Below, piece after piece: positions 1-64,000 of a stretch of DNA of 64,000 nucleotides. The DNA is taken from positions 102,858,001 through 102,922,000 of the forward strand of contig OZ024741.1 in assembly GCA_964016885.1 (NCBI GenBank), written 5' to 3'. This DNA is from Eledone cirrhosa. Its lineage: Eukaryota. The first letter of the stretch is position 1. Each line of letters opens with the position of its first letter. The notes below the pieces were generated by a model. That model had not been told where the DNA came from. It ran no database searches and worked only from the letters and a program-made list of their open reading frames with translations. The translations under genes and the position numbers were made by a program.

Positions 1-519
1 AATAGGACTTCAATAAAATGTTTTGTTTCCAAAACCTATATAAGAAATACTTTCTTACACATCAGCATGTGGTAGAAAGTAAACGTTGCTGACAATGGAT
101 ATGTATGTATGTATGTCAGGTAACTCTTGAGTGCTACTCGTAACATGTAATCCAATACAACTTGTCCCATGGTCAGATCGTCGGCAACTAAACCAGTAAC
201 CCCACCAAGATTACTTGGTGAGGAGGGTGATTTTGGACACCCTGCAGGACAAAAAACAAAACCTGACAAAGGGCGTAAGAACTCATAAGAGTCAACGGCC
301 ATCCAAAAATATACAAATATGTGTATACTGTATGGGTGTGGGTATGTGTATGATTGATTGTGTGTTTGACTGTGTACATATATATATATATTTGACAAAA
401 TATTTGTTTAAATAAGAAAAGGTTTTTAACCATTTAAAATTTTTTTTTAACTTTCAAATGGGATCGAATCCCTGGTCTACGTTTATGAAAGAGTCAGCGA
501 ATCATTGTAACTCATTTGT

Positions 520-2030
520 GGTGGCTTACAGGTGGGTAAAAAGAAAATCCACTGGGTGTGAAGGACCCCGAGCTGTTGTTACAGTATCTTTCTAAAAGAG
601 GGAAACTTTGAAATAAAACCTACGGTTGATGTGATTACTGGTCATCTGGCTTAGGCTTGTCACCAGACAATGTTCACTGAAACTTAGAGAGTGGTGCTCG
701 TGTAGTACAAGCGTTTGTCACTATAATCCAATGATGTACAGATGTCTCTTTTCTGATCTGTCATTTTTACAGCTGAAAGTCCTATGGCGATGGAGGAGTA
801 GCGACGTGTGCAGACCGGACCAGTTGGAAGCATATAGTTGCAAATCTACGCATAGGCGGCAGGGTCTTATCATAACATCGTTGTTATGTCTTCCTATTAC
901 TGGGGCTAACTCCGGTGGAGACGCCTGTGTCTGAGCAGCCCTATCAGGGAGAGCACTGCTCACCCAAATCTTGGGAAGGTGCTAGAAAAGGTGCTTTGAA
1001 AATTGTCTGTCACATCAACGTTGGGTAGTTTAGTGCGGCTATCCGCGGTTCATTCAAGCAGGAAAAGAAAAATTGAATTACAAAGTAAAACATTTATGAA
1101 GAATCGAATTAAACTTAATATTTGCTGCTGGAATGTCAGAACCCTTCTGGACCATAACTCATCAAACCGACCAGAAAGAAGAACCGCACTGGTACCAAAG
1201 GAACTTCAAAGATTAAATATAGATATGCAGCCTTGTCAGAAACACGTGTATCATGGTGTGATCACTGACTGAAGCATCATCAGGTTTCACACTTTTCTGG
1301 ACAGGGAAACCAAAAGGAGAACGGCGAGATGGTGGTGTAGGTTTTGCAGTGCGAGAAACTCTAGCACAACATTTAGAGTGCCGCTCTATAATCAGTGACC
1401 GTATAATAAAGTTGCGCATTCCACTTGCATATGGGCGATGTGCAACCATTCTGTCAGTTTATGTCCAAACTCTCCAGGCCAGTGAAGAAAGTATTGTGGA
1501 TTGGCAGTATCGGTAGAGGGTCGGACGCCATGCTTTCCAGCATAGTTACGTCCTTTACGATCTGAGTTCAAATCCCGCCGAGGTTGACTTTGCCTTTCAT
1601 CCTTACGGGGTCGATAAAATAAAGTACCAGTAATGCACTGGGTAATTGCTGGCCTTGTGCCTAAAGTAGAAACAATTATTACATTCTATGAATCCCTTCG
1701 TGCTACAACTGCATATACTCCAGTCGAAGAAAATGTGATAATTCTTGGTGATTTCAAAATGTGATCATTCTTGGTGATTTCAAATTGATAGAGACCGTGA
1801 GACATGGGATGCACTACGCCATTACGGTATCGATAAGATGAATGCCAATGGTTTCAAGCTGCTTGAGCTTTGTTCAGAACTCAACCTAGCAATTTACAAT
1901 ACATTCTTTCGCCAAAGGAAGAAGCATAAAGTTACTTGGATACATCCAAGGTCAAAAGATGGCCATATGATAGATTTCATAGGAACCCGGAGATACAACC
2001 TGAATGATGTCTCTAATGTGCGTGTTATGA
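520..2030 (+). pseudogene. Decayed RTE-clade LINE 5' fragment (APE endonuclease region), interrupted by a SINE
   Basis: ORF 1003-1272 has LNICCWNVRTLLD...RPERRTALV.KEL.RLNID. Downstream frames give GVGFAV, ILGDF, NANGFKLLELC, NTFF, TWIHPRSK..HMIDF, which are RTE/BovB-type APE motifs. Multiple frameshifts; 5' boundary approximate. Confidence 0.85.
1496..1680 (+). mobile_element. tRNA-derived SINE inserted in the RTE fragment
   Basis: A-box-like TGGCAGTATCGG and B-box GAGTTCAAATCC. The core CCGAGGTTGACTTTGCCTTTCATCC..GGGGTCGATAAAATAAAGTACCAGT recurs at ~10720-10790. Ends in ATTATT, with TATT on both sides. Confidence 0.8.
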
Positions 2031-2657
2031 ATCTAAGATTCTTCCATAAGTTCCGTCATATTGCATTTATTCGTTTAGTTCTTCCTTTCTCGAAAGAAAG
2101 GGCAATAATTATTAATGGCTTAGATCTGTAGAAGGAATAAATAAAGATAACTTATCTCATGCTTATATTTTATTGTAAACTTAAAAATCTACAAGGGTTA
2201 AAGGTGATAACGTTAACATTTATAGGGGGTTGTGAGGAGATGGTTGAAAGTGAAGCACCTTGTTTGGCTCATTCGATAACCACAATATGGTAAGAATCAA
2301 CTAGTGAAACACGAATTTTCTGATAATGTATTGTTCATAAGCAGCGATATATCATACACCTACGTTAGTAGGTGTATAATATTCTTAAGGTCCAATTTCG
2401 GTCACTCGCGACACCTTGAAAGCTTTGTCACTAATTCAATTTTTGACAGAATTGGATGCGGTGTTTTGTACTTTATAGGACCATAGATAAGCTACTTTTT
2501 GACATAAAAATATTGAAATTTGGTTCAATAGAAAAAAGTTACATAAAAATAAGTGAAGACCAAAAGAGTGTAAGGAACTACATACATAAGTAACGCTTAG
2601 TTTGTTTCTAATTTCTAATACATTAAAATAGTGATAGATTGTGCAATAGTGAATTGT

Positions 2658-2730
2658 GGTCAGGTAGCTCAGTCGATAGAGCAGCGGACCGGCAATCCGG
2701 AGGTCGTGGGTTCGATTCCCACCCTGATTA
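2658..2730 (+). tRNA. tRNA-like sequence (anticodon position GGC, Ala-like); probably a pseudogene or SINE head
   Basis: 73-nt cloverleaf: GGTCAGG/CCTGATT acceptor, GCTC/GAGC D-stem, CGGA/TCCG anticodon stem, GTGGG-TTCGATT-CCCAC T-arm, then a T7 run. Defects: D-loop GA instead of GG, C33 instead of U33, G-G mismatch. Confidence 0.6.
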
Positions 2731-2845
2731 CTTTTTTTCCTATCTGCACTTCTTCCTATTCATTATTATTTAACTTATTTGTTGATAAATATTTTTATTA
2801 ATATTAATATAATATCCTTGCATTGCCTGGAAAAAAAGTGCATTA

Positions 2846-4050
2846 CAGGGAAAAATGCGGGCGCATGTAAAGAAATATTCTTAAATTAATAAACCTAGAA
2901 AAGTAAAGGACAAGTTATTACACCTGGAAAAGTAAAGGACAAGAAAACTTCTTCTTAAAACTTCTTAAAATATTGCAGCTAAAGTCTAAACTTGAAAAAA
3001 AATATTTAGATTATAAAACTAAAAATAAATAATTATAAGTTAATTGTTAAAAAAATATCACTTTAAAGGACTGGAAAAATGACTGTCTTATAGGGAGAGT
3101 TGACTACTGTATACTTAATTTTGTTCTTGGTGTATACAAATTAATCTTTTTAAAATAAAATGTGTACAATAATTTGTACAATAATTAATTAATAATAATA
3201 ATAATTAATATGTACAATTTATTAATTTATGTTATAAGATATTTAAAAATTTTCAGTCTTAATCAAATTATATTTTTAAAAATTTAGTTATAAAATAATG
3301 CAGTAAAATAAATCAAAAACAGTTCATCATATAATTGCACTTTTTATGAGTATTACAGATTTTTTTTACAATATAGTAAAATTCAACATCTCAAGGGGCA
3401 AAATTAGGTAAAAGTCAATTCATCAATTATTCATTTACAGTGAATCAATCAATTATAGTGAATTCATCAATTCATTAGATGAACTGTTAAATTAGACAAT
3501 GTTTAATTTTTAATTGTAGTCTAATTTTACTCTACCTAAAAATGTAGATTGGTTATTTTGATCTCTGACAGGTCTTAAATTTCATTATTAAACAATTATA
3601 ATTTGTTATTATTTATCATTACAGTTGGCTCCCTAATTAATTATTAATTAATTGTTAGTGTCATTTACACGCCAAAATTTTGTTTTATTTGATGTTTATA
3701 ATTGTCACTCATTTTTTCAGTCCCATTTAGTAAAGTAAAATAAAGTATATTTATTTAATGACCCAACCACTATGGTGTAAATTAGGATCACAAAATTAAA
3801 TAAATGATCATAAATTAGTATTATTATCAATTAGAGAGTCAACTGTATTATTAGAATTTATCACTTTCTATGTATATTTAAATCAAATATTTTTTATTAT
3901 TCATATTTATACTATAGCTGCAATATTTTAAGAAGTTTTAAGAAGAAGTTTTCTTGTCCTTTACTTTTCCAGATGTAATAACTTGTCCTTTACTTTTCTA
4001 GGTTTATTAATTTAAGAATATTTCTTTACATGCGCCCGCATTTATCCCTG
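2846..4050. mobile_element. Non-autonomous DNA transposon/MITE, Tc1/mariner-like
   Basis: Near-perfect ~135 bp terminal inverted repeats (2846-2980 vs 3915-4050), TA|CAGGG...CCCTG|TA ends, AT-rich interior with no transposase ORF. Confidence 0.85.
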
Positions 4051-4106
4051 TAATATATATATATATAAGCAGCGATTCTTTGCTTAAACTTTAATCTGTT
4101 ATTTTA

Positions 4107-4175
<69 letters not shown>

Positions 4176-4204
4176 TTTTCATAAAATTGTAGTAATCTTA
4201 GTGT

Positions 4205-5260
<1,056 letters not shown>

Positions 5261-5332
5261 GCGCTGATGAGCTGGAAGAGTCTTCGATTTTCCTAGTGAA
5301 ACACAATTTTTCGTCGGATAATGTAATAATAT

Positions 5333-5415
<83 letters not shown>

Positions 5416-5801
5416 GACAGAGAGAAGACAGACAGATTGACAGACAGATAGGGAGAAATAGAGACAGCCAGAAAGAAAGTCCCCCACACAAACATTAAGA
5501 TGATTCATTTCCTTCTATTTCCCTTTGTAGGAAATTAAAACAAACATAGACTCTAAGAATATAATATCACTGGAGGATCCTTGGAAATTAAAGTTAATAT
5601 TTCTTTACTATGAGAAATATTTTAATTAAAAAAATATGTAAAGTAAACAAAACAAAAATAAATATTGTAAAAAGATGAATGGCATAAATGAAATTTTATT
5701 TTTTATTTTTTAAGAAATAATTAAATTTGATAATTATTAAAAAATTATAAAATTTAATTTATGATAAAATAAAATAATTATACAAATTTATAATTATTTT
5801 G

Positions 5802-5802
<1 letters not shown>

Positions 5803-5841
<39 letters not shown>

Positions 5842-5891
5842 TATATATATACTGTGTATATATATATATATATATATACACTATATATATA

Positions 5892-5922
<31 letters not shown>

Positions 5923-6015
5923 CATACACTATATATATGTATATATATTATATATATGTATATATATATATATACATATAAATATATATACATGTATAAA
6001 TTTATATACATATAC

Positions 6016-6089
<74 letters not shown>

Positions 6090-6110
6090 TTATATATACA
6101 TTCATATATA
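5803..6110. repeat. Long imperfect (TA)n microsatellite
   Basis: Direct inspection. Other simple repeats: (TA)n ~4111-4172, 5042-5122, 7878-7967, 9817-9886; (GA)n ~4346-4423, 5337-5411; (GT)n ~62669-62792. Confidence 0.95.
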
Positions 6111-6529
6111 ATTACGATTCTTTAAATGAGTTTCTTAATTAAGACACTTTCGGGTAATGAAAGAAATTCAAAGTCGAATTGTCTACTTTTCTGAACACAT
6201 GAGCTCATAAAATGATGAAATGTTATCAAACAAATGTTAATCATTGTGATGAAATCAATAAACAGCCATTGATGGGCCTCTGGCGTACCCCACAGTGAAA
6301 CATAGTTTCAATTTCAATTTGAAATGTACTATATAGTATTAACCCTCTAAATCTCATATTCCTTATTTCCTCTTCATCATCAGTGGGCATCATAACACTA
6401 CTGGCTTTTGTAGCATTAGTGGAGAAAAGGATTTCATGTAGTCAGGCTATGGAAGAGAACACAAGAGAAAGTAATGACGAGTTGCTTCGTGGTTATATTG
6501 TTATTTCTATTCCCAGCATCATGATGTAA

Positions 6530-6760
6530 CCTTGAACATGACACATATTTCGACATTACTCTAGTTCTCTCACCTGGAAAAAAATGGGTTGTACCTGTGA
6601 TTCAAAGGGCTAATCTTGTCATACTTTGTTTCAAGAAATCTCTCTGAGCATTACGTTTAGTGTGTCATGTTAATACTCAGCCACATGTTCGTTAATTTCA
6701 CGAGTACGCAGTGGCAGTGATTAAACAACTGGAACACTCTTTGTCGAAGCCTATGGACGT
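6530..6760 (+). mobile_element. Old interspersed SINE-like repeat (family also at ~10480-10620 and ~63510-63700, both minus)
   Basis: Motifs GTTGTACCTGT(G/A)ATTCAAAGGG, CTCAG(C/T)CAC and CGTTAATTT are shared with the reverse complement of 63510-63700; weaker match at 10480-10620. Confidence 0.6.
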
Positions 6761-6997
6761 CTGACAACAAAACTACTGTGGTTAGCTGTTGCTCTTCTCC
6801 GGGTTGGCAGGAGTTGAATTTGACCGTGTGACATAACAATTTACTTCTCAGTTTCACAGTGTCCTACTGTTTAGACTAGTAAGACCTAGTTGCGTGCACT
6901 GAGATATTCTAGTCTAATTATGCAACGGTTATACACACAGTCACACACACACACACATACAAACAAAGAAACTTATCTATTCATTTGTTTGTCTCCC

Positions 6998-7053
<56 letters not shown>

Positions 7054-7061
<8 letters not shown>

Positions 7062-7454
7062 ATACTTTGAGAGGGTAATGTTGCCAATAAGAAACACACG
7101 CACCAGTTGCTTTCACTCCAATTTATTATAAATTAAAAACTTTTTTTCAAAAAATTTATAAATTTCCGGTTGGTTGGTTGGTTTCACAACCGGACGGTTG
7201 TTCACATATTGTCAAAGTTCTTTCGTCACACATTATGTGACCTCTTCAGTGACTGGGGATTCTTTTCTTTGTGTTGTGCCTCTCCTTTGTTCTGTCTACG
7301 CCATCTTATTTTTGTGTGTGTTGTGGAACCAACCAACCAACCGGAAATTTATAAATTTTTTGAAAAATGTTTTCATTTATAATAAATTGGAATGAAAGCA
7401 ACTGGTGCGTGTGTTTCTTATTGGCAACATGACCCTCTCAAACTATAACAATAT
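7054..7454. repeat. Inverted repeat, ~135 bp arms with ~130 bp spacer (MITE-like foldback)
   Basis: 7054-7190 is the near-perfect reverse complement of 7320-7454. Confidence 0.85.
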
Positions 7455-7779
7455 CGGTTTCAACACAAGTTTTCAGATAAAGAATCTTGCTAAACAAATT
7501 CAGAAACGATATATATATAAAGGTATATATTGAGTTAGAAACTCAAAATAGTCTCTTACAATAAAATAACCCAAGGAAAGAGATTTTTCCGAGCCGTATA
7601 TTATAATTGAAAATAAAAGAGAGATAAACACAGACATATACATATATGTGTTCAAATAGTAAGTGACCAGATTCGCTAAGGTGAAAAACATACTAACTAT
7701 GGACAATAGGGTTTGCCAGACTCAATTTAAGAATAAATCAAGAAAATAAATACAAACCGGAATTGTGGTAACTACCAAA

Positions 7780-7860
7780 CACCCAGACAGCGTTTGGCGA
7801 TGCTGCTTCGCAATCCAATTGTGAAGGGAATTACCAATTCTTGTTACTCATCAGTGGGTG
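7780..7860 (-). ncRNA. Type I hammerhead ribozyme motif (one core substitution)
   Basis: Minus strand reads CACCCA-CUGAUGA-GUAA...UUGC-GAA-G-CAGC...GCUG-UC-UGGGUG. Stem I 6 bp, stem II, stem III and a GUC cleavage triplet are present; A15.1 is replaced by G. Confidence 0.7.
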
Positions 7861-7890
7861 AAAAATTAGTAAACTCCTATATATATATAT

Positions 7891-7967
<77 letters not shown>

Positions 7968-7968
<1 letters not shown>

Positions 7969-9813
7969 CGTCTTAATCTCATTCATTCTCAGCCCCACAC
8001 TCATCGACAATAGTCTCCACCTCCTGCATCAAATCCTCTGCCTCCTTTACTGTGTTTCTCACCCAAACTATGTCGTCGGCAAATTCAGCATCCGATATCT
8101 TTTTCGCCTAACTCTCCTGCTCTGAGCCGGTGTTACAGTAAAGCCAGAGTCCTTGTGTTTCTACAGCGCAAGGCGCATACAATAGTCCACTACGATGATA
8201 AAAAGGTAGGGAGCCAATGTATCTCCCTGGAGCACTCCAGCCAGTATCACAAAGAACTATGTCATCCGATCAGGTGTAATGACTTGGGCTTTGGTGTTGG
8301 TGTAGAGCAGTGATATCAGGTCCACTATCTTCTTGGGGATTCCATAAGCCTGTAAGATCTTCATCAGGCAGTGACGGGACACAGAATCAAAGGTCTTCCT
8401 AAAGTCAATGAAAACCATGACCACAGGAAGACACTTTGCTATAGCTCCCTCTAATATCCTCCTCAGCATCAGGATGTGACTGGTGGTTATCTTCCCTCTC
8501 TGAAGCCGTTCTGGTTGTCCCTGAGCTTCTTCTCCATCTCGGACTGGATCCTGTTAAGAATCATCCTGTTGAGGGCATTTGCCACAAGTGACGTCAGTGA
8601 GATCCCCCTGTAGTTGTTGATGTTAGAAAGATCTCCGTTCTTTGGCACTGGGACGATGTTACTGATCCTCCACTGATTCGGGGCAACTCCTTTCCTCAGT
8701 GCCTGGTTACAGAACTCCAGGATGATATCATCAAAATCACACCTCTTCATCACCTCTGATGTCACTCCATCTTCTCCATGAGCATTGCCCTCCTTTATCT
8801 TCTTCTTGGCTCTCTGAAGCTTCTCTCTGGTGAAGGGCCCTGTTTCAATATCCAGTTCCTCAAACAGCCGCCTGATCTCCCCAGTGTTCTGGGCTATGGA
8901 GGGCGGCTCACCTAGTAGGGTCCTAAAATGGTCCAGCTATTTCCCCTCCTATCCTCGGGCCCTGTTCCCTGAATCTGACTCGAACACCTTCTCTTCTTCC
9001 CTGTGATCTCGTTGATGATCATCCAGCTCTCCTTACATCCAGACCTGCCAACCGCTCTCTCCACACTTCTGATCTTCTCTATCACTGCCTTCTCTCTGAC
9101 CTCAGTGTAAGCGGTGCAGAGTTCTTCCCTCATCATGTCCACATTCTCCTTCCTCTCCTCCGTAGGATCAGCATAGAATTGAAAATGAGATTAAGACGAA
9201 ATATCTGGTATAGAATATTAAGAAGCCAGAGAAGATTACTAATGTAGGCGGGAAGCCGCTAGAATTGGTTGAGGACTTCCTGTATTTGGGAGCAAAGATT
9301 GGGAATACGGAAGATGATGTGGTCGAGAGTAAGAGCAAAGCCGGGGCGGCGTGCCACAGCTTGAGATCGGTGTGGAAGTCGGACCTTCCTAAAGACCTGA
9401 AGATCCGCCTCTTCGTGGCTGTAGTGGAGTCTGTGCTGCTGTACGGACACTAACCAAGAAATTCACTCAGATGGTAGATGGTGCTACACGAGAGTGCTGA
9501 GGATGGCTGTGAACATTAATCCGTATACACTGAGGATGACGAACTCAGAGCTGTACGGGAGCCTCCCAAAAGTCAGCTCAAAAGAGGAGACTGAGGTTAG
9601 CTGGACATGCTCACCGACATCCAGAGTTGACACTACACTCAGTGCTCCTGTGGGAGCCGCTGCATGAACACACTGGAAAAGGAAGACCGAAGTTAACATA
9701 TGTTGATGCCCTAAGGACAGACACTGATCTCCTGTAGACGCAGGACATGGTAGCGATAATGAGGGACAGAGACCACACGAGAGAACTCGTCCATGGATCT
9801 CGGGAATTTTACC

Positions 9814-9816
<3 letters not shown>
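7968..9816. mobile_element. Decayed LINE (RTE/RTE-X-like RT) with 5' inversion, inserted in (TA)n
   Basis: Minus 7968-~9180 encodes NYRGISLTS, NQNGFR, FIDFRKTFDS, GVLQGDTLAPYLF, EFADD. Plus 9184-9816 encodes DFLYLG, KIRLF.AVVESVLLYG, LAGH. TA repeats lie on both sides. Confidence 0.8.
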
Positions 9817-9887
<71 letters not shown>

Positions 9888-9991
9888 CGAAGGAAGTGTG
9901 GTAACGAGCCAGGTGGACCATAATGCACCAAAATACTCGATACTTAGGGTAATAGAAAAAGAGTCAGGACCCCGGCGGCTGAGCTCCGGCC

Positions 9992-10228
9992 GAGACGGTT
10001 TTATTCGTACATCTATATTTTATTCGTTATACGTATTTCGAAGATGTATGGTAGTTATATAATAATTTATTTACACGTTCTCTCCAGACAAACATACAAA
10101 CGATTTTCCATTTATATATTACCAGTCGGATGTGCTATTCACCTCGCCAACCAGTACACATATGTGTACCTGACATCTTCGAAATACAGATAATGAATGA
10201 AATAAAGATGTACGAATAAAACCGTCTC
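9992..10228. repeat. Short inverted repeat (~55 bp arms)
   Basis: GAGACGGTTTTATTCGTACATCT...TATTTCGAAGATGT (9992-10047) is the reverse complement of 10173-10228. Confidence 0.7.
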
Positions 10229-10691
10229 TCTTATTTATTATAATATAACTCTAGATGAACAAAAATCGTAGAGTGCTTCACATCTCTTAAACAATAAGTC
10301 GGCAGATTTTTAATCAACCAACTTTCTTCAATTGAATAATATATAAATATGTGTCTGGTGGGGGGGGGGGTATCTCTGTGTGTGTGGGGGGGGGGGGGAT
10401 ATGTATGCATGTGCGTGTGTATTGTCCGACCTCTGTCGCTTCCGACAATGAGTGTTCCAGTCGCTTAGCTCAATGATATAGCTTGCTAATGAAATTAAGG
10501 TAGAATTAGCTGAACATTCCACAAACATTTATACCCTTGCTTTTGTTATACGATACGTAATGACTCTGTGTGTAACAAGTCTGCTCTTTTGAATTACAGT
10601 TGCAACTCATTTTCCACAGGCACTCACGATGTGTATCACACTTTCGACCTTCTTTCCACATAATCTACAATTAACACTTATTATTATTATT

Positions 10692-10870
10692 CGCAGCTTA
10701 AAGTTACGGTCCTTTACGGTCTGAGTTCAAATCCCGCCGAGGTTAACTTTGCCTTTCATCATTACGGGCTCGATAAAATAAAGTACCAGTCACGCACTGG
10801 GGTCGATTTAATCTACTTTCCCCACTCCCAAAATTGATGGCTTTGTGCCTAAATCAGAAACCATTATTAT
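10692..10870 (+). mobile_element. tRNA-derived SINE (same family as 1496-1680), 5'-degraded
   Basis: Shared core and B-box; preceded by (TTA)n and ending in GAAACCATTATTAT. Confidence 0.75.
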
Positions 10871-11182
10871 CATTATAACTCCCAGTAATTCCACCATTAC
10901 TAACATCATTACCATCATCCACAGCATCATCATATTCTTCTTCATGATCACTACTTTCCCAACTACGATTATTCTTATTGCCAATATTTCTCGAATTCCC
11001 AACCCAAAGTCATCATCATCATCCTCAATTTCATCTTCAACATTATTTTAATATCGTCATCAGCAGCAACATTATTGCCACCAATCCCATCATTCTTACC
11101 AACATTGGCTTTATTCCCAAACCCACCATCATCGCCTTCATCTTCAATACCAAAAATATTCCTTTTGACATCATCATGACCA

Positions 11183-11239
<57 letters not shown>

Positions 11240-11405
11240 GGGAAGAAGACGCACGAGGTGACGGAGGTCATGAAATCGCTCCCGTAAGTTTTGAATTTTT
11301 AACATATTTAAATCATTTGTGAAATAACAACTCTTAGTACAAATGCTACGTAAAGCACCCGGCTTGAGCCCCAAAAAAATTCGGACCCAAAATATATTGT
11401 TATAA

Positions 11406-12054
11406 GGCTCAAATATTCAAATATTCAACTTTGTATTGTACACTGTATATCAAAAAAAAAAAAAATGGCTATAAATGGAAGAAGAAGAACCCCCCCCCCC
11501 TCCTCTCCTCTGGCTACACTATATAGGACAGCTAAACTCACCAACACCAGAAACTAGATACACCACCCACCCCATCATCCCTGTACACTAAACACAACAG
11601 CATTTTCACCTTCACCGCCACCGCTCACTACGGCCATCATTACCACCACTATCCCATCACCGCCGCCACCACCCCTTGACTCCTTCACTGCTGCTGCCAC
11701 CGCTACAGCACCATCACTACAGTAATACGGCTCAAATATTCAAATATTCAACTTTGTATTGTACACTGTATATCCAAAAAAAAAAATAAAATGGCTATAA
11801 ATGGAAGAAGAAGAACCCCCCCCCCCTCCTCTCCTCTGGCTACACTATATAGGACAGCGAAACTCACCAACACCAGAAACTAGATACACCACCCACCCCA
11901 TCATCTGTGTACACTAAACACAACAGCATTTTCACCTTCACCGCCACCGCTCACTACGGCCATCATTACCACCACTATCCCATCACCGCCGCCACCACCC
12001 CCTGACTCCTTCACTGCTGCTGCCACCGCTACAGCACCATCACTACAGTAATAC
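11406..12054 (+). repeat. Tandem duplication (~325 bp x2) in the A1 leader
   Basis: 11406-11728 is nearly identical to 11729-12054. Confidence 0.95.
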
Positions 12055-12625
12055 GGTCGCATCACCGCCACCACTGCCTCGGTATCGACATCACCACCAC
12101 CACTGTCTCAGTATCGCCAACGCCGCCAGTCTCTGCTGGCTACCACTTCCACATTATAGAATTCCTACTACTAACAAAGAGGAAGGCATCAAAATATATA
12201 GATAGACTCAAAAGAAAAAAGAAAAAACAAACAACAAAAGCAGCACAGCAACAACAGTAAAAAACGAGAAAAACAGAGAAAAACAAAAACAAAAAAAGAA
12301 ACCCCAAAAACGTAAAGAAAATAAGAATGAAGAGAGAAGCAGGCGGACGGACAGAGAAGAGGGGGGAAAAAGTAAAACTTAAAAAACAAAAACTAAGTCA
12401 GACATTCGAATACTACATTACAATGAAACTTATGCTTATTCATTTTTGGGGCCCTTTCTGCCCGTGTGTTTGTTTGTTTATGTGTGTCCGTATACAGCGT
12501 GGTGATAATGCCACACAAGGGCCAAGTGGGATGGCGGATCCACAGATGGCTATGTAAACATACATTCGCCAATCCTCGATAAGAGTGTTTAAATATCGAA
12601 CATAAACAGTTCGAATAACGGTGAA

Positions 12626-15600
12626 ATGGAGACTAGAACGTCATGTGACAGACTCTCACCCAACAGGTGCCCCCTGGCTCAGCAGCAGGAACCTGACTGT
12701 CAACCAAATACTGCTGATGTTGGAGGAAGAAGAAGAAGGAAAGGGGCCAGAACCAACTGGACGAAAGAATTGAATAGAACTGTTATGCAATGCTACCTGA
12801 AAAGTAACCCCAAGGAGAGGGGCTACAGGAGACGGATGCATAACATCTGGAACGAGATTGGTTTATTTAAATTAGATGAACAAAAATTGGCCGGGCAGGC
12901 TCGGGTAATAAGAACTAATGGGTGGATAAGCGAGCTGGAACTGGAGGAACTGAGCAGAGAGAATGGCTTGGAGATGGCGGGTGTATTATGCCAGACAAGC
13001 GAGCCGGCGGGAAATGAAGGTGAGGAGGTCCTGAGAACGGAGGAACCACCCGAAGCAGACAATGATCTGAATACTGAGATAAATAATACCTGGAACAGAG
13101 ATACGGCCACTGAGGAGATGAATGCTGACGGGCTAGGACAAGATTCGGTTGACATCCTAAATTTAGTGGTAGATGAGTTGAACAATGATAGTGGGAGACC
13201 TATGAACCTAAGATTTGTAGACAGGAAAAAGTTAAAAGAAACAACAGCTAAGGTAAACAAAGTCATCCCATACCTTGAGGCGAGGAGTCTTCACCAGTGC
13301 AACAATATCCTCAAAGCAACAGCAAATACGGTGAGGAAACTACTTGGTATAAAAGCGAGAGGAAACAACAGACAAGAAAGAGCAGAGCCGTGGTGGAAGA
13401 AGCGACTGAGTGGGCAAATCGGGGAAATGAGAAATGACATAGGAAAGCTTGAGTCACTACTGAATGGGACACTAAAAAACATAGGCACTAAAAATAGACT
13501 GGAAATAAAATACAAAACTAGGAGTAAAAAGCTAAATATTATCATAGAGGAATTGAAGCAACGCATTGTAGCAAAGAGTGCCAAAATCAGGCGATACGAG
13601 AACAGAGTCAGTCAGTATAAACAGAACCGCATGTTCGACAACAACCAGAAGATGCTGTTTGGACAGCTTGAGGGGAAAGAAAGAGGCAACGACTTGATCC
13701 CTGGGGCGGAACAAGCTAAAACATTCTGGAGAGGAATATGGGAGCAGGATGTTAGACACAATGCCCAGGCAGGGTGGATTGAGACAGTACAGAGGGAGAT
13801 CGGTGAGCAGGCACAGCAACAGACTGATTTGAGTATCACAGTTGAAACTCTTAAGGGGCAAGCCAAAAAACTAACCAACTGGAAATCACCAGGCCCAGAT
13901 GGTGTGCAGGGGTATTGGATTAAACATTTAACATCCCTCCACCCGAAGCTGACGGCCATGTTCAATGACTGCTTGGTGTCGGGTGAGGTGCCAGAGTGGT
14001 TGACAAAAGGTACCACAGTTCTGATAATGAAAGACCGAATCAAGGGTAATGATGTTACCAACTATAGACCTATCACATGTCTGACGGTAATGTGGAAACT
14101 GTTGACGAGCATTGTGTCTGAGGAAATCTACCATCACCTCCACACAAACAACTTGTTGCCGGACGAACAGAAAGGATGCCGAAAGAAGTCACGTGGTACA
14201 AAGGACCAGTTGCTTATTGATAAGATGGTAATGGGGAATTGCAGGAGGAGACACACTGATCTTGCCTTGGGATGGATAGACTACATAAAGGCATTTGACA
14301 TGGTGCCTCATTCCTGGATCACCAAAAGCCTGGAGATCTTCAGGGTGGCAGATAACATCAGACAGTTGCTGGGCAGGAGTATGGGGTCCTGGGAGACAGA
14401 GTTGACATCAACTGGAGTATCCTTGGGAAGCGTGAATATCAAGAGAGGTATCTTCCAGGGAGATAGCCTGTCCCCTCTGTTGTTTGTCCTTGCCCTGATG
14501 CCCTTGACCATTATGCTGCGAAAAGTGAGAGCAGGATACAAGTTGGGAAGGGGAGAGCTTACCATCAATCACCTCCTCTTCATGGACGATCTTAAGCTCT
14601 TCGGGAAAAGTGAGAAGGAGTTGGATGTGCTTGTTGACACTGTCCGTATTTTCAGCAGTGATATATGTATGCAGTTTGGTATTGGTAAATGTGGAGTCAT
14701 TGTGATGGGGAGGGGTAGGTTGAGCAGAAGTAACGGGATCCAGATACCAACAGGTGAGATGATAAAGGAAATTGACTCTGACGAAGGATACAAGTATTTG
14801 GGCGTTCTGGAGGCTGATGGCATAAAGAACAAAAAAATGAAGGAATTGTTAAGAACTGAATACATTCGGAGAGTAAGGAGCGTATTGAAGTCACATCTGA
14901 ACAGCAGAAATGCCATAAGCGCAGTAAATTCCCGAGCTGTGTCTATTATTAGGTACAGTGCGGGAATTCTGAGATGGAATGTTGCTGAACAAAAAGAAAT
15001 GGATAGGAAGACTAGGAAGCTATTGACTATCTACAACATGTTCCACAAGAGGAGTGATGTCGATAGACTCTACCTAAGGAGATCTGAGGGTGGAAGAGGT
15101 CTTATCAGCATAGAGGACTGTGTTCAGATGGAGAAAAACAACCTATACAAATACGTGACCTATAGTAAGGAGCCAATGCTCAGAGCTGTACTGAAGGAGG
15201 GGACAGTAGGCCAGGGGATACCCAAGGAGGAAATAACATCAAGGAGGAAGAGCAGCCTTAAGGGAAAATCCCTTCATAGTACCTTCTTTGAGAAAACTGA
15301 ATTTAGAGATCCACAGACATGGAACTGGTTGAGAAGAGGAGACCTCAAAAAGGCTACAGAAGGAATGCTAATGGCTGCGCAGGAGCAGGCCCTCAAAACG
15401 AAGTGGTTGAAGCACCATATCTACAAGGAGGAGGCTAGCCCACTGTGCAGGATCTGTGGAGAGAGAGAGGAGACTGTGGCTCACACTGTGTCCGAGTGTA
15501 AACACCTAGCCCAGACCCACTATAAGGGCTGGAGACACGATGTGATGGGCAGGGTGATCCACTGGCACCTGTGCAAAGTAAACAATCTACCACATTCTGA

Positions 15601-16018
15601 GAAATGGTATGAGCATAGGCCAGAGGCGGTGATGGAGAACAGTCAGGTGAAGGTGCTGTGGGATTTTAGGATACAGACGAACAAAAAACTGGAACACAAT
15701 AGACCTGACCTGGTGGTTGTGGACAAAGAAAAAAGATCGTGCCTGATTGTGGATGTGGCCTGCCCGTTCGACACGAGAGTGCAAGAGAAGGAGAGGGAGA
15801 AAATTAACCGATACCAGGACCTAAAGTGGGAGGTGAAAAGGATTTGGAACTGCCATGAAGTCAAAGTGATCCCGATTGTCATAGGCGCACTGGGGACTAT
15901 CTCCAAAGGTTTCCAGGGATGGTTAAAGAAAATCGGCCCCTTCACGCTTTTTGGAACGCTTCAAAAGGCATGCTTGCTTGGAACGGCAAGAACCCTCCGA
16001 TACGTCCTGAATATCTGA
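12626..16018 (+). CDS. RT-RLE polyprotein of R4/Dong-like element (1130 aa, intact)
   Basis: N-terminal Myb-like RTNWTKELN..VMQCY..S.P.ERGYRRRM; RT motifs KSPGPDG, YRPITCL, DYIKAFD, GIFQGDSLSPLLF, FMDD; CCHC CRICGEREETVAHTVSEC; RHD; RPDLVV..D and K...Y of a PD-(D/E)xK restriction-like endonuclease. Confidence 0.95.
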   Translation: METRTSCDRLSPNRCPLAQQQEPDCQPNTADVGGRRRRKGARTNWTKELNRTVMQCYLKSNPKERGYRRRMHNIWNEIGLFKLDEQKLAGQARVIRTNGWISELELEELSRENGLEMAGVLCQTSEPAGNEGEEVLRTEEPPEADNDLNTEINNTWNRDTATEEMNADGLGQDSVDILNLVVDELNNDSGRPMNLRFVDRKKLKETTAKVNKVIPYLEARSLHQCNNILKATANTVRKLLGIKARGNNRQERAEPWWKKRLSGQIGEMRNDIGKLESLLNGTLKNIGTKNRLEIKYKTRSKKLNIIIEELKQRIVAKSAKIRRYENRVSQYKQNRMFDNNQKMLFGQLEGKERGNDLIPGAEQAKTFWRGIWEQDVRHNAQAGWIETVQREIGEQAQQQTDLSITVETLKGQAKKLTNWKSPGPDGVQGYWIKHLTSLHPKLTAMFNDCLVSGEVPEWLTKGTTVLIMKDRIKGNDVTNYRPITCLTVMWKLLTSIVSEEIYHHLHTNNLLPDEQKGCRKKSRGTKDQLLIDKMVMGNCRRRHTDLALGWIDYIKAFDMVPHSWITKSLEIFRVADNIRQLLGRSMGSWETELTSTGVSLGSVNIKRGIFQGDSLSPLLFVLALMPLTIMLRKVRAGYKLGRGELTINHLLFMDDLKLFGKSEKELDVLVDTVRIFSSDICMQFGIGKCGVIVMGRGRLSRSNGIQIPTGEMIKEIDSDEGYKYLGVLEADGIKNKKMKELLRTEYIRRVRSVLKSHLNSRNAISAVNSRAVSIIRYSAGILRWNVAEQKEMDRKTRKLLTIYNMFHKRSDVDRLYLRRSEGGRGLISIEDCVQMEKNNLYKYVTYSKEPMLRAVLKEGTVGQGIPKEEITSRRKSSLKGKSLHSTFFEKTEFRDPQTWNWLRRGDLKKATEGMLMAAQEQALKTKWLKHHIYKEEASPLCRICGEREETVAHTVSECKHLAQTHYKGWRHDVMGRVIHWHLCKVNNLPHSEKWYEHRPEAVMENSQVKVLWDFRIQTNKKLEHNRPDLVVVDKEKRSCLIVDVACPFDTRVQEKEREKINRYQDLKWEVKRIWNCHEVKVIPIVIGALGTISKGFQGWLKKIGPFTLFGTLQKACLLGTARTLRYVLNI

Positions 16019-16104
16019 GGCTGCAGGTAGTGGCTTGATATTCAATCCAACGGACTTTCCAGTTAACCAACATCAATGACTGAGATTCAAGGAATAACAA
16101 TAAC

Positions 16105-16136
<32 letters not shown>

Positions 16137-16138
<2 letters not shown>

Positions 16139-16933
16139 CTGAATTTAGAGATCCACAGACATGGAACTGGTTGAGAAGAGGGACCTCAAAAAGGCTACAG
16201 AAGGAATGCTAATGGCTGCGCAGGAGCAGGCCCTCAAAACGAAGTGGTTGAGGCACCATATTTACAAGGAGGAGGCTAGCCCACTGTGCAGGATCTGTGG
16301 AGAGAGAGAGGAGACTGTGGCTCACATTGTGTCCGAGTGTAAACACCTAGCCCAGACCCACTATAAGGGCTGTAGACACGATGTGATGGGCAGGGTGATC
16401 CACTGGCACCTGTGCAAAGTAAACAATTTACCACATTCTGAGAAATGGTATGAGCATAGGCCAGAGGCGGTGATGGAGAACAATCAGGTGAAGGTGCTGT
16501 GGGATTTTAGGATACAGACGGACAAAAAACTGGAACACAATAGACCTGACCTGGTGGTTGTGGACAAAGAAAAAAGATCGTGTCTGATTGTGGATGTGGC
16601 CTGCCCTTTCGGCACGAGAGTGCAAGAGAAGGAGAGGGAGAAAATTAACCGATACCAGGACCTAAAGTGGGAGGTGAAAAGGATTTGGAACTGCCATGAA
16701 GTCAAAGTGATCCCGATTGTCATAGGCGCACTGGGGACTATCACCAAAAGTTTCCAGGGATGGTTAAAGAAAATCGGCCCCTTCACGCTTTTTGGAACGC
16801 TTCAAAAGGCATGCTTGCTTGGAACAGCAAGAACCCTCCGATACGTCCTGAATATCTGAGGCTGCAGGTAGTGGCTTGATATTCATTCCAACGGACTTTC
16901 CAGTTAACCAACATCAATGACTGAGATTCAAGG
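16137..16933 (+). mobile_element. Dong family A, 5'-truncated copy A2
   Basis: Near-identical to 15295-16092; AAT on both sides. Confidence 0.95.
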
Positions 16934-16974
16934 AATAACAACAACAACAATAATAATAATAATAATAATAATAA

Positions 16975-19900
16975 CACACTAAATATAACAGCCAGATAAC
17001 GGTAATTTCACCACCACCACCACCAATCCCAGCATCATAATAATTATTACTATTATTATTGTCTCAAGTTTTAACAAAATGTTTAATTCCAATTTTACGG
17101 GAATATGTCAACACAATATATATTAAACATACGCGACACAAACTCATAGATACTACATATCACAAAACTCAGTAACGACAACGCCACCGCCGCCACCACC
17201 TCATCCATCATTGCTACCACTATCACATCGCCGCCGCCACCACTCCTTCATTGCAACCACCACTGTTCCCCTGTTAACTTAAGAAAGGGGAAGGTGACGG
17301 TATCACTAGACAAGGGAGAGGCTAGCAAAAGATATAAATAGATTGACTTAGTGACCTGGCCACCGGCCAAACGTCAACAAACTATGGCACTGCTGGCTCC
17401 CCCCTTCCTCACCAGCAATATAAAAAGCCCCAGCACCACCACCGATATAGCCAACAACAATAACAGACAACTTCAGCAAAAAGTATATTATATTATTGTA
17501 ATGCACTGGGTGATTGCTGGCCTTGTGCCTGGAGTGGAGACGGTTATTAATAATTTCATTCGTAAGCGACGTAATGCTCACATTAAGGAACCACTCATGA
17601 TAATAACAATTTAAAAAAAAAACAACAAAAAGAAAACCCCGTGACCAAGAAATACCGGGATGGCGGCCGGCGGGGAATAGCCGTGTCTCTAGGGGAGAAC
17701 GACCCCTCTAGTCTTGGTTGACACTCGTTCTAGAAGTGGTAACACGAAATGATTACCCCTTGGCGGATAAGGATAAAACGCGACAAAATAAAGTAAATGT
17801 CTAATGATAAAATCTCATACCGGATCGGCTGTCATCCGGGTAAAAAAGGGCCGCGTCCCTCAGAGAGGAACCAGACTGGGGTCGAAAAATCAGCTAATGG
17901 TTCAAACCTTCCCATCACTTCGGAGCTGGAGACCTCCCATAACCGGAATACTCCTACTGTTGGCCCTCCATGCTCACCACCAAGAAATCCAAAGAAAAAG
18001 AGAGAAAAATGGTCAAGGGAAGATAATAAAGAAGTCCTTGAGGCTTTCTACACTGCCATGTACTACCCATCAAATACATCGAATACAGAACAGACATATA
18101 TCAACTGGAAAAAGAAACATCCCGAAAACAGAGGCTATATTGACAGTAACAAACTAGCCAATATACGAAGAAATATTGTAAGAAAAAAGTTACTAACTGA
18201 TATAGAAATTGATCAGATCAAGCTATTAGCACAAAGTCAGCGACGGGGAAATGAAACATGTGTCAGTGAAAACGAGGTAAACTGTAACACTTCGAATCCC
18301 AGGGTTGGGGCGGAATCACTGGCAACAGAACAAATTAAAGAAAGGATCGAAAAAGTGGAGCGAGTGCATGCTCAAGATGAAACTCCAAATGAAAATAATG
18401 AGATCGTAAATGATAAAGAAATGAATGAGAATGAACTTGCCAACTTGAAGGATGAAATTATGATCGAATGGATGAAAATGAAAGTATCTGACATGGGGCA
18501 ACGAGACACCCTCCCTAAGATCCAGAACTCCAAACAGAACCAAAAGATAATACACAAGACTAACATAATCTCAAAAACATTATCATCACAAACAAACTAA
18601 ACATTACTGATTTAAATCATCTCTATTATGCAACGGCTAAAGTCACCACTCACTTATGTGGAGTGAAGATGAAAAAACAAAGGAATTCCCACAAGAAATC
18701 TACTTTGAAAGAGAACAGCAATCGCCAAATAAACCTTCTCCGATTTTAACAAACTATAAAGTAGGTGAACATGTTAAACAAACTAAACTTAGAAAATTGA
18801 AAAGAAAGTACAGTATAAAATCAACAAGTGACATAGACATGCTGATAGAAATAATCAAGCAAAAAGTGTCGGCCAAAGCTGCTCGTATAAGGCGCTTTGA
18901 AAAACGATCTAGATTCTATAAGGACAATAATATGTTCAAAAACAACCAAAGAAACTTCTACAGAAAAATTGGTAAGTCAACAATAACTGCTAAATCAATA
19001 CCACCCAAGAACGAAGTACAAGAATTCTGGGCAAAGATCTGGACCGAAGAAAAAGTTCATAAAATACATGCCCCATGGATAGACAGACAAATGAAAGATA
19101 CAGCTCACCTTGAGGAACAAATATGGGAAAATATAACTGTTGAACAGTTGCGCTTGGCTCTAAGAAAAACCAGCAAATGGAAATCCCCAGGAAAAGACAA
19201 AATACAAAACTTTTGGATAAATGCCTTCACAGAGTCTCATGAGCTGTTAGCCCAACTTTACAATGAAATAGTTAAGGAGCCAGAAAAGATACCATCATGG
19301 CTAGTTAACGGCATTACATTCCTGCTTCCGAAGAATGATGAGACAAACAATCCCAAAAATTACAGACCGATAACTTGCTTGACCACAATGTATAAAATGT
19401 TAACATCAGTCCTAACTGAATACACATATGACCACCTGATAACAAATGTCCTATTTCCCATTGAGCAGAAAGGGTGTAAACGAGGCTCATATGGCTGTAA
19501 GGATCAGCTTTTGGTTAACAAAATGATACTGGAAGATTCTCATAATAGACACAAAAATCTATCAATTGCTTGGATAGATTATTAAAAAGCATTCGATAGT
19601 TTGCCACACAGTTGGATTGAAAAATGTTTAGAGATTTTCAAAATATCCCCCGTTGTCAGGAGGTTTTTGTCATTCAGTATGAAGACATGGAAAACTACAC
19701 TCCTTTTGAATAGTGAAACAAAATCACTGGAAGCTGGAGAAGTTAATATTAATTGTGGAATTTTTCAGGGTGACTCTTTATCACCGCTTTTATTCTGCAT
19801 CGCACTTATACCATTAAGTAAAATGCTCAATGAAACAAAACATGGATATAAAGTCTATGACAAAACCATTAATCACTTGTTCTACATGGATGACCTGAAA

Positions 19901-21571
19901 CTATTTGCAAAAAATGATGAACAATTGCAAGGGCTATTATCCACTGTGGAGCAGTTCAGTGATGACATTAAAATGGAGTTTGGACTAGATAAATGCGCCA
20001 AAGCAACGTTTACCAGAGGAAAGCTGCTGAAGAGTTCAGACATTAATCTTGATCGGGGGAACGTGATAAGAGAACTTGATCAAGAAAAAACTTACAAATA
20101 TCTAGGTGTTTGTGAAGGAGACGGAATCAAGCACTCGACAATGAGGGAAGGGATAAGGAAGGAATGTTACCGCAGAGTAAGCGCAATCTTAAGAACGGAA
20201 TTGAATGCAAGGAATAGGATCGATGCCATACGCTTGCCATACCAGTAGTAACCTACAGTTACAATGTCATCAACTGGTCAAGCACAGAGATCCGTAGGCT
20301 CGATACAAAAATTCGAAAATTCTTAACCATGCACAGAATGCATCACCCTAAGGCAGATACAAATAGAATATATCTCCCTAGGAAAGAAGGAGGACGGGGG
20401 TTAATCCAGTAAGACATTGCGTTGAAAACTGCAACAATTGGATTATCTACATATCTAAGCGAATCACATGATTGGATGATCAAACTCGTTTTGAAACACG
20501 AAAGCATCAAAAGATCATACTCCATTACAAAAGATGCACAAAGATACAGTAATGGACTACAAATTTCAGAAGTCCCATTTACTGCTGAAATGGAAAACAG
20601 AAAAAGCAAATCTGGTAAAAGTAACTGCAAAGAAAGAACTGCTACAGAAACTGGCTAAGAAATTGCAAGAAAAGCCTCTGTATGGAAAATACCCAGAGCG
20701 AGCTAACAATCCTGATGTTGACAAAACTTTAACCCATCAGTGGTTAGCATCCTCTGGACTGAACTCGGAGACTGAAGGACTGATTATATCAGCACAAGAT
20801 CAGTGTCTGCCAACAAAAAATTACCAAGCCAACATAATTATAAATGGATGCAGCCCATTATGCCGTGTATGCAAAAAACAACCAGAGACCATTGACCATA
20901 TAATTTCAATGTGCAGTCCTATAGCTCCAACCGAATACCTAAACAGGCATGACAGAGCTGCACAATACATACATTGGATAATGTGTAAGCATTTTGACCT
21001 GCCCCATCAAAAGAATTGGTGGGAGCATCAACCACCTCCCATACTTGAAAAAGATCACATCTCAATCTTGTGGAACTTTAGCATCCAAACAGACCGAAAA
21101 ATAGATGCAAATAGACCTGATATAATATTGAAGGACTTTAAAAAGAGGGTATGCCTGCTAATTGATATGTCTGTTCCAATAGACAAGAATGTATCTATAA
21201 AAACATTTGAAAAATTGAGCAAGAATAAGGACCTGGAGATAGAAATTGGAAAAATGTGGAAACTGAGAACTAAAACAATACCAGTGGTTGTAGGCGCTCT
21301 GGGAATGATACCTAAGGGGTCTAATGATTACTTATCGCAAATCCCAGGAAACCCGCGTACAGGAGAAATACAAAAGATAGTACTAATGGGAACTGCCCAT
21401 ATACTAAGGAAGATTCTGTCAATATAAGTACATCACAAGTCTAAACACTAAAGATGCATGTGTGAATATGTATGTTCTTTCTTGAACATGGCAGACCTTG
21501 TTGTCTCTTGAGGTCACTGGTTGTGACTTGGTGATAACTCGTATGAACATAAAGCAAGATAAATGCAACTG
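16975..21571 (+). mobile_element. Dong family B copy B1 (lacks first ~325 bp; ORF 17797-21427 disrupted)
   Basis: ORF fragments give REKWSREDN, YRPITCL, GIFQGDSLSPLLF, YMDD, CRVC..QPETIDHIISMC, RHD, NRPDII; stops and frameshifts present. Confidence 0.92.
17498..17543 (+). mobile_element. 5'-truncated SINE tail inserted in the B1 leader
   Basis: Matches 1629-1672, is absent at the homologous site in B2 (~50115), and has TTATT on both sides. Confidence 0.85.
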
Positions 21572-21592
21572 TAATAATAATAATAATAATAA

Positions 21593-23179
21593 AACTAACC
21601 AACTGGAAATCACCTGGCCCAGATGGTGTGCAGGGGTATTGGATTAAAAACATAACATCCCTCCACCCGAAACTGACAACCATGTTCAATGACTGCTCGA
21701 TGTCAAGTGAGGTACCAGAGTGGTTGACAAAAGGTACCACAGTTCTGATAATGAAAGACCGAATCAAGGGTAATGATGTTACCAACTATAGACCTATCAC
21801 ATGTCTGTCCGTAATGTGGAAACTGTTGACAAGCATTATGTCTGAGGAAATCTACCATCACCTCCACACAAACAACTTGTTACCGGACGAACAGAAAGGA
21901 TGCCGAAAGAAGTCACGTGGTACAAAGCATCAGTTACTTATTGATAAGATGGTAATGAGGAATTGCAAGAGGAGACACACTGGTCTTGCCATGGGATGGA
22001 TAGACAACAAAAAGGCATTTGACATGGTGCCTCATTCTTGGATCACCAAAAGCCTGGATATCTTCAAGGTGGCAGATAACATCAGGCAGTTGTTGGGCAA
22101 AAGTATGAAGTCCTGGGAAACAGAGTTAACATCAACTGGAGAATCCTTGGGAAGCGTGAAGATCAAGAGAGGTATCTTCCAGGGAGATAGTCTGTCCCCT
22201 CTGTTGTTTGTCCTTGCCCTGATGCCCCTGACCAGTGTACTGCGAAAAGTGAGAGCAGGATACAGGTTGGGAAAGGGAGGGCTTACCATCAATCACCTCC
22301 TCTTCATGGACGATCTTAAGCTCTTCGGGAAGAGTGAGAAGTAATTTGGATGTGCTTGTTGACACTGTCCGTATTTTCAGCAATGGTATATGTATGCAAT
22401 TTGGTATTAGTAAGTGTGGAGTCATTGTGATGAGGAGGGGTAAGTTGAGCAGAAGTAACGGAATCCAGATACCAACAGGTGAGATGATAAAAGAAATTGA
22501 CTCTGAAGAAGGATACAAGTATTTGGGCGTTCTGGAGGCTGATGACATCAAGAACAAAAAAATGAAGGAATTGATAAGAACTGAATACCTTCGGAGAGTA
22601 AGGAGCGTATTAAAGTCACATCTGAACAGTAGGAATGCCATAAGTGCAGTAAATTCCCGAACTGTACATTATTAGGTACAGTGCGGGAATTCTGAGATGG
22701 AATGTTGCTGAACAAAAAGAAATGGATAGGAAGACTAGGAAGCTATTGACTATCTACAATATGTTCCACAAGAGGAGTGATGTCGATAGACTCTACTTAA
22801 GGAGATCTGAGGGTGGAAGAGGTCTTATCAGCATAGAGGACTGTGTTCAGATGGAGAAAAACAACCTACACAAATACGTGACTGATAGTAAGGAGCGAAT
22901 GCTCAGAGCTGTACTGAAGGAGGGGACAATAGGCCAGGGGATGTCCAAGGAGGAAATAACATCAAGGAGAAAGAGCAGCCTTCAGGAAAAATCCCTTCAT
23001 AGTACCTTCTTTGAGAAAACTGAATTTAGAGATCCACAGGCATGGAACTGGTTGAAAAGAGGAGACCTTAAAAAGGCTACAGAAGGAATGTTAATGGCTG
23101 CGCAGGAGCAGGCCCTCAAAACGAAGTGGTGGAAACACCATATTTACAAGGAGGAGGCTAGCCCACTGTGCAGGATCTG

Positions 23180-23270
<91 letters not shown>

Positions 23271-23531
23271 CTGTGGCTTACATAGTATCCGAGTGTAAAC
23301 ACCTAGCCCAGACTCACTATAAGGGCTGGAGACATGATGTGATGGGCAGGGTGATCCACTGGCACCTATGCAAAGTAAACAATTTACCACATTCTGAGAA
23401 GTGGTATGAGCATAAGCCAGAGGCGGAGATAGAAAACGATCAGGTGAATGTGCTGTGGGATTTTAGGATACAGACGGACAAGAAACTGGAACACAATAGA
23501 CCTGACCTGGTGGTTTTGGACAAAGAAACAA
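21593..23531 (+). mobile_element. Dong family A copy A3, 5'-truncated and 3'-deleted
   Basis: Similar to 13869-~15733; frameshifts; (GA)42 expansion at 23182-23265; fused directly to Tx1 a1. Confidence 0.92.
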
Positions 23532-25177
23532 GTCTGATTCTGTGAGGTCGGGGAGGGGTACCAGCTCCACTCTTTCACTTGTTGTTGTTGGTGATGTTTG
23601 CACTGGAGTCTCTGTTGCAGCTGCATTTGGTATTGCTGTTGTTGTTGTTAATATTTCCACTGCTGCTGCTGTTTTTGATTTCCGTGGAGTGGGTATGGGT
23701 GCCACGGACCTATCGTTCCTGGTTGCCGCTTGTCCTGTTGCTGGTAGCCGTGGAGCCGGATTCGGAAGGAGGGGGGTTTTCTCCTTTCTCAGGGTCTTCT
23801 CGTTGCAGAAGGCCCTGAGGTGAGTCTTCGATCCACAGCGAAAGCATTTAGGGCATTTGCCCTCAACACTTATGGGCAGTTGAGTGCCGTTATCGAAGTC
23901 TATCACATCCGGGATAGCTTCGATGCACTCCTGGTTGGTTTGGATTAGCATCTCAATGGAGGAGCCGACCCAATCTTCTCTTACTTTTTTCTGTACTTGC
24001 AGTACAGTTGTTTTGTCCTCGATTCCGACGAGGACAGACGCGGCCAGCCAAGAAGGGGTCATTCCGGGGGGGACGTGGGTCAGTTTGACCCTCACAATTT
24101 TTTGCCCGCAGTAGGAGGGCACCAACACCATTTCCTCGCTCCTTAGGGTCACTACTGATTGGGCCTTTGCCTCCTGGGGTGTGGCAAAAAGTACGTCTAC
24201 GGTGGCATATTTTTGCCTCGGGTGATGTGCGTTTTCCGCTGCCACACAGACCCCAAGGCTTTTTGTATTTGGGCCTCTGTGGCTCTTTCCACCCTACGGG
24301 ATTTTGTACTTACTGTGCGGTACGTGACCGTACAGTGCTCTTGGGTTTCGAAATATTTTTCCGCTGCCTTGCAGATTGCTCGGTGTCCGTTCTTTGTCAC
24401 CATCTTCTTCGCTTCCTCTAATTCCTCATTTGTTATGAGGATTGTTTCCAAGTTTTTCGCAATACCTGCAAATGAGATTGGTTTTTCTCTGCTGTTGTTG
24501 TTGTCGTCAGAGCTGCTGGTACTTTTGTTGTTGCTGCAGGTACTACGACTACTGCCTCCGCCGCTGTTGCTGTGGTTGTTGTTGGTGTTGCTGCTGCTAA
24601 TGCTGCTGTTGTTTATGCTGCTGGTGATGCTGTTGCGGCTGCTACTGTTGTTTTCATTGTCACTGTTGCTGTTGTTATTACGGCTGCTACTGCTATTATT
24701 CCTGACGTCAGACGAATGAACTGGGTTTTCGTATTTCCTGCACACCTGTTTCGTCGCTGTCGTCGTCGTCGTGGAGAAACCTTGCACGCTTTGCACGAGA
24801 CTTTTCTTTTCTTTCGTCACTTGCGAAAGAGAAGGGAGGGAGCGAGACACATTTAAAGAAGGGAGGGAGAGAGACAATCTTCTCTCCGCTGTAGTGATGA
24901 TTGAGGAAGAAGAAGACGGAATGAGTGGGAGTGACGTATGAAATTTCTTTTTCGTAGCCATGTTGTTTTTTTGTTTAAAATGAAATTTTGGGTACAAAAC
25001 CCCAATAACTGGTTATTTAACCCCGAAGGGCCAAATAACGGACAGAAAGACCCCTCTCACGAGGAGGAGGGTGTCTTTATCAACAATTTGGTTCAAGTTT
25101 TAAATAATTTACAATTGTTTTAACGGTTAAAAATTACTATACCTTACAGAGCCGAGCCTCCGTCAACCATGGCATTC
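23532..25177 (-). mobile_element. Tx1-like element type a, copy a1 (5' UTR plus partial ORF1 only)
   Basis: Near-identical to 29588-31231; 3' part lost at the junction with A3. Confidence 0.92.
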
Positions 25178-25466
25178 AATAATAATAATAATAATAATAA
25201 TAATGATTTCTTTATTAACCACAAGGGTTTACATAAAGTAGACATTAAGGACAGTGCAGGACAATGCAGGACGGTACAAATGGGCATTTCTGCGTGTAAA
25301 AAAACAAAAACAGAGGATGTAACAAAAATAACAATGAAAATAACAATGAAAAATTGCCCAATAGGGGGGAGACTTCGGAGGGACATTTGTGGAGAAAGCC
25401 CAGTAAAAAGCCACAATGACCCTGACCACCAAGGCAAGTGCCCTCTCCCAGTTTTCCACCTTTAGT

Positions 25467-28400
25467 TTACAGATATATACTCAGAGTCGGCCCATTCACT
25501 CGGGCCATTCTTGCTTCTCTCACCCATCTTTCAACAAAATGCTGGGAAGAGAGCACTTCCTTCTCTACTCTGATTTTCCTTTTCAAATGAAATTTGAAAA
25601 AGTCAATCAGAGCATCACCGAAGAGGTAAGTGCTCGTCTTCAGCCCTTTCAAACGTGTCCACCATACTATCTCTTTCGCCATGGCCACCAGACAGATAAA
25701 AACTGCCTGCCCTTCCCGGCTAAAGGAGGAGGGCGGGGCAATCCTCACGATAGACTCAGATGATAGCTGGATCCGTCCTAAACGCGACAGCAGGTGTTCG
25801 ACATAAACCCACAAGTCAGCAATTTTCGGACACTGGACGAGTGCGTGCAGGACGGTTTCGTCGCCCTGCGCGCATCTCGGACATGCCCGGCTGACGGCAC
25901 CTCCATGCCTGTAGAGTTTATCCCGAACTGGCAAGGCTCCTCGGTAGCACTGCCAGGCCAGAGATTTCTGGAAGTTGTCCATAGGCCCTGGCCCGAAAGT
26001 TCTTCCGAAGAGATTGGCTAGTTGATTTTCGTCGACGCCTAGAGTTTCCCCAAGTACGTCGTCGCTCTTCCCCTCCACTAATCCTCTATAGAACGCCGAG
26101 GTGGAGTTTCCACCGATCACATTGCCCGATTGGTCGAGGGCTGTGAGCGCCTGAAGACATTCCAGTCTCCAGGCGCTCCCTCTCGGTCTTCGCTTGACCC
26201 AGGACTGCAGCTCCGTCAAGGAAACGAGCTGGGGAAAAACGCGTCTAGCAAACGGCGACCACACCTGATCACCGTCGAGGAAGAGGTGGAGATGTCGTAG
26301 CCTGAGCGCGTGCCTGCGCATCATCAGCCACGGCATGCCCAGCCCTCCACGCAGCGGGTGTTGACAACAGATGGACCGCCTGACCATCGGAGCACGTCCC
26401 TTCCACAAAAAGCGAAAGAGCAAACGCTCCAGCGCAGTCAGGCGAGGCTTAGGACAAGGTACGACGGTTAGGCGGTAGCAGATGACAGACGCGATGTACG
26501 CGTTAGCCACCTCCGCTCGACCTTTCAGGGATAGCTTCCTCTCCGCCCATTTCTGGGTGAGAGAAGCCACCCTGCTCGTCACCTCGTCCCAGTTTTTGTC
26601 CGTCTGGAGGTCCGGACCGAACCAGACCCCTAGCAATTTAACCGGTCCGTCCGTCCAGCGCCCGACGACGCTGTTGGACGGCATGGACCTGCCTCTCCAG
26701 GTGCCGAGCTGCAGGCCCACTGACTTTTCCTGGTTGATCATTGCTCCTGTCACCGCTTCGTATTCTCTTAGTGTAGTGCCGATCGCCTCGATGTGTTTGG
26801 CGTTCGACACCACTACAGTGACATCGTCCGCATATGCTGACACGGATCTTCCGCATCCTAGTTCGCGCGGGACTCCCCTCAACGTCTCCAGTTTGTGCAG
26901 TAATGGCTCGAGAGTCAATACGTACAAGAGGGACGAGAGGGGACATCCTTGGCGGACCGAGCGCATGATGTTGAACGGTTCCGACAGGTGACCGTTCACT
27001 CTCACCACAGAGCAGATGTCGCTGTGCATGGCAGCGATCCAGCCTCTGAAGACGGGCCCAAAGCCAGCCGCCCTCAGGACTGCCGCTAGGTAACGATGGT
27101 CGACCCTATCGAAAGCTTTCGACTGATCTAAATTGATCAAGGACCCACCCGTGCCAGGTTCCCTAGCTACCCTCTCTACGATGTATCGCATGAGGTGGAG
27201 GTTGTCGTGGATGGATCTGTCGGGAATGGCGCATGTCTGCGCCTCTCCCACCAGACCACCAACGACAAGCGCCAACCTCTTTGCTAGCACCTTGGCCAAA
27301 ATCTTAAACTCTGTGTTTAGCAGAGTTATGGGCCGGAAATTGTCTATGTTATCCCCCTTGTTCGGATCCTTTCTCAGCAGTGCCACCGCTCCTCGGCTCA
27401 CAGAACTGGGAATTCTCCCGTTCTGTTGCCAGTTGCAGTAGACGTCCGCCAAGAGGCCTCCGAACAAGTCTGGCATCTGTACGTAAAGTTCATAGGGCAG
27501 ACCATCCAAACCAGGCGATTTACCCCTTGTGCAGCCAGTCATTGCCTCCCGTACTTCAGCGGCTGTTATCGGCTTTTCGCAACACTTCGCCTCAGTGGCC
27601 GAGAGCCGCGGCAGTCCGTCGAGGTAGACACTAAAGTCCATCCCTCTACCCGGCCCCCCGCTGCCCCCGAACAGCTGAGCGAAGTGTCGCTGAAAAGCTT
27701 CACACATTTGCCCGGGATCGAGTAGCATGCGCCCGTCGTGGTCCACCAAAGACCGGATCGTGGCTTTGTTGCCACGACGCGCCTCCGCCACTCGGGCCCA
27801 TTGAACGGCTTTCGTCCCCTCGTGTCTGAGAGCACGCACCCTAGCTCTGACAACGCAGCCTTCGTGCTTTGCATTGAAGAATTGGTCAAGGGCCAATTTC
27901 GCCGCAAGCACGTCGGTCGCAATGCCTTTGCTAAGCGCCTCGTCTAATTTTCTAACTAGTTCTCCCTCTGCTCTATTTTTCTCTATTGCTAAAGCCTTAC
28001 TAAACCTAATCGATTCTATTCTAATCGCTCTTTTCAGAGCAAACCACCACTTGTTGTTGACGATGGCCCCCGTCAACGCCCGCTTAACTAGTTCGCTAAT
28101 CCGGTCTCTGTAGGCCTTGCGCGCTGGTAAGGACGCGTTTAGCTTCCAGTAGCCGGGTCCTCGTCTATGAAGCCTATCTAAGTCAAGCACACAGGTCACG
28201 AATTTGTGGTCCGTGTAGCTGACTATCTTGAATTGTGGACAGCCTATGCTAGACCTATCTATTTCCCTACAAAATACTCTATCTAGATATGATCTGGATG
28301 ACCCTATGCGGTTTGTCCAAGTCCACATTGGCACATTCGGGAAATCCAATCGGTACCTGTCAGACAGTTCAAAACGCCTGAGCAGGTTGGTGAGGCTCTT

Positions 28401-28886
28401 GCACCCTCCACCCCTATCCGCTAATCCCACACAGTCCCAGCGTGCATCTAAGATCCCGTTCCAGTCGCCCACTAACACTAAAGAGCGGGACGTTCCAAGA
28501 AAGGTCTCCAGACGCCGGAAGAAATCAGGCCGCCCTGCTCCTGTCGGGGCATAGACGGCCACTAGCCTGAAAGCTTGCCCGTCTCCGCTGGTCACGTCCA
28601 GCACCACCAGCTTACCCTCTGGGTCCAGGAAGATGGCCCGTATGGCGAGATCCAAACCTCTCCGAAAAAGCACAGCAACTCCTCCACCGGATCCAGGACG
28701 GCTGGGAGATGCGTACACATCGTAGCCGCCGAAGATCGGTGCGAAGGCCCGTGCTTCGGAGATTCTGGTCTCGCTGATGGCCACTACATCTATGTTTAGT
28801 GACCTGAGGTCGTTGAGCAGGTGACCCTGCTTCCATGACGACCCCAAGCCACGCGCATTTATGCTGCCTATTCTGAGTGAGGTCAT
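25467..28886 (-). CDS. ORF2 APE-RT-zinc knuckle protein (1139 aa, intact)
   Basis: APE motifs SINARGL, ISETR, VYAP, GDWN, SYLDRVF, YTDH; RT motifs KSPGLDGLP, FRPITLLNTEFKILAK, LDQSKAFDRV, VRQGCPLS, YADD; C-terminal CPRC...ETVLHALVQC. Confidence 0.95.
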   Translation of the reverse strand: MTSLRIGSINARGLGSSWKQGHLLNDLRSLNIDVVAISETRISEARAFAPIFGGYDVYASPSRPGSGGGVAVLFRRGLDLAIRAIFLDPEGKLVVLDVTSGDGQAFRLVAVYAPTGAGRPDFFRRLETFLGTSRSLVLVGDWNGILDARWDCVGLADRGGGCKSLTNLLRRFELSDRYRLDFPNVPMWTWTNRIGSSRSYLDRVFCREIDRSSIGCPQFKIVSYTDHKFVTCVLDLDRLHRRGPGYWKLNASLPARKAYRDRISELVKRALTGAIVNNKWWFALKRAIRIESIRFSKALAIEKNRAEGELVRKLDEALSKGIATDVLAAKLALDQFFNAKHEGCVVRARVRALRHEGTKAVQWARVAEARRGNKATIRSLVDHDGRMLLDPGQMCEAFQRHFAQLFGGSGGPGRGMDFSVYLDGLPRLSATEAKCCEKPITAAEVREAMTGCTRGKSPGLDGLPYELYVQMPDLFGGLLADVYCNWQQNGRIPSSVSRGAVALLRKDPNKGDNIDNFRPITLLNTEFKILAKVLAKRLALVVGGLVGEAQTCAIPDRSIHDNLHLMRYIVERVAREPGTGGSLINLDQSKAFDRVDHRYLAAVLRAAGFGPVFRGWIAAMHSDICSVVRVNGHLSEPFNIMRSVRQGCPLSSLLYVLTLEPLLHKLETLRGVPRELGCGRSVSAYADDVTVVVSNAKHIEAIGTTLREYEAVTGAMINQEKSVGLQLGTWRGRSMPSNSVVGRWTDGPVKLLGVWFGPDLQTDKNWDEVTSRVASLTQKWAERKLSLKGRAEVANAYIASVICYRLTVVPCPKPRLTALERLLFRFLWKGRAPMVRRSICCQHPLRGGLGMPWLMMRRHALRLRHLHLFLDGDQVWSPFARRVFPQLVSLTELQSWVKRRPRGSAWRLECLQALTALDQSGNVIGGNSTSAFYRGLVEGKSDDVLGETLGVDENQLANLFGRTFGPGPMDNFQKSLAWQCYRGALPVRDKLYRHGGAVSRACPRCAQGDETVLHALVQCPKIADLWVYVEHLLSRLGRIQLSSESIVRIAPPSSFSREGQAVFICLVAMAKEIVWWTRLKGLKTSTYLFGDALIDFFKFHLKRKIRVEKEVLSSQHFVERWVREARMARVNGPTLSIYL

Positions 28887-28921
28887 GTTTAAAATAGAGT
28901 GGAAAAGATGGGAAAGACCAC

Positions 28922-31018
28922 TTACCGTACTTTTGGTAGAGGAGGGATGGTTTTTACATCCCTTTTCACTTGATCGTCTGGTGAAGGGACCGTTGAATCG
29001 TCCCTTCGGCTGGTCGTCGGCTCTTCTAAGAGAATGTCTGAATATACTCTTCGATTAATGGTTCCTCCTAGGTCCCTGAAATCACCAACTGCGTTGGGGA
29101 ATTTCGTTTTAATGTTTGTGTATTGTTTCTGTGCTATTTTTAGCAGTCTTATGTTAGTTGGCGTTTTGATTGGTGCTGGTATTATGTAGTCCTGTTGTGA
29201 AATGTCTGTGTGTTCAATTATGTAAGTCATTAGTTTCTTGTTGTGTGTATTTATTGCCGTGCATTTGTTTTTCTGGGGGTGGGGTGTGGTTCTGCTATTT
29301 TCTTGTCGTTGTTGCTGGGTGTGTGTGTTTTGTTGTTGTGTTTGCGATGTTGGTGCTTGTGGTGGTGGTGTTGAAGGTGTTGTTGGCGGTGGGGTTGTTG
29401 CCGGTGGTGATGGTGGTGCTGGTGTGGGTGGTGATGGTGTTGGTGGTGTTGCTGCTGTGGGTCTCTTTGCAGTAGACTTTACCCTTTTCTCATTTCTTTC
29501 CTCCCTTTTCAAAGGCGACGATGCGCTGCTTCTGCGTTTGTGCCTTCTTGAGACCTTTTGCCATCCCTCTCCCACCTCACACTCCATGTCTGATTCTGTA
29601 AGGTCGGGGAGGGGTACCAGCTCCACTCTTTCACTTGTTGTTGTTGGTGATGTTTGCACTGGAGTCTCTGTTGCAGCTGCATTTGGTATTGCTGTTGTTG
29701 TTGTTAATATTTCCACTGCTGCTGCTGTCTTTGATTTCCGTGGAGTGGGTATGGGTGCCACGGACCTATCATTCCTGGTTGCCGCTTGTCCTGTTGCTGG
29801 TAGCCGTGGAACCGGATTCGGGAGGAGGGGGGTTTTCTCCTTTCTCATGGTCTTCTCGTTGCAGAAGGCCCTGAGGTGAGTCTTCGATCCACAGCGAAAG
29901 CATTTCGGGCGTTTGCCCTCAACACTTATGGGCAGTTGAGTGCCGTTATCGAAGTCTATCACATCCGGGATAGCTTCGATGCACTCCTGGTTGGTTTGGA
30001 TTAGCATCTCAATGGAGGAGCCGACCCAATCTTCTCTTACTTTTTTCTGTACTTGCAGTACAGTTGTTTTGTCCTCGATTCCGACGAGGACAGACGCGGC
30101 CAGCCAAGAAGGGGTCATTCCGGGAGGGACGTGGGTCAGTTTGACCCTCACAATTTTTTGCCCGCAGTAGGAGGGCACCAACACCATTTCCTCGCTCCTT
30201 AGGGTCACTACTGATTGGGCCTTTGCCTCCTGGGGTGTGGCAAAAAGTACGTCTACGGTGGCGTATTTTTTGCCTCGGGTGATGTGCGTTTTCCTCTGCC
30301 ACACAGACCCCAAGGCTTTTTGTATTTGGGCCTCTGTGGCTCTTTCCACCCTACGGGATTTTGTACTTACTGTACGGTACGTGACCGTACAGTGCTCTTG
30401 GGTTTCGAAAAAATTTTTCGCTGCCTTGCAGATTGCTCGGTGTCCGTTCTTTGTCACCATCTTCTTCGCTTCCTCTAATTCCTCATTTGTTATGAGGATT
30501 GTTTCCAGGTTTTTCGCAATACCTGCAAATGAGATTGGTTTTTCTCTGCTGTTGTTGTTGTCGTCAGAGCTGCTGGTACTTTTGTTGTTGCTGCAGGTAC
30601 TACGACTACTGCCTCCGCCGCTGTTGCTGTGGTTGTTGTTGGTGTTGCTGCTGCTAATGCTGTTGTTGTTTATGCTGCTGGTGATGCTGTTGCGGCTGCT
30701 ACTGTTGTTTTCATTGTCACTGTTGCTGTTGTTATTACGGCTGCTACTGCTATTATTCCTGACGTCAGACGAATGAACTGGGTTTTCGTATTTCCCGCAC
30801 ACCTGTTTCGTCGCTGTCGTCGTCGTCGTGGAGAAACCTTGCACGCTTTGCACGAGACTTTTCTTTTCTTTCGTCGCTTGCGAAAGAGAAGGGAGGGAGA
30901 GAGACACATTTAAAGAAGGGAGGGAGAGAGACAATCTTCTCTCTGCTGTAGTGATGATTGAGGAAGAAGAAGACGGAATGAGTGGGAGTGACGTATGAAA
31001 TTTCTTTTTGGTAGCCAT
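28922..31018 (-). CDS. ORF1 type a (gag-like nucleic-acid-binding protein, 698 aa from MATKKK)
   Basis: CX2CX4HX4C knuckle CFRCGSKTHLRAFC; Ser/Asn-rich and Pro/Thr-rich low-complexity regions; lies directly upstream of ORF2. Confidence 0.9.
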   Translation of the reverse strand: MATKKKFHTSLPLIPSSSSSIITTAERRLSLSLPSLNVSLSLPSLSQATKEKKSLVQSVQGFSTTTTTATKQVCGKYENPVHSSDVRNNSSSSRNNNSNSDNENNSSSRNSITSSINNNSISSSNTNNNHSNSGGGSSRSTCSNNKSTSSSDDNNNSREKPISFAGIAKNLETILITNEELEEAKKMVTKNGHRAICKAAKNFFETQEHCTVTYRTVSTKSRRVERATEAQIQKALGSVWQRKTHITRGKKYATVDVLFATPQEAKAQSVVTLRSEEMVLVPSYCGQKIVRVKLTHVPPGMTPSWLAASVLVGIEDKTTVLQVQKKVREDWVGSSIEMLIQTNQECIEAIPDVIDFDNGTQLPISVEGKRPKCFRCGSKTHLRAFCNEKTMRKEKTPLLPNPVPRLPATGQAATRNDRSVAPIPTPRKSKTAAAVEILTTTTAIPNAAATETPVQTSPTTTSERVELVPLPDLTESDMECEVGEGWQKVSRRHKRRSSASSPLKREERNEKRVKSTAKRPTAATPPTPSPPTPAPPSPPATTPPPTTPSTPPPQAPTSQTQQQNTHTQQQRQENSRTTPHPQKNKCTAINTHNKKLMTYIIEHTDISQQDYIIPAPIKTPTNIRLLKIAQKQYTNIKTKFPNAVGDFRDLGGTINRRVYSDILLEEPTTSRRDDSTVPSPDDQVKRDVKTIPPLPKVR

Positions 31019-31231
31019 GTTTTTTTGTTTAAAATGAAATTTTGGGTACAAAACCCCAATAACTGGTTATTTAACCCCGAAGGGCCAAATAACGGACAGA
31101 AAGACCCCTCTCACGAGGAGGAGGGTGTCTTTATCAACAATTTGGTTCAAGTTTTAAACAATTTACAATTGTTTTAACGGTTAAAAATTACTATACCTTA
31201 CAGAGCCGAGCCTCCGTCAACCATGGCATTC

Positions 31232-31261
<30 letters not shown>

Positions 31262-31262
<1 letters not shown>

Positions 31263-34200
31263 TTTTCTTTATTAACCACAAGGCTTCACATAAAGTAGAC
31301 ATTAAGGACAGTACAGGACAATACAGGACGGTACAAATGGGCATTTCTACGTGTAAAAAAAACAGGGGTTGAAATAAAATAACAAAGAAAAATTCCCCAA
31401 TAGGGGGGAGACTTCCAAGGGACATTTGTGGAGAAAGCCCATTAAAAGACCACAGTGGCCCTGACCATCAGGGCAAGTGCCCTCTCCCAGTTTTCCACCT
31501 TTAATTTACAGACACATACTCAGAGAAGGCCCATTCATTCGGGCCATACTTGCTTCTCTCACTCATCTTTCAACAAAATGCTGGGAAGAGAGCACTTCCC
31601 TCTCTACCCTGATTTTCCTTTTCAAATGAAATTTGAAAAAGTTAATCAGGGCATCACCGAAGAGGTAAGTGCTCGTCTTCAGCCCTTTCAAACGTGTCCA
31701 CCATACTATCTCTTTCGCCATGGCCACCAGACAGATAAAAACTGCCTGCCCTTCCAGGCTAAAGGAAGGGGGCGGGGCAATCCTCACGATGGACTCAGCT
31801 GATAGCTGGATCCGTCCTACACGTGACAGAAGGTGTTCGACATAAACCCACAAGTCAGCAATGCTCGGACACTGGACGAGTGCGTGCAGGACGGTTTCGT
31901 CGCCCTGCGCGCATCTCGGACATGCCCGGCTGACGGCACCTCCATGCCTGTAAAGTTTATCCCGAACTGGCAAAGCTCCTCGGTAGCACTGCCAGGCCAG
32001 GGATTTCTGGAAGTTGTCCATAGGCCCCGGCCCGAAAGTCCTTCCGAAGAGATTGGCTAGTTGATTTTCGTCGACGCCTAGAGTTTCTCCAAGTACGTCG
32101 CCGCTCTTCCCCTCCACTAATCCCCTATAGAATGCCAAGGTGGAGTTTCCACCGATCACATTGCCCGATTGGTCGAGGGCTGTGAGCGCCTGAAGACATT
32201 CCAGTCTCCAAGCGCTCCCTCTCGATCTTCGCTTGACCCAGGACTGCAGCTCCGTCAAGGAGACGAGCTGGGGAATAACGTGTCTTGCAAACGGCGACCA
32301 CACTTGATCACCGTCGAGGAAGAGGTGGAGATGTCGTAGCCTGAGCGCGTGTCTGCGCATCATCAGCCACGGCATGCACAGCCCTCCACGTGGCGGGTGT
32401 TGACAGCAGATGGACCGCCTGACCATCGGAGCGCGTCCCTTCCACAAGAAGCGAAAGAGCAAACGCTCCAGCGCAGTCAGGCGGGGCTTAGGACAAGGTA
32501 CGACGGTCAGGCGGTAGTAGATGACGGATGCGATGTACGCATTCGCCACCTCCGCTCGACCTTTCAGGGATAGCTTCCTCTCGGCCCATTTCTGGGTGAG
32601 AGAAGCCACCCTGCTCGTCACCTCGTCCCAGTTTTTGTCCGTCTGGAGGTCTGGACCGAACCAGACCCCTAGCAATTTAACCGGTCCGTCCGTCCAGCGC
32701 CCGACGACGCTGTTGGACGGCATGGACCTGCCTCTCCAGGTGCCGAGCTGCAGGCCCACTGACTTTTCCTGGTTGATCATTGCTCCTGTCACCGCTTCGT
32801 ATTCTCTTAGTGTAGTGCCGATCGCCTCGATGTGTTTGGCGTTCGACACCACTACGGTGACATCGTCGGCATATGCTGACACGGATCTTCCGCATCCTAG
32901 TTCGCGCGGGACCCCCTCAACGTCTCCAGTTTGTGCAGTAATGGCTCGAGAGTCAATACGTACAATAGGGACGAGAGGGGACATCCTTGGCGGACCGAGC
33001 GCATGATGTTGAACGGTTTCGAAAGGTGACCGTTCACTCTCACTACAGAGCAGATGTCGCTGTGCATGGCAGCGATCCAGCCTCTGAAGATGGGCCCAAA
33101 GCCAGCCGCCCTCAGGACTGCCGTTAGGTAACGATGGTCGACCCTATCGAAGGCTTTCGACTGATCTAAATTGATCAAAGACCCACCCGTGCCAGGTTCC
33201 CTAGCTACCCTCTCTACGATGTATCGCATGAGGTGGAGGTTGTCGTGGATGGATCTGTCGGGAATGGCGCATGTCTGTGCCTCTCCCACCAGACCACCAA
33301 CGACAAGCGCCAACCTCTTTGCTAGCACCTTGGCCAAAATCTTGAACTCTGTGTTTAGCAGAGTTATGGGCCTAAAATTATCTATGTTATCCCCCTTGTT
33401 CGGATCCTTTCTCAGCAGCGCCACCGCTCCTCGGCTCACAGAGCTGGGAATTCTCCCGTTCTGTTGCCAGTTGCAGTAGACGTCCGCCAAGAGGCCTCCG
33501 AACAAGTTTGGCATTTGTACGTAAAGTTCATAGGGCAGACCATCCAAACCAGGCGATTTACCCCTTGTGCAACTAGTCATTGCATCCCGTACTTCAGCGG
33601 TTGTTATCGGCTTTTCGCAACACTCCGCCTCAGTGGCCGAAAGCCGCGGCAGTCCGTCGAGGTAGACACTAAAGTCCATCCCTCGATCCGGCCCGCCACT
33701 GCCCCCGAACAGTTGAGCGAAGTGTCGCTGAAAAGCTTCACACATTTGCCCGGGATCGAGTTGCATACGCCCGTCGTGGTCCACCAAAGACCGGATCGTG
33801 GCTTTGTTGCCACGACGCGCCTCCGCCACTCGGGCCCATTGAACGGCTTTCGTCCCCTCGTGTCTGAGAGCACGCACCCTAGCTCTGACAACGCAGCCTT
33901 CGTGCTTTGCATTGAAGAATTGGTCAAGGGCCAATTTCGCCGCAAGTACGTCGGTCGCGATGCCTTTGCTAAACGCCTCATCTAATTTTCTAGCTAATTC
34001 TCCCTCTGCTCTATTTTTCTCTATTGCTAAAGTCTTACTAAACCTAATGGACTCTATTCTAATTGCTCTTTTCAGAGCAAACCACCACTTGTTGTTGACG
34101 ATGGCCCCCGTCAACGCCCGCTTAACTAGTTCGCTAATCCGGTCTCTGTAGGCCTTGCGCGCTGGTAAGGACGCGTTTAGCTTCCAGTAGCCGGGTCCTC

Positions 34201-37152
34201 GTCTATGAAGCCTATCTAAGTCAAGCACACAGATCACGAATTTGTGGTCCGTGTAGCTGACTATCTTGAATTGTGGACAGCCTATGCTAGACCTATCTAT
34301 TTCCCTACAAAATACTCTATCTAGATATGATCTGGATGACCCTATGCGATTTGTCCAAGTCCACATTGGTACATTCGGGAAATCCATTCGGTACCTGTCA
34401 GACAGTTCAAAACGTCTGAGCAGGTTGGTGAGACTCTTGCACCCTCCTTCCCTATCCACTAATCCCACACAATCCCAGCGTGCATCTAAGATCCCGTTCC
34501 AGTCGCCCACTAACACTAAAGAGCGGGACGTTCCAAGAAAGGTCTCCAGACGCCGGAAGAAAACAGGCCGCCCTGCTCCTGTCGGGGCATAGACGGCCAC
34601 TAGCCTGAAAGATTGTCCGTCTCCGCTGGTCACGTCCAGCACCACCAACTTACCCTCTGGGTCCAGGAAGATGGCCCGTATGGCAAGATCCAAACCTCTC
34701 CGAAAAAGCACAGCAACTCCTCCCCCCGATCCCGGGCGGCTGGGAGATGCGTACACATCGTAGCCGCCGAAGATCGGTGCGAAAGCCTGTGCTTCGGAGA
34801 TTCTGGTCTCGCTGATGGCCACTACATCTATGTTTAGTGACCTGAGGTCGTTGAGCAGGTGGCCCTGCTTCCATGACGACCCCAAGCCACGCGCATTTAT
34901 GCTGCCTATTCTGAGTGAGGTCATGTTGAAAAGGAGTGGAAAAGATGGGAAAGACCACTTACCTTACTTCTCGTAGGGGAAGGACGGCTTTTCCATCCTT
35001 TTCACTGCTTGTGGCCTCCTCAGGAAGGATGTCCTTATAAATCCTCCTGGAGAGTGCTTGTCGGAAGTCTCCGATGTCTTTGGGGAATTTTTGTTTTAGT
35101 GTCATGTACGTTTTCTGTGTGATGCGAGTGATTTGTATGTGTGGAGGTGGTGTGAATTTTGGGGTTGTTGTGTAGTCTTTTTCTGTGATGCTGGTGTTGT
35201 GTTGGATGTAGTGTAATAATTGCTTGTTGTTCAAATTTAATGCTGTGTAGTGTGTATCGTTTTGGTTGTTTTGTTTTGTTTGCGTTTGTTGTGGGTTTGT
35301 TTCTGTTTCGCATTTTGGTGACTTTTGTGGTGTAGGTGATGGTGGTGTTGGAGTTAATGATGGTGATGGTGTTGGTGTTTGGGTTGATGGGGTTGATGAT
35401 GCTGGTGTGGATGGTGGCATATCTGTCCTAACTTTTTTGTTTCTTAGTTTATTTGTTTCCCTCTGTATTTTGTTTTTGGAGGGGGAAGGAAGAGAATTTT
35501 TTCTTTTTTGGTTTCATTTTTCTTCTTCCGGATATCGTTTCCCACTCCTCGTCGTCACAATCTGTCTCCAGTTGTGATAGGCCGGGGAGTGGAAAATCCT
35601 CCACAGCCGTTAGTTTTGGTTGTGGTGTGGTGGATGGTGTAGGCGCTGGTGCTAGTTCTGAAGCGTTGGGTGGTGGTGGTGTTGGTTTTGCTGGTGGTGG
35701 TAGTGGTGTTGGTTTTGCTACTGTTGCTGGGGTTGTTGCTGTTATAGTTTCTTCTGTTGTTGCTGCTACAGTTGTTGCTGCCATCTCTGCTACTGGTGGT
35801 GTTGATGGTTGTGTCACTGTGGTGGGTAGGAGAGGTGGCCTCAACCTTTTAGCCTGAGGGCAGAAAGCCCTTAGGTGGGTTCCTTCACCACAAACGACAC
35901 ACCTAGGTCTTCTGCCCTCGACAATTACCGTGAGGTGGCTGCCGTCAGTGAGGTCTATTACCTCTGGGATCTCCTCAATGCTTTTTTGGTCCGCTTGGAT
36001 CAGGAGCTCCATCCCAGATCCGGACCAGTTTTCCTGCTTTTCTTTTGCTACTGCTATTATTTTCGTGTTGGCTTCGATGCCGGCGAGGACAGCCGCTATT
36101 AGCCAGGGAATTTCGATGGCCGGTGGAACGTGGGTCACCCTGATCTTTACGAGTCTCTGGCCACAATAGCTTGGGACGAGTGTGAGGTCGTCACTTTTTA
36201 ATGGGGCTATGGAGTGTTCTCTAGCCTCCTCTGGTGTTTCAAAGAACACATCCACGGTTCCATACTTTTGCCCACGTCTGATGTGGGTTTTTCTTGCCCA
36301 CACATGTCCCAAATCTTTTTGGATTTGGGACTCGGATGCCCGTTCCACTCGGCGCGATTTTACATTTATTGTTCTATACGACACGATGCACAGGCGCCGA
36401 TGCTCCATTTTATTAGGTGGGGGGGGGGGGGCTGACCCTGTACCCATCTTTCTTTACCATTTGTTTGGCATTTTCTAAATCTTCTTGAGTTACCGTGAAC
36501 GCTTCGAATTGTTTTGCTACGATGGCGAAACTGAGGGTCGGTTTTATAATGTCATTGTTGTTGTTGTTGCTATCGTTAATATTAATTTTAGTTTCAGTTG
36601 TGATGGTGACGTCAGTCGTCTTTGGTGGGGAAGAGTCCATTTTGCTTGATTTCATTTCGTCATCACGAGTTAATTTATTTTTTTCTTCTTTTGTTTCTGT
36701 TGTCGCGGTGGTGGTGGTGGTGGTGGTTGTCGCGGTGGTGGTGGTGGTGGAGGCTTTAACACCTGCAGTCATTGGTAATGGCGGGAAATGAATGTCTGCC
36801 TGAGACAAATTTAAAATGTTGCTACTGCTTATATTTTTTTTTGTGTTGGCAAACGTAGTAACATTTACAATGGTGGTGTCGGTGTGAGGTGTTATTTTGT
36901 GAGGAAGGCTTTCAGCTGCTTCGTGCAGAGGTGAAGTAGCCATTTTTTTTCAAAGAAATTGTTTGATAATAATAAAAGTTAAAATTTGGGGCACAAGGCC
37001 CCAATCTTTTTAGGTGTCCTTTTCGGAAAACAATGTACGTGTGCTTATAAACAGTTAACAATAAAATTTTCCATAAATGGCAATTTTTAAACAAACGGAA
37101 ATAACAAACCTTTGCGGAGCTCACGATAATACGATTTCCTACGTAGGTCGCC
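31262..37152 (-). mobile_element. Tx1-like element type b, full-length copy b1 (frameshifted)
   Basis: ORF2 split near 32910 with an early stop at 31563. ORF1 (ATG 36943, stop 34959) has frameshifts at G and T runs; knuckle CVVCGEGTHLRAFC. Confidence 0.92.
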
Positions 37153-37187
<35 letters not shown>

Positions 37188-37624
37188 TTTCTTTATTAAC
37201 CACAAGGGTTCACATAAAGTAGACATTAAGGACAGTACAGGACAATACAGGACGGTACAAATGGGCATTTCTGCGTGTAAAAAAAACAGAGGTTGAAATA
37301 AAATAACAAAGAAAAATTCCCCAATAGGGGGGAGACTTCCAAGGGACATTTGTGGAGAAAGCCCATTAAAAGACCACAGTGGCCCTGACCACCAGGGCAA
37401 GTGCCCTCTCCCAGTTTTCCACCTTTAATTTACAGACACATACTCAGAGAAGGCCCATTCATTCGGGCCATACTTGCTTCTCTCACCCATCTTTCAACAA
37501 AATGCTGGGAAGAGAGCACTTCCCTCTCTACCCTGATTTTCCTTTTCAAATGAAATTTGAAAAAGTTAATCAGGGCATCAACGAAGAGGTAAGTGCTCGT
37601 CTTCAGCCCTTTCAAACGTGTCCA

Positions 37625-40600
37625 CTATACTATCTCTTTCGCCATGGCCACCAGACAGATAAAAACTGCCTGCCCTTCCCGGCTAAAGGAAGGGGGCGGG
37701 GCAATCCTCACGATGGACTCAGCTGATAGCTGGATAGGTCCTACACGTGACAGCAGGTGTTCGACATAAACCCACAAGTCAGCAATGCTCGGACACTGGA
37801 CGAGTGCGTGCAGGACGGTTTCGTCGCCCTGCGCGCATCTCGGACATGCCCGGCTGACGGCACCTCCATGCCTGTAGAGTTTATCCCGAACTGGCAAAGC
37901 TCCTCGGTAGCACTGCCAGGCCAGGGATTTCTGGAAGTTGTCCATAGGCCCCGGCCCGAAAGTCCTTCCGAAGAGATTGGCTAGTTGATTTTCGTCGACG
38001 CCTAGAGTTTCTCCAAGTACGTCGTCGCTCTTCCCCTCCACTAATCCCCTATAGAACGCCAAGGTGGAGTTTCCACCGATCACATTGCCCGGTTGGTCGA
38101 GGGCTGTGAGCGCCTGAAGACATTCCAGTCTCCAAGCCCTCCCTCTCGGTCTTCGCTTGACCCAGGACTGCAGCTCCGTCAAGGAGACGAGCTGGGGAAA
38201 AACGTGTCTTGCAAACGGCGACCACACCTGATCACCGTCGAGGAAGAGGTGGAGATGTCGTAGCCTGAGCGCGTGTCTGCGCATCATCAGCCACGGCATG
38301 CCCAGCCCTCCACGTAGCGGGTGTTGACAGCAGATGGACCGCCTGACCATCGGAGCGCGTCCCTTCCACAAGAAGCGAAAGAGAAAACGCTCCAGCGCAG
38401 TCAGGCGGGGCTTAGGACAAGGTACGACGGTCAGGCGGTAGTAGATGACGGATGCGATGTACGCATTCGCCACCTCCGCTCGACCTTTCAGGGATAGCTT
38501 CCTCTCCGCCCATTTCTGGGTGAGAGAAGCCACCCTGCTCGTCACCTCGTCCCAGTTTTTGTCCGTCTGGAGGTCTGGACCGAACCAGACCCCTAGCAAT
38601 TTAACCGGTCCGTCCGTCCAGCGCCCGACGACGCTGTTGGACGGCATGGACCTGCCTCTCCAGGTGCCGAGCTGCAGGCCCACTGACTTTTCCTGGTTGA
38701 TTATTGCTCCTGTCACCGCTTCGTATTCTCTTAGTGTAGTGCCGATCGCCTCGATGTGTTTGGCGTTCGACACCACTACGGTGACATCGTCGGCATATGC
38801 TGACACGGATCTTCCGCATCCTAGTTCGCGCGGGACACCCCTCAACGTCTCCAGTTTGTGCAGTAATGGCTCGAGAGTCAATACGTACAATAGGGACGAG
38901 AGGGGACATCCTTGGCGGACCGAGCGCATGATGTTGAACGGTTCCGAAAGGTGACCGTTCACTCTCACTACAGAGCAGATGTCGCTGTGCATGGCAGCGA
39001 TCCAGCCTCTGAAGACGGGCCCAAAGCCAGCCGCCCTCAGGACTGCCGTTAGGTAACGATGGTCGACCCTATCGAAGGCTTTCGACTGATCTAAATTGAT
39101 CAAAGACCCACCCGTGCCAGGTTCCCTAGCTACCCTCTCTACGATGTATCGCATGAGGTGGAGGTTGTCGTGGATGGATCTGTCGGGAATGGCGCATGTC
39201 TGTGCCTCTCCCACCAGACCACCAACGACAAGCGCCAACCTCTTTGCTAGCACCTTGGCCAAAATCTTGAACTCTGTGTTTAGCAGAGTTATGGGCCTAA
39301 AATTATCTATGTTATCCCCCTTGTTCGGATCCTTTCTCAGCAGCGCCACCGCTCCTCGGCTCACAGAACTGGGAATTCTCCCGTTCTGTTGCCAGTTGCA
39401 GTAGACGTCCGCCAAGAGGCCTCCGAACAAGTTTGGCATTTGTACGTAAAGTTCATAGGGCAGACCATCCAAACCAGGCGATTTACCCCTTGTGCAACTA
39501 GTCATTGCATCCCGTACTTCAGCGGTTGTTATCGGCTTTTCGCAACACTCCGCCTCAGTGGCCGAAAGCCGCGGCAGTCCGTCGAGGTAGACACTAAAGT
39601 CCATCCCTCGATCCGGCCCGCCACTGCCCCCGAACAGTTGAGCGAAGTGTCGCTGAAAAGCTTCACACATTTGCCCGGGATCGAGTAGCATGCGCCCGTC
39701 GTGGTCCACCAAAGACCGGATCGTGGCTTTGTTGCCACGACACGCCTCCGCCACTCGGGCCCATTGAACGGCTTTCGTCCCCTCGTGTCTGAGAGCACGC
39801 ACCCTAGCTCTGACAACGCAGCCTTCGTGCTTTGCATTGAAGAATTGGTCAAGGGCCAATTTCGCCGCAAGTACGTCGGTCGCGATGCCTTTGCTAAGCG
39901 CCTCATCTAATTTTCTAACTAATTCTCCCTCTGCTCTATTTTTCTCTATTGCTAAAGTCTTACTAAACCTAATGGACTCTATTCTAATTGCTCTTTTCAG
40001 AGCAAACCACCACTTGTTGTTGACGATGTCCCCCGTCAACGCCCGCTTAACTAGTTCGCTAATCCGGTCTCTGTAGGCCTTGCGCGCTGGTAAGGACGCG
40101 TTTAGCTTCCAGTAGCCGGGTCCTCGTCTATGAAGCCTATCTAAGTCAAGCACACAGATCACGAATTTGTGGTCCGTGTAGCTGACTATCTTGAATTGTG
40201 GACAGCCTATGCTAGACCTATCTATTTCCCTACAAAATACTCTATCTAGATATGATCTGGATGACCCTATGCGATTTGTCCAAGTCCACATTGGTACATT
40301 CGGGAAATCCATTCGGTACCTGTCAGACAGTTCAAAACGTCTGAGCAGGTTGGTGAGACTCTTGCACCCTCCTTCCCTATCCACTAATCCCACACAATCC
40401 CAGCGTGCATCTAAGATCCCGTTCCAGTCGCCCACTAACACTAAAGAGCGGGATGTTCCAAGAAAGGTCTCCAGACGCCGGAAGAAATCAGGTCGCCCTG
40501 CTCCTGTCGGGGCATAGACGGCCACTAACCTGAAAGCTTGCCCGTCTCCGCTGGTCACGTCCAGCACCACCAACTTACCTTCTGGGTCCAGGAAGATGGC

Positions 40601-40849
40601 CCGTATGTCAAGATCCAAACCTCTCCGAAAAAGCACAGCAACTCCTCCCCCCGATCCCGGACGGCTGGGAGATGCGTACACATCGTAGCCGCCGAAGATC
40701 GGTGCGAAAGCCTGTGCTTCGGAGATTCTGGTCTCGTTGATGGCCACTACATCTATGTTTAGTGACCTGAGGTCGTTGAGCAGGTGGCCCTGCTTCCATG
40801 ACGACCCCAAGCCACGCGCATTTATGCTGCCTATTCTGAGTGAGGTCAT
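37625..40849 (-). CDS. ORF2 APE-RT of b2 (1074 aa; premature TGG>TAG removes the last ~65 aa)
   Basis: Same motifs as a2 ORF2; the frame continues past the stop to 37430. Confidence 0.85.
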   Translation of the reverse strand: MTSLRIGSINARGLGSSWKQGHLLNDLRSLNIDVVAINETRISEAQAFAPIFGGYDVYASPSRPGSGGGVAVLFRRGLDLDIRAIFLDPEGKLVVLDVTSGDGQAFRLVAVYAPTGAGRPDFFRRLETFLGTSRSLVLVGDWNGILDARWDCVGLVDREGGCKSLTNLLRRFELSDRYRMDFPNVPMWTWTNRIGSSRSYLDRVFCREIDRSSIGCPQFKIVSYTDHKFVICVLDLDRLHRRGPGYWKLNASLPARKAYRDRISELVKRALTGDIVNNKWWFALKRAIRIESIRFSKTLAIEKNRAEGELVRKLDEALSKGIATDVLAAKLALDQFFNAKHEGCVVRARVRALRHEGTKAVQWARVAEACRGNKATIRSLVDHDGRMLLDPGQMCEAFQRHFAQLFGGSGGPDRGMDFSVYLDGLPRLSATEAECCEKPITTAEVRDAMTSCTRGKSPGLDGLPYELYVQMPNLFGGLLADVYCNWQQNGRIPSSVSRGAVALLRKDPNKGDNIDNFRPITLLNTEFKILAKVLAKRLALVVGGLVGEAQTCAIPDRSIHDNLHLMRYIVERVAREPGTGGSLINLDQSKAFDRVDHRYLTAVLRAAGFGPVFRGWIAAMHSDICSVVRVNGHLSEPFNIMRSVRQGCPLSSLLYVLTLEPLLHKLETLRGVPRELGCGRSVSAYADDVTVVVSNAKHIEAIGTTLREYEAVTGAIINQEKSVGLQLGTWRGRSMPSNSVVGRWTDGPVKLLGVWFGPDLQTDKNWDEVTSRVASLTQKWAERKLSLKGRAEVANAYIASVIYYRLTVVPCPKPRLTALERFLFRFLWKGRAPMVRRSICCQHPLRGGLGMPWLMMRRHALRLRHLHLFLDGDQVWSPFARHVFPQLVSLTELQSWVKRRPRGRAWRLECLQALTALDQPGNVIGGNSTLAFYRGLVEGKSDDVLGETLGVDENQLANLFGRTFGPGPMDNFQKSLAWQCYRGALPVRDKLYRHGGAVSRACPRCAQGDETVLHALVQCPSIADLWVYVEHLLSRVGPIQLSAESIVRIAPPPSFSREGQAVFICLVAMAKEIV

Positions 40850-40883
40850 GTTGAAAAGGAGTGGAAAAGATGGGAAAGACCAC

Positions 40884-42870
40884 TTACCTTACTTCTCGTA
40901 GGGGAAGGACGGCTTTTCCATCCTTTTCACTGCTTGTGGCCTCCTCAGGAAGGATGTCCTTATAAATCCTCCTGGAGAGTGCTTGTCGGAAGTCTCCGAT
41001 GTCTTTGGGGAATTTTTGTTTTAGTGTCATGTACGTTTTCTGTGTGATGCGAGTGATTTGTATGTGTGGGGGTGGTGTGAATTTTGGGGTTGTTGTGTAG
41101 TCTTTTTCTGTGAGGCTGGTGTTGTGTTGGATGTAGTGTAATAATTGCTTGTTGTTCAAATTTAATGCTGTGTAGTGTGTATCGTTTTGGTTGTTTTGTT
41201 TTGTTTGCGTTTGTTGTGGGTTTGTTTCTGTTTCGAATTTTGGTGTCTTTTGTGGTGTAGGTGATGGTGGTGTTGGAGTTAATGATGGTGATGGTGTTGG
41301 TGTTTGGGTTGATGGGGTTGGTGATGCTGGTGTGGATGGTGGCATATCTGTCCTAACTTTTTTGTTTCTTAGTTTATTTGTTTCCCTCTGTATTTTGTTT
41401 TTGGAGGGGGAAGGAAGAGAATTTTTTCTTTTTTGGTTTCTTTTTTTTTTTCCGGATATCGTTTCCCACTCCTCGTCGTCACAATCTGTCTCCAGTTGTG
41501 ATAGGCCGGGGAGTGGAAAATCCTCCACAGCCATTAGTTTTGGTTGTGATGTGATGGATGGTGTAGGCGCTGGTGCTAGTTCTGAAGCGTTGGGTGGTGG
41601 TGGTGTTGGTTTTGCTGGTGGTGGTAGTGGTGTTGGTTTTGCTACTGTTGCTGGGGTTGTTGCTGTTATAGTTGCTTCTGTTGTTGCTGCTACAGTTGTT
41701 GCTGGCATCTCTGCTACTGGTGGTGTTGATGGTTGTGTCACTGGGGTGGGTAGGAGAGGTGGCCTCAACCTTTTAGTCTGAGGGCAGAAAGCCCTTAGGT
41801 GGGTTCCTTCACCACAAACGACACACCTAGGTCTTCTGCCCTCGACAATTACCGTGAGGTGGCTGCCGTCAGTGAGGTCTATTACCTCTGGGATCTCCTC
41901 AATGCTTTTTTGGTCCGCTTGGATCAGGAGCTCCATCCCAGATCCGGACCAGTTTTCCTGCTTTTCTTTTGCTATTGTTATTATTTTCGTGTTGGCCTCG
42001 ATGCCGGCGAGGACAGCCGCTATTAGCCAGGGAATTTCGATGGCCGGTGGAACGTGGGTCACCCTGATCTTTACGAGTCTCTGGCCACAATAGCTTGGGA
42101 CGAGTGTGAAGTCGTCACTTTTTAATGGGGCCATGGAGTGTTCTCTAGCCTCCTCTGGTGTTTCAAAGAACACATCCACGGTTCCATACTTTTGCCCACG
42201 TCTGATGTGGGTTTTTCTTGCCCACACATGTCCCAAAGCTTTTTGGATTTGGGACTCGGATGCCCGTTCCACTCGGCGCGATTTTACATTTATTGTTCTA
42301 TACGACACGGTGCACAGGCGCCGATGCTCCATTTTATTAGGTGGGGGGTTGAGGCTGACCCTGTACCCATCTTTCTTTACCATTTGTTTGGCATTTTCTA
42401 AATCTTCTTGAGTTACCGTGAACGCTTCGAATTGTTTTGCTACGATGGCGAAACTGAGGGTCGGTTTTATAATGTCATTGTTGTTGTTGTTGCTATCGTT
42501 AATATTAATTTTATTTTCAGTTGTGGTGGTGGTGACGTCAGTCGTCTTTGGTGGTGAAGAGTCCATTTTGCTTGATTTCATTTCGACGTCACGAGTTAAT
42601 TTATTTTTTTCTTCTTTTGTTTCTGTTGTCGCGGTGGTGGTGGTGGTGGTGGTTGTCGCGGTGGTGGTGGTGGTGGAGGGTTTAACACCTGCAGTCATTG
42701 GTAATGGCGGGAAATGAATGTCTGCTTGAGACAAATTTAAAATATTGCTACTGCTTATATTTTTTTTTTGTGTTGGCAAACGTAGTAACATTTACAATGG
42801 TGGTGTCGGTGTGAGGTGTTATTTTGTGAGGAAGTCTTTCAGCTGTTTCGTGCAGAGGGGAATTAGCCAT
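40884..42870 (-). pseudogene. ORF1 type b of b2 (one +1 frameshift, probably in the homopolymer at ~42760-42769)
   Basis: ATG at 42870 matches the b1 start; a 635-codon open frame 40884-42791 carries the CCHC knuckle. The frameshift may be a sequencing error. Confidence 0.75.
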
Positions 42871-43079
42871 TTTTTTTCAAAGAAATTTTTGGATAATAAT
42901 AAAAGTTAAAATTTTGGGCACAAGGCCCCAATCTTTTTGGGTGTCCTTTTCGTAAAACAATGTATGTGTGCTTATAAACAGTTTACAATAAAATTTTCCA
43001 TAAATGGCAATTTTTAAACAAACGGAAATAACAAACCTTTGCGGAGCTCACGATAATACGATTTCCTACGTAGGTCGCC

Positions 43080-43112
<33 letters not shown>

Positions 43113-43114
<2 letters not shown>

Positions 43115-46100
43115 TTTCTTTATTAACCACAAGGGTTTACATAAAGTAGACATTAAGGACAGTGCAGGACAATGCAGGACGGTACAAATGGGCATTTCTG
43201 CGTGTAAAAAACAAAAACAGAGGATGTAACAAAAATAACAATGAAAATAACAATGAAAAATTCCCCAATAGGGGGGAGACTTCGGAGGGACATTTGTGGT
43301 GAAAGCCCAGTAAAAAACCACAATGACCCTGACCACCAAGGCAAGTGCCCTCTCCCAGTTTTCCACCTTAAATTTACAGATATATACTCAGAGTAGGCCC
43401 ATTCACTCGGGCCATTCTTGCTTCTCTCACCCATCTTTCAACAAAATGCTGGGAAGAGAGCACTTCCCTCTCTACTCTAATTTTCCTTTTCAAATGAAAT
43501 TTGAAAAAGTCAATCAGAGCATCACCGAAGAGGTAAGTGCTCGTCTTCAGCCCTTTCAAACGTGTCCACCATACTATCTCTTTCACCATGGCCACCAGGC
43601 AGATAAAAACTGCCTGCCCTTCCCGGCTAAAGGAGGAGGGCGGGGCAATCCTCACGATGGACTCAGATGATAGCCGGATCCGTCCTAAACGCGACAGCAG
43701 GTGTTCGATATAAACCCACAAGTCAGCAATTTTCGGACATTGGACGAGTGCGTGCAGGACGGTTTCGTCGCCCTGCGCGCATCTCGGACATGCCCGGCTG
43801 ACGGCACCTCCATGCCTGTAGAGTTTATCCCGAACTGGCAAGGCTCCTCGGTAGCACTGCCAGGCCAGAGATTTCTGGAAGTTGTCCATAGGCCCTGGCC
43901 CGAAAGTTCTTCCGAAGAGATTGGCTAGTTGATTTTCGTCGACGCCTAGAGTTTCCCCAAGTACGTCATCGCTCTTCCCCTCCACTAATCCTCTATAGAA
44001 CGCCGAGGTGGAGTTTCCACCGATCACATTGCCCCCATTGGTCGAGGGCTGTGAGCGCCTGAAGACATTCCAGTCTCCAGGCGCTCCCTCTCGGTCTTCG
44101 CTTGACCCAGGACTGCAGCTCCGTCAAGGAAACGAGCTGGGGAAACACGCGCCTAGCAAACGGCGACCACACCTGATCACCGTCGAGGAAGAGGTGGAGA
44201 TGTCGTAGTCTGAGCGCGTGCCTGCGCATCATCAGCCACGGCATGCCCATCCCTCCACGTAGCGGGTGTTGACAACAGATGGACCGCCTGACCATCGGAG
44301 CACGTCCCTTCCAAAAAAAGCGAAAGAGCAAACGCTCCAGCGCAGTCAGGTGAGGCTTAGGACAAGGTACGACGGTTAGGCGGTAGCAGATGACAGACGC
44401 GATGTACGCGTTAGCCACCTTCGCTCGACCTTTCAGGGATAGCTTCCTCTCCGCCCATTTCTGGGTGAGAGAAGCCACCCTGCTCGTCACCTCGTCCCAG
44501 TTTTTGTCCGTCTGGAGGTCCGGACCGAACCAGACCCCTAGCAATTTACCGATCCGTCCGTCCAGCGCCCGACGACGCTGTTGGACGGCATGGACCTGCC
44601 TCTCCAGGTGCCGAGCTGCAGGCCCACTGACTTTTCCTGGTTGATCATTGCTCCTGTCACCGCTTCGTATTCTCTTAGTGTAGTGCCGATCGCCTCGATG
44701 TGTTTGGCGTTCGACACCACTACGGTGACATCGTCCGCATATGCTGACACGGATCTTCCGCATCCTAGTTCGCGCGGGACTCCCCTCAACGTCTCCAGTT
44801 TGTGCAGTAATGGCTCGAGAGTCAATACGTACAAGAGGGACGAGAGGGGACATCCTTGGCGGACCGAGCGCATGATGTTGAACGGTTCCGACAGGTGACC
44901 GTTCACTCTCACCACAGAGCAGATGTCGCTGTGCATGGCAGCGATCCAGCCTCTGAAGACGGGCCCAAAGCCAGCCGCCCTCAGGACTGCCGCTAGGTAA
45001 CGATGCTCGACCCTATCGAAAGCTTTCGACTGATCTAAATTGATCAAGGACCCACCCGTGCCAGGTTCCCTAGCTACCCTCTCTACGATGTATCGCATGA
45101 GGTGGAGGTTGTCGTGGATGGATCTGTCGGGAATGGTGCATGTCTGCGCCTCTCCCACCAGACCACCAACGACAAGCGCCAACCTCTTTGCTAGCACCTT
45201 GGCCAAAATCTTAAACTCTGTGTTTAGCAGAGTTATGGGCCGGAAATTTTCTATGTTATCCCCCTTGTTCGGATCCTTTCTCAGCAGTGCCACCGCTCCT
45301 CGGCTCACAGAACTGGGAATTCTCCCGTTCTGTTGCCAGTTGCAGTAGACGTCCGCCAAGAGGCCTCCGAACAAGTCTGGCATCTGTACGTAAAGTTCAT
45401 AGGGCAGACCATCCAAACCAGGCGATTTACCCCTTGTGCAGCCAGTCATTGCCTCCCTTACTTCAGCGGCTGTTATCGGCTTTTCGCAACACTTCGCCTC
45501 AGTGGCCGAGAGCCGCGGCAGTCCGTCGAGGTAGACACTAAAGTCCATCCCTCTACCCGGCCCCCCGCTGCCCCCGAACAGCTGAGCGAAGTGTCGCTGA
45601 AAAGCTTCACACATTTGCCCGGGATCGAGTAGCATGCGCCCGTCGTGGTCCACCAAAGACCGGATCGTGGCTTTGTTGCCACGACGCGCCTCCGCCACTC
45701 GGGCCCATTGAACGGCTTTCGTCCCCTCGTGTCTGAGAGCACGCACCCTAGCTCTGACAACGCAGCCTTCGTGCTTTGCATTGAAGAATTGGTCAAGGGC
45801 CAATTTCGCCGCCAGCACGTCGGTCGCAATGCCTTTGCTAAGCGCCTCGTCTAATTTTCTAACTAGTTCTCCCTCTGCTCTATTTTTCTCTATTGCTAAA
45901 GCCTTACTAAACCTAATCGATTCTATTCTAATCGCTCTTTTCAGAGCAAACCACCACTTGTTGTTGACGATGGCCCCCGTCAACGCCCGCTTAACTAGTT
46001 CGCTAATCCGGTCTCTGTAGGCCTTGCGCGCTGGTAAGGACGCGTTTAGCTTCCAGTAGCCGGGTCCTCGTCTATGAAGCCTATCTAAGTCAAGCACACA

Positions 46101-49100
46101 GATCACGAATTTGTGGTCCGTGTAGCTGACTATCTTGAATTGTGGACAGCCTATGCTAGACCTATCTATTTCCCTACAAAATACTCTATCTAGATATGAT
46201 CTGGATGACCCTATGCGGTTTGTCCAAGTCCACATTGGCACATTCGGGAAATCCAATCGGTACCTGTCAGACATTTGAAAACGCCTGAGCAGGTTGGTGA
46301 GGCTCTTGCACCCTCCACCCCTATCCGCTAATCCCACACAGTCCCAGCGTGCATCTAAGATCCCGTTCCAGTCGCCCACTAACACTAAAGAGCGGGACGT
46401 TCCAAGAAAGGTCTCCAGACGCCGGAAGAAATCAGGCCGCCCTGCTCCTGTCGGGGCATAGACGGCCACTAGCCTGAAAGCTTGCCCGTCTCCGCTGGTC
46501 ACGTCCAGCACCACCAGCTTACCCTCTGGGTCCAGGAAGATGGCCCGTATGGCGAGATCCAAACCTCTCCGAAAAAGCACAGCAACTCCTCCACCGGATC
46601 CAGGACGGCTGGGAGATGCGTACACATCGTAGCCGCCGAAGATCGGTGCGAAGGCCCGTGCTTAGGAGATTCTGGTCTCGCTGATGGCCACTACATCTAT
46701 GTTTAGTGACCTGAGGTCGTTGAGCAGGTAACCCTGCTTCCATGACGACCCCAAGCCACGCGCATTTATGCTGCCTATTCTGAGTGAGGTCATGGTTAAA
46801 ATAGAGTGGAAAAGATGGGAAAGACCACTTACCGTACTTTTGGTAGAGGAGGGATGGTTTTTACATCCCTTTTCACTTGATCGTCTGGTGAAGGGACCGT
46901 TGAATCGTCCCTTCGGCTGGTCGTCGGCTCTTCTAAGAGAATGTCTGAGTATACTCTTCGATTGATGGTTCCTCCTAGGTCCCTGAAATCACCAACTGCG
47001 TTGGGGAATTTCGTTTTAATGTTTGTGTATTGTTTCTGTGCTATTTTTAGCAGTCTTATGTTAGTTGGCGTTTTGATTGGTGCTGGTATTATGTAGTCCT
47101 GTTGTGAAATGTCTGTGTGTTCAATTATGTAAGTCATTAGTTTCTTGTTGTGTGTATTTATTGCCGTGCATTTGTTTTTCTGGGGATGGGGTGTGGTTCT
47201 ACTATTTTCTTGTCGTTGTTGCTGGGTGTGTGTGTTTTGTTGTTGTGTTTGCGATGTTGGTGCTTGTGGTGGTGGTGTTGAAGGTGTTGTTGGCGGTGGG
47301 GTTGTCGCCGGTGGTGATGGTGGCGCTAGTGTGGGTGGTGATGGTGTTGGTGTTGTTGCTGCTGTGGGTCTCTTTGCAGTAGACTTTACCCTTTTCTCAT
47401 TTCTTTCCTCCCTTTTCAAAGGCGACGATGCGCTGCTTCTGCGTTTGTGCCTTCTTGCGACCTTTTGCCATCCCTCTCCCACCTCACACTCCATGTCTGA
47501 TTCTGTAAGGTCGGGGAGGGGTACCAGCTCCACTCTTTCACTTGTTGTTGTTGGTGATGTTTGCACTGGAGTCTCTGTTGCAGCTGCATTTGGTATTGCT
47601 GTTGTTGTTGTTAATATTTCCACTGCTGCTGCTGTCTTTGATTTCCGTGGAGTGGGTATGGGTGCCACGGACCTATCGTTCCTGGTTGCCGCTTGTCCTG
47701 TTGCTGGTAGCCGTGGAGCCGGATTCGGAAGGAGGGGGGTTTTCTCCTTTCTCAGGGTCTTCTCGTTGCAGAAGGCCCTGAGGTGAGTCTTCGATCCACA
47801 GCGAAAGCATTTCGGGCGTTTGCCCTCAACACTTATGGGCAGTTGAGTGCCGTTATCGAAGTCTATCACATCCGGGATAGCTTCGATGCACTCCTGGTTG
47901 GTTTGGATTAGCATCTCAATGGAGGAGCCGACCCAATCTTCTCTTACTTTTTTCTGTACTTGCAGTACAGTTGTTTTGTCCTCGATTCCGACGAGGACAG
48001 ACGCGGCCAGCCAAGAAGGGGTCATTCCGGGGGCGACGTGGGTCAGTTTGACCCTCACAATTTTTTGCCCGCAGTAGGAGGGCACCAACACCATTTCCTC
48101 GCTCCTTAGGGTCACTACTGATTGGGCCTTTGCCTCCTGGGGTGTGGCAAAAAGTACGTCTACGGTGGCGTATTTTTTGCCTCGGGTGATGTGCGTTTTC
48201 CTCTGCCACACAGACCCCAAGGCTTTTTGTATTTGGGCCTCTGTGGCTCTTTCCACCCTACGGGATTTTGTACTTACTGTACGGTACGTGACCGTACAGT
48301 GCTCTTGGGTTTCGAAAACATTTTTCGCTGCCTTGCAGATTGCTCGGTGTCCGTTCTTTGTCACCATCTTCTTCGCTTCCTCTAATTCCTCATTTGTTAT
48401 GAGGATTGTTTCCAAGTTTTTCGCAATACCTGCAAATGAGATTGGTTTTTCTCTGCTGTTGTTGTTGTCGTCAGAGCTGCTGGTACTTTTGTTGCTGCAG
48501 GTACTACGACTACTGCCTCCGCCGCTGTTGCTGTGGTTGTTGTTGGTGTTGCTGCTGCTAATGCTGTTGTTGTTTATGCTGCTGGTGATGCTGTTGCGGC
48601 TGCTACTGTTGTTTTCATTGTCACTGTTGCTGTTGTTATTACGGCTGCTACTGCTATTATTCCTGACGTCAGACGAATGAACTGGGTTTTCGTATTTCCC
48701 GCACACCTGTTTCGTCGCTGTCGTCGTCGTCGTGGAGAAACCTTGCACGCTTTGCACGAGACTTTTCTTTTCTTTCGTCGCTTGCGAAATAGAAGGGAGG
48801 GAGAGAGACACATTTAAAGAAGGGAGGGAGAGAGACAATCTTCTCTCTGCTGTAGTGATGATTGAGGAAGAAGAAGACGGAATGAGTGGGAGTGACGTAT
48901 GAAATTTCTTTTTGGTAGCCATGTTTTTTTTGTTTAAAATGAAATTTTGGGTACAAAACCCCAATAACTGGTTATTTAACCCCGAAGGGCCAAATAACGG
49001 GCAGAAAGACCCCTCTCACGAGGAGGAGGGTGTCTTTATCAACAATTAGGTTCAAGTTTTAAACAAATTACAATTGTTTTAAAGGTTAAAAATTACTATA

Positions 49101-49136
49101 CCTTACAGAGCCGAGCCTCCGTCAACCATGGCATTC
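43113..49136 (-). mobile_element. Tx1-like element type a, full-length copy a3 (ORF2 disrupted)
   Basis: Near-identical to a2; ORF2 has an early stop (~46663) and frameshifts near 44550 and 44035. Confidence 0.93.
46829..48922 (-). CDS. ORF1 type a of a3 (697 aa, intact)
   Basis: Near-identical to a2 ORF1. Confidence 0.88.
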   Translation of the reverse strand: MATKKKFHTSLPLIPSSSSSIITTAERRLSLSLPSLNVSLSLPSISQATKEKKSLVQSVQGFSTTTTTATKQVCGKYENPVHSSDVRNNSSSSRNNNSNSDNENNSSSRNSITSSINNNSISSSNTNNNHSNSGGGSSRSTCSNKSTSSSDDNNNSREKPISFAGIAKNLETILITNEELEEAKKMVTKNGHRAICKAAKNVFETQEHCTVTYRTVSTKSRRVERATEAQIQKALGSVWQRKTHITRGKKYATVDVLFATPQEAKAQSVVTLRSEEMVLVPSYCGQKIVRVKLTHVAPGMTPSWLAASVLVGIEDKTTVLQVQKKVREDWVGSSIEMLIQTNQECIEAIPDVIDFDNGTQLPISVEGKRPKCFRCGSKTHLRAFCNEKTLRKEKTPLLPNPAPRLPATGQAATRNDRSVAPIPTPRKSKTAAAVEILTTTTAIPNAAATETPVQTSPTTTSERVELVPLPDLTESDMECEVGEGWQKVARRHKRRSSASSPLKREERNEKRVKSTAKRPTAATTPTPSPPTLAPPSPPATTPPPTTPSTPPPQAPTSQTQQQNTHTQQQRQENSRTTPHPQKNKCTAINTHNKKLMTYIIEHTDISQQDYIIPAPIKTPTNIRLLKIAQKQYTNIKTKFPNAVGDFRDLGGTINRRVYSDILLEEPTTSRRDDSTVPSPDDQVKRDVKTIPPLPKVR

Positions 49137-49228
<92 letters not shown>

Positions 49229-52200
49229 GGAAGGGAAGCAGACGCACGTGGTGGATAGAAGGTCATGAAATCGCTCCCGTAAGTTTTTGATTTTTAACAT
49301 ATTTAAATAACAATTCTTAGTACAAATGATACATAAAGCACCAGACTCAAGTCTCAAAGTAATTCGGATCTATAATATATTGTTATATCGCTCAAATATT
49401 CAATTTTGTATTATACATTTTATATTCAAAAAAGAAAATGGTTATAAATGGAAGAAAACACCCTCTGTCAACACTATATAGAACAGCCAAATAACAGCAA
49501 TTTCACCAACACCAGAAACTAGATACACCACCTACCCCATCACCCCTCTGTGTACACTAAATACAACAGCCAGATAACGGCAATTTCACCACCTCCACCA
49601 CCACCAATCCCAGCATAATAATAATAATTACTATTATTATTGTCTCAAGTTTTAACAAAATTTTTAATTCCAATATTAAAAGAATATGTCAAAACATATA
49701 TTAAACATACGCGACAAACGCATAGATACACAGATGAAACAAAACTACAGTCTATTCAACAAAACTCAGTAACGAGAACGCCATCACTATAGTCACCGCC
49801 GCCACCACTCCATCCATCATTGCTACCACTATCCTATCACCGCTGCCACCACTCCTTCATTGCTACCACCACTATTCCCCCATTACCTTCTGTTAACTTA
49901 AGAAAGGGGAAGGTGGCGGTATCACTAGACAAGGGAGAGGCTAGCAAATGATATAACGAGATTGACTTAGTGACCCGGCCACCGGCCAAACGTCGACGAC
50001 TATCGCACTGCTGGCTCCCCCCTTCCCCACCAACAATAGAAAAAGCCCCAGCACCACCACCGACATAGCCAACAACAATAACAGGCAACTTGAGCAAAAA
50101 GTATATTATATTATTAATAATTTCATTCTTAAGCCACGCAATGCTCACATTAAGGAACCACTCATGATAATAACAATTTAAAAAACAACAAAAAAGAAAA
50201 CCCCGTGACCAAGAAATACCGGGAAGGCGGCCGGCGGGGAATAGCCGTGTCTCTAGGGGCGGACGACCCCTCTAGTCTTGGTTGACACTCGTCCTAGAAG
50301 TGGTAAAACGAAATGATTACCCCTTGGCGGATAAGGATAAAAAGCGACAAAATAAAGTAAATGTCTAATGATAAAATCTCATACCGGATCGGCCGTCACC
50401 CGGGTCAAAAAGGGCCGCGTCCCTCAGAGAGGAACCAGAATGGGGTCGAAAAATCAGCTAATGGTTCAAACCTTCCCATCAATTCGGAGCTGGAGACATC
50501 CCATAACCGGAATACTCCTACTGTTGGCCCTCCATGCTCACCACCAAGAAATCCAAAGAAAAAGAGAGAAAAATGGTCAAGGGAAGATAATAAAGAAGTC
50601 CTTGAGGCTTTCTACACTGCCATGTACTACCCATCAAATACATCGAATACAGAACAGACATATATCAACTGGAAAAAGAAACATCCCGAAAACAGAGGCT
50701 ATATTGACAGTAACAAACTAGCCAATATACGAAGAAATAGTGTAAGAAAAAAGTTACTAACTGATATAAAAATTGATCAGATCAAGCTATTAGCACAAAG
50801 TCAGCGAAGGGAAAATGAAACATGTGTCAGTGAAAACGAGGTAAATTGTAACACTTCGAATCCCAGGGTTGGGGTGGATTCACTGACAACAGAACAAATT
50901 AAAGAAAGGATCGAAAAAGTGGAGGGAGTGCATGCTCAAGATGAAACTCCAAATGAAAACAATGAGATCGTAAATGATAAAGAAATGAATGAGAATGAAC
51001 TTACCAACTTGAAGGGTGAAATTATGATCGAATGGATGAAAATGAAAGAATCTGACATGGGGGAACGAGACACCCTCCCTAAGATCCAGAACTCCAAACA
51101 GAACTCCAAACAGAACCAAAAGATAATACACAAGACTAACATAATTCTCAAAAACATTATCATCGCAAACAAACTAAACATTACTGATTTAAATCATCTC
51201 TATTATGCATCGGCTAAAGTCACCACTCACTTATGTGGAGTGAAAATTAAAAGACAAAGGAATTCCCACAAGAAATCTACTTGGCAAGAGAACATCAATC
51301 GCCAAATAAACCTTCTCCGATCTGACATAGAAATTTTAACAAACTATAAAGTAGGTGAACATGTTAAACAAACTAAACTTAGAAAATTGAAAAGAAAGTA
51401 CAGTATAAAATCAACAAGTGACATAGACATGCTGATAGAAATAATCAAGCAAAAAGTGTCGGCCAAAGCTGCTCGTATAAGGCGCTTTGAAAAACGATCT
51501 AGATTCTATAAGGACAATAATATGTTCAAAAACAACCAAAGAAACTTCTACAGAAAAATTGGTAAGTCAACAATAACTGCTAAATCAATACCACCCAAGA
51601 ACGAAGTGCAAGAATTCTGGGAAAAGATCTGGGCCGAAGAAAAAGTTCATAATATACATGCCCCATGGATAGACAGACAAATGAAAGATACAGCTCACCT
51701 TGAGGAACAAATATGGGAAAATGTAACAGTTGAAACAGTTAACATTTGGCTCTAAGAAAAGCCAGCAAATGGAAATCCCCAGGAAAAGACAAAATACAAA
51801 ATTTTTTGATAAATACCTTCACAGAGTCTCATGAGCTGTTAGCCCAACTTTACAATGAAATAATTAAGGAGCCAGAAAAGATACCATCATGGCTAGTTAA
51901 CGGCATTACATTCCTGCTTCCGAAGAATGATGAGACAAACAATCCCAAAAATTACAGACCGATAACTTGCTTGACCACAATGTATAAAATTTTAACATCA
52001 GTCCTAACTGAATATACATATGACCACCTGATAACAAATGACCTATTTCCCATTGAGCAGAAAGGGTGTAAACGAGGCTCATATGGCTATAAGGATCAGC
52101 TTTTGGTTAACAAAATGATACTGGAAGATTGTTATAATAGACACAAAAATCTATCAATTGCTTGGATAGATTATTAAAAAGCATTCGATAGTTTGCCACA

Positions 52201-54157
52201 CAGTTGGATTGAAAAATGTTTAGAGATTTTCAAAATATCCCCCGTTGTCAGGAGGATTTTGTCATTCAGTATGAAGACATGGAAAACGACACTCCTTTTG
52301 AATAGTGAAACAAAATCACTGGAAGCTGGAGAAGTTAATATTAATTGTGGAATTTTTCAGGGTGACTCTTTATCACCGCTTTTATTCTGCATCGCACTTA
52401 TACCATTAAGTAAAATGCTCAATGAAACAAAACATGGATGTAAAGTCTATGACAAAACCATTAATCACTTGTTCTACATGGATGACCTGAAACTATTTGC
52501 AGAAAATGATGAACAATTGCAAGGGCTATTATCCACTGTGGAGCAGTTCAGTGATGACATTAAAATGGAGTTTGGACTAGATAAATGCGCCAAAGCAACG
52601 TTTACCAGAGGAAAGCTGCTGAAGAGTTCAGACATTAATCTTGATCGGGGGAATGTGATCAAGAGGAAAGTTACAAATATCTAGGTGTTTGTGAAGGAGA
52701 CGGAATCAAGCACTCGACAATGAGGGAAAGGATAAGGAAGGAATGTTACCGCAGAGTAAGCGCAATCATAAGAACGGAATTGAATGCAAGGAATAGGATC
52801 GATGCCATAAACACGCTTGCCATACCAGTAGTAACCTACAGTTACAATGTCATCAACTGGTCAAGCACAGAGATCCGTAGGCTCGATACAAAAATTTGAA
52901 AATTCTTAACCATGCACAGAATGCATCACCCTAAGGCAGATACAAATAGAATATATCTCCCTAGGAAAGAAGGAGGACGGGGGTTAATCCAGTAAGACAT
53001 TGCGTTGAAAACTGCAACAATTGGATTATCTACATATCTAAGCGAATCACATGATTGGATGATCAAACTCGTTTTGAAACACGAAAGCATCAAAAGATCA
53101 TACTCCATTACAAAAGATGCACAAAGATACAGTAATGGACTACAAATTTCAGAAGTCCCATTTACTGCTGAAATGGAAACACAGAAAAAGCAAAGCAGGT
53201 AAAAGTAACTGCAAAGAAAGAACTGCTACAGAAACTGGATAAGAAATTGCAAGAAAAGCCTCTGTATGGAAAATACCCAGAACGAGCTAACAATCCTGAT
53301 GTTGACAAAACTTTAACCCATCAGTGGTTGGCATCCTCTGGACTGAAATCGGAGACTGAAGGACTGATTATATCTGCACAAGATCAGTGTCTGCCAACAA
53401 AAAATTACCAAGCCAACATAATAAAAAATGGATGCAGCCCATTATGCCGTGTATGGAAAAAATAACCAGAGACCATTGACCATACAATTTCAATGTCCAG
53501 TCCTATAGCTCCAACCGAATACCTAAACAGGCATGACAGAGCTGCACAATACATACATTGGATAATGTGTAAGCATTTTGACCTGCTCCATCAAAAGAAT
53601 TGGTGGGAGCATCAACCACCTCCCATACTTGAAAAAGATCACATCTCAATCTTGTGGAACTTTAGCATCCAAACAGACCGAAAAATAGATGCAAATAGAC
53701 CTGATATAATACTGAAGGACTTTAAAAAGAGGGTATGCCTGCTAATTGATATCTCTGTTCCAATAGACAAGAATGTATCTATAAAAACATTTGATAAATT
53801 GAGCAAGTATAAGGACCTGGAGATAGAAATTGGAAAAATGTGGAAATTGAGAACTAGAACAATACCAGTGGTTGTAGGCGCTCTGGGAATGATACCTAAG
53901 GGGTCTAATGATTACTTATCACAAATCCCAGGAAAACCCGCGTATAGGAGAAATACAAAAGATAGTACTAATGGGAACTGCCCATATACTAAGGAAGATT
54001 CTGTCAATATAAGTACATCACAAGTCTAAACACCTAAAGATGCATGTGTGAGTATGTATATTCTTTCTTGAACATGGCGGACCTTGTTGTCTCTTGAGGT
54101 CACTGGTTGTGACTTGGAGATAACTCGTATGAACATAAAGCAAGATAAATGCAGCTG
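49229..54157 (+). mobile_element. Dong family B full-length copy B2 (ORF from 50361 disrupted)
   Basis: Highly similar to B1, with a complete 5' leader; AAT on both sides. Confidence 0.92.
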
Positions 54158-54185
54158 TAATAATAATAATAATAATAATAATAAT

Positions 54186-57100
54186 GATTTCTTTATTAAC
54201 CACAAGGGTTTACATAAAGTATACATTAAGGACAGTACAGGACAATACAGGAAGGTACTAATGGGCATTTCTGCGTGTAAAAAACAAAAACAGAGGATGT
54301 AACAAAAAAATAACAAAGAAAAATTCCCCAATAGGGGGGAGACTTCGGAGGGACATTTGTGGAGAAAGCCCAGTAAAAGGCCACAGTGACCCTGACCACC
54401 AAGGCAAGTGCCCTCTCCCAGTTTTCCACCTTTAATTTACATATGCGTACTCAGAGTAGGCCCATTCACTCGGGCCATTCTTGCTTCTCTCACCCATCTT
54501 TCAACAAAATGCTGGGAAGAGAGCACTTCCCTCTCTATTCTGATTTTCCTTTTCAAATGAAATTTGAAAAAAGTCAATCAGGGCATCACCGAAGAATAAG
54601 TGCTCGTCTTCAGCCCTTTCAAACGTGTCCACCATACTATCTCTTTCGCCATGGCTACCAGACAGATAAAAACTGCCTGCCCTTCCCGGCTAAAGGAAGA
54701 GGGCGGGGCAATCCTAACGATGGACTCAGATGATAGCCGGATCCGTCCTATACGCGACAGCAGGTGTTCGACATAAATCCACAAGTCAGCAATTTTCGGA
54801 TACTGGACGAGTGCGTGCAGGACGGTTTCGTCGCCCTGAGCGCATCTCGGACATGCCCGGCTGACGGCACCTCCATGCCTGTAGAGTGTATCCCGAACTG
54901 GCAAAGCTCGTCGGTAGCACTGCCAGGCCAGAGATTTCTGGAAGTTGTCCATAGGCCCCGGCCCAAAAGTTCTTCCGAAGAGATTGGCTAGTTGATTTTT
55001 GTTTACGCCTAGAGTTTAGCCAAGTACGTCGTCGCTCTTCCCCTCCCCTAATCCTCTATAGAACGCCGAGGTGGAGTTTCCACCGATCACATTGCCCGAT
55101 TGGTCGAGGGCTGTGAGCGCCTGAAGACATTCCAGTCTCCAGGCGCTCCCTCTCGGTCTTCGCTTGACCCAGGAGTGCAGCTCCGTCAAGGAAACGAGCT
55201 GGGGAAATACGTGTCTAGCAAACGGCGACCACACCTGATCACCGTCGAGGAAGAGGTGGAGATGTCGTAGCCTGAGCGCGTGTCTTGGCATCATCTGCCA
55301 CGGCATGCCCAGCCCTCCCAGACCCCTAGCAATTTAACCGGTCCATCCGTCCAGTGTCCGACGACGCTGTTTGACGGCATGGACCTGCCTCTCCAGGTTC
55401 CGAGCTGCAGGCCCACTGACTTTTCCTGGTTGAGCATTGCTCCTGTCAACGCTTGGTATTCTCTTAGTGTAGTGCCGATCGCCTCGATGTGTTTGGCGTT
55501 CGACACCACTACGGTGACATCGTCCGCATATGCTGACACGGATCATCCGCATCCTAGTTCACGCGGGACACCCCTCAACGTCTCCAGTTTTTGCACTAAT
55601 GGCTCGAGAGTCAATACGTACAAGAGGGACGAGAGGGGACATCCTTGGAGGACCGAGCGCATGATGTTGAACGGTTCCGAAAGGTGACCGTTCACTCTCA
55701 CCATAGAGCAGATGTCGCTGTGCATGGCAGCGATCCAACCTCTGAAGACGGGCCCAAAGCCAGCCGCACTCAGGACTGCCGCTAGGTAACGATGGTCGAC
55801 CCTATCGAAAGCTTTCGACTGATCTAAATTGATCAAGGACCCACCTGTGCCAGGTTCCCTAGCTACCCTCTCTACGATGTATCGCATGAGGTGGAGGTTG
55901 TCGTGGATGGATCTGTCGGGAATGGCGCATATCTGCGCCTCTCCCACCAGACCACCAACGACAAGCGCCAATCTCTTTGCTAGCACCTTGGCCAAAATCT
56001 TGAACTCTGTGTTTAGCAGAGTTATGGGCCTGAAATTATCTATGTTATCCCCCTTGTTCGGATCCTTTCTCAGCAGTGCCACCGCTCCTCGGCTCACAGA
56101 GCTGGGAATTCTCCCGTTCTGTTGCCAGTTGCAGTAGACGTCCGCCAAGAGGCCTCCGAACAAGTCTGGCATCTGAACGTAAAGTTCATAGGGTAGACCA
56201 TCCAAACCAGGCGATTTACCCCTTGTGCAGCCAGTCATTGCCTCCCGTACTTCAGCGGCTGTTATCGGCTTTTCGCAACGCTCCGCCTCAGTGGCCGAGA
56301 GCCGCGGCAGTCCGTCGAAGTAGACACTAAAGTCCATCCCTAGACCCGGCCCACCCCTGCCCGCGAACAGCTGAGCGAAGTGACGCTGAAAAGCTTCACA
56401 CATTTTCCCGGGATCGAGTAGCATGCGCCCGTCGTGGTCCACCAAAGACCGGATCGTTGCTTTGTTGCCACGACGCACCTCCGCCACTCGGGCCCATTGA
56501 ACGGCTTTCGTCCCCTCGTGTCTGAGAGCACGCACCCTAGCTCTGACAACGCAGTCTTCGTGCTTTGCATTGAAGAATTGGTCAAGGGCCAATTTCTCCG
56601 CAAGCACGTCGGTCGCGATGCCTTTGTTAAGCGCCTCGTCTAATTTTCTAACTAGTTCTCCTTCTTATTTGTCTCTATTACTAAAGCTTTACTAAACCTA
56701 ATGGATTCTATTCTAATCGCTCTTTTCAGAGCAAACCACCACTTGTTGTTGACGATGGCCCCCGTCAACGCGCACTTAACTAGTTCGCTAATCCGGTCTC
56801 TGTAGGCCTTGCGCGCTGGTAAGGACGCGTTTAGCTTCCAGTAGCCGGGTCCTCGTCTATGAAGCCTATCTAATTGTCCGTGTAGCTGACTATCTTGAAT
56901 TGTGGACAGCCGATGCTAGACCTATCTATTTCCCTACAAAATACTCTATCTAGATATGATCTGGATGACCCTATGCGATTTGTCCAAGTCCACATTGGCA
57001 CATTCGGGAAATCCAATCGGTACCTGTCAGACAGTTCAAAACGCCTGAGCAGGTTGGTGAGGCTCTTGCACCCTCCACTCCTATCCGCTAATCCCACACA

Positions 57101-59730
57101 GTCCCAGCGTGCATCTAAGATCCCGTTCCAGTCGCCCACTAACACTAAAGAGCGGGACGTTCCAAGAAAGGTCTCCAGACGCCGGAAGAAATCAGGCCGC
57201 CCTGCTCCTGTCGGGGCATAGACGGCCACTAGCCTGAAAGATTGTCCGTCTCCGCTGGTCACGTCCAGCACCACCAACTTACCCTCTGGGTCCAGGAAGA
57301 TGGCCCGTATGGCGAGATCCAAACCTCTCCGAAAAAGCACAGCAACTTCTCCCCCCGATCCCGGACGGCTGGGAGATGTGTACACATCGTAGCCGCCGAA
57401 GATCGGTGCGAAGGCCCGTGCTTCGGAGATTCTGGTCTCGCTGATGGCCACTACATCTATGTTTAGTGACCTGAGGTCGTTGAGCAGGTGGCCCTGCTTC
57501 CATGACGAGCCCATGCCACGCGCATTTATGCTGCCTATTCTGAGTGAGGTCATGTTGAAATGGAGTGGAAAAGATGGGAAAGACCACTTACCTTACTTCT
57601 CGTAGAGGAAGGATGGTTTCTCCATTCTTTTCACCGCTTGTGGCCTCCTCCGGAAGGATGTCCTTATAAATCCTCCTGGAGAGTGTTTGTCGGAAGTCTC
57701 CGATGTCTTTGGGGGAATTTTTGTTTTAGTGTCGTGTACGTTTTCTGTGTTATGCGAGTGATTTGTATGTGTGGAGGTGGTGTGAACTTTTGGGTTGTTG
57801 TGTAGTCTTTTTCTGTGATGCTGGTGTTGTGTTGCATGTAGTGTAATAATTGGTTGTTGTTCAAATTTAATGCTGTGTAGTGTGTATCGTTTTGGTTGTT
57901 TTGTTTTGTTTGCGTTTGTTGTGGGTTTGTTTCTGTTACGCTTTTTGGTGACTTTTGTGGTGTTGGTGATGGTGGTGTTGGGGTTAATGATGGGGATAGT
58001 GTTGGTGTTTGTGGTTATGGGGTTGGTGATGCTGGTGTGGATGGTGGCATATCTGTCCTAACTTTTTTGTTTGATAATTTATTTGTTTCCCTCTGTATTT
58101 TGTTTTTGGAGGGGGAAGGAAGAGAATTTTTTCTTTTTTGGTTTCTTTTTTTTTTTCGGATACCGTTTCCCACTCCTCGTCATCACAATCTGTCTCCAGT
58201 TGTGATAGGTCGGGGAATGGAAAATCCTCCACAGGCGTTAGTTTCGGTTGTGGCGTGGTGGATGGTGTAGGCGCTGGTGCTAGTTCTGGCGCGTTGGGTG
58301 GTGGTGTTGTTGGTTTTGCTACTGTTGCTGGGGTTGTTGCTGTTACAGTTGCTTCTGTTGTTGCTGCTACAGTTGTTGCTGCCATCTCTGCTGCTGGTGG
58401 TGTTGATGGTTGAGTCACTGGAGTGAGTAAGAGAGGTGGCCTCAACCTTTTAGCCTGAGGGCAGAAAGCCCTTAGGTGGGTTCCTTCACCACAAACGACA
58501 CACCTAGGCCTTCTGCCCTCGACGATTACGATTAGGTGGCTGCCGTCAGTGAGGTCTATCACCTCTGGGATCTACTCAATGCTTTTTTGGTCCGCTTGGA
58601 TCAGGAGCTCCATCCCAGATCTGGACCAGTTCTCCTGCTTTTCTTTCGCTATTTCGATTATCTTGGTGTTGTCCTCGATGCCGGCGAGGACGTCAGCCAT
58701 TAGCCAGGGAATTTCGATGGCCGGTGGAACGTGGGTCACCCTGATCTTCACGAGTCTCTGGCCACAATAGCTTGGGACGAGTGTGAAGTCGTCACTTCTT
58801 AATGGGGTCATGGAGTGTTCTCTGGCCTCTCAAAGAACACATCCACGGTTCCATATTTCTGCCCACGTCTGATGTGGGGTTTTTTTGCCCACACATGTCT
58901 CAAAGCTTTTTAGATTTGGGACTCGGATGCCCGTTCCACTCGGCGCGATTTCATGTTAATTGTCTGATAAGACACGGTGCATAGGCAACGATGCTCCATT
59001 TTATTAGGGGGGGGGGCTGACCAGCTTTCTTTACCATCTGTAACCATCTTTCTTTACCATTCTCTTGGCTTCTTCTAATTCCTCCTGAGTTACCTGGATC
59101 GCATCGCACGTTTTTGCTACTCTGGCAAAACTCAGGGTAGTTTTCTTAATTTCATTGTTGCTGTTGTTGTTATCGTTATTTTTGTTATTGTTAATTTTAG
59201 TTTCAGTTGTGGTGGTGGTGGCGTCAGTGGTGTTCGGTGTGGAAGATTTCATTTTGGTTGAATTCATTTCGATATCATGAGTTAATTTATTTTTTTCTTT
59301 TGTTTCTGTTGTCGCTGTGGTGGTGGTGGGGGTGGCGGCTTTAACACCTGCAGTCATTGGTAATGGCGGGAAATGAATGTCTGCCTGAGACAAATTTAAA
59401 ATATTGCTAATGCTTATATTTTTAGTGTTGGCAAACGTAGTAATATTTACAATGGTGGTGTCGGTGTGAGGTGTTAGTTTGTGAGGAAGGTGTGAATCTG
59501 AGTCGGCCATGATTTTTCAAAGAAAAATATTTTTTTTGTTTGATAATTATAAAAAGTTTAAATTTTGGGCTCAAGGCCCCAATCTTTTTGAGTGTCCTTT
59601 TCAGGAATCAATGTATGTGCACTTATATACAGTTAACAATAAAAAATTTCCATAAATGGCAATTTTAAACAACTGAAAATAACAAACCTTTGCGGAGCTC
59701 ACGATGATACGATTTACTACGTAGGTCGCC
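54186..59730 (-). mobile_element. Tx1-like element, diverged type-b copy b3 with internal deletions
   Basis: b-type 5' end GGCGACCTACGTAG and ORF1 (ATG 59510); deletions near 55318, 56872 and 58828; several frameshifts. Confidence 0.9.
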
Positions 59731-60789
59731 AATAATAATAATAATAATAACAATTCTCATCATAATCAATAGCATCTTAATTATTGCCAACATCATCTTC
59801 ATTCTCAGTTCTAGTACATCACCAGTTTACGACAAATATAAAAACAATAAAACAGAGGTAGTCACAATAACATACACATCACAAAACAACACAACAGCTC
59901 TAGTAGTAGCCACCCTAACAACCATAATACCATACAACTGCAGTAGTAGTCGAGTAACATGGACACAGAAAAACATGAAACTTTACTCCAGATTCCATAA
60001 AAAGCCCCAGTGGAATATCCAATAGTCAAAGCCAAAAAATATTGTTATTTTCCTCATACAATAAAAAAGGATCACTTTCTATTCTTTATATATATATATA
60101 TACAGAAAAGATTCTCTTTAACATAAATAGAACTCAACAATATAACCATAATAAGAAACATCGTTATAGAAAACGCAACAATCTGAAAGAAATAGATATT
60201 TTATTAAACGTTTTCTCTTTGTGTTATTTCGTTATTTTTACAAAATGCTTCTTATATATCATCTGATTCCTTTGTATTATTTTCGTTCATTTTTTTAATA
60301 TATATTTACTATATTTTCGTCTCATTTAATTTTCCATCTGTGTGTGTTTGTGCGTGAAGACTGGGGAAAACAGCGAACATTGTATTCAAGATATGTTGAC
60401 AAAACTGAATAATGGTGAGCATACTTACAGATTAGATTTTCTACAAACTTATGTAGTATATGCGAAATAGTAGGAGCGTTTGGAATATACAATTGATTGT
60501 GTATATGTTCATGGATATACCCCTCCCACGTATATATATATATATATATATAAGTTTGATTAAAATAAGAGGAGGCTGGACTGGTGATGTTCCTTAAAAT
60601 TTTATTGCTGTAAAAACTGTATATATATATATATATATATATATGTTAATGGCCTGGTTACGTAATATCCCGGTGACATCATCAGGTTCGGATTGCATAA
60701 TTGATTAATCAATGAAGGAATTACCGCATACACAAACAGAGAAAATATAGAAAAAATATTTGATTCGATGGCCTGCGACCTCGCCATTA

Positions 60790-61430
60790 TTGTGGTCTGC
60801 CCCTACCGAATTTCATTAGGCGCCTGGAAGCCTTTCTGGTAACGTCTTTCCCTTTACTATTAGTCGGGGACTGGAACGGCATCTTAGACGCACGCTGGGA
60901 TTGTATGGGTGTAGCTGATAGGTGCGAGAGTGCAAAAGCCTCAAATACCTGATCAGTCAGTTCCAACTGTCTGACAGGTACCGACTAGATTTCCCCAAAG
61001 CGCCAGTGTGGACCTGAACCAACCGTATAGCGTCATCTAGATCGTATATAGATAGGGTTTATTTTATTAGATCAGTAGATAAGGAGAGTATAGATTGTGT
61101 GTGCTTGTATCGCATGAGGTGGAGGTTGTCATGTGTAGACCTGGTCGGGATTACACAAGTTTGCGCCTCCCCTCGATGACAAGTGCCAACCTCTTCGCTA
61201 ACACCTTGGTGAAAAATCTTAAACTCTGTGTTTAGCAGATTTATGGGGTGGAAATTGTCTAACGAATCTGATTTTGTTATCGTTTTTCCTCACCAGCCTT
61301 ACTACAGCCCGGCCCACAGAACTGGCAGTACTCCCGTTGTGCTGCCAGTTGCAGTAGACCGTTTCTAGAAGATCAGAGAACAAGCCTGACATATCTACTT
61401 AAAACTCACAGGGCAGTCCTCCCAAACCGC
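60790..61430. pseudogene. Old Tx1-like ORF2 fragments in opposite orientations
   Basis: Plus ~60790-61100 resembles the APE segment (VGDWNGILDARWDC, LSDRYRLDFP, SSRSYIDRV). ~61105-61430 matches the minus-strand RT segment 27180-27510. Confidence 0.8.
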
Positions 61431-62330
61431 GTGGGCGCATGGGGGAGATGAAATTCGGTTCTAGATGCTAAACGCCTTAAATAGAGAAGGTATTGTCTGG
61501 CTGACACGTGCGTGCAGGTCAGGATTTCTGGAAAGTCACATAAACAATGGCAATAGGGTGTGATAAACCCAATCTTCAAAAAGAAAGATAAAGAGAGATT
61601 GTCCCAATTGTAGAAGGATCTCCTTGTTAAGCCTCCCCGGTAACGTCTATACTAAGTGTCTAGCAAAGAAATGTAATGTTATTATCAAGCTAGCTGACGA
61701 ACAGTGAGGTTTTCGCCCCGGACACAGCACAGCTGATCAACAATTCTGCGCCAGGTTTTTGAGAAATTGTGTGAGTATTGCCAAGAAGTATATGTTTGTT
61801 CCGTAGACCTCGAAAAGACCTTCGATTGAGTTCCACCAAACCTGTAGTGGAAAAGTCTATAAGAGTACAGCTTCTTGTTGCCCTGATGAATCTATACGAA
61901 TGTCCGAGTATTTGTGTTCGCATACATGGTGCAAAATCGAAACCTTTCAATGTGGGTGTTGTAGCTTGCCAGGGGTGCATACTCTCTCTCTCCTCTCCTG
62001 TTCATAATCTTCACGGGCAGGATTGACTAGCATAACCGGGTTATATGTGATATCATGTCTGGTGGGTATAGGATCCGTCGGCTGGAATTTGCAGGCGACA
62101 TTGTATTACTTAACTCGTCAGGAGGTAATCGCCGACATGCACTTGATGGGTTTGCTACCGAGTACTGCACGGCAAAAATGAAAATCAGTGCTACAAAAAC
62201 TGAAACATTTGTCCACTCAAGGAAGCCTATGCAGTACAATCTACATGTGAGTGGAGTTCCTCTGAAGCAGCCAAAATGGGGTTCATCCGAAGGGTCTTTG
62301 GAGTAATGTTGGTCAGAGAGACGCTTCAAG
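61430..62330 (+). pseudogene. Decayed RTE-clade (Rex3/Expander-like) RT fragment
   Basis: Frames give PIFKK.DKRDCPNCRRISLLSLPGNVY, GFRPGHSTADQ, VDLEKTFD, QGCILS and LEFAGD, with many stops. Confidence 0.7.
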
Positions 62331-62697
62331 TAGAACCACTCTTCTTTGAATTCAGAGATCACTGCTCCGATTCTATGGATATATGATTATTTTTTATTTT
62401 GCCCACGGACACAGTGTTCCACTTCATTTAGGTTACGAATCCATGATATTACGCTTCTGAGATCAGTACCGTTACCACTCGGCCGCTACTAATTCAATTA
62501 ATGATTGAATTTTTTCATATAAATATCTATTTTATCATGTCTAATACCATTCTATTTCAATGCATTAAGTAGGAAATCACACGTAAAATTCTCCTAACCT
62601 ACACATTCAATAAATTTGTAAAGCTTGGAATACCATTAAACTATTTCACTATAGAAAGAGAAGGGGATTGTGTGTGTGTGTTTGCTGGTGTGTGTGT

Positions 62698-62794
<97 letters not shown>

Positions 62795-64000
62795 AATCAA
62801 ATTTTAGTTTAGCAAATTTTATCTTGCTGAATTGCTGAAACTCCAAAACACTACAGGAAAACTAGCTCGATTGCATAAATGTTTTCTAATACATTTAAAA
62901 CTGATTTTCAATTTATAGAAATATTTAACTTATGTATAAATTTTATGCAATCAACTAAACATAAAATTGTTACCCTTTCAAAATATAATTATGCAATATC
63001 CACATAAGAAATGTAAATGAAGTTATCGGGTGCGAAATATGCCTTAAACACCAATAAATACAACATATAATTTGTATAACAATATATTTCATGTAATAAT
63101 CCAAAAGTGAGCGCTGAATCAGTCTACCAAATGCTTTTAAAAATGTAGCCACAAAGTTTCAAACTTGAAAACTTGAAGTAAATGTAAAGATTCTGCCATA
63201 CAAATCAATATGTGATGGAATCTGAAACAATCGTAAGAATGTCGGGAAAAGGTCATTTGGTATCTGTACTGGTTCTTTACGTTATGAGTTCAAATCCCAA
63301 GGAAGGAATTCAAAAGATGGAGCCAAAAAATTCTATATCACTAGTAGCAAACGGGCGGCTTGCCGATGGAAATTATGACAATCTAAATAAACAGTTATTT
63401 CTATATTATAGCAAATCCCTAATGTAATACTAGAGACATGCGTTTTTATACTACACGTTTTATACTACACTTAAAACTAGTATTGTTATCGTTATTGGAC
63501 TTCCATTAGTTTCCCCGATGTTGCAGCTGTTCGAACAACGGAACAGCCTTCTCAGTAAATTAACGTGGAAGTGACTGAGCATTTCATAGCCACAAACCCA
63601 CTTAACGTAGTTCTTGGGAAGGTTTAGGTTGACCCTTTGAATTACAGGTACAACTGATTTGAGTAACGTGATATATGTCTTACTCAAGGACTCAAAGTTC
63701 TGCCAAGAATCGAACACACTACACGCACCTTTATCAAAGCTGCTATAGATAAGATATATATCCCCCCCCCCCCCCCCACACACACAGAAGACGAGATCGT
63801 ATACATATGTAAATATACTCCAAATCTACAGTCAAACTAGAAAATAGAATCAAGTTTTCCCCTTGTAGTGGGTATTTTTGCTGTTGTTATGGTTCATAGC
63901 TGCACAGGTTTTGAACTTCCTTTTTTTTTTTTAAGATAGTGACATATTTCGTATCGTAAGAGAAAGCAATAGGGAGTCATTAATGCAATAAGAAAACGTA

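Follow-up and report, generated by a model that had tools for sequence, protein, structure and literature searches.

LINEs of two groups occupy (AAT)n in opposite orientations and likely built a 48 kb array by independent target-primed insertion

Introduction

The stretch of DNA analysed here, 64,000 nucleotides in length, from a genome that is probably that of an octopod, and hereafter called the window, contains a long series of LINEs of two groups that meet one another at (AAT)n. The question raised by this locus is how the two groups came to lie side by side, on opposite strands, along a single simple repeat. Elements of the Dong/R4 clade are described as targeting TAA repeats in insects, molluscs and cnidarians (PMC3812793, PMC7998251), and microsatellite-specific Tx1 elements include Kibi (TC), Koshi (TTC) and crocodilian Tx1 (TTCC/TTTC) (PMC4494074, PMC3812793). 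In Octopus, Dong-R4 is reported to be abundant and recently active, and octopus genomes are described as rich in recently active Dong-R4 and L1-Tx1 families with local TE hotspots (PMC13282606). The answer reached here, which we regard as likely, is that both groups insert in (AAT)n in opposite orientations, and that the array of 48 kb represents eleven independent target-primed insertions, each of which left repeat on both sides.

Results and Discussion

Architecture of the array

Self-BLAST, scans for repeats and a library-based map placed eleven LINEs in 11184-59750. The array of ~48 kb is composed of five Dong/R4-like LINEs with an RLE, all on the + strand, and six Tx1-like LINEs with an APE, all on the − strand, and no element lies inside another, in agreement with the initial annotation on both points. 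Runs of AAT between elements (n = 11) comprise 6-30 perfect units, with AAT always on the + strand. The left flank is a degenerate CAT/CAA-rich tract (10870-11183) that follows a SINE-like repeat at ~10700-10870. An (AAT)18 run (11184-11239, +) then leads into E1 (11240-16092, +), a full-length copy of Dong/R4-like lineage A1, with a 326 bp tandem duplication in its 5' UTR and a single open ORF (12593-16018, 1141 aa stop to stop) bearing RT, CCHC and PD..D-type RLE motifs. E2 (16135-16933, +) is an A1 copy truncated at its 5' end (element position 4054 to the end) with AAT runs on both sides, E3 (16976-21571, +) belongs to Dong-like lineage A2, lacking its first ~325 nt and with a broken ORF, and E4 (21591-23532, +) is a 5'-truncated A1 copy with its 3' end deleted. 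Slippage of repeats is evident within E4 as an internal GA tract of ~45 units. The Tx1-like elements begin with E5 (23529-25177, −), of which only the 5' 1.65 kb of an a1 copy is present, and E6 (25205-31231, −), a full-length a1 copy with both ORFs open: ORF1 (28922-31066) has a CX2CX4HX4C knuckle, and ORF2 (25467-29054) contains APE, RT and zf-RVT. E7 (31262-37152, −; frames broken) and E8 (37188-43079, −) are full-length a2 copies, followed by E9 (43113-49136, −), a full-length a1 copy with a broken ORF2. Beyond an (AAT)30 run (49137-49228, +) lies E10 (49229-54157, +), a full-length A2 copy with a broken ORF, and then E11 (54186-59730, −), an older Tx1-like copy with an internal deletion at ~55318, an a2-type 5' part and a 3' part nearer to a1. 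An (AAT)6 run (59731-59750, +) at the 5' end of E11 and a degenerate CAT/CAA-rich single-copy tract (59751-59960) complete the locus.

It can be observed that (AAT)n adjoins 20 of the 22 element ends, among them the truncated 5' ends of E2, E3 and E4. The two remaining ends are those of E4 and E5, both of which lack a 3' end and are joined directly at ~23530 with no AAT run, that is, a fusion through deletion; the earlier claim that intact termini abut the repeat holds. At the head-to-head junction of E9 and E10, the (AAT)30 run is present though neither 3' tail is located there, indicating that the repeat is more than a tail. The proposal that both flanks are alike, as halves of one split locus, fared less well: the 3-mer correlation between left and right is 0.51, a value matched or exceeded in 176 of 4999 random windows, so the likeness is weakly supported. 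Both flanks are single-copy in the assembly, where flank searches found neither an empty allele nor a second copy.

Target and strand rule across the genome

Copies elsewhere in the genome behave in the same manner. Among the top matches, Tx1-like ends lie at sense (ATT)n in 30/30 cases at the 5' end and 30/30 at the 3' end, and, for Dong, 29/30 5' ends and 29/30 3' ends lie at sense (TAA)n; each set comprises the 30 best matches among up to ~1900 candidates, which favours young copies, and the A1 3' ends and a1 5' ends were read from retrieved loci. Elements neighbouring the sampled copies had the expected orientation in 72/72 cases (3 of them window copies), and element-to-element junctions of the types seen in the array occurred at 69 of 116 other sampled ends. 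Runs also adjoin 5'-truncated ends (81 Dong, 8 Tx1-like) and are present at 35 head-to-head junctions. Of seven truncated Tx1-like copies selected through the 3' end, five have the 5' end at a run, and in L246 and L251 that end is without ATT. In an evenly spaced sample of 790 kb, run-adjacent ends followed the strand rule in 32/32 cases (34/36 ends in another count), young copies covered 4.9% (1.7-8.9%), and 12 of 14 AAT runs of 12 or more units were occupied. Control runs rarely had an adjacent element (AT 0/1108, AC 0/172, ATC 0/38, AAC 1/53). Two apparent violations of the strand rule among 388 ends were rejected on inspection, the run touching the element having the expected strand in both. 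Copies largely lacking AAT flanks, or oriented at random, would have contradicted the initial annotation, and the sampled genomic copies were of neither kind. The locus is one large instance of a pattern found genome-wide, and not a special site. It is probably one of many, a purely geometric estimate putting the number of arrays with at least 11 elements at 4-120. An abundant SINE was considered as a further user of AAT and rejected, (ATT)3 being present at only 4/63 of its 5' ends and 9/112 of its 3' ends. Metagenome relatives were distant (23-42%), and such runs were absent from all 80 loci, a count that tells little since short-read contigs break at repeats.

Identity of the two LINE groups

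Lineages A1 and A2 share target and strand at a protein identity of only 36%. The 1141-aa ORF of A1, also open in 9 of the 13 further full-length copies of this lineage, has a single central RT (PF00078 at 487-738), and both lineages carry a C-terminal CRIC..H..SEC finger and an RPD..(x)..D endonuclease motif; a Pfam search of the Dong-like protein found no APE domain (PF03372). A single ORF with central RT, C-terminal CCHC and PD-(D/E)xK RLE, together with insertion in (TAA)n, are features of the R4/Dong clade, to which these elements probably belong. Clade names were absent from the 120 homologues listed. The best Foldseek matches of the A1 protein model (pLDDT 86.5) are R2 proteins. The N-terminus of the R4/Dong clade is described as a Myb/SANT-like domain without zinc fingers (PMC7998251); in A1, a confident four-helix domain is seen at 58-128 of the full model, with no Pfam Myb match, and a single-sequence model of the N-terminus (pLDDT 57) gave generic helical Foldseek matches only. 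The A1 tail is borne by the element, its start being marked by AAC in 13/13 copies. In all 14 full-length A1 copies the 5' run is longer than the 3' run, with medians of 20.5 and 10 units.

The Tx1-like elements have two ORFs, with PF03372, PF00078 and PF13966 (APE, RT and a C-terminal zinc domain) in ORF2. This layout, an RT of the L1 group and a preference for a target sequence are those of the Tx1 clade. The APE-RT is nearest to human L1 ORF2p (E 1e-52 over residues 60-911, versus 1e-21 for R2). Subfamilies a1 and a2 are ~96% identical in ORF2 and differ in 5' UTR/ORF1. In an RT tree, which included no curated Tx1/L1 references, a1, a2, b and an Argonauta protein formed one clade (100/100), to which a match automatically named 'TX1 149 kDa protein' was not firmly joined. 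Family b is a sister whose ORF2 is 68% identical and whose target is (TCTA)n instead; open ORF2 copies exist in both a1/a2 and b. The 5' register ATT|GGCGAC is constant in 29 of 30 Tx1-like copies.

Proposed mechanism and strand choice

Standard TPRT would have Dong place its first nick in the ATT strand, and the Tx1-like APE place its own in the AAT strand. The Tx1-like RNA probably ends in read-through AUU units that would anneal to the nicked strand, since AATAAA lies just before the 3' end yet a poly(A) run is found in 0 of 30 copies. Dong may need a long repeat upstream of the nick, for which upstream recognition by R2 is a precedent (PMC10499050), leaving ~20 units upstream and ~10 downstream. 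Run length would be restored by the tail together with target duplication and later slippage. Because nearly all long AAT runs would already be taken, about half of new insertions would be expected to fall beside an older copy.

Nicking of opposite strands is what we infer from TPRT, and annealing of the RNA tail may equally well be what sets the strand, in place of the endonuclease. According to the strongest rival reading, orientation, and perhaps target, derives from the tail: nicking by both enzymes would be loose in TpA-rich repeat DNA, only strands that pair with UAA or AUU would prime, and strand choice would be an inherited accident. Such a reading is consistent with the missing poly(A) at 30/30 Tx1-like 3' junctions and with family b, which switched tail and target together while its APE differs from that of a1 at only 2 positions in the hairpin-equivalent stretch; tail annealing also matters in SART1 (PMC7265360). 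However, the same source describes how SART1 and TRAS1 exchange targets when their endonuclease domains are swapped, the constant 5' register also speaks against control by the tail, and the asymmetry of Dong runs suggests positioning measured by protein. We consider control by the tail the less likely reading, while giving it real weight. The fullest form of our preferred reading is itself tentative, at slightly less than even confidence: a self-feeding AAT niche in which RLE and APE elements divide the duplex by strand, insertions multiply their own target, and preferential attachment yields arrays, with Dong inserting mostly upstream of earlier copies, the whole amounting to ~5% of an octopod genome of 3 Gb and accompanied by a sister niche in (TCTA)n.

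Renewal of the target

That the target regenerates had been proposed from the window, and marked duplications in two copies now give this direct support for the Tx1-like family. L248 has AGT(ATT)6 on both sides, a duplicated interruption of 21 or more nt, and L249 is flanked on either side by a mixed AGT/ATT block of 37-38 nt, with a further five ATT units at 3'. Furthermore, the junction runs of the array sum to 128 units, compared with 22 units for the longest of 52 empty runs, which also supports renewal. Such informative duplications were seen in only 2 copies. Four other Tx1-like copies (L242, L243, L132, L133) have a 5' run of just 3-8 units, implying duplications of 24 nt or shorter. 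For Dong, among the copies listed, L172, L180 and L188 show interruptions at a distance of 15-28 nt from their 5' junction that do not recur at 3', indicating that target duplication is short or absent.

Independence of the insertions

Growth of the array mainly by local tandem duplication, or by unequal crossover, be it of element copies or of AAT runs, is largely refuted and very improbable. Neighbours of the same family (E5/E6, E7/E8, E1/E2) are 97-99% alike, and the E4/E5 deletion demonstrates that rearrangement happens. However, E5, E6, E7 and E8 all have their nearest relatives at other loci, and no two copies in the window group as a clade. The six closest copies to E6 (0.24-0.73%) are all outside the window, with E9 at 1.0%, and E7 and E8 share no common branch. 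E6 and E9 are close only over the 5' 1.6 kb (0.79%), and E6 has a closer copy (0.61%) outside the window. Ages also differ, with nearest-neighbour distances of 0.14-3.6%, as do truncation points. Since neighbouring copies are not sister copies, they are independent insertions. The upstream Dong was the younger in 32 versus 11 of 52 pairs, a count biased by the choice of anchor, and directional growth is not claimed.

A false joining of dispersed copies across AAT runs during assembly is equally hard to credit. Many frames are broken, and when the reads of runs X2, X3, X1 and X5 were compared with 52000-60080, repeat junctions were masked and no junction-spanning read or contig was seen; X2 and X3 are one sample, possibly the assembly's own source, and X1 contained only 0.05 of flank words. 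Against this, each copy has private differences, the flanks are unique, and the same junction types recur at the other sampled ends described above. Least credible of all is that the runs are just tails or later expansions, left by non-specific insertion that survived in neutral repeat-rich DNA: the AAC-marked A1 tails and slippage such as GA45 in E4 fit it, yet it is refuted by the 5' junctions, as full-length and truncated 5' ends alike adjoin runs, as do the 35 head-to-head junctions, and elements are absent from the far commoner AT, AC and ATC runs.

Relation to known systems

Dong, DongAg and DongBg are described with the same single ORF, RT, C-terminal RLE and TAA target; here, by contrast, two lineages at 36% identity use one target and strand, the target is common to an APE family, and a long upstream and a short downstream run were measured. 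Kibi, Koshi and crocodilian Tx1 likewise have two ORFs, APE-RT and microsatellite insertion, whereas the targets here, (ATT)n and (TCTA)n, are not mentioned in the cited passages of PMC4494074 and PMC3812793, and are added to the list for Tx1-like elements. In Bombyx, SART and TRAS provide a precedent for two LINE families in opposite orientations in one tandem repeat, (TTAGG)n (PMC7265360). Both are R1-clade APE elements in a telomeric host repeat, while here an RLE and an APE group share dispersed microsatellites. R1 and R2 occupy two distinct sites within the gene, in the same orientation. With APE and RLE domains, respectively (PMC1919474, PMC4640811), they bring unrelated endonucleases to one multicopy target in 28S rDNA (PMC2718515); the elements here differ in that both groups use one motif, each on its own strand, and leave repeat on both sides after insertion. 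Sequential insertion beside an earlier copy is also described as building arrays of tandem SINEU-3 (PMC4494074) and of Drosophila HeT-A/TART/TAHRE (PMC3828246), which are single-clade or chromosome-end arrays, unlike the mixed, opposite-strand, interstitial array found here. The pattern is a variation on the SART/TRAS and R1/R2 themes and not wholly new.

The targeting rule ties the abundance of Dong-R4 and L1-Tx1 and the TE hotspots of octopus together, a connection not mentioned in the literature passages cited, and explains how target-specific elements may rise to tens of thousands of copies and yet not exhaust their sites. If it is true, a1/a2 and the 68%-identical b family offer a natural comparison from which to learn what reprograms the APE or the tail, by which the old question of whether endonuclease or RNA tail governs target choice in LINEs becomes directly testable. 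In addition, long AAT runs in such genomes should be viewed with caution, being mostly LINE junctions.

Organization of the array

The array (window 11184-59750) comprises 11 elements (E1-E11) and 11 AAT runs, as resolved by self-BLAST, by repeat scans and by mapping to four natural window copies. The initial annotation had proposed that two kinds of LINE target one AAT repeat from opposite strands; within the window its targets and orientations are borne out, since 20 of the 22 element ends adjoin AAT, five Dong-like copies lie on the + strand and six Tx1-like copies on the - strand, and, as it had also stated, none is nested inside another. Nicking of opposite strands by the two endonucleases, which it deduced from this arrangement, is a candidate mechanism. 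The + strand elements comprise two Dong-like lineages, A1 (E1, E2, E4) and A2 (E3, E10), while those on the - strand are all Tx1-like, of types a1 (E5, E6, E9) and a2 (E7, E8, and the a2-like E11). E4 and E5 are fused, a deletion having taken the 3' ends of both. The similarity previously described between the outer flanks is present but modest, with r = 0.51 and equally high values in 176 of 4999 random windows; the single split locus read from it is a possible origin. It can also be observed that a GA tract, short in the zinc-finger coding region of A1, has grown to ~45 units in E4 (window 23182-23270). Beyond the array, two old Tx1-like ORF2 fragments (71-79%) lie in opposite orientation at window 60810-61428, and window 2842-4054 and 7054-7454 contain pairs of inverted repeats (180 bp and 137 bp, 93%) resembling MITE or DNA-transposon ends.

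Targeting across the genome

The 3.0 Gb assembly was searched with four element ends, the best 30 of 244-1926 candidates being taken for each, with one window copy in each set. The check that had been suggested, of flanks and orientation relative to the AAT strand among genomic copies, confirmed both targets and orientation in these samples. Among the best 30 candidates per set, (ATT)n directly follows the a2 3' end in 30/30 and poly(A) in 0/30, (ATT)n precedes the a2 5' end in 30/30 (identical register in 29), and scripted calls placed sense (AAT)n at 29/30 A1 5' ends and 29/30 A2 3' ends, the two misses reflecting an interrupted run or a run behind duplicated 5' pieces. Of these 120 ends, 72 have another family member across the run (69/116 without window copies), in the predicted orientation in all 72. 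When a2 copies were chosen by their 3' end (n = 20), the 5' end adjoined ATT in 13/13 full-length and 5/7 truncated copies. Across 194 loci, 388 run-adjacent ends were collected, including 81 Dong and 8 Tx1-like truncated 5' ends; two were flagged against the strand rule, and both proved to be artefacts once inspected.

In an evenly spaced sample of 79 stretches of 10 kb (one of which, L172, by chance overlaps a chosen locus), copies of at least 88% identity make up 4.9% of sequence (bootstrap 1.7-8.9%). A run adjoins 34 of 36 element ends, a neighbour is found at 18 of 36, and the strand rule is kept at 32/32 run-adjacent ends. AAT runs are occupied in 12/14 cases at 12 or more units, 5/11 at 8-11, 7/15 at 5-7 and 0/13 at 4; in the same sample, occupancy was nil for AT (0/1108), AC (0/172), AG (0/80) and ATC (0/38) and rare for AAC (1/53) and AAG (1/8). 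With a neighbour probability of 0.45-0.6, a geometric model expects ~4-120 arrays of at least 11 elements, so that the window array, though large, is probably not unique in the genome. A SINE-like repeat is very abundant in the sample (199 matches in 790 kb; also window ~10700-10870 and 1544-1642, and L144). Its tail starts with ATT and bears a loose likeness to the Tx1-like 3' end; the SINE-like repeat shows no AAT specificity, and its tails provide the run at LINE junctions in L033, L056, L075 and L240.

The LINE targeting system is real and genome-wide, a variation on known target-sharing LINE pairs. Earlier papers already describe Dong targeting of TAA (PMC3812793, PMC7998251), Tx1 families with TC, TTC and TTCC targets (PMC4494074, PMC3812793) and SART/TRAS in opposite orientation (PMC7265360). 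A literature search returned no ATT- or TCTA-targeting Tx1 family and no mixed Dong/Tx1 arrays in cephalopods; such families may already be listed in Repbase, Dfam, Kojima and Fujiwara 2004 or supplements.

Growth of the array and probable renewal of the repeat

No window copies pair as sisters in a tree built from 27 Tx1-like copies, where E7 and E8 are placed in a star. The nearest relatives of E6 are at other loci (0.24-0.73%, against 1.0% for E6-E9), and nearest-neighbour distances of window pieces range from 0.14 to 3.6%. Because the copies are not sisters and their distances are so spread, sequence comparison indicates that the array arose by separate insertions over time.

Splitting of a single run cannot account for the array, since perfect units in the 11 junction runs add up to 128 (132 including one internal run) and element-free runs (n = 52, median 5) reach a maximum of 22. 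Together with duplications at two a2 loci, this excess makes the earlier proposal, that each insertion renews its target, probably right. Among the copies listed, L248 carries AGT(ATT)6 at each junction, which makes its duplication 21 nt or longer. In L249 each junction has an AGT/ATT block of 37-38 nt, and five extra ATT units adjoin the 3' end. The 5' run of several other Tx1-like copies is just 3-8 units, which counts against a fixed long duplication; in the Dong copies L172, L180 and L188, interruptions 15-28 nt upstream have no repeat at the other junction. The start of the tail brought by A1 is marked by AAC in 13/13 copies, 11 of them having the exact 12-mer. Tail, duplication and slippage may each contribute to run length, in shares that empty alleles would be needed to separate.

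The 5' run exceeds the 3' run in 14/14 full-length A1 copies (medians 20.5 and 10), and host-side Dong runs have medians of 16 (5') and 7 (3'; p = 6e-5); Tx1-like runs are alike (13.5 and 15). Junction runs are shorter where the Dong that meets them with its 3' end is the younger of the two neighbours (10 vs 19, p = 0.003; 9 vs 15, p = 0.002), with ages taken from nearest-neighbour distances and a biased choice of anchors. R2 is described as binding at -34 to -22 (PMC10499050). Dong may likewise recognize the repeat upstream, a step with which the run asymmetry and the short runs at younger 3' ends fit by analogy.

Proteins and lineages

The terms Dong-like and Tx1-like are labels of likeness, strict clade placement needing named references. 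The one ORF of A1 (1141 aa) combines RT with a CCHC finger and a nuclease motif of PD..D type, and a domain search found no APE in it. Its predicted structure (pLDDT 86.5, 86-sequence alignment) best matches R2 proteins (TM 0.52-0.59) and includes a helical domain at residues 58-128, for which a fold search did not confirm a Myb fold. The A1 and A2 proteins are 36% identical (open A2 ORF from L157). Their 5' UTRs are nevertheless 77% alike (window 11240-11601 vs 49229-49570), a pattern suggesting that 5' UTRs were exchanged or that an RNA element is conserved. The A1 5' UTR also contains a 326 bp tandem duplication of varying copy number (window 11402-12056; L148, L150, L152).

Type a1 has two ORFs. 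ORF1 bears a zinc knuckle; ORF2 comprises APE, RT and zf-RVT, and of the proteins with solved structures human L1 ORF2p is nearest to it. Among named relatives of the APE-type ORF2, an Argonauta hians protein comes closest (73% over 38% of the query region) and clusters with it at 100/100, which makes an octopod the likely host. Types a1 and a2 share ORF2 (~96%) and differ in 5' UTR/ORF1. These distinct modules on a common ORF2 are seen in E6 vs E7 and in L131, L144 and L170, and certain copies look chimeric. In read run X1, which bears a different organism label, depth drops sharply across the ORF1 region and stays high across ORF2.

A sister family at (TCTA)n

Tx1-like copies of ~72% DNA identity in the sample have different ends and constitute family b, whose ORF2 is open and 67.6% identical to that of a1 (L187:2562-6285; L260-L314). 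Its 5' end has 1246 candidates in the genome; (TCTA)3+ precedes 21 of 30 of these, the rest having mostly degenerate TCTA or TA. By hand count (TCTA)3+ follows 14/25 3' ends, and an ATT run 0/25. Truncated 5' ends adjoin TCTA too at several loci, and family b builds tandem arrays of its own in (TCTA)n; across 55 loci, TCTA runs showed no Dong-like partner. The a1 and b APE domains are 62% identical and differ at two positions in the stretch aligned with the L1 hairpin, for which a functional role is described (PMC1919474). Beyond the TCTA run 3' of family b, L264 and L269 share one repeat, possibly another TCTA-associated element. Upstream of the family b ORF2, a 291-aa open frame (L187:282-1155) may represent ORF1 or a separate element.

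Follow-up and report, generated by a model that had tools for sequence, protein, structure and literature searches.

The 5' leader carried by two families of Dong/R4-like retrotransposons (R4 below) in Eledone cirrhosa was probably acquired in a single ancient capture from a Tx1 element sharing their (AAT)n target, and is predicted to serve as an internal promoter. The stretch that was analysed, called the window, comprises 64,000 nt of contig OZ024741.1 in an assembly of 3.0 Gb. From 11.2 to 59.8 kb it consists of non-LTR retrotransposons nested at (AAT)n tracts. The elements and their coding parts are as follows, in window coordinates.

11184..11239, plus strand: (AAT)n target array, 5' of element A1.
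11240-16092: family A (restriction-like endonuclease, RLE; Dong/R4-like), copy A1.
12593..16018, plus strand: single ORF of A1 with RT, C-terminal CCHC and PD..D restriction-like endonuclease motifs.
11402..12056, plus strand: tandem duplication (326 bp) in the 1.1-kb spacer from uORF to RT ORF of A1, polymorphic between A copies.
49229-54157: family B (RLE), copy B2.
50361..51755, plus strand: start of the RT ORF of B2 (ORF broken).
28922..31018, minus strand: ORF1 of Tx1-like family Ta, with a central core, low-complexity ends and a CCHC knuckle; the core is 43% identical to that of Tb ORF1.
25467..29054, minus strand: ORF2 of Ta with APE endonuclease, RT and zf-RVT; Ta and Tb agree at 95-96% over this region and the 3' UTR.

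Families A and B have one ORF, in which RT is followed by CCHC and then by the PD..D RLE, and they lack APE (RVT_1 is the only Pfam match, and the other motifs were read in both). Their best PDB matches are R2 proteins, and they belong to the RLE (R2) group. Ta and Tb, on the opposite strand, have ORF1 and an ORF2 with N-terminal APE, RT and C-terminal Cys motif; they belong to the L1 group, and the best PDB match of their ORF2 is L1 ORF2p (E 1e-52). The two pairs of families therefore differ in their endonuclease, RLE in A and B as against APE in Ta and Tb. A and B are presumably Dong/R4 elements by their N-terminal motifs and their target. Likewise Ta and Tb are presumably Tx1 elements by target specificity and the CCHC ORF1; a homologue search with the Tx1-like ORF1 core returned nothing. 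Dong elements target (TAA)n, and the ends of the A and B elements adjoin (AAT)n arrays. Target-specific clades are known in both the RLE and the APE groups, Dong/R4 and Tx1 among them (PMC4640811), and Dong-R4 and L1-Tx1 elements were recently active in Octopus vulgaris according to passages of PMC13282606, in which promoter or UTR is mentioned 0 times. An Rfam search of the window at gathering scores gave no ribozyme or structured RNA in the array. Its sole match was a tRNA at 2658-2730 (RF00005, 62 bits), outside the array. Among the database homologues of the A protein, the 1,710-aa P0006 has an unusually high score and is possibly a duplicated or fused ORF.

The comparison between clades concerns the following 5' regions.

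11240..11471, plus strand: 5' leader of A1, collinear with the Tx1 5' UTRs and predicted to act as an internal Pol II promoter.
11278..11289, plus strand: conserved GCTCCC/GTAAGT block of A1 (the slash marks the splice boundary) with donor GT at 11284; A1 has no matching AG before the ATG.
11465..11557, plus strand: A-rich ATG of A1 at the position of the Tx1 ORF1 start, opening a 30-codon uORF only.
49229..49444, plus strand: 5' leader of B2.
49279..49434, plus strand: GT-AG intron-like segment within the B leader; B2 retains it unspliced, and it is precisely absent in L197/L282 and L201/L283.
31016..31231, minus strand: 5' UTR of Ta, copy a2, with the ORF1 ATG at 31018; other Ta copies start at 25177 and 49136.
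31066..31093, minus strand: hairpin (inverted repeat, 12 bp) of the Ta 5' UTR with UUCG as its loop; the fold was computed on L062, the matching copy, and equivalents occur in Tc, Td, Te and Tg.
36941..37152, minus strand: 5' UTR of Tb, copy b1, with the ATG at 36943; other Tb copies start at 43079 and 59730.

The first-pass annotation of this DNA had listed blocks common to the A1 leader and the Tx1 5' UTRs. By eye and in our alignments the blocks are present and collinear, and the ATG lies 225 (A1), 209 (B2), 213 (a2) and 209 (b1) nt from the 5' end, as it had claimed. Shuffles, composition-matched genomic windows and a further RLE family (C) were used as controls. With 1,000 dinucleotide shuffles, the control that the annotation had proposed, the A1 leader stands out against Ta (z 6.3, 0/1000) and Tb (z 6.1, 0/1000); the same type of test gave z 5.7 (0/1000) for B2 against Ta and z 2.8 (11/1000) against Tb. 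At cheap gap costs none of 1742 genomic windows exceeds the A leader against either Ta or Tb, and both matches are also above 10-nt local shuffles, while 220 of the 1742 do as well or better than the A leader against a third family, Tc. Strict gap costs weaken the match, with 8/1742 windows for A-Ta and 85/1742 for A-Tb. Over seven Tx1 families, the A leader scores z 4.3-6.9 against six and 0.7 against Tc, which is within the range of Tx1 against Tx1; after deletion of the donor hexamer and the A-run/ATG, z against those six is 2.7-4.9 for A and 1.5-4.9 for B. Global identity of the R4 leaders is 43-53% to the six families and 36-39% to Tc, compared with 38-46% for the unrelated control C, and the R4-to-Tx1 values resemble those between distant Tx1 families. 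The B-Tb similarity is weak and Tc shows none.

Profiles were searched in both directions. When a profile of 23 R4 leaders was run over about 280 kb, the three Ta 5' UTRs of the window were the top non-self matches, full length and in register, with only 8.6-10.4 bits (E 0.055-0.19). A profile built from Tx1 alone, with 11 UTRs not chosen by motif, scored six of the seven R4 leaders higher than any of the 200 kb of background among the 210 kb searched; their scores ran from 13.5 to 4.1 bits, with a best E of 0.0035, and the best background score was 3.8 bits. The leader it missed is the B2 copy of the window. With three motif-picked Tx1 UTRs added, all seven were found (best E 2e-6). The absolute scores are low and depend on gap costs, yet they exceed shuffles and background, and so on these alignments we judge the resemblance between R4 and Tx1 leaders to be real but weak. 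A common origin of the R4 leader and the Tx1 5' UTRs is likely from the sequence comparisons.

Family C has a (CATA)n target and 887 pattern matches, and is about 30-36% identical to A. The family (L224-L240, e.g. L227 and L238) is mostly 5'-truncated, and of 20 loci sampled two extend to the 5' end. Its 218-nt 5' UTR runs directly into the ORF and shows no similarity to any of the leaders (z -1.8 to 1.3). Since this unrelated family has its ATG at +219, a distance of 210-225 nt to the ATG is not specific, and the argument that had been drawn from this distance falls. The leader sequence blocks, on the other hand, are confined to the AAT-targeting families examined.

The genome was also searched for further Tx1 families and for a donor. 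The R4 leader motif has 1,912 matches genome-wide (control 0) and the Tx1 ORF1 motif 5,076. R4-like motifs sought behind a Tx1-type ATT flank recovered the families Te (4 places), Td and Tf; as these three were picked by motif, their support is partly circular. A query that combined the flank with an A-rich ATG some 190-220 nt further downstream, and contained no leader motif, gave 587 matches (control 1); the 30 loci sampled from them were all Tx1-like, 27 in one family, Tg/Te, whose 5' UTR bears TCGCTCC(C/A)GTAAGT near +25 to +38. Three targeted searches found no Tx1 family that matches the Dong leader closely, as the annotation had proposed to look for. Td, Te and Tf were considered as a close donor and rejected, being only 45-52% identical to the R4 leader. 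Leader diversity is deep in Tx1, with at least six families whose ORF1s are 27-65% identical to that of Ta, and shallow in R4, with 75-100% identity. As a side observation, locus L129 contains from about 1512 a Td-type Tx1 element in which the 5' UTR is tandemly duplicated (unit of about 190 nt) and ORF1 turns from Td-type to Te-type.

The idea that co-residents of one target exchange modules holds within each clade. Families A and B are 44-48% identical in RT, their ORFs have no DNA similarity, and the RT tree (35 rows, including 30 of the 119 database homologues considered, picked by identity steps) puts them into separate supported lineages. Nevertheless, the A1 and B2 leaders are 75% identical over the first 360 nt (378 aligned columns), and leader identity across the two divergent lineages is 75-90%. 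Among 30 leader loci, 24 were concordant, 2 unclassifiable and 4 leader/body mosaics: three with a B-type leader on an A-lineage body and one the reverse. The first three are full-length and mutually 94-95% identical, and they are a propagated chimeric R4 family. At locus L195 a full A element lies within a B leader in sense orientation, an example of how chimeras can arise. Within Tx1, Ta (25205-31231, minus) and Tb (37186-43079, minus) agree at 95-96% in ORF2 and 3' UTR and differ in 5' UTR and ORF1, a pattern that amounts to a recent swap of the 5' module; the ORF1s behind the Tg leader range from about 31% to 65% identity to Ta. Between the clades, the common origin of R4 and Tx1 leaders finds support and a close Tx1 donor does not. 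No same-strand junction from Tx1 to R4 was seen among the upstream flanks listed.

Two features are additions to the earlier reading, a splice donor and a lost hairpin. Twenty-one R4 copies lack the G of CCC/GTAAG: 17 have point changes and 4 have deletions up to just before the ATG. When the left breakpoint was allowed anywhere in 31 positions, the same 4 deletions alone were found genome-wide, each at the donor. In L197 and L201, which are on different contigs and have different downstream sequences, the join to AG/AAAATGG is exact (junction CCC/AAAATGG) and 168 nt are gone compared with the nearest unspliced copies. The neighbouring L195/L196 represent one event, in which the deletion ends 5 nt earlier, where the copies examined have no AG. 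L197, L201 and L196 continue as far as the 3' end of B and its AAT array, and L197/L282 and L201/L283 are full-length copies that lack exactly a GT-AG segment, as in the spliced integrated retroelements (SpIREs) of L1. Three events at 1 of 31 positions correspond to about 3e-5 by a rough uniform estimate. Since CCC/GTAAG is the starting point of all 4 deletions and AG the end point of 2, the leader contains an intron that is rarely spliced, and its donor is usable with an AG just before the ATG. Such a proximal AG is present in 13 of 14 B-type leaders examined and in 5 of 46 A-type leaders (41/46 are without it). Spliced copies make up about 0.2% of R4 (4 of about 1,900 motif matches), and none was found in Tx1 (Ta 0/23, Tb 0/4, 0 among 10 Tg matches). 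At 12440-12500 in the window there is a strong acceptor-like site (about 12496; an extended U/GU-rich tract with ACAG at its end), some 130 nt ahead of the A ORF. It could bound a candidate long leader intron; no A copy among 21 is joined to it.

A strong hairpin, whose sequence differs between the families, lies at about +135 to +170 in Ta, Tc, Td, Te and Tg (z -2.7 to -5.8), and five of five R4 leaders have none (z -0.8 to 0.4); these z values are the best of 15 windows and are inflated equally for all families. Tb, Tf and C are also without a strong hairpin in the windows tested. In the alignment the R4 leaders keep the letters flanking the lost hairpin. The ATG that opens ORF1 in Tx1 opens only a uORF of 18-30 codons in R4. 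The ACC-rich sequence that was said to follow this uORF is there; its reading as decayed ORF1 was not confirmed, and the proposed ORF1 stub, including the peptide at 49970-50060 of B2, gives only low-complexity matches. A tblastn search of Tx1 ORF1 against the R4 spacer left nothing after composition correction, and blastn of spacer against ORF1 reached 38 bits at best, against 37-43 for reversed controls, SINE pieces aside. An ORF1 profile on the R4 spacer gave 8.3 and 7.1 bits (reversed 2.7), which is marginal and confined to the low-complexity N-terminus.

We account for these observations by capture from Tx1. An RLE element may have landed behind a Tx1 5' end, in sense orientation and in a stretch rich in AAT, or the RLE reverse transcriptase may have switched template within the shared array. 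The Tx1 promoter would then have driven a chimeric RNA, which the RLE protein would have copied to its full 5' end, and the leader would later have passed between the R4 lineages A and B, as the mosaics show. The best-conserved part of the leader is +35 to +65, with the 5' splice donor. The parts related to ORF1 would have decayed in R4, so that the hairpin is gone and the ATG is left with a uORF. Since the donor is rarely spliced, unspliced RNA is likely the normal template for transposition, and the donor is likely retained as part of a promoter element or as a U1 site. The decayed R4 hairpin, the uORF-only ATG and the deeper diversity of Tx1 suggest the direction from Tx1 to R4, which leans on the decayed hairpin and on one distant outgroup, C (about 30-36% identical). 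The 5' ends are fixed in 30 of 30 top A matches, partly by selection of the matches, and this is consistent with the predicted internal Pol II promoter.

Three other explanations were weighed. Chance likeness of AT-rich DNA is highly improbable: single pairwise comparisons are weak at strict gap costs, but the similarity is repeated, collinear, in register with both the 5' end and the ATG, and missing from the controls, and the recovery of R4 leaders by the Tx1-only profile largely refutes it. Convergence is unlikely but deserves more weight. Host signals (a core promoter element, a 5' splice site, a T-rich intron-like stretch and an A-rich start context) would have evolved twice in 220 nt of AT-rich sequence, and indeed the strongest common block includes GTAAGT, a donor functional in B, family C, though unrelated, has a similar distance to its ATG, and overall identity is just a few points over the control. 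The similarity nevertheless survives removal of the donor and the A-run/ATG, family C and the Tx1 family Tc transpose without the blocks, and R4 retains the flanks of a hairpin that it no longer forms, as well as an ATG from which its ORF does not start.

A common origin with another direction or source, in which Tx1 obtained the leader from an R4 ancestor or both clades obtained it from elsewhere, for example from the first exon and intron of a host gene, is in our estimate somewhat less probable still. The distance of the R4 leaders to each Tx1 family is about that which separates distant Tx1 families, so no nesting of the R4 leaders in Tx1 is visible, and a short first exon, a GT-AG intron and an ATG right after the acceptor may be seen as resembling the 5' end of a host gene. 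Against this, the leader is deeply diversified in Tx1 (the six or more families with ORF1s at 27-65% to Ta) and shallow in R4 (75-100%), and the ATG and the hairpin are intact in Tx1 only. Capture from Tx1 is thus the reading that we prefer.

Related systems are known. That no case had been described, as the annotation put it, is too strong, because an RTE 5' UTR-like segment has been published in the coral R4-1_ADi and in Ingi-3_AC (Kojima 2018, PMC5786205). As here, 5' UTR sequence is common to very distant LINE clades, an R4 included; there, however, it is an internal piece of 45-68 nt (45 nt in the coral R4), whereas here all of the terminal 220 nt, +1 through to the ATG, is collinear, and the proposed donor and recipient have one target site. 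In mammalian L1, 5' UTRs and promoters are recurrently replaced (PMC7140322), which resembles Ta/Tb and A/B in that new 5' modules join a continuing RT lineage; that replacement stays in one clade, unlike a module common to RLE and APE clades with one target. In human L1, SpIREs are rare copies made from RNA that was spliced in the 5' UTR, and they amount to about 2% of full-length copies; overlap with a promoter (RUNX3) site explains why the donor persists, and the spliced copies lose promoter activity (Larson 2018, PMC5860796). The rare R4 copies likewise come from RNA spliced within the 5' leader; they differ in belonging to an RLE element in an invertebrate-type genome, at about 0.2%, with a donor conserved across clades. 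The literature searched, mostly main texts of open-access papers, contained no RLE and Tx1 elements with a whole leader in common, no promoter capture across clades and no RLE/Tx1 chimera, and passages of PMC8226300 and PMC8967140 contain nothing on cross-clade leader sharing.

A broader proposal is put forward tentatively, as one that we consider quite possible. The shared microsatellite would be an exchange point between LINE clades, at which an RLE element captured a whole Tx1 promoter-and-intron leader and rose to high copy number. The leader would circulate in R4 and Tx1, and its core would be a promoter-proximal donor or U1 site needed for transcription. The general view is that RLE elements depend on host read-through or on poorly known promoters. 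If the proposal is true, a complete internal promoter from an APE clade shows how an early-branching clade gains independent transcription, and a common target site breaks down clade boundaries. The roughly 1,900 leader copies, the chimeras, the acceptor-less A and acceptor-bearing B leaders and the spliced integrants form a ready set for asking whether a 5' splice site contributes to the working of a LINE promoter.

Two minor observations concern the B spacer. At 49616-49645 of the window it holds a remnant of (AAT)n followed by (ATT)n, possibly an old target junction from the assembly of the leader. In several B subfamilies the spacer contains a fixed 3' fragment, 50 nt long, of an abundant SINE-like repeat (window about 17500-17550; L033, L034, L040 and L060), and the tail of this repeat resembles the Tx1 3' end and a motif of the Tb 5' UTR.

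Follow-up and report, generated by a model that had tools for sequence, protein, structure and literature searches.

The window analyzed here, by which we mean the whole 64-kb stretch of Eledone cirrhosa DNA, contains a cluster of non-LTR retrotransposons inside (AAT)n runs, with the elements A1, B1, and B2 on the plus strand and families C and D on the minus strand. A1 (11240-16104, +) and B2 (49229-54157, +) are Dong-like elements, each flanked by AAT runs at both ends. The core and 3' end of A1 (12593..16104, +) hold an intact frame of 1141 codons with a reverse transcriptase (RT), a CCHC motif, and a restriction-like endonuclease motif, and those of B2 (50361..54157, +) hold a broken single ORF with RT and a restriction-like endonuclease motif; B1 (16976..21571, +) is a B copy that is 5'-truncated within its leader, at the equivalent of 49554. 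An (AAT)30 target run (49137..49228, +) separates B2 from a head-to-head L1/Tx1-type element of family C (43113..49136, -), which has an ORF1 with a zinc knuckle and an ORF2 with APE and RT domains. The 5' UTR of C (~48920-49136, -) is colinear with the leader of the Dong-like elements, and the L1/Tx1-type element of family D (37186..43079, -) has a 5' UTR of the same layout (42860-43079). Copies of A, B, C, and D lie nested end to end in (AAT)n runs as an array of ~48 kb (11184-59748), and tandem copies of the B leader with a spacing of 4.9 kb were also seen elsewhere in the genome (G000:C2:353616434-353641345). A short interspersed repeat occurs at 1544-1642 and 10702-10801 in copies that are 93% identical; it resembles an octopus tRNA-derived SINE.

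The labels Dong-like (A and B) and L1/Tx1-type (C, D, and their kin) are provisional; the 120 homologues listed include no named Dong or R4 element, and the RT tree holds unnamed relatives alone. A and B match Pfam RVT_1 only, without Exo_endo_phos, i.e., they have an RT but no APE domain, and the closest solved relatives of the A core are R2 proteins (E = 4e-30); ORF2 of C and D has both APE and RT and is closest to human L1 ORF2p. Both Dong-like cores combine a single ORF, an RT, and the absence of APE with C-terminal motifs that we take to be a CCHC and a PD..D restriction-like endonuclease, the combination by which Dong/R4 elements are recognized. The two cores are about 40% identical at the amino acid level (35-41% for B copies), with translated blocks at 33-62% and N-terminal halves at 24%, and the RT tree places A and B in separate subclades, each with relatives from other organisms; A has relatives at 66-69% identity, compared with about 40% to B. 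The first-pass annotation, which had described ORFs aligning only at the protein level and differing in base composition, was right on both counts: the cores gave no BLASTN alignment (word size 7, E<=0.01), and their GC contents are 46% in A and 37% in B.

Upstream of these cores, A1 and B2 carry a leader that aligns at the DNA level, with A1 11238-11601 matching B2 49231-49570 at 72% by BLASTN (E = 2e-60); counted in a separate alignment, 282 of 322 aligned positions match, with 56 gap positions. The strings that had been quoted as identical are indeed so (a 28-mer at 11265 and 49260 and a 30-mer at 11538 and 49503, repeated at 11864), and the similarity resumes, as had been noted, at 83% between A1 11612-11677 and B2 49793-49857. 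The leader had been drawn to 49875, but homology among leader types reaches about 49980. The A-rich tracts that had been placed between leader and core are likewise present (12208-12395 and 50179-50200, 63% and 82% A), but each ORF region is set apart from the shared leader by 100-200 nt that are specific to the family. In B2, the first part of the leader (49231..49440, +) is L1/Tx1-like 5' UTR sequence of type b, with a G-rich start, the motif TCGCTCCCGTAAGT (49271-49284, +), a T-rich tract, a decayed hairpin, and an A-tract with an ATG (49438-49440, +). The remaining part, common to the leader types (49438..49980, +), contains a dead ORF of 18 aa and low-complexity sequence of the Thr/Pro/His type, with an internal AAT/ATT run near 49616-49640 (+) and a block in common with type c that ends at about 49980 (+); a B-specific spacer (49981..50200, +) then runs to the end of the A-rich tract. 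The corresponding L1/Tx1-like part of A1 (11240..11467, +) is of type a1, with the motif at 11276-11289 and the ATG at 11465-11467; the A1 leader further contains a tandem duplication of 326 bp (11402..12056, +) and a remnant of an older type c leader (12057..12209, +), and the A-rich tract and an A-specific 5' segment (12208..12592, +) precede the ORF. The 326-bp unit, which includes the leader ATG, is present in one to three tandem copies among young A elements (L032 and L046 also show it), and such units recall the monomer arrays of mouse L1 promoters.

The leader is found throughout the genome as a 5' module and is fixed on two Dong/R4-like families with a deep split between them. Across the 3.0-Gb genome, exact matches to a 25-mer common to both leaders number 1,393 (control, 0). 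Among the first 60 leader copies by position on contig 1, 59 continue into the core of an A or a B element and none into other sequence, the sole stub (L112) ending after about 99 nt; the leader is thus consistently attached to cores, against the contrary outcome that the first-pass annotation had named as damaging to its reading. A triplet run (AAT, GAA, or ATT, pooled) lies immediately upstream in 58 of the 60 copies, which fits (TAA)n insertion. Approached from the cores, the picture is the same: in the first 30 of 1,259 A-core matches, 20 reach back to the leader start and the other 10 are cut off inside the leader-core unit, and in the first 30 of 818 B-core matches, all 30 extend upstream into the leader-core unit, 29 of them into the shared part. 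Type c loci lead into an A core in 28 of 30 cases and type d loci into a B core in 27 of 30, and no L1/Tx1 ORF1 was found behind the leader in the 60 positional copies or in the 30 type c and 30 type d loci. A solo leader with its own 3' tail was not found in these three sets either; leaders stop early in 1/60 (L112), 2/30 (type c loci L247 and L259), and 3/30 (type d loci L404, L411, and L417), at differing points. In contigs of another organism, the leader start and the A core were met on separate pieces, with none bridging the two.

The leader has a history apart from that of the cores, in agreement with the earlier proposal that it was acquired independently of the ORFs. The leader tree, built from 59 positional copies (L112 left out) and the two window copies, resolves types a and b, both of which occur on both cores; the 59 copies comprise 41 a-on-A, 5 b-on-A, 11 b-on-B, and 2 a-on-B pairs. 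The best 30 loci to the B2 leader have 18 B cores (counting the window's own) and 12 A cores, and the best 30 to the A1 leader all have A cores. A copy with a B core (L092) and one with an A core (L108) are 99.6% identical across the 5' UTR, and leaders are altogether 83-99.6% alike across cores that cannot be aligned as DNA, so that leader divergence does not match ORF divergence, the outcome that the first-pass annotation had specified as counting against it. Four to five leader types exist, the older ones being c on A and d on B. In subsets of 2-15 copies per class, types a and b differ by 15-17% and type c differs from the others by 31-34%, compared with 4.7-8.3% for A cores; within A, leader divergence reaches 33.6% against a core divergence of 8.3%, and the leader there evolves faster than the core. 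Type a and type b leaders are 16% apart while their cores are 6% apart, which, as regards the source of type a, counts against the account favored below. Conservation among leader types is highest at nt 1-20 (16/20) and 41-60 (18/20) and drops to 5-7 of 20-21 at nt 121-180. In the core trees, types b and c sit on older A copies, a2 is intermediate, and a1 is the youngest (1.0% mean difference), and the a2-on-B copies are nested inside B.

Two amplified chimeric junctions record exchange of the leader between A and B in both directions. In the B-to-A chimera, a b leader runs to B2 position 704 (49932) and is followed by type c leader from about position 175-181 and then by an A core; the junction has 176 matches with up to one mismatch, and all 10 that were inspected show b leader, type c remnant, and A core in this order. 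The direction is read as B to A because b is uninterrupted in B and c is whole on A. In the A-to-B chimera (a2-on-B), a leader with A-specific sequence joins B near position 398 (49626), with five matches on four contigs, all with B cores, plus the variants L113, L278, and L279; L278 and L279 were considered as a second A-to-B event, but they have derived letters in common with L092 and L113, and a deletion variant is more likely. Read by eye, the junctions have microhomologies of 3-4 nt (CAA and AATT), and no AAT run is present at either. The B-to-A junction also shows a short local duplication of acceptor sequence, which is typical of polymerase slippage. A block common to types b and c extends to B2 position 750 (84% over 37 nt, E = 7e-7), and both types thus come from one composite leader; the first capture is older than the swaps. 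The earlier claim of a recent acquisition therefore has to be given up for the leader as such: only the swaps are recent, leader types being 15-34% apart and older types residing on older copies of both families. The A1/B2 leader pair is the outcome of several stacked exchanges. Internal deletions and A/B core mosaics were also observed (L063, L004, L060, L115, and L149); in L004, a B 5' part switches to A core position 3120.

As to where the leader came from, its first 230 nt run colinear to L1/Tx1-type 5' UTRs, namely those of the elements that live in the same (AAT)n sites. The common layout consists of a G start, (TC)GCTCC(C/T)GTAAGT near +35 to +50, a T-rich tract, a hairpin, an A-tract, and ATGG at +205 to +240. 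In a dinucleotide-shuffle test, A1 versus C gave a z of 5.8, compared with 3.1 for C versus D and 6.1 for C versus E. Against a null of 290 GC-matched flank windows (145, both strands), the A1 leader scored above all 290 for C, D, G, and H; after removal of the motif, A1 versus C scored 36 (null maximum, 18), and type c scored 57 versus F and 44 versus D (null maximum, 22.5; 290 windows). Leader pairs with E and K scored at null level, and B2 was weaker. The profile score was 7.9 bits for the A1 leader (E = 0.02) and below null for B2; with a motif-free profile, type c reached 7.5 bits, A1 fell under two null windows, and B2 was outside the top ten. Families I, J, K, and L were found via the motif search, so that their motif match is there by construction; 14 of the 18 loci fetched in that search have L1-type ORFs downstream. 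The leader ATG opens just 6-44 codons in all 55 copies (of 60) in which it was located, and the ATG at the same layout position opens ORF1 in L1/Tx1 families; a dead leader ORF at the ORF1 position would point to a transfer from L1/Tx1 to Dong. On these comparisons, which lend it moderate support, the leader likely derives from an L1/Tx1-type 5' UTR together with the start of ORF1. Full-length copies share one start position, the one observation that speaks for an internal promoter with its start at +1, and we infer that the leader is a putative internal promoter or transcription start signal of A and B.

An L1/Tx1 donor element with the leader was not found in searches by positional copies, motif, type c, and type d. 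The leader start after (ATT)n, which is the L1/Tx1 context, was met at four loci, all with A or B cores; a looser motif search returned further L1/Tx1 families and a single older leader attached to an A core, with no donor; and leader nt 1-230 were not followed by ORF1 or an APE-RT ORF2, the downstream sequence being a Dong-like core or nothing, and the rest of the leader showed no likeness to ORF1 either. The 5' UTR tree aligned too poorly to name a sister family. An antisense match of the ORF1 C terminus to the B leader (E = 0.005) was rejected, as it disappeared when DNA and protein profiles were applied. The same microsatellite harbors at least eight families of L1/Tx1 type, whose divergent 5' UTRs follow a single layout and which are inserted in the orientation opposite to that of Dong (besides the window, at L153, L156, L194, L195, L229, L232, L233, and L235), and most of these 5' UTRs have a splice-donor-like GTAAGT near +40. 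One further locus, L240 (G000:C1:90564217-90564282, -), has the motif behind an ATT run and lacks an element ORF for 7 kb around; it may be a decayed element or host sequence.

Behind the leader, B retains a native Dong-like 5' end (50201..50297, +), which is 74% identical to the 5' UTR of one outgroup element (E = 2e-11) and has a predicted double-pseudoknot fold with one stem mismatched. The outgroup consists of 80 metagenome relatives, of which 38 were examined upstream of the ORF; a leader match is absent from these 38 regions (best E = 0.007, 21 nt), and several outgroup elements start 150-280 nt before the ATG, directly after an AAT run, at the native fold. A common hairpin with an 8-nt loop is present at 11 outgroup loci (two further matches are chance-like), and stems P1, T1, and T2 are complete in 8 of the 11; two loci are cut short, one pairs differently, and L310 differs in its letters. 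Pairing holds in 99% of the cells of the fold alignment, and 2 hairpin pairs show double changes; the controls lean in favor of the fold because the structure was derived from the same sequences. In the eight B copies parsed, P1 and T2 pair and the hairpin is full in seven, but T1 is mismatched in all eight. None of 30 B copies starts at the native fold, and among 323 mapped starts, from loci that are leader-biased and not fully de-duplicated, none lies at A1 1240-1400 or B2 940-1150. The A-core pattern overlaps the presumed native A end and is blind to copies starting exactly there; an equivalent native 5' end in A is only suggestive. An Rfam scan of two own and 17 outgroup loci returned no ribozyme, only microsatellite noise, and an HDV descriptor, used without a positive control, found nothing in own or outgroup loci. 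The fold loci are L310:233-290, L318:53-125, L312, L313, L314, L316, L320, L322, L323, L324, and L342, together with window positions 50201-50250; they show a conserved predicted double-pseudoknot directly after (AAT)n that has no Rfam match and is a candidate self-cleaving RNA. The native fold may be a ribozyme that would be inactive in B.

R2, R4, and Dong elements are thought to depend on read-through transcription and a 5' ribozyme, and the transcription of site-specific non-LTR elements is poorly known. The account that we favor, and regard as reasonably probable, is that the leader was exchanged between A and B, likely originated from an L1/Tx1 5' UTR and ORF1 start, likely acts as a promoter, and likely moved by RT template switching. 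One family would have taken its 5' end from an L1/Tx1 element that shared its (AAT)n runs, and early on the leader would have reached the other family, in one direction or the other, giving type c on A and types d and b on B. In such an event, the Dong RT would have gone on to copy L1/Tx1 RNA as it reached or left its own RNA, and the resulting copy, with an internal promoter, would have been freed from read-through and self-cleavage. With transcription starting in the leader, the native fold for 5' processing may then no longer have been needed, and in B one of the stems of that fold would have decayed. Subsequently, the leader of B would have been placed in front of an A element of type c that was truncated at its 5' end, type a, a sister leader, would have taken over in A, and type a would have passed to B; these later jumps between A and B RNAs would have piled new 5' ends onto old ones, each new end afterwards being copied with the core as one unit. 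In its fuller form, this account would have two ribozyme-type, promoterless Dong lineages capture an L1/Tx1 promoter, lose their 5' self-processing RNA, and now share a fast-evolving promoter pool by reciprocal template switching, with the abandoned fold being a self-cleaving double-pseudoknot RNA that is so far undescribed and common among marine elements of the Dong-like kind; we put this forward tentatively, as possible rather than probable.

The exchanges could have taken place as described with a leader that came instead from a host gene 5' end or a Dong lineage, its likeness to L1/Tx1 reflecting convergence on a host promoter and splice-donor grammar. The missing donor and the weak profile scores speak for such an origin, as does the fact that all compared sequences are AT-rich with runs, so that a shared host promoter grammar could mimic the likeness; L240 has the motif with no element ORF nearby, and coexisting L1 families of nonmammalian vertebrates have similar 5' termini that the available text of PMC5381506 ascribes to host constraint. 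However, the likeness survives removal of the motif and is colinear over ~230 nt, including the hairpin remnant, the A-tract, and the position of the ATG, whereas L240 falls to null level without the motif, and a dead ORF at the ORF1 position would not be expected from convergence, which we consider unlikely. Nor do we think it at all probable that a module of the same origin was exchanged at the DNA level, by insertion beside or into an element and deletion or gene conversion in A/B arrays, followed by read-through transcription. Head-to-tail copies of A and B do share (AAT)n arrays, so that a deletion between them would yield the same stacked structure, the leader itself has an AAT run, and short microhomologies also fit end joining; against this stand the acceptor duplication at the B-to-A junction, if read as slippage, and the absence of an AAT run at both junctions. 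DNA recombination has also been discounted for mouse L1 mosaics (PMC3600994, in the part available).

Two further explanations are refuted by the data. Were the leader an independent short repeat inserting in the same (AAT)n targets and preceding Dong copies by chance, the few leaders that stop early (L112, L247, L259, L404, L411, and L417) would be understandable, but 59/60 copies enter the core without an intervening target run, the junctions do not vary from locus to locus, and each of the 30 A and 30 B cores sampled has the leader or a 5' truncation of the leader-core unit; these attachment counts leave the idea with next to no credence. It is just as hard to believe that the leader is the ancestral 5' UTR of A and B, held by purifying selection since their split. 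The first 60 nt are the best conserved among leader types, as selection might produce, but outgroups, some of them closer to A than B is, have short leader-free 5' UTRs, the 99.6% identity spans unalignable cores, the leader evolves faster than the core within A, and the chimeric junctions refute this explanation. Capture from an L1/Tx1 5' end followed by exchange through template switching remains the reading that we prefer.

The closest parallel to that reading is the replacement of 5' UTRs in mammalian LINE-1, for example, the 11 replacements described in mouse L1 (PMC3600994; see also the accessible part of PMC5381506), for which strand switching is the favored model of 5' mosaics (PMC3600994, available text). 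As in LINE-1, leader and RT trees disagree, new 5' ends mark successive subfamilies, and co-active families exchange them. In the mouse cases, as far as the text of PMC3600994 at hand goes, donor and acceptor are both L1 families or the source is unknown; here, in contrast, the acceptors, which share about 40% identity, are elements with a restriction-like endonuclease, another clade is the likely source, and exchange went both ways, with new 5' ends piled in front of old ones. Bombyx mori Dong and Ascaris R4, both of the R4 clade, self-cleave at their 5' ends through an HDV-like ribozyme (PMC3774820, excerpted text). A and B resemble them in the single ORF, the RT with C-terminal endonuclease motifs, and the TAA-repeat target. 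Unlike these elements, the copies studied here have their starts some 1 kb farther upstream than the native end, and the fold at that end matches no Rfam family and misfits the HDV descriptor (which had no positive control). Dong-R4 and L1-Tx1 families are listed as recently active in octopuses, where, as here, they coexist and are both young (PMC13282606, PMC9115989, and PMC8967140, as represented in the available portions); those portions do not describe Dong 5' ends, and the strings "chimer" and "UTR" are absent from PMC13282606 and PMC8967140. In the literature available in part, we found no description of Dong or R4 elements that carry an L1/Tx1-type 5' end, and Repbase or Dfam entries may note such ends. 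The phenomenon is therefore a cross-clade variant of known L1 5' UTR replacement, ordinary in kind and unusual in reach.

Host silencing has been proposed as the driver of 5' turnover in mammalian L1. With an L1-type 5' end on Dong-like elements, the old end still visible, and dated junctions in both directions, two questions become testable in one genome: whether promoter capture lies behind the burst that left hundreds of near-identical A copies, and whether host silencing drives 5' turnover here too, as proposed for mammalian L1. Repeat libraries may mislabel such 5' ends. The analysis also brings to notice a conserved RNA fold that is absent from Rfam.
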